NCBI GenBank assembly: GCA_964035545.1
Contig: OZ037768.1
Location: forward strand, 3,628,741 to 3,692,740
From: Bugula neritina
Lineage: Eukaryota; Animalia; Bryozoa
DNA length: 64,000 nucleotides
Direction: 5' to 3'
The stretch's first letter is position 1. The number at the start of each line of letters is the position of its first letter. Shown one piece after another: positions 1 to 64,000 of the stretch. The translations under genes and the position numbers were made by a program. The notes beneath the pieces are model-generated. The model made no database searches. It was given only the letters and a program-made list of their open reading frames with translations, and was not told the DNA's origin.

Positions 1-428
1 TATATAATCATCATACGCTCACTGTCTTATATGTACGGTACAGCCAGTAATATCTAAGTAGTAGCAGACAACTCCTGCTACAGATAACCTGCTAAATACT
101 TGCACAGAGCTAGCATAAACCAGCCTGATGTTGTGTGAACAACAATGAGTTGAGTTGCAAAGGGTTCAGTAATTAGAATCAAGAATTCAATTAAGGTCAC
201 TGATAGCGTAAAGCACACAGCAGGCTAATTATAGCTGAAAACACAATATATTGGATAGCAAGGGATTGGTTCATTTATAACAAAGTTTCACTATAATAAT
301 AGAGCAGTTAGTAAGACAATACACCAATAACAGTTGTTCTTTGACACTATTATTGAAGCTTGCATTCTTCCAATAACATCCGCCTCCAAATCCACCTTAT
401 ATAAGCACACACTGCAGACATAACTCAC

Positions 429-3400
429 CCTGAACACGTTAGCCGAGACTCCCTTCAGGCCCCAGTATGACACTCCAACATATGCGGAGGAGATGCACAG
501 CTCCCCGACTTCATCAGTCTTACATAAAATAGGATCTCCTTCTACTTTGACTACCACCATGTTGGCTACAAACACAACATAACTTACTTTGAAATACTCA
601 CTAGAATGTGACTGCATTTACAAGGCTGCAAGTTCAGCATATTAAACATAATATTCCCACTTCATTGAGAGAGGATATTCCAATCCGGTAACACTAGCAG
701 GAGTTGTCCTCTATCTGAGACAACAGTGAATACAGAATATAGCCTAGGAGCTGATGAGTGAAATGAATGCTGGTAAGAACGCGTACCTCCAGGCAGCACC
801 TGGCCACAGTCCTGCAGTGTGAGAGACATAAGGCTATTCTCGTCCTCCACCCTCACCACCCCGTAACTGAGTCCTTGCATCGAGAGAACTCCTCTACCGG
901 TCTGATTGCCTCCTTTTCTGCCAGGTCTGAGAGAAACAGAATGACAGCGTGGTGAGTAATACATGTGCTGCCTTACTTTATATCAACAGTTCGCTAGAGG
1001 TAACTATAGTGATACAGTATTATGTCCTTATATGGCCATAGAAGCAGAGAAAAACTGCAGTAAAAAGGAGGGTAAATGTTCGTTTCACTTGTAAAGGGCA
1101 TACTCATGGTAACCAGTGTGTATTGCAGAATTAAGTTCAGTTGTTTGCCTGACTGACAATCATTTCATTCATTGAAACCAATAGTGTGTTCAGTTTATAC
1201 AGAGCATCGTGTGCAGAGTAAAGCTAAGTTTCTTATTGGTTGAAAATAAAGTTTGGGACGTTTTCAATTTACTGAGTGGGTGGATAACTTCCTTTTTTGT
1301 CGGTAATCGCTACTACAACTATACTAGCATTTAGATTTACATGCTAGTATAGTTGCAAGCCAAAGTGAAATGTGTTTGAAATGCGGTAAATAAAACCAGC
1401 TAAGCCCGAAGGTACAGTATGCATAGATATCTTAATTTAATTTTCGTAAATAAAAGTAGTTGAATACGCAAAGTCAGGCTGTACTGACACGTACAGGTGA
1501 AGAATACAACACACAGGTATAACTACGACTAACAGTGTCTGTGCAGTGAAGAATCAAAGTGAATATTAGAAAGTGAAGAAGTAAAGGGAGATAACTCTAA
1601 AGTATGTGGATAACAAACACATTTGAAACGAAAATTTATATTAAGGAATCCAAACAAAGTTAAAGATGAAATAAACAAGAAAATTAACGTAGAGTAAAAA
1701 CTTGGGGCTATTCAACTGGCTAACCGCTTATCCATAATTATCTTAATCTCAACTAGAGAGGAGATAAGCGACCAAACTTGTTACAAAATAATGTAAAATA
1801 TAAAAGAAATATAAAATTTTAGGAACAACAGGAAAGAAAGTAAACAGAAGTGTGAGATGCTGAATACTTACTGGCTACGCGCTCTAAAATTGATCAAACA
1901 ACGTAAATATTCATATTCTAAGGAAACTATAAAAGAATAAGAAAGTAAAAGGCATTGCTAGCACCATATCCAGCATGTCTACTACCCAACTTCCTGCCAC
2001 TACCAGTTTATTACAGCACCACTATTCGCAGTATACTTGTATACCAATACTTACCGCCTGAGAGACACAGTGAGAGCTTCAGCGCTGCTTGCACACGGAC
2101 ACACCGCCTCAGCCTGGAGACCTCGAGTTTGGAATACAGTAACGAAGGAATCACAGGTGGTCAGTGACCCTGCAAGGAGATGACAATTCCTACATGATAT
2201 CATCACATCCGACATTAGTACACATAGTTTAGTAGTAAGTAGTGAAATATAAGCAACACTGTTACATTGCCTATACACCTTTAGCCTTTGCAGACAAGCT
2301 GTGCTTACAGCGCAGTCCCAGCTTTGAAATACAGCTACTTGGAATAAGCATGTCCTAGTGGACATGTTGTTATATAGCAAAATAAACAAGTTTCTAAAAT
2401 AGTTTCTTTTCTCTAAAAATACTAAATGAAATTATTTTTCCACTCACTTGTCACAAAACGGTTAGTTGTTTTTAAAGGTTTATGCTATGTTTATATACTT
2501 TTGAATTGTTTGTAGTCTTGACGGTGTCATTTTGGAGACAGTGAGATGTGAGAGTGGTGTAACTTGTAAACACAGTGAGTGGTCATACATACACACACTG
2601 TTACTACAAGTAAGATGACTTACAAGGGTTGGCCCCATCAGCTACCAGGAGGAGTCTTAGAGATTTCAGGTCAATTTCCTTATGATCTTTCTTGGCCAGC
2701 ATGCCCCAGTGCATGTCTCGTGACTTGGCAATACTTACTCCGGCTACAAAGAGTCAACATTACATTTGCACACCAGTATATAATCACACATTGAGATTCG
2801 CTGCTCTCAGAGTCAACTTGACTTTTGCCCAGCTAAATTTTGTGTTGTTTTGAGCTAATTTCAATTACTGCACATCACATGATACTTTTGAATACCTCAA
2901 CTATTTAGATTCCAGAAGATTCACAAGTGTTGGACAGTTGACAAACCCAACACCTGCTTTCTTTCAGCTATTAGCTAATGATTTAGCAAATCAAATGAAC
3001 AGAACTATATATGACTCATTATTTATATATGCAGTTTCTAGTAAACACTTGACTTTTACACTCTTTTGATAAAAAAATACAAGTCTTGTCAGATGTGACT
3101 TACAATGATTGCCTGCAGCTCAGCCTAGTCAATGGTTGTGTAAAAATTAAAAATAGTAAACTGGTAGACAAAACAAACAAAGAGATAAATGTGAAAACTC
3201 AACAAGCATAGTCTAATTACAATGAACTGTTTACATTAGATATAGTGTTGCTGTAATAATCAGCTCACCATTGTGTCTTGTGATTAATTTGAGCCACGAG
3301 GCTGGGTCGGTTTTCATCAGTGAGTATGGCACAAATATTACGTGCATGCCGTTGAATACACTCTGCAGAAGACAGGAGATTATAAGCTACCTGATAGGCT

Positions 3401-6400
3401 GAAAGGTATACGCTCCAATATGTAGAAGATAAAATAAAGGTGCTTCAAGATTTCTTAATAACTAAATGCACAGAAATGAATTTATAATGAAATATGAATT
3501 GACATATGCATTGTAACACTTTGCTTTAACACTGTATAGAAATACTATTACTAAACTGACATGCATTACATGTTTTACTCATATAAACTTTACTCACAGC
3601 TAGTATGCCGTGCCACAGACCCATTTCTCTTCGAAAATCCAGCACACATACCATGACCTCTCCTACAACACATTAACAAATGAAGTCCAACGTATTTAAA
3701 TGACTAATAAATACTGGGGAGTTGCCATCTCGAGAACAAGTTTACCTTCAGTGTAGGCGCAAGCTTGAGACAGAGTCCTGCAGTGCGTGACCATCGCGTG
3801 GTTCGTAATGGTTACCCCCATTACACTCCCGTCTTTGGCCGTCGTGTACTGCAAATACAAACACAGGAATGAATATAAAATCATAGGAGTAAAGACACGC
3901 AGAGCACAACTTTGCAGTCTGCTAATGCCATGTTCCAAGATGGCTGCCGAGTGTGCCTACTGACCTCGATGTAACATGGCGCGTGGTCAGCAATGTCAGC
4001 TGGAGGATGCCAGTCTTTTGATGGCTTCTGGGTGAAATTGTCAGCACAAAACCACATGAGTTTAGGCCAACCCTTAATATTGCCGATTTCTCCTGATGGT
4101 TCCCGTGGTAACGTTTTGTGACATACTTCTGAGGTCAAGGCCACCGAGACATTCAAAGATCTAAGTAGGAATCCCATGCCAAAAGTGGAGGCATCCTAAA
4201 AAATAAACATTTACTATTATGTGATAGAATACAGTTTGAGAACAGCTCAGCAGTGCTGTACAGTGTAGACATTGCATAACCAGCACGGTTGGCTTTAACT
4301 GAACCAGCCCCTCCACAATAACATCTGCTATCACAACAAGCAGTTGAAATACTAGAATCATGATGATGCAACGTCTGCTGTTGTATATGTGCAAAAGCAA
4401 ATGATTTTCCTTCATTGGCAATGCCCTACCTTGTAATCATCTCACCTGCCAAAACATATACACATGCATGAAGACACCTCACTGATGACATATTTATCTA
4501 AATCCTAGACTATGTTCTCACCACAACAATCCAGCCCAACCCAGCCCAAGCTTTTAGCAACACTCTAATGTAGAAACACTTATTGTAGTAGCGTGTGAAT
4601 AAACTTTATTGAGCATATAACATGTTACTAGGCTGAGTCGTAGAGAGAGAGAGAGTGACAGTATGTACATACAGAATTAGCTTTTTATCTGAAAGCCTGT
4701 TTAACAACAAAGCCATACTACAACAGTATAATCAGAGTGAATAAACAAGAGAATGGCAGATGCTGAGGCTACATCGCTCAATAGGCTGAATTACTCACTC
4801 TTTTAGAAGTTGGGACTTCAACCGGGACGGGTACGAGGCCTGCCGTAACGCAACCATAGAAGGCACACATGTAGGAAACTGGGTCACTGTTGGGGTACAC
4901 CAACGCCACCTGTAGAACGAGTAATTGCAGAAAGTCAAAATATGAGTCCCAAACTTAGAGGAGAAGATCATTAGCAAGAGAATCAACATGTATTCGGAGA
5001 AGCTAACCTTGTCTCCCGGCCTCAGCACCGGATCAGTCTTACTTCCCAGTTTGTTGAGGAGGCAGTAAGATATCTTGAGAACTTTGCTGTACAGTTTCCC
5101 GTAGGTTAAACTGTTGACTGTCTTCCCGTGATGGTCAAGCATGGTGACAGCCGGTGCTTTGGGAAAAGTTGAAGTCCCGTAGCGATGTATTGCTGAGACG
5201 ATATTCCTCGGTAAACCGGACTGAATCTACAATATTATGTAACCTCAGTACAGAGTCACTCGCATAACATGGTGTGACGGGCCCAATCTCTACCCAACCT
5301 AATGAGCTGTTATCTAATTGGCTGCCATCCCTGACAGGATATGACCACATCCTTGTCTCTTACATCAGAGAAACAATAAACGAATGTGTCATGCTGCTAC
5401 ACAACTGTTACTCAGGACTATTGGCCAAGTTAGACTAGCATTAAAATTGCATCCGTGCCGTAGCTAAGGGAGTTATGTCCACCATAATCTATCACTACTA
5501 CTATATTGAGTTACAACTGAATATTAAATGTGGTCTAGCTTGTTAACATGCCATAGTGAGACTGGCCAACACATTTCAGAATTATTTTTAACTATGCAAT
5601 CCACAGTATACAAGTTGTCACCACTTCCATTCTTAAGCATATAAGACATGATATCAGAAACTTATCGATACAGAGGATATGATGCGTACCACAGCAGCTC
5701 CGCCATCTGTAGGTTTCATTGTATTCCCTTCGGGCTGAGGAGCATCAGGGTCGTTAGAGCTCACTGTAACATCAAACACATGACTAATACTTCAACATTA
5801 ATATAATTTAGTATTTGCATAATAACTGTTTACCAGTTATACAATAGTACAGCACAGGCACAATGACACTCAATATAATGTAATCATATCTCCTCAATCA
5901 ACAATGCTTACAAACTCAAAGATACCATCAGATTGTATGAAGCCCAAACCATCTTCTACACCTCATAGCATAATATTCCCTACATATTATACAACTGGAA
6001 GATATAAACAAGTCAACCTATACAGCAGGAACTGTGGCATTGGCCAGCTTACAAGCTGTGCATACGAAATGGGCTCCTTACCTTCAAGCTCCGAATTCTC
6101 CTCTTTGAAATACTCGGGGAGTGGTCTTCTCTTTGGTCTCTACAACAAGGAACAGTAAGCACTACATGTACAACATAACTCAAGATAATTCATCATCGTA
6201 TAATCATAAAACTAGGAAAAACTTCGTGTTGGAAGAAAAGTTAGACCGACAGCAGTTGACTGGGCAAGCAGCTGCTGAGTGCATCTTACCTGTAATAATA
6301 GACACTTACAGTGCTAACAGACATTAATAATTCATTAGCTACTATTACAGCATTATTCTGCAGCAAACATGCATAGACAGGTACACAAACACACACACTA

Positions 6401-9400
6401 TCCACATACAAAGTCTATTAGTCGCTGTTAAAGATGCAACACATTCTGTGTACTCAAAGTGCACCGAGAAAGATCTACCTTTAGTGTGTTTAGGAGTTGC
6501 TGTATCTTTGTGGAAACTTTTCCCTTGCAGTATAAAGTTCCAACTGGGTCATTCACAGGCTGCGGTATCCTTACGCTGCCTGCATGACTGCTGTGTTTGT
6601 TGAGCTCGGCAGCAATATGATGTGTTATATCAGGGGGAGGTAACCCTTTCTGATTAGACTGTGTGGGGGGAGGCTGGAGTCGGATGTACGAACCTGCAGG
6701 GACCGAGAATATGTGAACAGAGGAGGATATATTATATAAATATAATTTTACAAAATATGTTGAATTGTCACAGTCACAGTGCAACAACCTATTGCGGTGT
6801 TACAGGCAAAGGAAAAATAGCAGTTGCTAGCTCTATGGGAATAAATACCAATCTAAACTACTGAACAATTAAAACCTTTCCCATTCCCTTTCCCGACAAG
6901 AGAACACATAGTACTACACTCATACTTCCCAACTGAATAAGTGAGAAAGTGGGTGAGTCATTAGATAACCAATGATGACCTTATCGGAGGGGAAGCAGGT
7001 AGCTAGTGCATCATACCCACACAGTATAACCTTTACCTGCGGCTTCATTAAAAATACAATTAGCAGATATAAGATGAATAGCAGTAAAGGTAGAGTTGTG
7101 TTTGTTTATATTACAGACACACAGACAGCTCATTCCAGTATCAAATCAAAAGTCAATAATCATCCACCCATCAGATGGAAAATAAACAAACGGCAGCCAC
7201 ACTGCATTCATGATGGCAGATAAGTGCCACAATTACACAATGATAATTAAAATATAATGAACAGTTTGCAGGGAAAGAAGACTTTATATTGAATATATAC
7301 TTATATATAATTATACTATAATAAATAGGGTGGACAATGTATGGGCTGAAGCTGCAAACAGGATACAGTTAGGAATATTTGTGGCTGTCTCTAAACTCTT
7401 ACATCACAAGGGCAGTCAGTGGCAGCTGATGAACTTGTTACATAGTTGGGAGAGACTTGGTGTTAGTTACAAGAAAACAAGCATATTGCTGACCTTGTTA
7501 ATTGTTAAACATATGTTGGTAACTTTATCAGGATTATCAACTTTACTCCAAAAATTGCTGAGCCCTTCCCCATTATTGTTTTTTCCCCAATTTACTGCTT
7601 ATAGTAAAATTTGCAGAGCTGCAAAACATACGATTATTTTAGTTTTGTATATTTTGAAGTGTTGCCATAGCAACTAGAGCAATAACATATAAAATGCCCA
7701 AACTTAACGTTGCTATGCAATTTTGAGCAAACAAAAGACTAGCATACTTTTGTTTCCAGCTTAAGCAAGTGGATATTAAATTTATGATTATTCAAGGGAA
7801 GAATTGATTAATTATGAAATGAATGCAGACAGTTTCAACTACAAGAACTGTTGTGCCACACAAGAATATAGTGAAGAGCATTATACAGCCTGTAGACAAT
7901 GCAATACAGACTCTCTCATGTATACAAATACCCAACTATTAATTACTACATTAGATGCTTGCTGTATCTTTTAATATACATCTTTTATGTGAAATATATT
8001 GCTAGGTATTTGGCCATGTGGATATTAATAGAAGGTATAGGTGTGTGCGTAGTGTACAGTTAGAGATAATGAAGTGGTGGATACAGCTGAGGGGTCCAGG
8101 GGTAGCTAAAGTAAACATTAGTAATGGAGTTGTCTGCCACCTGACCTAATAGCCTTTGCTGCCAAGACTCAATGAGGTGAATTACTCTATACTGCTATAC
8201 TCTATAATGCTATATTCTGTACTGGTATACTTTATTCTGCTATTTCAATTAATTCATAAATTAGACAGTTTTGCTGAAAAATAAAACAAAAACCATAAAT
8301 TTATAGTGTGAGAAGTGAGCTTGAGACCTCATTGTTTAGGTTGCCTTACACCCCTAGAGTTGTCTTACACTCCTTTACACCCCTAGAGTTGTCTTACACT
8401 CCTTTACACCCCTAGAGTTGTCATATACCCCCCTTACACCCCTAGAGTTGTCGTATACCTCTTATACTACCCAGGTACAACATCCCACCAGCACTACCAT
8501 AAGTATTCGGACTACCTTGAGTTTTGAGCTCCGGGTGTTGCTGTAGACCGGTTCTGGAGGAAGGCGCCACATGTGGAAGGACGGAGGGCATGTTAGACAT
8601 GTTAGACGGTCTACCCGGGTGCTGAAACTCTAGAGAGCTAGTGTTCTCTTCGTCAAACACACTGCTGTCATCATCTGATGACCCGGCATCTAGACACAAG
8701 ACAGCACAGGTTGACACAAAAAGAGATACAAACTTAATAACAATTTGCTGACCAGTCATGACCATCAACACCTGTATAGTTGAACATAGAGACAGGGATG
8801 ACACCCTGTATAGTTGAACATAGACAGGGATGACACCCTGTATAGTTGAATATGGCAGCATGGTTGGCATTTAAGATGTAAACTAAATTGCTAGCCCGAA
8901 GCTGATGTCAGAAATAATGTTCCACCTCTACTATAAAGGTGTGACCAGATGCGGTAATTAATCTCAAATCAAGCCATCAAGAATCACCAAAGTAAATAAA
9001 TAGAATAAGGGGAGGAGAAAAAGCTAGCTCACCTTTATGGTTTCTGGTGACACTTTGAAGAGGGGGTTCTAGTGGTGGTGTGTTCATTGTGGACATTCTC
9101 TTGCTTGGCATCGGCACCGGCAGCTTACCTTGCTGATGGTTCTTTAGAGCTTGTAGCACGGCTTCAGTTCTTATCTCTAAAATACACATTAGTTACAACT
9201 GGTGCAGGGAGATGTAGGATATACCAGCTGTGGGGGAGAAATAACTCCAACTCCATATCTTAAGGAGGCTGACAGAGTACATATACGCTAATGGGAACCA
9301 GTTGAAGGAGGATGTGGGACTATCAGAGTGATTGAGTGGCAGGGAAGGAGAGGGAGGAGAGGAAGGCTTGGCTACTAGTGAAATGGAAAAAGATCCAATG

Positions 9401-12400
9401 CCTGCCTGTGATATGAAATGCCTATCATGGCCATTTAGGAGCAGTAATAGAGAAATTGAGATAGCCTAAGTTAATTAATTTTCTGACTAAATTTTGGGTT
9501 GGGGTTGGGTTGAAATTCCATCATGAGAACACAACTTGTTTTGCTACACTTCTAATCTAGAACACAGGCTTTACTCAATCTCTCCATTACTGCACCTACC
9601 TCCATGCAATCGTTTGACATCTCTGGTGAATTTGTTGTCAAATGTTTGCAGGCAGCAATGCTTAGTATCACGTGACGAGTCACACTGGGCTATAGAGTGG
9701 AGTTAGTGCAGAATGAAATGAAAAAACATCACAAACTGTGTTCAATTAAGCAATGAAGCTAATCAAGGGGATAATAAAGAACTGAATTTGTGAATGGCTA
9801 GGCAACACTATAAATCACATCTGCTTGTTTATCAAAGTGTTGACTTAACAGGAAATCATTGCTGGGACAGACAGACAGAAAGATGAACAGACAGACATAT
9901 ATCCTATCCTTATTTACTGATGCAACCCACAACCCAATATGATTGACAAGCTCAGTTTTTAATAAATAAAAATGTAGACCTTGTAGGAGCATAGATTGAG
10001 TTTAATAGATGGAAAATAATTTATGAGATATAATTCATTACTAAGCCGATTGAGTATAATTAAAAACCAGTTAAATTAAATTACAACATCCCTAGGCAAG
10101 CTCTTGAACCTTGCCTACCACAACCTCAGTGCATTGACAATAAATGATTTTTACTTTTATGCATGGCACAGACACACCTATCCCTTCACATATTACAGCA
10201 GGTGCATGTGCAGCGATGTATATTTTCATCCAGTTTAGGATTCTAATCTTGGGTTTGCTGTGTGCATTTAAAGTGTGGCTATTTTATTTTACAAGTAGAC
10301 AATTTTCTGTGCTACCAACATTGACTAGAATGTTATAAAACGCCAGAAAACTCTACTTCTGCACAATTGGAGCTTGTTTTGAAAGGTTAATGTCAGTTAA
10401 TGAAACTACTTTCAGCATTTAATTAAAATTGAGACTTTACTAACCATTTTCATAACTTTTGAATTTGCTGTGAATAAATTGATAAGTAAAACTGATGAGT
10501 ACATGAAATCCCAACTGCCAGAAGTGCCTTTTTTTTTCAAAAGCCCACAATGGTGTGTGATCAAATAGGCCTATCTGTGCCAAGCTTGAATGTCTCTCTT
10601 TTGACTATCAACATTGGAAGGTGACCCACAGACTTCAACAAGAGTTGGTAATCGTAATCACAGGACAGGGTCCACAGCCACATTGTAGGTACAATAAATG
10701 ACTTTGACCAGAAAGAATATACCATACGGAACCAAACATTTCAGAGAACTGTTCTAACAGGGAAACCTTCAGACCCCAAGAATTCAACTATTACTTTTCA
10801 CCAAAGAATATTTATAAGGATTCGGGAGTGTAAAATGAATTCGTTGGAAATTTCATGAAGCTAGTTAGATTAACAGGTATAAATTGCTTACCTAGAGCAG
10901 TTCCTGAGACTATAAACAACAAACATAGTTACTTCTCCGCGTAAGACAAGCTCGTAATATCACAGATATGATGCATTCACCTACTACTGTTAATAAGGTT
11001 CTCTCACTGACATACTCAGGCAGTTTAACACACAACCACTGCTCAGATATGTGCACTAGCAGCACTAATCCTACTAAACAGAGTTAACTGCCACTGACGG
11101 CAGTGCCACAAGCAGAGTAAGCTGAGTACAAATACTGAATAGAAATAGCAACTCAAGCACCCTCAAACTAGTACCACATTGTTGTTAGTACAACTCAATG
11201 AATTCGCACAATGAATAAAAATTAAATCAACTCCAGCCAATCAAACTTAACAGAAAATAATTAATTGGCTAAGGCAAGCAGAGTCACAAAGAATTATTGT
11301 ATTATATCAACATATTATACCATTATTATTATTATACTGTACCATAGCTATAAGTATAATAGTCGTAAGAACACTTGAAAGGAGAGTCAGACTTGAAGCT
11401 AAACTATAAGACAGCAGGACTACTCTGCTACATTCCACAGAAAGTTACCCTTAAACTAGAACTGTGCCTAGCAGTTGCACTGTAGTGTTCAGATGTGTTA
11501 TATCCACTGTATTATATCCACTGTGTTATATCCACTGTATTATATCCACTGTGTTCTATCTACTGTATTATATCAACTGTGTTATACTACATTCTAGTTG
11601 TACAGTTGCAGTGCATTGCGTGTCTAGTTAAGAGGCCTTTGTATACATTACTTTATACACAAGTATATTGCAGATGAGGTCATCGTTTGTGTGATGGAGC
11701 TATGATTTGGTCATTAGATGTGAGAGATGGAACTGTTAGTTGGCAGATTATATCTGTGTAACACACAGCAAACTGTGCGCCAGTCAAACAGGGTGTCTTA
11801 TTAGTCAGTTTATTGTGTTTACTTTCTACAATAAGGCCAAATTATCTATTATTTATGACAAAGACGGTGTATTCACGTGTTGGCGACAAAGCTTAAAACA
11901 ACTGACAAAGAATTAAGTTTGAATTGCAACTTATTCACTGGCTGATTACACAAAGCAGGGATCTTTATAGAGAAATGAGCAGCTTATTAGTGATTGACCA
12001 CTAAAATGCGAGATTCTAAAATTACTAATATCTCTTTTTGTTTTTATCATCTATATCTAACAACAGGCCATTGGTGCAATTTTTCACAAAGAATGAGAGT
12101 ATTCAAATAATGGTTCCCAAAAGAGATATCTAAAATCTGTAGCCCCCACAATGACCTTGAAGTGATGAGTCTCATGACAAGGTTTCAGCTAGAGTTATCT
12201 TTTTTATTTACACTAAATTGTATTTACTGCACAATCAAATTGATGTAATTCCCTCATATGAAAAGATGTTTTCTTGAAAATTTCCTGGCATTTCAAAAAC
12301 CAACAATGAATTTTAAAAGACTACAGCTTGGTTATCATACTGATAACTTTTTGAGTGTTTATTTACCAGCACACTAAAGTCTCCACTCAGAGATTGAAAT

Positions 12401-15400
12401 CTATTACCGGCAGTCTTGATAAGCCCAGTTGAAACTTGTAGTTACATAATCAAGAATATTGGTCATCACAAAATATAGTTACAGAATCAGGAGTTGTCTG
12501 TTCACGAACTAGAGCAACTCTTTAAGCTAACTTACACGTCTGTATCTCACTACTAGTTGTAATGGATACAGAATACACAAGTGTACATGAAATGCCCTCA
12601 CAATATCAGCTATAAACCATTCTGTGTATAAATTACATGACTAGACGTCAACAAGACTAGTTATGTAGACTCCAAAGTTTTATGCATTCAGCAATAGTGA
12701 AACAGCTCCCAAGTAATATAGAAAAGACAATTCTCAAATTATGTAAAAACTACTAATACAGTATCATTAGATTATGTTGACAGCTTATATAAATATATCT
12801 ATTATATTGAAAGGTAACTGGAAACTTTTCTAGCTTCTCATAGAGTAGAGATGCCTAAAATGACCCAAATCGACTCTGTAGAATAGAGAATGGCTGCAAT
12901 AGCAAAAGCAGACTGTACAGACAAAATACAGCTGAAAAATGATTGTGTCAGCAAACAAAAACACACTGCCATAAGGAGTTATCCACACTATAACACAGTA
13001 GAAATGAGTCATGAGAAGACAAATCTCAATGAAGCTACCCGTCAAGATAACATACAGTAGCTCTAGGTTTACCAACTGTTACATATCAAATGTATAGTTC
13101 CTGAAGCTTAAACACTCTCCAAATGAACTAGAGTTTACAGACAGAACAAGCTAAGCATACTGCACACATGCCCCACTGTTATCTAGGCATAGTGTGAGAA
13201 ATATGCCAGGGTTAGAGTTGAGTGATAGCTAAGGAAAACAAAGCAAAGTGTTCTATCAATACCAATGACTGCCTAGAAGTTTGCCTGAGCTCATAATCCT
13301 ATATTATATACTATACTATATTCTAGTTTTATTACTAAAGTTTCTTCGAGGCATATTACTGGGGGGAAAACTCCACAAACAACTAGAAACACACATTCCT
13401 ATGAAGAGCATTGAATGAAACCAGAAGTATATTATTTTGATCGGAATATTTGTAGATACAAAGTAAGCAGTGCACTGGTATTGTGCTTACAGACCCTTAT
13501 CAGGTATTAGAACATGTGAGAAGTCTATTTCTACTGAAGATTTCTCAAGCATTTGCATGCTCTACAAAAACAAGTCTTTCCTCAAGTCTAAACAGAACAA
13601 ATAAACCGACAGCAGACAGCAGCCATAGAATAACCAAAATACGACTAAAAATATATTCCCAACATCAAACAGTTCCAACAGGAAAGGGTTTAGTATCTAG
13701 TACACTGTTATAGTACTTACAACAAACTATTGGATGCTGATATAGCATGCATGCTTAAGCAATATTATGCATGTCTAGCCACACTCTTTCATGGAACATA
13801 GAGTTGAAATCTACAGCATGTATTCCCAGGGGAAAGCCAGACGGGACGTTATAGTGTGCAAGGTATAATATGTTGAATAGCTGTATACTCTGTTACATTC
13901 ACAGCATCAAGTTGCATAGACAACTACTAACTGTACAAAGAGGGAACCAACAATGGGACAACTCCTGATTAGACCACTGACTGCAGTGCCAATGTATTGG
14001 TCCATTGCCAATTGATTAGCAATACCAGCTTCCAGCTAGTATATGATTATTCACACGAACTGCAAAATAACTTGTAAAACCATTTCTACAGCCAGTTATG
14101 AAAACAAGCTTGCTACTAGTGTAATCCTTTACAGTGATAGTCTGATGTTTCTTGTAGATATTTAAATATTCACACTCTTACTTGAATCTTGATGCTTTAA
14201 TCCACATCTTCATATAACATCCCAAACTAATGACCCAATAAACCAAGTGTTCACCTTATTTCCACTTTAGTTACCGGATATACCTGACAGGTAAGATGTA
14301 ACACACCTGATACCACTTGTATATACAACTGAGTAGCACTAATAGACCAACCTGAGTGAAACCTGGACTCCTCTCTGGTCACACGTTTGGCAGCTCTCCT
14401 GTTCCGCTCACTGCTGTCCGTCTCTGGCTCAGGTAACCTGAATCTTATTGGCTCGTGACTAGCAGCAGCCTTCTGACCTGCATTTGGAGTATTTTCTGTA
14501 AACAATAATAAAGGAAGTAAATACAAAACAAGTGGAGTGTGTTCCCAGGTCACGTGACACTAGAAGGCAGGCAGGTAGGAGTATAAGCCAATTACACACA
14601 TCAATGATTTGATTGACTCTTAGAATGTTTTTACTGATTAGTAATTGTTATTTTGTACGGGTCAATGCTGTGTGATTCACTGCTATTACATGTTCAGTTA
14701 TCAACCAGGATATCAATGAATCACTCTTTGTAGGAAATGAAAAGAGAGTTCATAATTATTATCTGAAACACAATGGCAAGTCAGCAGCAACAAACACTAC
14801 AAACATCTTCAGAAGAAATTGGGAACAAGACTACTAAGTCGCTTCCAAAAATGCAAAAATAGTACCATATATTTTATCCTTCATCATCAACATTATATTC
14901 AGTGAAAACACATTTAGCTTGATGACAATAGTTATAAATAGCACAATAGTGATTTATAGCTGACAGAATGTCTATTTTCAGAACGATAAACCATCTTTAA
15001 TAGCAGGATGTAGAATAGGTTAAGGAAAGGAACAAGTTGAATCAGTTTTAGAGATGCAGAAATAAGATGAAGATATGTTTTTCCAATACAGGAATTTCAA
15101 GTGACAAATTGCTCCGTGATACAGGGAGGAGGTGTACATCATATGAACACATCTATCACAGTACAGTTAATTACTGGTCGGTGTTAATGGGTAAAGGTTT
15201 ACCCAATTTTATTCTAAATGATGAATGGCTTTAAATTTTAGTATGCATGGCTAGTAGAGTATGCCACTTTCTGTATATACATCGGCTCCAAGCAGCTAAA
15301 CACTCTCAGCTGGTGTGTTAACAGTTTGGCACATGAATGTTGCAAAATCTTACTTTGGAATAATTCCCAAATATCTCAAGTAAGATCTGAACATTCCCTG

Positions 15401-18128
15401 CATAGTAAAGCTATAATGTATCCCACACACAGTTGCTAGCAGGAAATGGTTAATTCCAGAAGCTTTTGGCCTTCTTTTTTACTGGATGTCTAATAACGCA
15501 ACAAGTGCTGAAGAAAAACTGTACTGCAATAAATTAGGAATTGTGTCACCTAAGAATCACAGCTTGTCACATGACACTACCAAAGTCAGCAATGAAAGAG
15601 CCGGCATCTTAATATAGAGACACACTCAGGCGAAGAAACTTAGCTGCGGGATATTTTTGGCCCACTGCCTGCTAAACGTGTTGCTAATCCCTCTTTAGAA
15701 CTGTGTATGATTATAGTGCAAACACAACCTTATCTACATTATGCAGCATGCCATGTAAAAATCAATTACATTATTCCGAAATAAGAATTCACTGAGTCTG
15801 CTTTAGCAAATAGACTGACTCCCCTGGTTTATAATAACGCTGGGATGATCAATACTTATGATCTTAGCTGTATATAATTATTATAAAATACTTTTAGCTG
15901 CACATTATTTGAACCACTACAATTAGAGACTATTCAGGTTTTAGATTTTATTTGTCCCAACAGAATAAAGCTGACTAGCAAATGAGTTTAGGGATGCATT
16001 TACCTTTACTGCTAGGGGCCCTTGTCAGCTGCACCCAGCATCAACAGCTGATCTACATGCTGATATGTGCATCAGACTGCGTAAGCTTACTGTTTGTAAA
16101 ACTTTTATAATTAGTAGGAAGGTTTTCAACCTGGGGGTTTGACCCCTTGAAGGTCTTCTGCTAGTTTTAAGGGGGGGGTCTTTCACTAGTGAAGCAAAAC
16201 CCATTGTCTCACTGAAACATGTTGGAATTATAATTCCCAATATTATTAGTTTTATTAAATTATGAAAAGGTGTGATAGGGGGGGTCCCCAATTTGTTGCA
16301 ATTGAAAATTAGGTCAGTGGAGCACAAATTGGAAACTACTAGTTGATTGGTTGAGTTTATCACGTGGTTAGATATTTGGGAGCAGAGATAAGTGCATGAG
16401 AGTACCCCCAGCTGACTACTAACTGCAGTACATCTAATAACTTCTACTGCACTAGCTCTCAGTAGCTGAAATTTATAAATTAGATACAAGTAATGACAGA
16501 TGGCCTCATTACATTCCTATAACTTATAATGATATCATTACAGGTGTATAAATTCGTACCCACTAGTCCCTAGTTACTAGGTTAGACCTATCCGGGTCAT
16601 TGTATTACTAGTGTAGAACAAGCCAGCCAGACGTGCATGGCGTGCCCACTTGGCAATCTGCTATCAATTTACTTTGGAATCATATAGATTTATTGCACTT
16701 ATGGTGTGAATATCATAGCGTTGGTGCATTGTAAATTTTGTGCAGTATTATAGATCATCCCATTACTTGGTCCAAAAGTATGTCAACTTAAAGTATTCTA
16801 AAACTAGTGGAGTGTAGCATGCAATAGTCTTTTTAGTATATATCAGCTTGTAGTCAAAAATCCATGATCATATGCGTGTCTACTTATTATATAAACATAT
16901 ATGTGTGGCTACCAAACCTAACCTGCAAATGTGCAGCATAATGAGCTGATAGTCTGATACTGATATGCATGCTTAGAATGAGATGCATATAGTAGAGGGG
17001 ATGTATATAGTATATAGTAGAGGGGATGTATATAGTATATAGTAGAGGGGATGTATATAGTATATAGTATATAGTAGAGGGGATGTATATAGTATATAGT
17101 AGAGGGGATGTATATAGTATATAGTAGAGGGGATGTATATAGTATATAGTAGAGGGGGTGTATATAGTATATAGTAGAGGGGATGTATATAGTATATAGT
17201 AGAGGGGATGTATATAGTATATAGTAGAGGGGATGTATATAGTATATAGTAGAGGGGATGTATATAGTATATAGTAGAGGGGATGTATATAGTATATAGC
17301 AGATGAGATGCATATAGTATATAGTATACAGTTTATAGTAGATGCTCTCCACTAATCATTTGGATCAATACCTGCCCAGCATGATAAAAATTTCAAATTG
17401 AAATTATAAGGATGTAAGAATGAGTTGAAGTGTTACCATAGTGGGGCTCAGCTTTTCTCTCTTCGGCCAATAGCCTTGCTCGCTTTTTATCGTAACCTTT
17501 CTGTGTGATGTCACCTGAAACCAAGCAACTAATTAATAACTGGGAGATCATGCCTGTATTGTATTGTATCAAGAAAACTATCCCAGTGAAGAAATGTAGA
17601 CACAAGGCTTATCAAGAAGTGATTTCAGATAACAAACTGGTACCACATAATTAGCTGCTGTAAAAGCAGACTACAAACATTGCAGTGCGAGTCCAATAGA
17701 ATTTAGTATGTAAAATGTTGCTTTACTCCCAAATTCTGAGCACAATGCTATTAGTCACTGATTCTGGCCATTCTGGTTGAAACTAACAGCCCATTTATGC
17801 ACCAACTAATGCTGATCAGGAGACTCATACTCAATATATGAATAAGAATCTTTATGAAGAAAGAAAATGGTGTTTGTTTAAGTCCCAAATCAGTTATAAC
17901 CAGCCAATCATACTAAAGTAAAACAGATAAAAAGGTTGAGGTCATTGGCAAGGTGCTAGTATTATAGCTTCTTGTCAGAAACCAAGAGCAAGACTAGCTA
18001 TCCATGTACAGCTTATGTAATGGTAGAAATAGATTCAGCCAATGTACTGATAATAAAGAAACACCTTCAGATAGCTCTAGATCTAGCTCAGCCAATTTCT
18101 GTTGAATTAAACTACTGTGTTGAGCCAT
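429..18128 (-). CDS. DIP2: Disco-interacting protein 2 homolog (DMAP1-binding domain + first AMP-binding/FAAL-like domain); 5' part only, continues beyond the left edge
   Basis: Phase-consistent GT-AG exons (minus): 18128-18065 (MAQHSSLIQQKLAELDLELSE), 17514-17437 (GDITQKGYDKKRARLL), 14495-14352, 9176-9033, 8689-8489 (donor uncertain), 6693-6479 (KVSTKIQQLLNTLK), 6139-6082 (RPKRRPLPEYF), 5763-5690, 5226-5008, 4909-4799, 4195-3965, 3848-3746, 3662-3598, 3362-3269, 2743-2624 (VADGANP), 2169-2055, 926-787, 565-429. These motifs are characteristic of DIP2A/B/C. There is an in-frame TAG three codons upstream of the ATG. Confidence 0.95.
7661..7674. promoter_or_regulatory. RFX X-box consensus match GTTGCCATAGCAAC in a DIP2 intron
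   Basis: Exact fit to GTYNCY-AT-RGNAAC. Function unproven; it may be carried by a repeat. Confidence 0.3.
8345..8465. repeat. Minisatellite, ~29-bp unit x4
   Basis: ttacacccctagagttgtcttacactcct repeated. Confidence 0.85.
8771..8850. repeat. Minisatellite, ~32-34-bp unit x2.5
   Basis: cctgtatagttgaacatag(ag)acagggatgacac. Confidence 0.8.
9427..9605. mobile_element. Degenerate MITE with ~40-bp inverted arms
   Basis: taggagcagtaatagagaaattgagatagcct is mirrored by aggctttactcaatctctccattactgcaccta. The internal GGGTTGGGGTTGGG...GAGAACA segment resembles the reverse complement of 4505-4560. Confidence 0.5.
11494..11586. repeat. Minisatellite, 14-bp unit
   Basis: tgt(g/a)ttatatccac x~6. Confidence 0.85.
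16112..16345. mobile_element. Possible degenerate hAT-type MITE
   Basis: ggttttcaacctgggggtttgacccc at the left end and gggggtcccc...ttggaaactacta at the right end resemble hAT MITE termini; poorly conserved. Confidence 0.3.
16988..17335. repeat. Minisatellite, 25-bp unit x~12
   Basis: agtagaggggatgtatatagtatat; explains the spurious 144-aa ORF. Confidence 0.95.
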
Positions 18129-18959
18129 TGCCAAGAACTAAGAGCTCCAACTCTGCTGGTGCAAGTATCAACACTGGTGTAGTCTATAGAAATGATGTTT
18201 CTCAACTCTCAAGATTGCCATCTGTCCTAAAACCAAAAAGTGATTGAAGTATAAGGTACTCCATAACATCGTGTAAGTAGCTTTAGAGCTAATCTCTACG
18301 ATTTGGAGTAGAATTATCTACCAGGTGGCTAACATAAACATTGTGTTTAGCAAACCACATTACACCCAGAAGTTATGCTGCGCATTATATTAATTAAATG
18401 GTGAACCATATTCAAACATATTCAAAGTTTCTTATACATAAAACACACCAAGTTGTACAAATTAATCCACAGATGAAAGCAGTGTAGAATAAACTCTTAA
18501 GCCAATAAAAACAGCTCAAGTGTTCGGAAATTATATTTTCTTCATGAACATGAATGCCAACAATACAGTCATAACAGCACAGTTTTCTGTTACTAGCATT
18601 TAATAGTAACTAGAGCTTGTTTAGTGTACCACAGTTCCAAACTACAATGCTGGGAATAAACTTACTTTGACTTGAATTGTTCCACGTAAAAATCTGTTTA
18701 TATAAAACTAACACAACTCAAATGACCAATTTTTACCCACCTTCAAGACTACAATCTATTCAACTAAAAAATAAAAGATGAAGTCTGAGACAAAAGTAAA
18801 AGTTCAAGATCTAACCTGAAAAGATTAGGCAAAGAAATTCTTATATTCTAACAGTATTTAGAAGGAAGGCAATACCCGCACTCATTCTAGTGGCAATGCT
18901 GATAGTAAAGAAACATAAGCCATAATCATAATACTATTAGGTATTTCAGTATAGAACTT

Positions 18960-20200
18960 ACTTTTGTTGAAAATGACACTCATACTGATATGCATTATCA
19001 AAAGGATTATGATAATCATACAAAAACTTATATTTATAATGAGTGTCTTACACTTTCACTGTGACTATCACTATAAGTTTAAGGGTAGTTGCAGTACAAT
19101 GACCACCAGACCTATATCTGGAGCTAGTAATACCAAGAGTGGTAGCATGAGATTGAGATTACACTTAATACGGATACCAGATATGTCTAAAACAGCAAAA
19201 TACTATGACTATGAGCATGACCTAAAGCTTACACTAATTCTAACAGTAACTCATAATCAGTTATTCTAAGATTGATGTCAACACTAACAGTAACTGAAAT
19301 GTATGACTAGAAGTAAATCTAACTTAAACTTTAATTAACTAACAATTGAAGCAAAAAATAATGATGACTATTTATTATAGTATTACTATCAATATTATAT
19401 TTAGTCTTATATTTATTGTTCTATTATAATGAGTATGATAATAATAGCTATTCCTTATAGATACACTTCTAGTTGTTATTATCATTATGATTATGATTAC
19501 TATTGGTAATCATAATCATAACTGCCTAATACTTTTACTTTACTAATATTATTTATATTAATAATAATTAAACTACATTAAATTACATTAACATCGAGTG
19601 ATTAACATACATTTTGATTTTGAAAACTTTTTCATTGTGATTTTATATTCATATTGTTATTCATAGTCCTACTACTAGTATTACTATTAGTATTAGTAGT
19701 ACTACTACTAGACTAGTGAATAGTCACTGTCAGTGATAGTGATACTCATACTAATACTATAGTAATACTGATACTGATGATAAGACTCATAATATTAATA
19801 ATAATGATATTGAATTTGATATTAACATTCATGTTGATATTGTCCATGACGAGCACCAAGTCCAGCTCTAAGCTGAGCCTAAGAGTAAGAGTAAGTACTA
19901 AGTAGTATTACTATTACTATTAATATAACTACAAGTTAAAGCATTAAATTTAGTAATGTATAGTATTAGTAACAGTAATACTTATACTATTACTAATACT
20001 TATACTAATATAATTTAAATTAACGTTATTAATAATATTTATATTATCAATACCATTAGCATTATGATTATATTTATAATATTAATATTTAATAATAATT
20101 ATTATTATCATTATGATTATCATTGTCAATCATATTCATTGTGATTATACTTATACTTATAGTATTAGTTGTAGCCCTGGACAAATGAAGAAAATAGTAA
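18960..20200. repeat. Drifting period-6 low-complexity tract (DIP2 intron 1)
   Basis: e.g. cactgt cagtga tagtga tactca tactaa ... tattga atttga tattaa cattca tgttga tattgt ccatga. Confidence 0.8.
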
Positions 20201-20273
20201 AATATAATCAATAATTTTAAAATAGACTAAAATATGTTTTAAATGTTTTCGTCCTTGTTGAGCAGTTATTTAC

Positions 20274-20345
20274 CGTGATTGCCATTGGATCAATTTCAAG
20301 TGGAAGTAAACCCATAGGCCATAACCTCATTTTACATTTGACTTT
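20274..20345 (-). other. Putative non-coding first exon of DIP2, splicing to the acceptor at 18227-18228
   Basis: Donor ACG|GTAAAT at 20274/20273 next to a CpG-richer promoter-like island. The downstream exon has a pyrimidine tract and TAG acceptor. The 5' boundary is approximate. Confidence 0.55.
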
Positions 20346-20517
20346 GTAACGGGAAATGATTAGTTTATTAAACTGAAAGAAACGCACTTTTGACATTAGC
20401 GAGTCGACAACCTCAAGTTGTTCTTTATTACTGTTTCCGGAAAGAGTTGCGATCATTGTGATTGTGCCAGCTTGTGCTTGAGCTTATACTTTCATTTTGT
20501 TCTCAATCTCAAACTTG
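20345..20517. promoter_or_regulatory. Putative bidirectional promoter DIP2 / SLC41A
   Basis: Short, locally CpG-richer segment between two divergent genes. Contains an ETS-like TTCCGGAA at ~20435-20442 and a candidate plus-strand donor TTG|GTACTT at 20517/20518. Confidence 0.55.
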
Positions 20518-20599
20518 GTACTTCAAACTCATTAAAAAAATGTGGAATGTGTGCAATTGAAATACTGAACGGATAATAGAAACGGCAGCACGTTATAGT

Positions 20600-20860
20600 T
20601 TATCATTTAGATTTGTAATTGTGTAGTTCAAATGCTTTTACTTATACTTTTAGTTTTAGTTTTACTTTTAATTTTATTATTTATAATTATAAAATTGAAT
20701 TATTATATTTATAATTATATTAAATTTAATTTTTAAATTTAATATTTATTAATTTGAATTATTGCAATCGACAAATGTAATTCAAATTGTTGTTCATATT
20801 CATATTGATATTGCTCCTGTGTTACTTATAACTTATAAGTTATAACTATAACTCAGTAAA
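20600..20860. repeat. Drifting period-6 tract (SLC41A intron 1)
   Basis: tactta tacttt tagttt tagttt tacttt taattt ... acttat aactta taagtt ataact ataact. Confidence 0.75.
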
Positions 20861-21043
20861 AAACACAACACTTGTCCAGTTTGAGTCGTGAATTCGTTTG
20901 CTTCTAGATTGGTTAAATCATATTGTTCTTGAGCTATTGTTCATTGACAAATTATTTTTCTAAGTAACTACCTGTGCTATTTCATGGTATACTTGTTTCT
21001 AGATGCTGATTACATAGACGAAAGCACAGATTGATGAATTGGT

Positions 21044-24000
21044 ATGAGCATACGTAGGAGGCAGCATTCTATGGCACCTAACTTGGCAATGGACAGGTTT
21101 GCATTTGAAAAATTTAATGATATTACCAATTTTACTTGCAGTAATATTCAACGATGTTTGGCTAAACAATTGCCTACTTTTTATTGTAGAAATTCAACTA
21201 ATGGTGTAGAAGAGGAGGAAGATGAAACAGAAACTTCATTCTCTACTCCGCTGGTAGCCAATGAAACTCACGATAATGCTGTAGAGATCAAGCCTGAGTC
21301 ATCTTGTAGAATAGGCATTCAGGTACTACTAAATGCTATTTAAGTTAGAGATCTATGTAGTTTCAACTCTTTCTGATACATACTGCTTATATACTGCTTA
21401 GGTGTTTTTAACTATTGATAGAGTGGCAATAATAGGCATAGTATGATTTTTTTGTTATATAGAAATGTACTTGGTTTAAAAAGAAAATTTGGTTAAGTTG
21501 TTTCAAATACTGGATAAGATTTGTCTAGTTTCATAGGCATACTATAGATGTAGCTTAGAGTTAAAGATTTTGGCTAACTTTTAATATGATTTGGAAAAAG
21601 TAGTTACAAGTGCAGTTGAAAAAAATAGTAACTTTTACAGGTGTTTTATGCAAAAAACAAAATAATATTATTTGTAATGAGTGCATGTGCAATTTTCACT
21701 TGTTGGTAAAAGCCAATTGCCTATCCCTACCCTGAGAGGTTGATAAGGACAGGTTGTTTTTTTTTAAATAAGAACAAAAAAGGTTGTTGAAAAATTATTA
21801 TCAAGGTTTTCCTGTTTAAAGAGTATAAATTGTTATTTGAGATGAGGTTTCAGCAAAACTGCACGTAGCTAAGCTTAATTTTTGTTCACTTGAATTTTTT
21901 TAAGTGAGACAAAATTAGACCCTATTAAGAAGTCATGTTCACTAATGCTCTTTTGCTCAGCACATTTCTATGTTGTAGGTGTTTTTCCCATTTATTGTTG
22001 CTGGATTTGGTACAGTTGGAGCTGGAATGGTGCTAGACATAGTCCAGGTATTGACAGCAAGCTCAAATCTTGTTATAAGGAATATATTTATTCAATTAGT
22101 ATAGTTAATATTCTAAATTTCATCTATGGCTATTTGTAGAGCAACCATGTTATCATGTTTTAATAAATATCTAAAAATATCGACGCACTGTCATAAGCTG
22201 GCGCATACCATTATATTTTAGCATTGGCCCGTGTTTACTGAAGTCTCGGAGATTTTCATTTTAGTTCCTGCTCTTCTGGGACTCAAAGGAAACTTGGAAA
22301 TGACTCTAGCATCTAGGCTATCTACTCAGGTTTAATATGCTTGTAAAATAATGGATACTTTTTGCTGCATCTGGTATTATTGCTGCTGTTGTTAATATAT
22401 ACAGTAAGATAAATATTGTTATGCTCCATTTTGTAATTTTAAACTAGTTTACTTAATAAGATAGGCCATAAAAATATTTGATGGAAAAAGGGAAACATGT
22501 TTGTGAGTTTGAAAAAAAAAATTCTTCTGTATTATTATATATTATCAAAAAAAATCATTCCCAATTCAATTTTCTAACGGCGAAGACTGCCTTGGCTCAG
22601 TACATCTAGTTTAACTACCTGTTAGTAATTCTAATAACTGCATATTATTCATCTCTTTGACAAGTTATTAGAGAAGGCTGTGGGGTTAGTAGCCGATACA
22701 GTAGCAGAGTTGCTAAATTGTTTTGACAATATTGATTATTTGTGTTAGATAATGGCTGTTTAAATACTCATTAGCTCACACCTAATGAGCCCCCTAGATG
22801 TATTGTCTACCTCCGGTATTGACAAGGAATCAGATTGATGGGTGTGAATGTGGGAGTGCTGAACTCTACTATCTAGATTGTTTGTGTCTAGTAGAGAATA
22901 TCCTGTAACATGTGTGTATCTAGTAGAGAATATCCTGTAACATGGTGTGTATGTTGTAGGCTAATCTAGGCATATTGAAGACCAGGAAGCAAATGATGAG
23001 GATGATCAGTGGGAACCTGGTTCTGGTGCAGGCTCAGGCTCTAGTTGTCGGCTTTCTTGCCGCCATATTCGCTATGGTGATGGGCTGGATACCGCAGGGA
23101 AAGTGGAATGTGCAGCATGGCTTGCTGTTGTGTGCCAGCAGTATGCTCACAGCCTCTCTCGCCAGTCTAGTCCTAGGTAGGCTCTTGCACACAAAACACA
23201 AGTATTTGTAGTCCTAGGTATGCTGTAGCACACATAACACAAGTATTAATCACATCTGTAATTATACTACTTTTTTAACTGTGAGTTAATTTGATATAAG
23301 GAAAAGTTATAAAATATTCTCTATTTTATGATAAATAACTATTAATTTTGCAGTTGCCGGTTTAATCTGTTCATTTTTTATGAGAATGAGCTATGTCTAA
23401 GTGTGTACTTCACACCATATGTGACCACTTCAGTGTACTGACTCTATTTCACATAGCTTCATATCCTTATAAATTAACAATCTGTATTATCTATCTACTT
23501 CTATCTATCTATCTACATCAGTATCTTTGCACTTTGTATAAGTACATGTAATATGCTATCATCACTTAGCTTCCTCGTATAATATCATAGGTTGGTACTA
23601 TACTAGTACTGTATACTACTTGTACTATACTAGTGCTGTATACTACTTGTACTATACTAGTACTGTATACTGTATACTACTTATACTATACTAGTACTGT
23701 ATACTGTATACTACTTGTACTATACTAGTACTGTATACTGTATACTACTTGTACTATACTAGTACTGTATACTGTATACTACTTGTACTATACTAGTACT
23801 GTATACTGTATACTACTTGTACTATACTAGTACTGTATACTGTATACTACTTGTACTATACTAGTACTGTATACTACTTGTACTATACTAGTACTGTATA
23901 CTACTTGTACTATACTAGTACTGTATACTGTATACTACTTGTACTATACTAGTACTGTATACTGTATACTACTTGTACTATACTAGTACTGTATACTGTA

Positions 24001-27000
24001 TACTACTTGTACTATACTAGTACTGTATACTGTATACTACTTGTACTATACTAGTACTGTACACTACTTGTACTATACTAGTACTGTATACTGTATACTA
24101 CTTGTACTATACTAGTACTGTATACTACTTGTACTATACTGGTACTGTATACTGTATACTACTTGTACTATACTAGTGCTGTACTAGTGCCCCTAATAAG
24201 AAATAGTACCAGTATGTTTCACTAAACCTACCCTTACGTTCATTTGAGAGCAAATATGGAGAATTTTGCTTAGCTTGGGGATATAATATTTGGTTTGACA
24301 TTTTGGTTTGAAATGATTGCTTTATTTCCCAACTTCTTTTAATACAACCACCTGCTAGAACTATTGCTATTCGAAAAATCTGCAACTTGGCACCCACCTC
24401 CCTACATTCACCTTCAAACTATGGCATATTACCAATAGTCTGTTGATTTTATATTCTATATACAGGCTATGCTCTATTTAAGTTGAAACTATTTTTATAG
24501 GTTTGATAGTAAGATAAGTTCAATCTGCTTGATAGAAAATTTAAAAATAAAAATTTATTTTGCATATGAAATGAGGGGTTAACCTGTGCAGAATCTGCCT
24601 TTGTCAGCCGTAATTCATCTAAGCTTGATGTCCAGTCAGTATGTACTTTCTCAGGGTAGGGTTAGGCAATTCCCATTTTACTCGAAAAAAATTGATTACA
24701 AAATTGACTAAAAACTTAACATAGGAACTTCCTTCTAATTATTTTTAAAATGAGATTTACTATGTACAGTTATTGGTCTTCATATTTTACTGTGTTCTGT
24801 ACCGTGCGCTTGTTTTAGGGGTGCTAATGATATGTGTAGTTCTTTGCTCAAAGAAGTTGGGAATAAACCCAGATAATGTAGCTACACCAGTTGCAGCCAG
24901 TCTAGGAGATCTCACAACTCTAGCCTTGCTTGCTGCCCTTAGCAAGCTAGTCTTTATGGTAGTTGAAGGTGAGACTCAATTCATCAACATTATGGTTATA
25001 TACATGTGTGTGTGCGTGTGTATTTATTATATAGTGTGTGTATTTATTATATAGTGTGTGTATTTATTATATAGTGTGTGTATTTATTATATAGTGTGTG
25101 TATTTATTATATAGTGTGTGTATTTATTATATAGTGTGTGTATTCTTGTTGATGATAGACTGTTGTAATGCTAGAAACTAACTAACTATCGTCTGACTGT
25201 AAGCTGTTTGAAAGGGTTGCTCAGATTGTGCATACTGTAATTATAATTAATGTCATGGGCATCACAACAATTAAAAGTTGAAAGGAAATGTTTGGGTTGT
25301 AGAAAAGAGGCCGTAATACAGTCTTTAAGGCTAAGTAAAGTCATGACTTTTACACACACTGGGCTTAGCACGTCTAGTAATTGGCAATGAAAAGTTTATC
25401 AAAAAAAGTAGATTGGCTGCACAGTGTGTTGGTATACAGTCAAAGCTCTATATAATAGCCTACTTACTAGGGCATACATCTGTTACATGTATCATGCAGT
25501 TCCATTTGCTTGTAGCAAAACACTATTGGTTAGCACCACTGCTCATGGCCACACTCATATTACTTATTCCTGTGTTTATATATCTGGCATATAAAAACGA
25601 GTACGTGTCAGAAGTTGTCTACACGGGCTGGACGCCAATTATTGCTGCTATGGCCATCAGCTGGTAAATCGATACATCTGCGTAATTCATGTTTCTATTC
25701 GTATACACTTTATTGTACACTTTGTTACTTAAGCTCTCATGAACTTATATGCATGCCTGCAGTATATTATTCTAAACTAAAAATAAATTTTATCAAGATT
25801 TACCAAAATGATTTGAAGCTATATTTATCTTCTGTTTTCTGACATACTGTGTCACTTGTTATAGTTATAATATTATAAGCCTATAGCTACACTGTTTCCT
25901 AGTGGTTACTGTTCTGTTTTGCAGTGTTGGTGGGCTTGTGCTTGATATGACTGTTTCTGATGAGAAGTATCACGGAATGGCAGTCTTCCAACCAGTTATA
26001 AACGGTAAGATGTTATGTCCTCCTGCATATGCACTCAACTATAAGTGTAGAGCTCTTTGTAGACACTCATGACTGGCTTACTTTAATAGCACTGTCTTAC
26101 TAGCCATTTTGAATTGATAGTTGGCAGGGCTGCATTCTGCCAGAACTATATATTGTCTGTATAATGTGACAATGATAAAACCTAAGATATTTTTACATTG
26201 TAAAAAGAAGACTACTCCCATATTTGTGATGTAAAGCTATGTGAGCGTGTAAGATACTGAAATAGCCAACATTTTATGTAAAGCTGACCAGTTTTATTTT
26301 TGCATATTTTGAACTTGTATAATTTATCAAAATGTGTCTTTCTTACATACATTAGTATTTCAGATTGATAAAATTGTCATTCTATAAATTAATGGAGTAA
26401 TATTAACACCATTTCTTTTTCTTTAAACAGAAACATTATTTTATTCGTTTTGAGCTTATTAAAAGTTGATAATCCTTTATCTGCCAAAACTCATTAGCAA
26501 TAATAATGGTTGAGATTGTTTTCACATTATGTCATTCATCTTTGCCGTAGGAGTTCAATTAGGTGTAGCAAATTCACAAATGAAAAAATGTGCAAGAAAA
26601 ATTGTTGAGGGTTGACAAAAGCTAAATCAAAAGAGTCGTCAACAAGATTCCTACGCACTAATTGTGATGAAATTATTTATTATTAATTATTTAATGAAAA
26701 TTGAATAATCATTTACACTGCTGAAAATGGCCCAATAAATGCAAATTAAACATGAGTTGTAAATATTGAAATCACAAGTATTTTACAATGATGTAGGTGT
26801 TGGAGGAAATCTGGTAGCAGTACAAGCTAGCCGTCTCTCCACTGGGCTACATTCTAGAGCTAGTATAGGCTCACTGCCTGCAGATTCCCCTCATATCTGT
26901 TTCAATCCACTCACATTCTTCTGTAGGAAAAGTAAGGCAGTTGTTGTGTACCTCTTATAAATTTCTTCTAGAAATAGTTATTGAAATAAATTTTAAATTT

Positions 27001-27876
27001 TGAATTAGAATTTAATAACTATACTTCAAGTCCCCATATGCTATGATTTTCAAACTGCATTCTTTCATTGTGTTAATATTCGTAATTTCTGTAAAAATGT
27101 TTATATATTATCTAATACAAGGCTCATTTATATTGATTAAAAAATAATATTAATTTTATACGCTGCCGTGATTGTGCTATAGAATAATTGATTGGACATT
27201 TTAATTTTGTAGATATGACATCAAAGACAGCGCGGGTCCTTCTAGCCATGGTCATACCTGGACACCTTATTTTTATATACTCTATTAAATTTATGAAAGC
27301 TGGTCACACTTCTATAACAATGAACTTTGTAGCAATATATTGTGCTGCTGCACTATTGCAGGTTAGTAGTCCACATCACTAATCTTCTCTCGCTGTACAA
27401 TATAGGTTCTAGACAACTCACAGTTTAGCTTTCCCTTTCCAGTTTCGTGTTGTAACACAACAGTTTTTAAAAGCGACTGCAGTTGTGAATGGCACATAAG
27501 TTGAAACCACACGCAAAAAAATTTTTTCCAATCAATTATTCTCAATTCTGTTCATAGTTTTAAAAAAGGTATCAACTTCCTTTTATTATGAACCATCAGA
27601 GTTGTCATACCATTCTCTGTTTGCATGCCGTGTTTAATAGCTTATTCATGTTTGTTTAATAATATACTGTACATATTGTTTTTGCTTCAGGTCATGGTAC
27701 TCTTGTTTATATGTAACTTCCTTGTACACTGGATGTGGAAAATGGGCGATGACCCAGATAACTTTGCAATACCATACCTGACAGCATTGGGGGATCTTCT
27801 TGGTACATCGCTACTTGCTTTAGTATTCTATACTCTATATAGTATTGGTGATAAAGATTTTGATGTTGGTGATTAA
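21044..27876 (+). CDS. SLC41A1: Solute carrier family 41 Mg2+ transporter (two MgtE-type domains), complete
   Basis: Exons: 21044-21096, 21190-21322, 21979-22047 ([23 protein letters not shown]), 22222-22329 ([23 protein letters not shown]), 22960-23176, 24819-24968 ([16 protein letters not shown]), 25516-25663, 25925-26004, 26797-26931 ([16 protein letters not shown]), 27213-27361, 27691-27876 ([19 protein letters not shown]...DVGD*). The paralog number is nominal for an invertebrate gene. Confidence 0.95.
23595..24187. repeat. Minisatellite, 27/34-bp unit
   Basis: gtactatactagtactgtatac(tgtatac)tactt x~18. Confidence 0.95.
25014..25143. repeat. Minisatellite, 20-bp unit x6
   Basis: gtgtgtatttattatatagt. 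Confidence 0.9.
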
Positions 27877-28849
27877 GTCAAACTCTAGAAAGGTGTATTT
27901 TACAATAAATCATGTGCGTAGACATTTGCGTTTATTTTATTGCTTACTGCCTTGACTTATCTTTAATAAAGACTTAATTATATCTTACGGTCTTTGTTGA
28001 GTCTTTATAATATAAGCATAGATTGTGCTGACTTTAAACAACTCATTATTAAATGTAAATCTATTTTTTACAGTAGTGAATGTTATTTTTGCCTTTTGTT
28101 ATTGTTTGTCGGAACATGATTTTTATATCTGTTATATAACCAAAAAATAAACTAATAAGCTCAATGATTGGACTATCTTTCTGTTTATTTTTATTCAAGA
28201 AGTTGCATAAAGGGTGCAATGTATCATGCCATATATGCTCTAAGGTCTGTCATCTGGTCTTTTAATAGTATACAATGCATTTATTTATTGGTTACTTTCA
28301 ATTTTATTGATTATACACATGTTCAAACTGTCACAGAAAAAATATTAGTAAATTTTGATTAACTCGAAATTTTTTGCTTAGCCCCAAGTCCAAATAATCA
28401 TTGAAAAGCTATAATTTTTGTTATAAATTAATGTAAACAAGCTAAGTATTCTACCAAAAAATTAAGGTGCTGCTTGATTTGCAATGCTTGCCTTTATTAA
28501 AAAATAAATTAGATTTTATGCATTTAATTATAAAAACTACTGCTAAAAGTTTCAACTCTTTATAATAATTTATTATATTTATCTAAATGGTAACATGAAC
28601 TCTTTGGGATTGTCAGCACCATTAATTTACTCAGTTTTTGATTAGAGAAGTTGTTATCTCATGAAGTTTTGATCATATCTAAATGTGCTCTTCTAACTTC
28701 CTCTTTAAAACTCTTCGACTAGCGTTACAAATAGAGCTTCTGTTTCGAAAGTTGGAGTAGTAACAAGTATACAAGCTTAAATTATTGTGTTACAATTGAA
28801 ACGTGAGATATTATTTTCACTTTGTGGCATAAATATTAACCGCAGCTAA

Positions 28850-29880
28850 ACATTTATGTTATAACTGTAACAGTAGTAATATAGTTATACTTATATACCT
28901 GTAAGTGTAGGCTCAAGCTGTACTTCAACTTGTAGCTGTATTGAACTGCCACTCACCTGTTACTGTTAGAACGCGTACACACGGACACTCACCGACTAAG
29001 TCTCACCCTAAAATCTCAACACAAAGTCTACTGCTAATGTTTGATGTTGGTTAGTAAATATTTATATATTTGTAATGCTAATAGTAATACTTATACTATA
29101 GCAATTGCCAATTGTATTTAATTTTATAAGTATTATTTTATAATTATTATAAAATATAAATAATAATAATTATTGATATTCATATTCATATTGAATTTGA
29201 TAGTAATAATAGTATTAGTATTACTATTGGTCATAGGCACAGGGCCAGGCATACAAATACAACTACTACGTCTACTAGCACAAAGAAATTATCATTGTCA
29301 TTATGATTATCATTATGATTATGCTTAGAATTAACATTAACATGGTGATGGTCATATAATTATATTGAAAATTTGTATAAAATTAAAAATAAAATACTTA
29401 TACTTAGTAGTAGTTTTATTAATATATTTCTTTTATATTTATATCAATATGAACAAAAATTTATAGTGAGACTCAGGCTGATTCCAAACTCGTAGCGGTA
29501 TTAAAAGTGATAGTCATCCTCATACTCATAGCCCTCTCAATATAAATATTATAGTAATATTACTTAGTAATGATTATATATTGATGTTGAATTTGATTTC
29601 TATCACCATTTCATGGAGACATGGACCATAGTAATAGTCATACTGACACTGTAGATCACTCAATGTAAGGACCACTATTGTCTTAAGATCTTTAGAATAA
29701 TGCAGTTTGAGTTACTACTAAATTACTATAATTAGTATTTTTTATACCTATACATAATTATTTTTATTGTTATTTATGATATTACTAATTTGTACAATGA
29801 AATATAAAAATGTTAATAATAAATTCTATGCTGTGCTAAGATAGGTTATGGCATTGCTATTCATTCAAACTATAATTTAT
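28850..29880. repeat. Drifting period-6 tract (upstream region of SYK)
   Basis: tgtaag tgtagg ctcaag ctgtac ttcaac ttgtag ctgtat ...; tattga tattca tattca tattga atttga tagtaa. A weaker continuation appears at ~30800-31100. Confidence 0.78.
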
Positions 29881-29968
29881 AATAAAAATGATAATAGTTA
29901 GACCATTTTTTTTCTTGTACATAATCCTTCAGCCAGGGTCTAGCTAGCATTTATTTAATTTCTCTTCC

Positions 29969-30660
29969 CTTAGGTACCTAAGTGATTTTTCAATGTTCTT
30001 GCTCACTAGAGTACAGCAGAAAATTTCGCTGTTTACTTTTGCTTATTCATCATATTCAACTGCTCCTCAAGTTTTGCTATGGCTCTCAATGCTCTCAACA
30101 CGTCAGTGTGCCTGAATCAATGTTGTCCATATTTTTTCTCTGATTGCTTTTGATGCTGTCTATTTTTCTCATTTCTCTTTTTTAATGTCTGTTACCAAGT
30201 TATGGTAAATTTCCTTATTTTCATATTGATCTTTGGCTTGCTGTATGATCATAATAGTTCCTGGCATGGTCTAATCTTTATTTCTTACACAGGCTTAGTA
30301 CAAAAATTGTGTTATTATATCAAGCCAACCATCTAGTATGTGAAGCAACGTTTCCTCTCTCTCATTACATTTTTGCATTTTCCCTCTTTTTCTACATATA
30401 CTCTGCTGATCATGCTGACATTAGAATGAGTTCTACTATTGTTTCTTCATATGCCCATTCTTCATTCATTTGGATGTTTTCTTTATCTACTCTTTATCTG
30501 CTGGGTTGTCCATGAAATTCCTTTTTCTTTTATTCTCGTTATTTTACACCCTGCATTGACTTTCAGCAAACTTGATTACTTGTACTCTTTTTGTCTTTTA
30601 TCATCTTTCATCAGCAGCATTACTTAACTCTTTCGTGCTTCATTATTTTTTGCAAGTTTC
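29969..30660 (-). mobile_element. Decayed 3' end of an RLE-type (R4/Dong/NeSL-like) non-LTR retrotransposon
   Basis: Minus-strand translation with stops and frameshifts gives FHGQ..VDKE.., a CCHC-knuckle remnant KC/KCNEREETLLHILDGW, LCKK..NYYDH, VLRALRAIAKLEEQL and ARTLKNHLGT*. This is the motif order typical of the C-terminus of these elements. Confidence 0.6.
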
Positions 30661-32110
30661 TATAGTCTATGCTGTTTATAATACTTAAATAAACTCGGAA
30701 TCAAATTATTTTAACTCTATTCAGTATGACTTAGTGTCATAGCTTATTAATTATCCTTGTTCTTTGGCCAGCATCTTGTAGGAGGAAGTCTAATCGGCAC
30801 TAATACACTAATACACTAATACACTCACATTGGACCTTGAAAGTAGAATTTAGTATAATAGCGCTTATTATAATTATTCAAAATATGAGTATCGATATTT
30901 TCAGTGTGAGTTTCAGTGAACAATAGTTTTTATAGCAAGTTATTAGTTTTGAAATATTATCAGTTAGTGGTAGGATACATATCTAGTTCTATTTATATAA
31001 ATATTGATTTATGTTATATGAGTTATTGTTATACTAATCTTGAAATGAATCATTACTGTCTGGTTAATTCAGTCATGACTCACTCTAATTGAACAAAAGG
31101 CTTGGAAGTATGTAACATAATACCAACTAATTGAACTCAAATAGTTATATTGTGGCGGCCATTTCTTCAATATTCAATCAGTATTAAAGGATAATTCAAT
31201 ATTTTTTATATTTTAATTTTTTAGTTTGATCATTCTTTGTTGCAAGTCTATAGAGTTAGTGTCATTAATTTCTTTAATATTGGTTTATAAAGTCAAATTT
31301 ATATACTAAGCCTATTTCAAGTCAGGTTTTTTGTCAAATAGTTGTAGCAAGAAAATTGGTCCACAGTTTTTTAAATATCAAATTTAAGCCAATAATTTTA
31401 ACTTTCAGTTAAGCCAAAATAATATCATTGAAAGTAGTTTTCTATTTCTGTCGACCCTAGTACAGATAGGCAATCATCTTATTGGCATTAAAAGAGCAAC
31501 TGTTATAGTGGTTAAGCAATTGTGGATGAACTTTTGCAATGTGAATATTGATGAAGCAATAGTTGCAAGAACTAAGTTTTAATTGTTAAATAATGTTTTT
31601 AATTGCTAAATTTGTCTTGCGTGTACACCCTGTGGCATAAGAGAGGTTTACCCTGTGACTGGGAGAAATGTCATGTCAAGTCAAACTAGGAAAAACTTGT
31701 TTTAGAAATCAGTTGTGTTTTAGAGTGTGCCTGATCTGTCAGCTGTATTCTTCATATGTACGGTTGTTTTGAGTTCCAAAAGTATTTTCTTCCTTTTAGA
31801 AACTAGTTGCGTTATTAGGATGATGAAGTATTGGATTAGGGTATATGCCCTAAAGACTTGTTGTAAATAAAAGCTATATTGTTTTACACTTCAAGATTAA
31901 TGTGACAAGGTGACCTTAAAATTGTCAAATTTAGGTCACGGTTACTGTCTAGAAATAAGCCCAAGTATCTAGTTCAGTTTAAATGTACACATACAAAATT
32001 ATTGGTTAAACTGTAATAACATGAGACATTAAGTTTTAGCTCAACTTCTACAACTCTACTACCATAAGCTAAATATAAAATCAGTCTATGCTTTCTATAT
32101 CTCAGGATCT

Positions 32111-32286
32111 TTCTACCTGTAAGGTGCTCTCTACCTGTAAGGTGCTCTCTACCTGTAAGGTGCTCTCTACCTGTAAAATGCTCTCTACCTGTAAAGTGCT
32201 CTCTACCTGTAAAATGCTCTCTACCTGTAAGGTGCTCTCAACCTATAAGTTGCTTTCTGCCTGTAAGTTGCTTTCTGCTTGTAAGG
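32111..32286. repeat. Minisatellite, 18-bp unit x~9
   Basis: tctacctgtaaggtgctc; explains the (VLSTCK)n ORF. Confidence 0.9.
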
Positions 32287-32739
32287 TTTTTTGCCTCCAG
32301 GGTACTTTGTGTCGTTATGGTGTTTTCCACATCCAGGGTACTTAAGTGGCTTCCCTAGTTTAAACATGTTTTGATTGAAAAGACGCAATAAAATAATGTA
32401 CATTCCTATAATAGGTTCATACAGTTTAAGGAATAGTAATTCGTGTTAGTTGCTGATACAAGGGTGATTTAAATTATAAATTGATAATTAACCAACATGT
32501 TGAATTAGAGAGCATCAGCTGCTCTTTCCATAATCAAATTTTACTGCATAATAAAATATTGCTTTCATATTTTTTCGATAACAATTTTGGTCTATTGAAA
32601 TAGAAACTTAGCTTTGTCTTTGATTGTTGAATGCCAATTACCAAAAAGCTTTGCATTTCATAAATAGCTTAAATATGCTATAATAATGTGCTATAGTAAT
32701 TAAGAAAAATAGTTTAACATGGATGTTTTATTGTTGTAG

Positions 32740-32796
32740 CGCTCCAAGTCTCAACCCAGTTGCTTCTTACTGCATAAGAAGTTATAGTTTTATCAA
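32740..32796 (+). other. Putative non-coding 5'UTR exon of SYK
   Basis: Acceptor ttgttgtag| and donor AA|gtgagt flank a 57-nt ATG-free segment 1.2 kb upstream of the SYK start. Confidence 0.45.
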
Positions 32797-33109
32797 GTGA
32801 GTATGATAGTATCACATTGATATCCTTGCAAACATAATGTAGTCACTAGTTATTCAATGACTTCAGCTTGAAGGTTGTGACTAAGAATTCAAATTATACC
32901 ACCTCATTGAGTTCGTTTCTTCACTGGATGCATATTTAATTCAACTGTTGTTGAAGAATTGCGATTAAATATCTAACAGGATTTGCCTGTATCTTGAGAG
33001 TTTGGTACTGTGCCAGCAAATTACACCCAGTTATTCAAATACACCCCTGAACTATTCAGTGATGGTGGTAGACACTAGAATTCTACATTCTAGACATATC
33101 AATATACTT

Positions 33110-33600
33110 TTACTATACTACATTGCTCTACAGTCTACACTATACTACATTGCTCTACAGTCTACACTATACTACATTGCTCTACAGTCTACACTATACT
33201 ACATTGCTCTACAGTCTACACTATACTACATTGCTCTACAGTCTACACTATACTACATTGCTCTACAGTCTACACTATACTACATTGCTCTACAGTCTAC
33301 ATTGCTCTTCACCATGCTACATTACTTTACACTGTACTGCATTACTCTATACTACTCTACGCTATTCTATGTTACATTACACTATGTTCTACAGTACTAT
33401 ACCATGCTATGTTAATCTCCTTATACAACACTATACTATACTTCACTATATTATATTATACTATACTGTATAATATTTGTTATACTACTCTATAATAAAC
33501 CACACTACGCCATAATATACACATAAACTACACCATAATGTAGTACACTTCAATATTCTTAAAGTATATACACTTTACCACACTACAATATACTACACTA
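33110..33600. repeat. 27-bp minisatellite x7 decaying into a 5-mer (ctata/ctaca) array
   Basis: ctatactacattgctctacagtctaca. Confidence 0.9.
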
Positions 33601-33973
33601 AAAATACAATAAAAACAATTTATAGTAGAAATATTTTGTGTTGGTGCTTTTATTGCTAATATTTGAACTAATATACTTTGGGCTAACATCATGCCATCTT
33701 CTCAATAAATGAACATAGCTCGTACTCGTTTGTTCCCAAGACGGCATAAATTAACTAAAAATGTTACTAATGCAAGTTTTTACAATCTAATTGTGCTGCT
33801 AAATCAATAGATCAATGTAAAAAGAAGCTCTTTCAAGTTACGACTTTTTCAACTTTATCTTTTTTTGGTATGAAAATTGCTTTAGTAGTTAAATAGTATT
33901 ATTGCTGTTCTCTAGCCAATCAGATTGATTTTTAGAAAGGCTTGATGTCTGCTGCCGAATCCCATCAGGTATT

Positions 33974-41613
<7,640 letters not shown>

Positions 41614-42330
41614 TGGAATCATGACCACAACAAGACTCGCACATCTCTCCAACCTTATCATTGTCATACGAGGCATAATAACTGTATTTATAATCTCGTA
41701 ATTCTAGGAGAATCTTCTCAGACTATGCGGGTATTCAACACACTATACAGCTAAATACTCTATTCCACACAATACACTCCCACACTATACTGATTTTCGT
41801 CTTGCGAAATATTCCCTTAGAGCTGGACTCTCATCTAAAACTCAATCCGCCAAATCATGTATCAGATTATGCAAAATATTTTTAGTCTTCTCATCAGATC
41901 ATCAGAATATAAATATTATATTTTACAAATATAAATATTGTTTAATTATAAAATATAAGTGTTTTCGCTAAACTGACACTAGAAATTTTCAATCAACTCA
42001 GCAATATAGCAATAAAGTATAAATATTGATACAACCATCACGCTTTGTAGCTAACAGTTCTGTATACCTTTAGTGGGCATATAAATGACCATTCTGTTAT
42101 TTACAACGAGCCACTAGAGAGCTGAATAAGTATATAAAAAGCACAAGTTACTAAAACATATGAACGCAAGAGGTTCCAGCAGCACTAATTAGTCCTCTAG
42201 TCACCAATAAAAGGTTAGAACCTGAAAATCATCACTCATTACATAAAGTTTTGGACGGACTGGGTTAAATTCAGGCAGCACAGTTTCAAAAGAGTTGGAA
42301 CTGAATTTACACAGAATTATCTCGACAGCT

Positions 42331-45300
42331 TCATTGCCACGCTGATTTACCTCTTCTGCTGTGAATCTGTAACAGATTTTGTAAAAATTCATGACGCGAA
42401 CCCCTACTTGATGAATTCAACACAGCATGAGAAAATTTATATCTAAGATATAAAACTCTGGTTGTGAAAATTGCCAGGATTAAAAGCAGAAAACTCCCAA
42501 TTTGATTTTTGTTGACCAAAAGAGCAAGTGAACATGAGGGCAAGCATACATATTCAAGAGTGTCTATAATTTTACTGAAAGCATTGCCATTCTTTGAAGC
42601 CACTCGATGCAGACTAGAAAGGATGCTACATGATGATGCAGGAGACCATACCTGAGGCTGATAGCCCTGTATCCTCAACCTCTCCGCTTCTTGGCGCAGC
42701 AGTTCCTCGTACTCTTCCTCGGCCTTCTTCTCGCTCTCAATCTGAGCTATCTCATCAGCAACGCCCTTGACTTGCTGGTCTCGTCTAGCAGAAACCTGTC
42801 AACACATGCCACTCTCAATATACTAGACCTGTCAACACACGCCACTCTCAATATACTAAACCTGTCAACACATGCCACTCTCAATATACTGAAACCTGTC
42901 AACACATGCCACTCTCAATATACTGAAACCTGTCAACACATGCCACCAGAGAAGACAGGTTAGAAGGTCACCTGAACATGAAGTTGGTTCATTTGCTCTT
43001 CCTTCTGTCTCTGAGTCTGTTCACGCTCTCTCTGCGTCAGTTCATTAGCTCTCTCCATATCTCTCACCAATTCCTCTCTCCTCTCCAAAGATTCCTGCTG
43101 TTGTCTCTTCAACTCCGCCATCTTGGATTGTATCTGCTCCTGGCGACCATCCAAAACCTGCAACAGCACACTTTGACTCAACGCCGCCGACGATATGTTT
43201 AAATTTACATCAAGTTTGAAAATGAGGCCGATAGGAAGAGCCTGAAATCAGAACGTACGTCCTGCATGAGTCTTTGTCGAGCCACCCTCTCTTTATTCCA
43301 CTCTTCTTCTCTCTGGTTCCACAGCCGGGCTGCCTCATCTCTAAATACAAAATGTGTATATTTATGAAATAGCTATTATATAGCTACTTCAGCATTCCCA
43401 AAACAAGCTTGTACTAAAAATACAGGTTTTTATATCACATGGAACTTGACAGTGTAGCTGTGTACACGCTAAATACAAGAATTGCTTCATAGGTTAATAA
43501 AGCTACACATGCTGTGCTATGATAAAGCACATTCTATTAATAATTCTATTATTAAAATGATGCCATTTGACATTGTGGTTATATAAATGAGTTGTTTACT
43601 AATCTAGTAATATGATAGAACTGGACAGACAGAATAACTTACTGATAGAGCATATCTAACTCAGCTTCCCTCTCTTTCTCCAGTCTCAGCTGATCTTCAA
43701 TGACCTAATAGGATATATATAAATGTTATTGCTACTTACCAGTAACTGAAATTTTGAGAGGGCACAACAATAAATCAATAAAATTGGAACGCAAAACTGG
43801 AAACGCAAAAATGAGTTTCATATTTTAAAAACATGATCCCTAAGAACTACTTTCTCAATTCAATATGAAGTTACATCATGATTTGTATAAAATAACTACC
43901 CAATACATACTAGGGCTTGCCCACTCTTATAACTATAATATACTATTAATAAAGCACCTCTTTCATCCAAGCAGCATCTGCCCGAGCCTTCTCTTTCCTA
44001 GCAGTTCGAAGAGTTATCTCCTCAGCTTCTTTCTCCATCAATGAATCCAGAAGTTTCCTATCCTGCTCCAGTTCCTCCATAACCTGCTTAGACCTCCTCT
44101 TTAGCGCCGCAGTGTGCTGACGCAGCAAAACTCGTCTGCAACATTACATGGACATCTACAGACTCACTACAGACTTACTGTAGACTTACTACATACTTAC
44201 TGCAGACTTACTGCAGAATTACTACAGACTTACTACATACTTACTGCATACTTACTGCAGACTTACTGCACACTTACTGTAGAATTACTACATACTTACT
44301 ACACACTTACTACATACTTACTGCAGACTTACTACATACTTACTGCAGACTTACTGCATACTTACTACATACTTACTGCATACTTACTACATACTTACTG
44401 TAGACTTACTACACACTTACTACATACTTACTGCATACTCACTACAGACTTGCTGCATACTTATTGCAGACTTACTAGCTATATATTTGGACAGTAAATG
44501 TAGTGCATGTACTTTAAGAGTAAAAAAGCAGTAGGACTGGACTTCGTTGTCATTTAATTCACTATCATGTCACCTAATCAGGACACAAGCTGTATAGATT
44601 GACATTTGTAAACATCTGAATTAAGTTTCTCATGACATTAAACAGTTACACTACTAAAGGTTCACAGCAAGCAGAGTGCCACTTGAGTTTACCATTACCA
44701 TGGCACACCATTTACCAACAGCAGAAGACAATATACTTTGTCTGAATCAGTCTTTTCTGTAGTCAGTAAATAAAATATTTTCAATAATGAAACTATTACC
44801 CCAATTCTTGCTTTTTGCGTTCCATTTCATCGAGTCTACGCTGCTCTTCCAACTTTTCTATCTCCCACTGATTCCTGAGCAGATCTTCTTGTTGCTGTTT
44901 AATCAGTTCGGCCTAACAAAACATAAATCAGTATAGGAGTCTGTAATCAATACTTTAATTGCTGGTGAACTTTTCGAGTTTACTGTACTTTTTGGATATG
45001 AAACCCTTTATTCACCAGAAATGCTATGAATACCCAAAAATACAGAAACCAAAAATCCAGTGTTTGTTATAAATAAAATCACATTAACGTCTAAACATGC
45101 ATCTGTTTACACCATTACCATACCTCTTGTTCCCTCCTCTTTAATTCTGCCATTTGTTGTTTTAGTATCTCTCTCAACTGCATTTCACTGTCTAGTCGTT
45201 TCTGCTCCATGATTCTTTGCTGTTCCAAACCTCGCAGTCTGTCCACCTCCATTTTTTCATCCATTTCCTGTTGCCTGAGTCGTTCCTCTTCTAGTGCCTG

Positions 45301-47004
45301 AAAGTTATTATTAAAGTCACTTATATAGACTGCATTGACTGTCAATATGTAAACTCTAACACTGTACTAAACACACCATAACATTCCCTAGTAACTAATA
45401 TTGGTATCCTTGAATATCATTTAATCACCTAATCAACTGAAGTTTTGAGAATACAACAAATAAATTCTAAAACACATTAGTGCAACTGCAGAGTTGATGG
45501 AAATCCTAAAGTAACTTTTACAAAGTTACTTTAGGATAATCTTACTTTACATGAGCATTTATCATTCACACAAAACACATAAATTTGACAATGAAATTTA
45601 ATGTCCTTAATGAGATGTTGCTGTTTCAAAAACATACCGACTGTTTCTCATCTCTCTGGTCAGACCACTTGTCGACTACGTGACTCTTGAACTGCTCAGA
45701 CTCCAGCTGAATGAGAATAAGATTGACAGAATAGTTACAATAACTGCACAGAAATAAATCACGAAACAGGAAAAAAACTAGGAGCACATAAGTAGACTCT
45801 AACCATAACTGAGAATGGATAACAATGCAACTACTTTGAAATGAAAACTAGACACAAGAATTCATTAGGAGACATAAAATACAATATGCCACCTTGCGTA
45901 TGTCGGGACAGTTCTGTCTGAAATGCTCATACAGACGTTCTTCAGCAACCTGCTTTCTTTCCTCTTCTCTAGCAGATCTGAGAGATTCACTCCGTTCCTT
46001 CATTTGATTCAATCTGTCCATATTATCCAGACTAAACCCTTTTAGCTCCGCCTAAAGGAAAGATACTGTATTGAGAGTAACGATCTCTAAGTTGTCAGGA
46101 TATGCTTTAACTCAACAAGCAACATTGGAGATCAATGACCAGCACCTCCCCCCCCCCCCCCCCCCCCATAGCAGGCGTTGCAGTCGCATTAACTCATCCA
46201 TACCTCATACTGGTTTCTTTCACTTTGATAGAGAGCTGCAAGTTTACTTCGTCTTCTTGCCATATTCAGAGATTTGGTGTCTTTTTCATAATTCTTCTTG
46301 TAAGCATCCATGCTATAATAACAAATTGTATGCATGTATGTTTTTTACAAACATGGATACTAAAGTACATAGTTGTACACAGAAAAATTGCCAACAATTT
46401 GTAAATGTGAGTTTTACAATATTTTTATATAAATATATATAATTCTACAGTTTGATTCACAATGTTTTGCAAAACCTCAATAAAAGCCAGTGATGTTTTA
46501 CCTATTTCAAATTCATTCTTAAGGTAATATTATATGACTTGTCATTAATAGCCTTTTCATATAGGATTCAGACTGAGAGAAAAGCAGCAAAACCTAGTTT
46601 GAAAGAACTCAGTGCATAAAATTAAAACAATGATAGGATAGCCTTTAACGACTTTTGTGCTCAACTTGAATTTGTTTTAAATTTACAGCTTTGATAAGTT
46701 AAAATTATTAAAAATGGATATGAAAAAGAAGACCAAAAAAATTGCTTTTTAGAGTTTTTTAAACAAAGTCCCACTTGGTTGAAATTTCTTATAAAAACAT
46801 TAACTCGGTGTACCTGCTTTGAAAAGTGGCTTTTGAGGTCCAATTGGCATCTTTTGAAGAGTGTATTTCTGCATTACTGAAGTATCTGGCAGTATCTTGC
46901 CAACTGTCTCTAAGATCATTTTCTTGAGTCCTTCTTCGGACAATTGCTGCCTCATAAATATTCTTTCTTGTTGTATAAATACTTGGCATATTAGGTAAAG
47001 CCAT
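42331..47004 (-). CDS. TCHP: Trichoplein keratin filament-binding protein (TPH coiled-coil), complete
   Basis: Starts MALPNMPSIY and ends RGKSAWQ*, both trichoplein-like termini. Phase-consistent exons: 47004-46814, 46312-46204, 46051-45893, 45706-45638, 45297-45124, 44912-44800, 44135-43958, 43704-43643, 43340-43259, 43157-42972, 42795-42652, 42366-42331. E/K/R/Q-rich coiled coil. Confidence 0.9.
42794..42946. repeat. 33-34-bp tandem repeat x~4.5 that includes the TCHP 3' splice site
   Basis: acctgtcaacacatgccactctcaatatact(a/g) starting at 42794, 42827, 42860, 42894, 42928. Confidence 0.9.
44155..44478. repeat. 11-bp minisatellite in a TCHP intron
   Basis: acttact(a/g)ca(g/t/c) x~28. Confidence 0.9.
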
Positions 47005-47369
47005 GTTTCAATACTAAAAATAATTTATAAAGATAAAAAACTGATCAAAAAAGATACTTGTTTAAAATATAATAAATAACCATACTGTTGAAATCATGCT
47101 GTCCGTTAAATAGAAAAAAACATGCGTGCTTAAAGCAACCTTCAGTCTGAAATATGAGTCCTAATAATAAGCAATACTTTTCACTTTTACCGTTTTTAAA
47201 ATGTTGCATCAGCTATACTTGATTGCAATATGAGTGCACTCTACTGTTTTTAAAAAATCATATATTTCCATCCAACTTTCAGCTGGCATAAAATTTCAAC
47301 TTTTAATTAGGTTTTAGTAGCTATTTCAGCATTTGCAGCATAATTTTTTTAATCTGCTAATAATTGAAC

Positions 47370-47780
47370 TAATAATCATAATACTTAAAACTATGACAGT
47401 GACTTTGGCTATGCCTGTACCTATGAACATTGGCTAAACTAAAGCTATACTACCAGTATCACTGTGATTGTGGGTATCAGTATGAGTATAAGTATAAGTA
47501 TAAACAAAAGTAAAACTATAGCTAATGTGAAACCGAATCAGTAAAACTAAATGTAACAGTAATGGCAATGCTTATGCTATGAGCTATAGCTATACTCATA
47601 GTAGTACAGTATGACTATGAGTATTGACACTTTGACTTAAAGACACAGTTGCACTTGCATAATGAATAATCATTATCATAATGATAATGGATTAATTTTA
47701 TAATTATTAAAAAATATAATATTACCATTATTAATAATATTAATTATTATAACTATGATTAGTGATTATCATTGTGATAT
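47370..47780. repeat. Drifting period-6 tract (TCHP 5' region)
   Basis: cagtat gagtat aagtat aagtat aaacaa aagtaa aactat agctaa ...; a second block lies at ~48130-48350. Confidence 0.78.
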
Positions 47781-48379
47781 TTTACCTAGGGGGTTAGACT
47801 TTAGAGTTTGCTTAGTAAACACGAAGTCATGTACTTTAATATTAATAGTTTCCTTTCCAGAACAATCAGAGACCTTAGAATCTCTAAAGTCACACCTTCA
47901 TAACACTCCTCCGTGAAGGTCTCCTCTTCCCTTTTGAGAGTCTAGAGACTCAACACAGATAGTGATACAGATTGGACTGGGTTCGAAACTCGATAAAATT
48001 AAAAGCCATTAGTGATTTTACTTTTAGGAAGAGCATTCAATCATAATTGCTCCAGTGCCCCATCTAAATAAGTCCTTAGCCCGATTTAACCAAAAAAAAA
48101 TCATCAGGGGTTTCTCACAGGGATGGTGACACTCACACTGACTATAAGTACAATATTAACAATATTATTATTATTAATATTATTAAATTTAATATTAATA
48201 ATAAACTTGCGTGAGTTTTTTTTATATTTTATGTTTCTCAGTTTAAGCTATAACACTTAGCAAATAGTAAAACATTCATAAAAGTACTATGAGCATAATT
48301 ATTTGCTATTAACTAAAGTTAACTATTACTATTTGGTTTGGTATTATATTTTTCTGTTTGAATTTCCAAATTGCTTCTC

Positions 48380-48760
48380 CTCCAGTTTGAAAATTTCGAA
48401 GTTTACAGCGGTTATCTGCAGCATTGATTAGCAACTTATAAACATAGTCGCTCAACGAATCGCTGTTTCTGTAAACCATTTAGTAAACTGTCGGAAAATA
48501 TTGATCTAAACGAGTACATTTCTCGAAAGAAGAGCGTGCCATCAAAACATTTTCTGAAAACAGAATAATATGCGTAGAACATTATTTTGACATCGGACAA
48601 TTTTCGTTTTTAAAGCGATTGAGAATACGAATGTTTTTGCTTCATTGGCAATTTTTCATCTGCTCTCCATTAAAGTTTTAACATTGCTATAAAGTACAAT
48701 TTAGATTATAATGAATTTATAGCGCCCTTTATTAAAAGTGAACATATTTTAGTCGCAAAA
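48380..48760. promoter_or_regulatory. Putative bidirectional promoter TCHP / GRAMD2-like
   Basis: Locally CpG-richer, non-periodic island between divergent genes, bracketed by period-6 tracts. RFX-like half site TAGCAAC at ~48429-48435. Confidence 0.45.
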
Positions 48761-48769
48761 GCAATATAG

Positions 48770-49190
48770 ATTATGTTATTATGCAAATTGCAATATATGG
48801 ATATACTTCAGTATTCAGACCATAGTCAAAAATGAGACCGTGAGTGAGTATTGCTGCTTGCACTTTGACTTTCACTTTACTGTTTACATTTGGTGTAACA
48901 TTAACACTTCCAGTTACACAGTTAGTGCTACTGTTACTGTTAGTGTGACTTAGTATTGCACTAACTCTATGATTAACACTCACAGTAACAGTAGTGAGTA
49001 GTGGTACTGAGTAACTAGATTCCGGTTAGCCATTACATAATGATTATATACATAATATACTAATAGTAATACTAATACTATTAATGACAATATATACTTA
49101 AAGTTAAACTGTTTAAGTTTATAAATAGATACAATAATAGGTATAACCATAATGAAAATGTAAATTAATTATTAAATAAAACTCATGTCT
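48770..49190. repeat. Drifting period-6 tract (GRAMD2-like 5' region)
   Basis: ttgcac tttgac tttcac ... tgtaac attaac acttcc agttac ... attaac actcac agtaac agtagt. Confidence 0.78.
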
Positions 49191-49257
49191 CTGTTTTAAA
49201 GTATTCACTCTGTGAATAAAAATGTTTCGAGAACTTATGCTTCGGCAGTACAGGAAC

Positions 49258-49335
49258 AATTATGATCGGACTCGAAACCTTGACCTGTGTCCTACTAGGT
49301 TACAACACTTTAACTACTAGGGCATGGCTACTTTT
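49258..49335 (-). mobile_element. tRNA-derived SINE head (degenerate)
   Basis: Minus strand reads TAGCCATGCCCTAGTAGTTAAAGTGTTG...GGTCAAGGTTTCGAGTCC, with A-box- and B-box-like motifs at tRNA spacing but no intact cloverleaf. Confidence 0.5.
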
Positions 49336-49408
49336 TGCTAAATTGGTAAATTTTATAAAAAGTCATGTTTATAAAATTTACCACCAAGCTACTGCAGTTA
49401 TGTATTTA

Positions 49409-49685
49409 AGTGTCTGGTAAAATGGCACAGGTGAAAATGGCATGGTGAAAATGGCACAGGTAATGGCATAGGTAATAATGGCACAAATGGCAAAGTAGGT
49501 AAAAATGGCACATTTTCAATATTAGGGTTTGGAGTGATGGTTGGGAGTTTAGAATGGGGGGTTTAGGATTCGGGATGGGGGTTTGGGAAAATTTAACATC
49601 AGTGCATGTGCCGATTTTACCTACTTTTCCATTTGTGCCATTATTACCTGTGCCTTTATTACCTGTGCCATTTTTACCTAAAATC
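49409..49685. mobile_element. Mutator-type MITE / foldback element with 9-bp TSD
   Basis: Long inverted arms made of ~15-bp GGTAA(A/T)AATGGCACA units (49416-49512 vs 49607-49680). Identical ATGTATTTA flanks at 49400-49408 and 49686-49694. The extreme termini match imperfectly. Confidence 0.8.
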
Positions 49686-51172
49686 ATGTATTTAGAAATA
49701 GTTACGGTGCTTTAAGGCAGACTTTATTTTAACCCAACATATTATTTACTACCCTTATGTTTTTTACCACAAACTTTCAGTAGAGTGTATATGTTGCTTG
49801 AACTAATAATATATTTTTAATGATTATTACTATTCAGTACTGTAATTAGGTAACATGGTTGTAATTTAGTAAATTAAGCCTATAATGTAGAGTCTTGGAG
49901 CCTCTAACTGTATTTTTGTCATAATTAAATAATTTAAACTGATACACTTGTTGCATAGTGGCCAATATCCAAATTACCAACCAAAATCTCACATGTCATG
50001 GAATAAAAGTTGTGTTACTGTGAATATTTTCAATTTTTCAACCTTTCAACATTTACTTATTCATTTAATGCTTAGTATGGCCATCAGACAATTTAGAATT
50101 ACTAGATTTTTTTGTATTGCGTTAAAGGGTATAAGAGTACCAGCTGGTGCATTGCTGAGTAGTTCTTGTAACCATAGGCCTACTATGTTATAGAGTTGTA
50201 TGTTATGCTATAGTGTTTTATGTCGTATACCATTATATTGTGCCGCATATGTTCACTGACAAGACATGTAAAATCAAGCTGTTACTTTCATTTACAGTAG
50301 TTCTTATGATGATCTCACCGAGTGTTTCCTTAGTCCTACCATCAGATTTTACTTACGCTAACTTATTAGAACAGTGTTTATTATTCATTCAAAATATTTG
50401 GTTAAACCATCCCTTCAGTAGCTGTTATCAAATAAGTGTATGGTGTAGTAATCATGCTTAATATATGTTTATTCAGCAAATTATTTGATTTAATTTGAAA
50501 CATATTTGCTTATTTACATTGTAATCTGCCTTACCTATAACTATTTTAAACAATACCTTCTTTTTAATAATTGGAAGGTTTTGTTAAATTATGTTCAAGT
50601 AAATACTTGAACATAATTTAACAAGTGGTTTTGTTTATAATTTCCAAGATTCACACCTTTATATAATGACAACTTAGTAGCATACCAAATGCTCACAATA
50701 AAATTGCATTTTTAAATATATTAGAGTTGAATAAATAAAAAAGTAAAAGCTTGTAATTCTGGTAAAGATGCTGTTGATAATCTTTCGAAAATATTTCAAC
50801 ATACCTATACTTTTCATGCTCGGAACTTTTATATAGAATAATGAGTAGGTTAATTTATAGCATATTACAAATTCTTGCCTCTGTGTGAACTCAATGATGC
50901 TGTGGTGGATGCTTCCCTATGCCTGCTGGTAGCCATGATTATCACGAGCCTGACATTTACGTTTACCCACTATTTTTATGCGACATGTTTGGCAAAACAA
51001 CTTGTAAGGGAAGCCAACATACCGCTTGTACTAAGCTCCTGTTGAGTTGATATTTTCGTAGTAATGCTCGTTGACTATATAACAGAGTAAGTGCTTTCAG
51101 TTTCAGTCAGCCTAGAGCTACCAGTTCACATGCTTCTCTGTGAGATTTGTATCCTTATTTAAGAAAGAAAAG

Positions 51173-54100
51173 ATGAGTGCCGTTTCCTTACTCAGAAAAC
51201 CACGAAAGGCCAAGAAGAGTAAAAGTTTAAATGATCTCAGGTGAAGTCAATACACATCTCTGCGTTAAATTTATTTATATAGACAAGATATACTAGATTA
51301 TCACTTGTATATGTGAATTGTTGTGAATGCATCTGCATAAATGAATATTTCTCTTTTCAACCTAATAAGTCATGCTAGAGTTTTACTGTATAAATGCTAC
51401 ATTGTGTAAATACTATAATATACATGTATATGCTGTGCTGTGTAAAGACTATATATTTTGAAAGTTCTTTGTCCTACTGCAAACCACCAACTAATTTCTG
51501 CATTAATTTCATTTTCTCATTTAAGGCACTAGCATATAAGACGAGAATTATTATAATAACTAACTGATAATACATTGAACCAATATGAATTAGGGAATAC
51601 TTGAGGAGTTTTGAAATAATAGGAAGGTGTTGTAAAAGCAGGAAATTGTCTTTAGTATCCTAAGTTGGCACAGTTTTGTATTAGTTGGCTATTTTTAAAT
51701 GAGTTATATTTACTCTGTGATAATGAAGGCTGTAAATTTTAATCTTTGCATGTGGGAGGACGATACCAAACAGGTGACAATTTTCTCGCACGTCTGGACC
51801 TTAAAACTTTAGGCACAGTTATATAATATGCAATCTTTACTAAGAAATAGTAGCAGCTGCATGTAAAGCTACCATTACTCAAAAGCTTTAATTAACTCAG
51901 CACCTTATCAGCGTGTATGCAATAAACTTCTTTCATATCTAATGTTTGTGTAATTTTCAGTTCAAATAAAATAGGAGTTGCACTAAGTGATAGTCAAAAG
52001 TCTATCCTACAGGTCGCTTCTAACAACAAGAAAAGAAGTTTTCCTTCAATGTGAGTAGCTTACATTATACATAGAAGAAATATTTCTACACATGTATGCA
52101 TACTAGTTTCCTAGTTTTACTAATCCAATGCTTCCTTGCATTTCAACAATTACGTAATTAACCAGCAGCTTGACTTCTACTGCATAATTAATCTAGAGTA
52201 GAGGTTGCACAATTTTCTATTTCTTCCCTTCTTTTTAATACATTTCATGGTTTCTTTGTGTGGTTTGTACTTCTACTCTAATACTGCACACTGTGTGTAT
52301 CTCTGCCGTCTAACGGAGCTTAGTAAACTTTAGTCCACAGATGAAAAGAGATGGGAGAAAGTTGGTGCCCAATCGGTGCAGCGATAACAATCTAGTATAT
52401 ATGTTCAAAACAGACAGGTGTGTTTAGAGTTGTCTTTCTTCTCTGAATTCTCTCCTCCAGAACGACTGTAGACTGTACAGATGGTATAGGAATTGCTAAT
52501 TCCTATACCATTAATACATTTTATATAGAGTTTCAAGAAACTACATTTTTGAAATTTACAACATGTATTTGCTTATTGTAAACTTTATACCTGCACTTTC
52601 ATATCAATTAGAACGTTATAATGCTGTATTATTACTGCTATTGATCATCATTGCATTGTATTGAATTATTATAATTATCAATGTGATAAGTAGTATAATT
52701 GGCTCTATTGTATTGAAACCTTTTTGGAGTTACCTCCCATTATAAAGTTTCTTTAAGGGATAATAGCATTAGTACCTGGAAATATTTACATACTAGAACT
52801 GGTTGCTCTTGTGAAGGTGTACAGAACAAATAGCATGTATGAAACAATCAATTTAGTGTTCTGAAGGAGAAAATTCAACTGTTTACCTTTGTTTGTTTGT
52901 TTGTTTGTCTGTCTGCATGTGGCCAAGCATGATCTCTAAACCCTCTTCTAAATAGCCACCAAGTTTTACAGAAAAACATAGGATACTGTTGGAGTTACTC
53001 TCCTTTTTTTATTTTATCAATGAAGTAAATATAACCAAATAACATTGTTTATTTGTTACCAACTTGATGGTAACAGATTCACATTAATTTTATTATAATA
53101 TGCAATAATATCGTAATAATTATCGATTTGTTTATGGAAGGTGGAAAACACGTTGCTACTTACGCTATAGGCTATGTCAATACTGCTAGGTTGTATGCTG
53201 TCAGCCCTGTGAAAGTAGTATTGATTTTAGTTGCTTGCAGTCAGTGCAATGATTTACTAAAGTCACTGTGTAAACCTAGAATGAAGATATTATTAGAGCT
53301 GTGTGTTGTGATAGGAAAAGACTTGATATGATTAGCCTAACTATTACTGCAGTGGGTGTACAAAAGTTGTTTTCCTTGTTGTCTTGAAGCATCACAACCT
53401 TGAACTTGTATAATCTTCTCAAGCATGAATTGTTGCTGCTAAAAGCTGTAAGTATTGTCAATGACGAGTAACTCTGGGGTACATAGGATGTTAGCCGGAC
53501 CTATCGCAGGCAGCAGCTTTGACTCTGGTTCGGCAGGAAATGCTCTGGGCACGAGCCGTGGTGGAATGCAGAGTCTATCTGGAGGTCTAAGGAAGAGCCA
53601 GAGCTATGCTGAGACGCTGGCTGAGCAGGTAACCAGAAATCTTACTGTTCACTGCTGAATGTAGAATGTCAAATTTTGCTTAGTTCAAGTTTCTAACTTT
53701 TAATTAGAGGTAAAAATGTTTCATATCACGGACAGAGGCTATTTGGGAAACTTCCATTAGCCTGTACTAACCTCACTGTTAGCAGTGCATTCAGTATATA
53801 ATATGTGACTCAATACTGCACACTTCCTATAAATGATGAAATATAGTGGTAGTAGCAACTTATTAACTGCAGTACTTTCTACCAGTATATTCCATCTGCC
53901 TTCCTTGTGTGTTTATCGCTTCAGACTTCAGGCAGGTGTAAAAGCGCATGTGAAATTTTTGCAAAAAAGCAGTTTTCATTAAAAATATCAGTTTACTTTC
54001 TCTCTCTTTATAAGATAATACATAGTAGCTGTGGATATTCTCTACAATAGCTGTGGGTACTCTCTACAATAACTGTGGGTATTCTCTACAATAACTGTGG

Positions 54101-57100
54101 GTACTCTCTATTGCTATTAGACCAGGTGACATGGTACATTATATCACTGGGTTGCCAAGAGGCACATGTTCTGTGTGTCACTTGGATTTCTTTCCCCATG
54201 GTTTTCTGTCACAAACTTGAGTTTAGTGATTGCCCTGCTATTTCCTTTAGCTGCCTCCTTCAAATATTATGTAAGAGTAGTTAGAACTAGCTGTCCAAGT
54301 AGTATTAGTAATTGATGAGGACAAGCACTTCATCGCTTGCTCATATAATGTACAGTTTGTTGTTTTCCTTCTGAATGAGGTAGGACTCCTCTCTATAGTA
54401 GCAAGTAGTGCCCCGTTCAATGCACTACAACTAATAGTTATAGACGTTCACATTTACTATCTAGCCAGGAACTCGTCTTGTAGCTATGGTGCAGACGAGG
54501 CACTGTGGTGTCTTCTATGCTGATTAAAATATGTTTTTGGTTTAGACATACTTATCTGTCGAATAAAATCTTTGCATTTTTGAATTATTCTAGATTAATA
54601 ATTGCAAACCTCATATTAGAAGATATTACAAGAAAAAATATTATGATTTATGCGTACAAGTAAACTGTAATAATAGCAATAGTTTCATCAAGTCCACTAG
54701 CTAATACTACAATCAATATATTTTTATTCAATGATCCAAGAACAATATTGCAATTAGGTATAGACAGCAAATTTGGTAATGGCACTTTTAGTTAATGTGT
54801 TTAGTATTAATTTAAGCACACCAACTATATTACAAAAACGAAATTTTTATTTGAATAATATTTTCTAATATATTGCTATAACGCTAAATAAATTATACAG
54901 CATAAGCATAATCTTGTTTAAATATTATTTAGAAAACTGGTGGTGATATTTAAATGTTATCTAGGGCGTAAATACTGCCACTGATTGTATAAATGTCAAT
55001 TTGAGCAGACAAGCTCCTTGCTGCGAGTTGCCCTGGTTTAAATGCAGAATAATATGTTATGCAGTATAACTTTCAGCAATGTCAACTGCATTATTCCTGG
55101 TTTCTTTAGCCTGCAATAGCCCACCGGCCAATCTACATTTTAACCTTTCCGTGTTTGCATACACCTCGTCTAGATATCAATAATTAGCATTGAGTAACCT
55201 CTATCAAAGACACGGCAATTAATGATTATCAATTATACTTAATAATTAAGTATTGAGAAAATAGTAAGAAAAGTAATCATTGTTTTGCTTCAACCTGTAA
55301 ACATAAAAGTTCCGTTTATTTGTACATTCATTGGTTCAAATTGAAAAATAAATTTACTTTTTAATTATTTATAATCATTAGACTGGGTACAGCACCGGTT
55401 TATTGATATATCTCAACCTCAAGAGGACTGGAAACATTAAACAAACAAACCTCTGGTAGTCTTACTAACAAGTATTCTAGTCTGAATAATATAAAGAAAA
55501 GTTTGCTGAACAAAGCTAAAAGGAGCGCTCACTAGTTTGTCATAGTTCATGATTTCATTATTTTTGCCACCGCAGCACTTTTTCTCATCTGAACATTAAC
55601 AGCAGAAGAGTTGCGTTAAACCTTATTTCAATTAAGTTTAATTAGAGCCTTTGGTTGAGATGATGAGTAGACCTTAAACCAATTTGTTCTCATTTAACAA
55701 AATTATTTGAATGTTGTCCATCTGAATGAGACGTAAAACAGCAGAATTTCTAGGTTATCAGTATTTTACTGAGACAATAAATGCAATGTCTAATTCAACG
55801 GAAAGCGGTATGAAATCAGATAGTATTATACTAGTTGCTAAAAAGCTCTAAGGGGCACTTAACCAGATTAATATGTCACTGTCCATCGATTGACATATAG
55901 AGGAATATAAAGCATAATATATCTTATTGATGTTGAGGTCTAATATACAATATTAATATATAATATTATGAAGTAAAATGATATCTTCCAGTGGAAAACT
56001 AATTCATGCATCTATTCATTATAATATACAAGAGCATATAAACTCTCCACGAAATGAATAAATATGAATAAATTGCATTTTTGCAATCTGACCTATTAGA
56101 TCTCCATTGCTTTTAGCAGCAGTTAATAGCTCAAATCAATATCTAAACGCTGTATCCATTACATGAGCAATTATCATTGAACAGCCTTGAACCCTGTCCA
56201 GTGCTATAATAGTCGACAATGTCATATGAGTGACCTTTTAAACTGGCTGAATACAGTAGTTGCGTAAGTCCTGTCTTCAGCTCTGTATGCTGAAATCATA
56301 TCACTATCCTATCTTAAATTTGTCTACCCGTAGAAAATAGAAGAACGGCAGCCAAAGAAGAAGTTCTTAAAGAGGTTTGAAAAGATATTTTGGCCACTAG
56401 TGGGAGAAGAAAGGCTCTTCAACTGTGAGTAAAATTGTATTTTATATTAATATAAAATAAGTATATTGTGCATATTATTCACAATATATAGTAGCTAGTG
56501 CTAAGGAATATACTATGAGTACAAAGTACATATAATATCAATCTAGCCAAATACTGGAATTTTTTTCCAATATCATTTACATGTTATTGAACTTTAATTA
56601 TAAAGTAATAAATTATTATAAATAATAGAATGTCTTTAAATACACTTAATTGTTGTAAAACAATAATTGCTTTTTGATAAGAGTATATACTTAGAGATGT
56701 ACATAACAACTTTATATCCACATAATGTTTACAAGGTACATAATTGCTATATCTCTGTAGTACGTATTCTAATGAGTGTAGCCTAGCAAAGAGTAAATAG
56801 TCATGTGTATTGGTAGGTTATTCCTGCGCCTTGTATCAAGACAGCATCGCTTCGGGTCACCTTTATTTGACCTTCAACTGGTTCTGCTTCTACTCAAACT
56901 TTATTGGTCGACAAAGGCAAGTGAGTATTACACAGCATTATTATGTATTACTCTGTAAAATAGTTGAGACTCGGGAAGTATATTTCGTATGCAGGTGAGT
57001 ATTCTTACATTTCTAGAAGTATTTTTACCTGCAGCGAGTTTGAGCAACTCACAAAGCAGCCTTGTGTTGTCAGAGTTTCTCTTTCTGGTGATTTTCTGTT

Positions 57101-60100
57101 CAGAGAAAATGATGTGTGTATTTACTATAGGATTTTATATGCTGAACAATATTATATTGAAAACTGGTGATCTGCTGTAAATCCAACTATTTAAACTTTA
57201 AGCTATAAAATTGCATATGTTTGTTTGAAACCAAATTACCTTTTTACACATTTTCAAATAACCGGAAGCTGTCATCAACGTAACAAATGGTAAATTGTAT
57301 GAAGGCTCTAAATTCCCAAACACCTAGTAGTTTGAGGGTAAAATTTGGTTAATAAAACAAACATTTCAACTCATCTGAGTTGATGTTTTTACTGCAAGCA
57401 ATACTGAGATTACAATGTCCATAAATACCTGTGAAAATGAAATAAAGACGTGAGATAAGAAGAAGCAGCTACAAATATTATAGTGCGTGTGTACTCAATA
57501 CCCTGTCATTCATACCATTGCTGCAGGTAGCCATTGATGTCAGCCGAATACAAAACATCACCCAAGAAAAGACAGCCAAAATCATTCCAAATGCAATTAA
57601 AATATCTACAGATTCCGACACTGTAAGCTTGCTTTGATAACTTTTAATTCCAGTATTTTATTTTCCACGCTAAATTTAAAGTTAAAGTGTGGCTATCATT
57701 AGCAGGGTTACCGCAGGTCATTAATGGTTAGCTGTAATAATTCAAAGATAATAACGTAATATATTGCATTAAATGAGAAAAATGGAATCAATAAAGCTTG
57801 GCAAAGTTGATTAGATTTCTTGTATCGGAGATCAATGTTTGGTAAGGAGCATGGAGCTAGTAGTTACTTGCAACGCTAATGAGATATTCTATGCATATAC
57901 ATTTCTTTATTTAATATAAGTTTCTGCATGTCAACATGTATGCTGTCAAATGATTTTCCTGCACAAACTGCAGCTACTTTGAATGCTTAATATACATCTT
58001 TATATTCCAATATTATTGGTTATCATAATTAAGTAGAAAAATAAAAAAAAACATTTCGAAACCCAGAAAGTTATGGTATTCCTTTTTTGTAGTATGTATT
58101 CAGCTCATTTATTTCAAGAGATAAAGCTTATAAGACGCTAGTTGGAGTATGGAGAAAGTCTGAGGAGGTATAAGTTACATGTTATATAATAAGTGTTACA
58201 TCAGTCTATTATTTTCTAGCTTTAGTCAACTAGAGTGTTACTTTAGTTTTATATAGTTACTTAATGTTTCAGATGAAAAATATACTCATTAACTTATATA
58301 TGATAAGCATTTGTTTTGTAGTTAATTTATTAATTTTTAAAATACATTTTCCATGTCTTGGTATTAGTTTTTAAATTGATTTTATTGTGACACTGATGCA
58401 CGGTTTTGGTACAATATACTATAAACATATACATAATGTATAGCACAGTGAAGCATATGAGATATGCATTGCATGGCACATGCTAGAGGGTTCAACAATC
58501 AGTAAATTATATGTAGTATTATGCAACTTAACAAGTTATGTTGGACCATCTTCTCTTCAGTTTATGCAAGCTGCAGTACAATAGTGTTATAATAGTAGTA
58601 TAATGTTAGAATAGTAGTATCATATTGGAATAGTGGCTTTAAATAATAAGCATCTTTCTAATACTTTAGGTTGCAACACTGTCTTGTGAAGAGTCGGACT
58701 TGAGTGATGTTGACTCAATGACTCAGATTGTAAGTTTTCTATAATTCTTCTCAAGTTTAGGCACGTCTTGCCTGGTTATTGTAGTTCTTGAATTGGATAC
58801 TTTGAGTAAATGTAATCAATTCTATGCTTTTAGAGTTTAGACTATTGATTGCAGAAAATATTATTATGTTGAATATTATAACAAAAGATGTTATGCCCGT
58901 TCACACTACGGCCAAAAATAACCCTTAGTAGAACAATAGCTTTTAGTAGCACAAGTAACACGATTCAGCCAATCAACACGCAGACAACAACCAATGAAAT
59001 TGCTAACCACCAAATTCAAGTTTTTGTCGTCAACATGTTGTATACTAAAAACAGAATATGTCAGTTTAAAGTTAGATAACTTCTATATAACACATGAACA
59101 CACCACATGAACACACCGGCACTCAGTAGCCACTTTATAGTGTGAACAGGGCATTCTATTGGCAACACAGATCTTATTGATCTGTTAGAGCAATGACTTC
59201 TAAGTCTCAAATTCTGTTAAAAATTTACTGCTTCATCATTAAAACATAGAGGTCATTGTAATTTGTACATATACAGCAGGTAAAATTTTATTCTTTGCAT
59301 GCAGGTAGCTATGCCTGGATATTCAGATGCTAGTTGTCCAGCTAGACCAAGATCAGAATCTGATTCCATGTCTGAAGTAAGTGACTCGGGGTTTAACGGG
59401 GAACATGACGAGCGCCAACAGGTGGAGATAACTGCTGATGTTATTGAATTTACAGCTCCCTCTTCATCTACCAATGACATCTCTACCGCCAATGCTTCTA
59501 CTAGCAAAGACACCTCTGCAGAGGTTGAAGTACCTTTAGCTGAAAAACATTTAACTAAAAGTTTACAGTGCAATAGTGAACCTATACTGTGGAAGGGAGG
59601 TGAGAGAAGTCATAATAATAATAATTTTAGGTTTGGTGTCTATATACGGTGAAGAGTTTGATCTATATAGTGTGTTTCTTTTTAATATCTGTTGAATAAG
59701 GGTGCACAACTCCTAGAAATGAAACAAAACTTCCAAGATATGAGTTGTAAAAAGAATTTATGTTGACACTTGATACTCTATGTTTTAGGTATTACTTGCT
59801 ATGTGCATGAATACTTGGAAATAAACCAATATATAAGTCTAAGGTTTGTAATGGAGTTATATATATTCAATTTGTAGTTGAAAGGTTCACCAATTTTCCT
59901 AAAAGTATATTAAAATGGTGCAGTTTTCAAGTATCAGATGGTTCAGAGTCATTGTTAGTCATGCTGATGGTGTGGTAAGTTTTTTAAACATGTATGACTT
60001 CATAGGTCTTCACGTGATCGCATAAGATATTAGTACAGGACTTGTTATGGCTTTCAATTCTTTATAAATTAGGAATTAAATGAAAACCAAATAAAAAAAA

Positions 60101-60738
60101 ACTTTTAATTTCGGTAGTGCAACACAAAAATCTAATAAGATGCTCAAGATTTTACCCAATCACATATCCACAAAATGCCTTTTTGTCCAATAGGAATGCT
60201 CAAAGAGTATACCAACACCAAAATGGAAGATAGAGCCGTAGAGGGAATGTTTACTATCAGACATTTGGGTTCCGATAATATTTTTATACAGGATGTTGCA
60301 TCTTCATGTGACTCTTTAAAAGTTGAAAATATGCATTTTGAACCAAAAGTTGAAAGTTTTATTTATTTTGTTTTAACGTCTCATTAAAAAACTGTTAGGA
60401 CAAACTAAAATTATGCTATAAAATATTTATTATATTTAGTGCACATATTGTATAATATAACACTATTAATTGTCAAATATTCATCTTTCAGCACTGGTTT
60501 GATAGCAGCTATGAGCATATATCTGGGTATTAGACTCTGCTTATTTGAGAATGAGCAGTTAACATATTCAATAAAAAGACAACTCCAAATACATGAGACA
60601 AATCTGCACCTGCAAGTTGAGGCCACCATAGAACAAAATCATAGACTTATATCACAGCTATCAAATATGCTCTCAATGCTAGAGAAAGTGGTGGCAAAGG
60701 CTGGCTGCTTGTGTTCCCAACAAAACTCTTTGCAATAG
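51173..60738 (+). CDS. GRAM domain protein of the GRAMD2 type (GRAM + single C-terminal TM + coiled coil, no VASt/ASTER domain)
   Basis: Exons: 51173-51240, 51961-52050, 52334-52417, 53487-53628, 56334-56424, 56817-56920 (YSCALYQDSIASGHLYLTFNWFCFYSNFIG), 57527-57622 (EKTAKIIPNAIKIST), 58093-58167 (YVFSSFISRDKAYKTL), 58670-58729, 59305-59599, 59878-59974, 60492-60738. TM segment LLVMLMVCTGLIAAMSIYLGI spans the last junction. The GRAM exons are secure; the N-terminal exons are supported only by phase consistency. Confidence 0.82.
54025..54110. repeat. Minisatellite, 22-bp unit x~3.5
   Basis: ta(g/a)ctgtgggta(t/c)tctctacaa. Confidence 0.85.
58893..59154. mobile_element. MITE with ~16-bp terminal inverted repeats (PIF/Harbinger-like)
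   Basis: ATGCCCGTTCACACTA ... TAGTGTGAACAGGGCAT (one indel). The superfamily is inferred from TIR style; the TSD is not clean. Confidence 0.6.
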
Positions 60739-62328
60739 TTACCTTCTCACCTAGAGTCTCGCACAAATAGCTGTGTATTATTTTTAGTTACTGAATTATT
60801 AAATATACCAATGATCTCTTTTAGTTTATTGTCTTTTAATTTCTACAGCATACTTCAGTTTTGTGCAGTTTTATGTGAAATCACTTTTATTAACTTTTAA
60901 GTAGTAAAAATTTTGAGAATTTCTATACCTGTAATTTCTTTATGAGGTGAATTTCTACACATTACACTGCTGCAGTAAATCACAGACAATCATGCTAATA
61001 TGCTGACCTAAAAATGCAATATGTGATTTTTTGCAATTTATTTTTGAACTATTTATGCGCCAACTAAGTGCAAAATGTATATGGTATTATTTTGTGACAG
61101 TTATCATGCAATAGATTGTTTGAATTTTGTATATATGATGCAATTATTTTATTATTGTTGTTATGAAGCCATGCGTAAGTTATAGAATATGTTTTTGCTG
61201 GTGCTCGTTATTAAATGTATTTTTATAGGCTCTAATAAATAATAACATAAAGAATTACATACTTTTCTCAAAATTGTAAAAACAATAATTATATTTAGTA
61301 TTAGATGTATGGATTTCCAAGTTGAACACTCCAAACATTTTTTTTCATCTACATGACTATTGAATTAAACTCACTGTGATTGTTGCAAATAAAATGTATG
61401 TTGTATCACCACAGGCCTAAATCAAGCTTACATCGAGGCATGCAGAGAGTTATAAATGCTGTTTATTGACAAAATTATGTAAATAAATTATTACAGTTGG
61501 TATAATGTTATGTGTTCTGATTTTCAACTTTTTATGAAGCATGTATTACTGGTACTATGTTATACTATTACTGGAGTACAGGTATATTTTATTAGTTTAT
61601 CACAATTGCTGATCTATAATGAGATATTATTATGGTGAGGGTGCTCTTGCTTTGAATGCAGCTCAAAAATTGTTTGGGGTATTGCATTGTCAGCTGCTTT
61701 AGTATTCAATCATGTTATAACTCTCTGGTGATACCTACTGCAATAGAAATAGATAGGTGGTATAATAAAATTTAGCTATTTAAGTTGATGAGATTCAAAG
61801 TTGTGCTTCTTAGCCCTGCTTCAAATGTTTAAAAAGAATGTTTTCAGTCTATACAAAAAAATTATAAGTACTCACAGTTTATAATTATGCTCAACATCCA
61901 AAATTTCTAAAATTGTATACATTATTATTTGCAAAGTTATTATACAGCAGTAACTTCAACTTGGTTTTCAACAGTTACATGCTCTATGTTACATGCTGAT
62001 GCTCATATGCCCCTGTGATTATGTAAGGGTTAAAACAAAGATTATTTTTGAGAATCATTATTGCTATTAGTTTAAGGTTAGCATGACTGTTATAAAATAG
62101 TTATATTGAAATTCCGTGACCGCGCTGGTTGTATTTTTTAAAGGACGTAACTATATGTACAGGCTACAGGACAGTTTCTTACTTCGTAGTTGAACTTTTG
62201 CGAAAGAAGATAACTCTATAATATTTACCAGCTACGAGTCGGCAATTTTTTGCGCATCACTATCATGTGCCACATTTCCGCAACGCGTTTTGCGAGACCT
62301 GACGGTGTTAGTGATGATGTGGAAGATG

Positions 62329-62336
62329 TGACGTCA
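62329..62336. promoter_or_regulatory. Perfect CRE palindrome TGACGTCA in the CREB3-like promoter
   Basis: Exact match ~130 nt upstream of the ATG in a CpG-rich segment. A UPRE-like GACGTGG lies at 62392-62398. Confidence 0.6.
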
Positions 62337-62462
62337 TTGTTTCTAAAAATAAATTCGTGATCGCTAGTCATAACGACAGGGGAAACACGACGACGTGGAT
62401 CTGTTGAGTTGGTCTTCTCTTTACTTTACTTGTATCTTCCTAATTTCTGCAACCTCGTTGCT

Positions 62463-63998
62463 ATGAGTGACGTGGATTTACTAGACATGCTGTTTGATGA
62501 CAGCAACAGTTTAATGGAATTGAACGAACGGTCATCAGTGTCTCAAACTGTTACTGAGCCTCAAACAAGTTTTCTTCAACTTCAAGCAAACCCAAAGTGC
62601 AATAATTATAATAATATTCATCAAAGTTCTCTGGGACAAGTATCACACCCTTGTAATACTTACTTTGAGGCTCATTCTGATTCTCAGCTAAGCTCTAACA
62701 CCAAACTTCAACGCAAAGACGGGATGGGCACTTTTACTTTACCTCTAGATCTGGATCTTTTCTCTGGAAATGAATGTGCAGCTCAAACTCATTCCCAAGC
62801 TGCGACTTCAAATTTAGACGTTGACTGGTCATCCACTTTTCTAAACTCGTCTCTCAATCTGGTAAGACTGCCACAAAATGCTATCACTGTGTCAGTAATA
62901 CTCTCTAAGTCTATCACTATCACTATGTCTAGTCTACACTCTATAACTAATCTATAAGTATAAGTGCTATTTACTTTGAGTAACTACTGAATGGTTTGAG
63001 TTTATGATAGTCATTAGCTCGATAATTGAAGGCGTAACTTAGAGTGATTTCCAAATCATTAACATAGAGTTAAGCTGATGGTTGAAGTCTTTATAATTAT
63101 TCATTTATACTATAACTATAGTAGAATCATTATCAAAATTAAAAATTCATTGGCTCTTCTTGTGGTTATCTACAAATACATACAGATCACATATGCCTAT
63201 TGCTCTAATCTAACATACATACATACCTACAGTATACTGGCTGTCGGGTGTCAGTCAGCATATTAAATTTTGTCTATGTCAGATTCGCAGTAATTTACAC
63301 TGGCAAGACACATTTTCACTGCAATACTGGCATGTTCTAAAGCTCATTGATAAAATTTCCTTTGTTAGCTTTTCCTATGCCGGCATGCCACGTATTCAGT
63401 GGCCTCATCATTGGCTTTTGCGTCTTTACCCTCCACTCTTCCTGGCTTCTTCCTGCTACACATCATCACCTGTCATTTGTAATCTAATGTTATCATTTTT
63501 TCATCCCCTATCAAATCATTTACAATCCTTTTCATGAATGTTAAGTTATTGTTTTTAATTCTGAAATAAGACCATGTTTGTACTGAGATAATGTATAGAG
63601 TTATTTATATTTATGTTTGAATTTGTACCTGTAGGACGGCTTAGACCAGAATGAGTTTTTCAATGCACTCATGGAAACAAATGTACCTGATGAGGTGAAA
63701 GAACAGAAACAGCAACAGCCCTCCTCAAAGCAGTGTCACGATCATGCCTACTCCATAACGCCAGCCTCTCCCAACAGTGATAGTGGCGTGTCCAGTGGGC
63801 CATACTCCCCCTCTAATTCCACAAACAGTTTGGAAGATGTGCCGTTTGATCTTGAGCGGGAATTGTTTGCTCCTCTTGACCTCAAAAGTTACGAGAATGC
63901 TGACATCCTCCCAGATGTAGACCCAATGCTACTAGACTCACTATCAGACTGTGGGTCCAGCCCAGGCCTTGCAGGAAATGAATCACCCATAAATTTTG
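62463..63998 (+). CDS. CREB3/CREB-H-like bZIP transcription factor, N-terminal part (bZIP lies beyond the window)
   Basis: Exon 62463-62861 begins MSDVDLLDMLFD (acidic LxxLF-type activation segment as in CREB3/CREB3L3). Exon 63635-63998 has DHAY (HCF-1-binding D/E-H-x-Y motif) and SPNSDSGVSS (DSGxS degron as in CREB-H). The bZIP is not visible, so the family is inferred from these motifs. Confidence 0.7.
62880..63300. repeat. Drifting period-6 tract (CREB3-like intron 1)
   Basis: ctaagt ctatca ctatca ctatgt ... tataag tataag tgctat; starts ~20 nt after the exon-1 donor. Confidence 0.75.
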
Positions 63999-64000
63999 GT

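Follow-up and report, generated by a model that had tools for sequence, protein, structure and literature searches.

Six-base periodic tracts in first introns of Bugula neritina: possible traces of an as yet undescribed process of mutation at the starts of genes

In the stretch of DNA analysed here (64,000 nt of the Bugula neritina genome, contig OZ037768.1; hereafter the window), the 5' ends of genes are accompanied by tracts in which each hexamer resembles its neighbours while the sequence keeps changing, which raises the question of what carries the period, where it lies relative to gene starts and what may have produced it. The 6-nt periodicity is real. At the bounds given in a preliminary description of the window, lag-6 identity was 45–56% compared with 30–38% in dinucleotide shuffles (z 3–17; the weakest tract being lower, 0.37 vs 0.29). 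The individual values were 0.54 vs 0.31 at 18960-20200 (z 17.3), 0.56 vs 0.38 at 20600-20860 (z 7.3), 0.49 vs 0.31 at 28850-29880 (z 14.0), 0.54 vs 0.30 at 47370-47780 (z 11.1), 0.47 vs 0.34 at 48130-48350 (z 4.3), 0.45 vs 0.30 at 48770-49190 (z 7.1) and 0.37 vs 0.29 at 62880-63300 (z 3.3). Lag 6 exceeded lag 3, as well as the shuffles, in 7 of 7 tested segments, and identity in the first tract fell from 54% at lag 6 to 46, 42, 38 and 33% at lags 12, 18, 24 and 36, which bears out the earlier claim of a 6-nt register that decays with distance and has no fixed unit. Short-period self-similarity above shuffled sequence is a property that the tracts share with slippage microsatellites.

The tracts are present where they had been placed, with bounds now revised as follows (for the last gene weakly, at 62535-62825 and 62881-63187), and are listed together with the neighbouring gene features:

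18062..18130, minus strand: first coding exon of DIP2, from its translation; a loose end of the probable RNA run at 18062 runs into the next DIP2 exon
18874..20182, no strand: main hexamer tract, probably in intron 1 of DIP2 (minus strand), ~90 bp past the donor (z 17)
20274..20456, minus strand: putative 5' untranslated first exon of DIP2, donor motif at ~20273 read from the sequence
20605..20819, no strand: hexamer tract downstream of the predicted SLC41 start (z 7.3)
21071..21320, plus strand: first coding exons of SLC41/MgtE, splice joints 21094>21188 and 21320>21977, MgtE match on a later exon
28829..29651, no strand: hexamer tract directly past the putative 5' UTR donor (28802) of a SYK/ZAP70-like gene
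46813..47004, minus strand: first coding exon of a trichoplein-like gene, preceded by an acceptor site; weak TPH domain match on a later exon
47368..47778, no strand: hexamer tract in the putative 5' UTR intron of the trichoplein-like gene (z 11)
48117..48204, no strand: short AT-rich hexamer tract on the trichoplein side of the promoter, from the periodicity scan
48400..48700, no strand: putative bidirectional core promoter, non-periodic, CpG o/e 0.76-0.86, with a sign change of AT skew
48821..49165, no strand: hexamer tract downstream of the start of a GRAM-domain gene (GRAM match)
62463..62861, plus strand: putative long first coding exon (open frame and donor), with a weak lag-6 signal at 62535-62825
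62881..63187, no strand: weak hexamer tract directly past the donor at 62862 (z 4.0)

Domain searches, in which spliced gene models were queried exon by exon and not as joined proteins, gave a DMAP_binding match on the DIP2 exon after 18062..18130, and SH2 and tyrosine kinase matches downstream of the 28829..29651 tract; donor 28802 probably belongs to this SYK/ZAP70-like gene. Exon 1 of the DIP2, SYK, trichoplein and GRAM genes is predicted from sequence, and CpG o/e is ~1.0 at 20001-20500, around the putative exon 1 of DIP2. The putative exon 62463..62861, whose product is presumably CREB3-like, gave no Pfam match; at 62535-62825 lag 6 reaches 0.41 vs 0.23 for lag 3 (z 5.5). The 18874..20182 tract can be aligned in other B. 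neritina samples with 8–10% substitutions, the 47368..47778 tract is also present in the other B. neritina lineage, and the 48821..49165 tract contains a 19-nt local inverted copy (48928-48946 / 48976-48994). A lag-6 scan of the internal introns of the window found no comparable tract, as had been claimed, the sole strong extra segment being a period-3 TAC microsatellite at 39227-39494.

The position described earlier as promoter-flanking was not borne out. As judged from the gene models, the tracts follow the gene start and mostly sit within intron 1, ~0 to 1.3 kb past the first donor, and mean lag-6 excess in 200-bp bins from +100 to +1300 past the donor was 20, 18, 16, 10, 7 and 7 points. 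A tract was present at 14 of 15 proteasome genes and at 0 of 20 downstream controls. Nothing was found upstream at the tandem promoters of PSMB2, PSMB3, PSMB5 and PSMA7, nor upstream of the SYK/ZAP70-like gene, which also has a tandem promoter; two-way promoters appear bracketed because each gene bears its own tract. Tract length varies from ~0.1 to 1.3 kb between genes and about two-fold between lineages. In Watersipora no tract was found at PSMA6, and none was seen in two close relatives, while one distant relative carries a 4/6-bp version with a different unit (a 325-bp tract) at the equivalent position of its trichoplein gene. These data support the notion that the feature is restricted by lineage and tied to the 5' ends of genes.

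The unit itself consists of A[C/G]T or T[C/G]A followed by a 3-nt linker. A fixed unit is indeed lacking, but the further claim that there is neither motif nor homology did not hold, since this degenerate core is shared and the tracts cross-match hundreds of genome sites at ~70% identity; likewise, 'periodicity rather than motif' was half right, the period residing in a pseudo-palindromic triplet whose middle base is free to vary. Perfect five-unit windows number 8796 genome-wide (399 in a reversed control). A single linker is kept throughout in 6556 of them (75%), whereas a single C/G letter occurs in only 132 (1.5%, against a random expectation of 6.25%), and C and G strictly alternate in 789. 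In chains with one linker, 305 flips stand against 137 unchanged neighbours, and three identical units were found in 9 of 273 cases. Under slippage, no position should differ between neighbours more often than at random, and here the central C/G differs in 57–69% of neighbours; a model of plain slippage and point mutation yields flips below 50%. Plain slippage is therefore insufficient, as linkers are homogenised yet the C/G centre is mixed beyond chance.

The 3+3 geometry might suggest cycles of transposon insertion and excision, each adding 6 bp, of which 3 bp would come from target duplication and 3 nt from a pseudo-palindromic footprint with a random centre; the Sleeping Beauty footprint offers an analogy. 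Such cycles would account for linkers that stay direct, for strand symmetry and for a triplet that is fixed, but exactly 50% flips and 6.25% pure windows are predicted (observed, 64–69% and 1.5%), orthologous centres flip in place and no element with such ends was seen at the tracts, so that this origin is barely credible. A single transposon or satellite family, a possibility that would have undone the original proposal, was rejected: genome matches are short, ~70% identical, in both orientations and confined to low-complexity cores, and the tracts have no bounding inverted repeats.

The freedom of the centre depends on its frame. C/G flips at lag 6 amount to 57% in A.T, 50% in T.A and 11% in A.A/T.T context, and A/T flips to 21–25% in palindromic and 10–13% in other contexts. 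The C/G flip share climbs from 40% to 67% as flanks approach perfect direct copies, C/G flips are independent of linker flips, the ±2 flanks remain direct, and C>T makes up 4–6% of outcomes. The tracts are near strand-symmetric, with a modest excess of perfect odd palindromes. Several other readings were rejected: coding sequence; block inversion; interstitial telomeric repeat (TTAGGG in 2 of 45,638 hexamers); structured non-coding RNA (no Rfam match, near strand symmetry); an RNA motif, for instance a Quaking site or a branch point (strand symmetry); and a code made purely of weak/strong bases or of the minor groove (A and T do not stand in for one another at lag 6, o/e 0.62). Long-range hairpin perfection is unsupported, both by folding after C/G permutation and by inverted copies of rare words.

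Comparison of lineages and haplotypes indicates that the centres change in place. Between lineages, C<->G was found at 7 of 83 tract centres vs 10 of 527 (p 0.003), and between haplotypes at 3 of 58 vs 5 of 952 (p 0.007), i.e. raised 5–10-fold, on a count of ten events in slippage-prone alignments. As in microsatellites, which change by their unit length, 6n indels are overrepresented (10 of 19 vs 9 of 84, p 1.5e-4), with growth and loss in steps of 6, 12 and 18 bp. There is no constraint outside the C/G centres: the remaining tract positions changed at 6.6%, with an intronic rate of 8.0% (p 0.36), and repeat cores turn over beyond alignment between two B. neritina lineages. In the PSMA6 region, a lineage-specific stretch of ~180 bp is a patchwork of fold-back palindromes, with a folding z of only -1.8.

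C<->G at centres is at least as frequent as background transitions, and this excludes selection alone as the cause. It weighs directly on a binding lattice kept by purifying selection only, in which a protein (with bZIP-like half sites, or polymerising) would read pseudo-palindromic triplets in either orientation. Centre freedom restricted to self-complementary triplets would suit such a protein, as would the AP-1-like heptamers occurring 4 times in the 325-bp tract of the relative; these are, however, rare in Bugula tracts (5 in 22 kb), cores turn over completely, and selection can neither lift C<->G above the neutral rate (8% vs 1–2%) nor push purity below random. We regard it as very improbable. 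The protein-lattice and chromatin-signal options proposed at the outset gained no positive support, given non-centre change at the intronic rate, core turnover and C<->G beyond the reach of selection; ApT is not enriched (o/e 1.00).

The third option of the preliminary description, a footprint of start-coupled slippage and repair, is favoured by position, 6n indels, five-unit windows and the C<->G excess. In the form of it that we prefer, at a little short of an even chance, a DNA-level process linked to transcription would couple 6-bp slippage with tiny self-templated patches formed by fold-back, by which the central base is complemented. The tracts would be scars built up over time by mutation restricted to the first 1–1.3 kb of transcribed genes, where nicks, breaks or stalled forks may arise in transcribed, probably underwound DNA. 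A 3' end would fold back on a self-complementary triplet and copy a few bases of its own strand, the central base being thereby complemented, and re-annealing in 6-bp register would add or rewrite a unit with the opposite letter. Such a step would equal the snap-back known from SD-MMEJ or from quasi-palindrome template switching, here taking place many times over and alongside plain slippage. Snap-back from 1–4 nt primers, including TA/AT, is documented (PMC5728401), and quasi-palindrome events occurred only under high transcription (PMC3820800). That flips are commoner at C/G than at A/T centres may be due to stabilisation of the fold-back by a C:G pair and to the escape of C:C mismatches from MutS-type repair; MutS affinity for C:C is low (PMC3167615). 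MSH3 is apparently absent from the genome, which has four MutS_V loci and one MutS_I locus in an exon-wise, insensitive search. Young cores would be near-perfect lattices, and point mutation of older parts would give the apparent drift. The enzymes involved are presumed.

If each new unit is modelled as a complemented copy, 2/3 flips follow with zero free parameters, and templated model families fitted ~2.5-fold better than untemplated ones. None of the models reproduced every pattern count: with single-unit flipping, strict alternation comes out too frequent (17% vs 9%) and CCGG-type patterns too rare. A literal long snap-back is disfavoured, as it would invert the linker too, yet linkers flip independently and the ±2 flanks are direct. 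Flips depend only weakly on outer fold-back pairing, and rare words gave no clear local inverted excess. The patchy species distribution has no account in this explanation.

The lack of long inverted patches would also suit an untemplated origin, namely C<->G hypermutation near gene starts that strikes only A[C/G]T and T[C/G]A (by way of base damage, abasic sites and REV1-type bypass), with slippage removing identical neighbours and multi-unit duplications keeping mixed ones. Orthologous C<->G is raised with unchanged flanks, three identical units are nearly absent, and random centres with deletion of identical neighbours can reach 58–66% flips. Against this, a mutagen specific to self-complementary triplets would be required that gives C<->G without extra C>T, A/T centres too flip more in palindromic context, and this model family had the worst fit; it is doubtful, if still to be taken seriously.

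Folding raises the possibility that the lattices are also of use to the host. Mixed arrays fold (-11.8 kcal/mol) and pure arrays do not (0 to -0.7), and real tract windows average -6.0 vs -3.5 if made pure. Mixed C/G lattices might form extruded hairpins or cruciforms and, in the wake of RNA polymerase II, absorb supercoils or buffer against silencing in the manner of nematode PATCs (10.64898/2026.08.08.743475), with a mutational process supplying the lattices and selection keeping position and mixing. The near-constant presence at proteasome genes and the different unit at the equivalent position in the distant relative agree with this. Nevertheless, it is improbable: the tracts are free of sequence constraint and variable in length, they are missing from Watersipora PSMA6 and the two close relatives, and the real C/G order folds no better than a permuted one (mean energy unchanged, p 0.31). 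Comparably unlikely is the conjecture that an enzyme-driven system in some bryozoans writes 6-bp units with a complemented centre, making of the first intron a lattice able to fold back, which would serve the host as a topological or anti-silencing buffer and mark its own active genes.

Among known systems, hairpin-forming CNG repeats consist of x-N-x' triplets, leave a fold-back mismatch at every third base and are unstable. The tracts differ from such trinucleotide repeats (reviewed in PMC11505666) in being AT-framed (ANT/TNA), of period 6, mixed instead of pure and present at most tested housekeeping genes. With slippage microsatellites and cryptically simple DNA they share the short period, 6n indels, homogenised linkers, decaying identity and neutral substitution rate, but one position is anti-homogenised (pure runs four-fold under random), a self-complementary triplet is required and the location is the first kilobase of genes. 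SD-MMEJ with polymerase theta snap-back, and quasi-palindrome switching, produce short self-templated inverted patches from 1–4 nt primers and palindromic patchwork insertions, to which the tracts may correspond, and template-switch events in yeast are transcription-dependent (PMC5728401, PMC4912351, PMC3820800); these are known, however, as rare single events at breaks or reporters, whereas the tracts are periodic over a kilobase at thousands of genes and show no clear excess of long inverted copies. C. elegans PATCs (PMC4947018; 10.64898/2026.08.08.743475) are similarly non-coding, intronic, lineage-specific and defined by periodicity, and they are shaped by transcription-coupled mutation, as the tracts may be. 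Their ~10-bp A/T-cluster periodicity is not seen here: the period is 6, AA/TT is depleted (o/e 0.8) and not clustered, lags 10–11 are under expectation, the tracts occupy the 5' end only, and they contain no consensus of a Helitron or other element. TOP1 transcription-associated 2–5 bp deletions (ID4; PMC8866115) are transcription-linked indels at short repeats, but they are a deletion process with a TNT motif that neither builds repeats nor complements bases; speculatively, they could clear periods 2–5 and leave 6 as the shortest survivor. In the literature on cryptic simplicity, hexanucleotide periodicity and bryozoan first introns, of which few subscription papers were covered, no description of such tracts was found.

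What the tracts point to is mutation at gene starts by a process so far undescribed. Homogenisation is the expected fate of tandem repeats, and thousands of loci at which a single defined base is more mixed than by chance require a process beyond the standard slippage model. The tracts mark gene starts from sequence alone and make template-switch and mismatch-escape models testable by ordinary population sequencing. Even without function, they would preserve, across a whole animal genome, a natural record of germline mutagenesis coupled to transcription; if functional, they would join nematode PATCs as the second case in which the mechanics of DNA hold gene-protecting information.

The window corresponds to G000:C4:3628741-3692740, in a 216.0-Mb assembly of 321 contigs (for the B. 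neritina assembly tzBugNeri2.1, see PMC11480708). The preliminary description had reported "drifting hexamer" tracts in seven stretches of it, and their 6-nt register proved real: lag-6 identity was 0.37-0.56 vs 0.29-0.38 in dinucleotide shuffles (z from 3.3 to 17.3) and exceeded that at lag 3 in all seven. The reported ranges do contain tracts, except for the portions 29650-29880, 48205-48350 and 63190-63300, which are just AT-rich; the signal in the last tract of the window is weak. With 44-45 tracts pooled (22-23 kb), identity corrected for chance was 32, 19, 12, 8, 6 and 4% over lags 6 to 36, and it was negative at most lags outside multiples of six, while the profile of background DNA was flat. 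Tandem Repeats Finder detected only fragments of the tracts.

The most frequent unit is A[C/G]T followed by AAT or ATT. Observed/expected ratios at lag 6 are 2.2 for C with C, 2.0 for C with G, 0.62 for A with T and 0.64 for C with T. The exchange of C and G (a "flip" of the triplet centre between lag-6 neighbours) is confined to self-complementary triplets: flip rates are 57% in A.T, 50% in T.A and 11% in A.A or T.T context, and A/T centres flip in 21-25% of self-complementary triplets vs 10-13% in other contexts. Linker flips and C/G flips are mutually independent and the +-2 flanks keep direct orientation, which rules out inversion of whole blocks as the source of flips. Strand symmetry is nearly complete in sense-oriented tracts. 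The probability that centres differ climbs from 40% to 67% as the neighbour match improves; single-linker chains contain 305 flips vs 137 matches, and three identical units in only 9/273 cases. Genome-wide, 8796 perfect five-unit windows were found (399 in the reversed control). Their linker is uniform in 74.5% (random expectation 12.5%) and their C/G letter in 1.5% (random expectation 6.25%); CGCGC-type and CCGCC-type centre patterns account for 9.0% and 7.5%, and CCGGC with its reverse complement occurs at about twice the random frequency. The first 100 matches listed form about 22 clusters across 1.9 Mb, from which roughly two thousand perfect cores can be extrapolated for the genome.

A tract lies near the 5' end of all six genes of the window, the last of which we take to be CREB3-like. 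The other five are:
DIP2, minus strand
SLC41, plus strand
SYK-like kinase gene, plus strand
trichoplein-like gene, minus strand
GRAM-domain gene, plus strand

Probable RNA contigs confirmed the SLC41 joints and one DIP2 junction only. In a probable RNA run, a 93-nt SLC41 intron (21095-21187) is spliced out; it sits within an unbroken reading frame (21044-21343) and, if retained, would extend the protein in frame by 31 residues. Other features of the window are a MITE-like element (49406-49687) with long imperfect terminal inverted repeats built of 14-15 bp subrepeats, and, inside the inferred SYK intron 1, an A-rich stretch (29900-30760, minus strand) that resembles degenerate coding sequence, contains many stops and is possibly an old retroelement fragment. 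CpG is depleted across the window (o/e about 0.3-0.4) and reaches 0.75-1.3 at inferred promoters, which suggests a methylated genome with unmethylated starts.

Position was tested at 20 independent loci (15 proteasome subunit and 5 Ras-family); a proteasome exon matched B. neritina PSMA6 at 98%. Of the 15 proteasome loci, 14 carried a tract on the 5' side of the first exon matched, the sole exception being a weak match containing stops. Among the Ras-family loci, two had a clear tract, one a doubtful minisatellite and two no tract within 7 kb. No tract was found within the 3 kb downstream of any of the 20. Where exon 1 was readable from the protein, the tract was located in intron 1, usually starting no more than about 100 bp from the first donor (PSMA3, PSMB2, PSMB3, PSMB5), or about 200-500 bp in PSMA7 and PSMA6. 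Averaged over ten donors, the lag-6 excess between +100 and +1300 ran through 20, 18, 16, 10, 7 and 7 points and was about zero beyond, and tandem promoters had no tract upstream. The association with 5' ends therefore holds, but the tracts do not flank promoters; the apparent flanking arises where the tracts of two genes add up at two-way promoters. As a weak lag-6 signal also occurs inside the long putative first coding exon 62463-62861 (z 5.5), a process set by distance from the inferred start fits these data better than a function of the intron.

Small contigs of the assembly (C15, C33, C66, C85, C101, C110 and many more) also hold Ras and proteasome genes with few introns and with in-frame stops limited to TAA/TAG, as in the ciliate genetic code; these contigs are probably cobiont DNA remaining among unplaced scaffolds. 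On its minus strand, sequence L024 carries a Rho-like GTPase exon that follows an exon presumably encoding a CARD/death-fold domain (2599-3258 and 4644-5081), making a CARD-GTPase fusion gene possible.

Divergence from a second B. neritina lineage is about 8-9%. In the contigs of that lineage, the main window tract shows 8-10% differences, similar to the flanking intron (exons 2-6%). Where the PSMA6, EMRE and trichoplein loci were aligned, tract sites other than centres change in 6.6% vs 8.0% outside (p 0.36). C<->G changes at centres are enriched in the comparison of lineages (7/83 vs 10/527, p 0.003) and also in that of two haplotypes (3/58 vs 5/952, p 0.007), as are 6n indels (10/19 vs 9/84), all being small counts from slippage-prone DNA. 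The cores of highest regularity do not align between lineages, and some 180 bp found in one lineage only form a palindrome patchwork (folding z -1.8), in which one pair of 9-bp arms encloses a loop of a single base. The divergence data speak against a conserved code. In the other B. neritina assembly, one haplotype carries an LTR retrotransposon with RT, RNase H and integrase within PSMA6 intron 1 (L029 4565-9297), which is missing from L014 and L034.

Among other species, the orthologous PSMA6 promoter of Watersipora subatra has no tract. Two relatives (86-88% exon identity) have none at trichoplein over 0.8 kb on the upstream side and 3-6 kb on the downstream side, though their first donor may lie beyond the contigs. 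A probably bryozoan relative at 73% has, 230-550 bp before the trichoplein ATG, a tract of 325 bp in which the triplets are the same, the centres are free and the periods are 4 and 6:
L037 1575-1890 (same in L038-L040), upstream of trichoplein, GC-richer, four AP-1-like heptamers

The trichoplein exon tree does not separate a shared origin of these tracts from convergence.

In simulation, plain slippage with point mutation gives <50% flips and a random-centre (footprint) model exactly 50%. Were every new unit a complemented copy of its neighbour, 2/3 flips would be reached at equilibrium (64-69% observed), but more alternation is predicted than observed. A coarse random search of models yielded no family matching all five pattern counts; templated families were best, with errors of 0.53-0.60 vs 1.41 for the untemplated one, the poorest fit. 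Untemplated C<->G hypermutation nevertheless stands as a rival, since more than 50% flips can also result from random centres if identical neighbours are strongly deleted, although it requires a mutagen specific to self-complementary triplets. We favour very short fold-back copying, in which the lattice's TA or AT arms would prime synthesis and the copied end would re-anneal one unit back; the bias of C/G over A/T flips could reflect stem stability and the poor binding of MutS to C:C (PMC3167615). Mixed arrays fold at -11.8 kcal/mol and pure arrays at 0 to -0.7. The proposed fold-back step would share its chemistry with snap-back SD-MMEJ, which uses 1-4 nt primers including TA/AT (PMC5728401), and with yeast quasi-palindrome events, which were seen only under high transcription (PMC3820800). 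Neither long inverted copies nor hairpin-optimised ordering was seen in the tracts, so the fold-back patch would have to be tiny. Period six is the shortest holding one C/G-centred and one A/T-centred triplet; it also slightly exceeds the 2-5 bp spanned by TOP1 deletions (PMC8866115), yet the relative at 73% uses four as well.

On the chromosomes, no more than four MutS_V loci and a single MutS_I locus were found, at these places in G000:
C5:17.60-17.61 Mb
C1:5.91 Mb
C9:7.57 Mb
C3:29.90 Mb

MSH3, which acts in the repair of loops of several bases, may perhaps be missing from the genome.

The tracts are not a PATC, a transposon, a satellite, a telomeric repeat or a known RNA, and a literature search of incomplete coverage returned no paper describing them. 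By description they belong to cryptically simple DNA, but without the homogenisation expected of slippage. They constitute a real, genome-wide, position-specific repeat class, whose rule is not provided by standard repeat theory.
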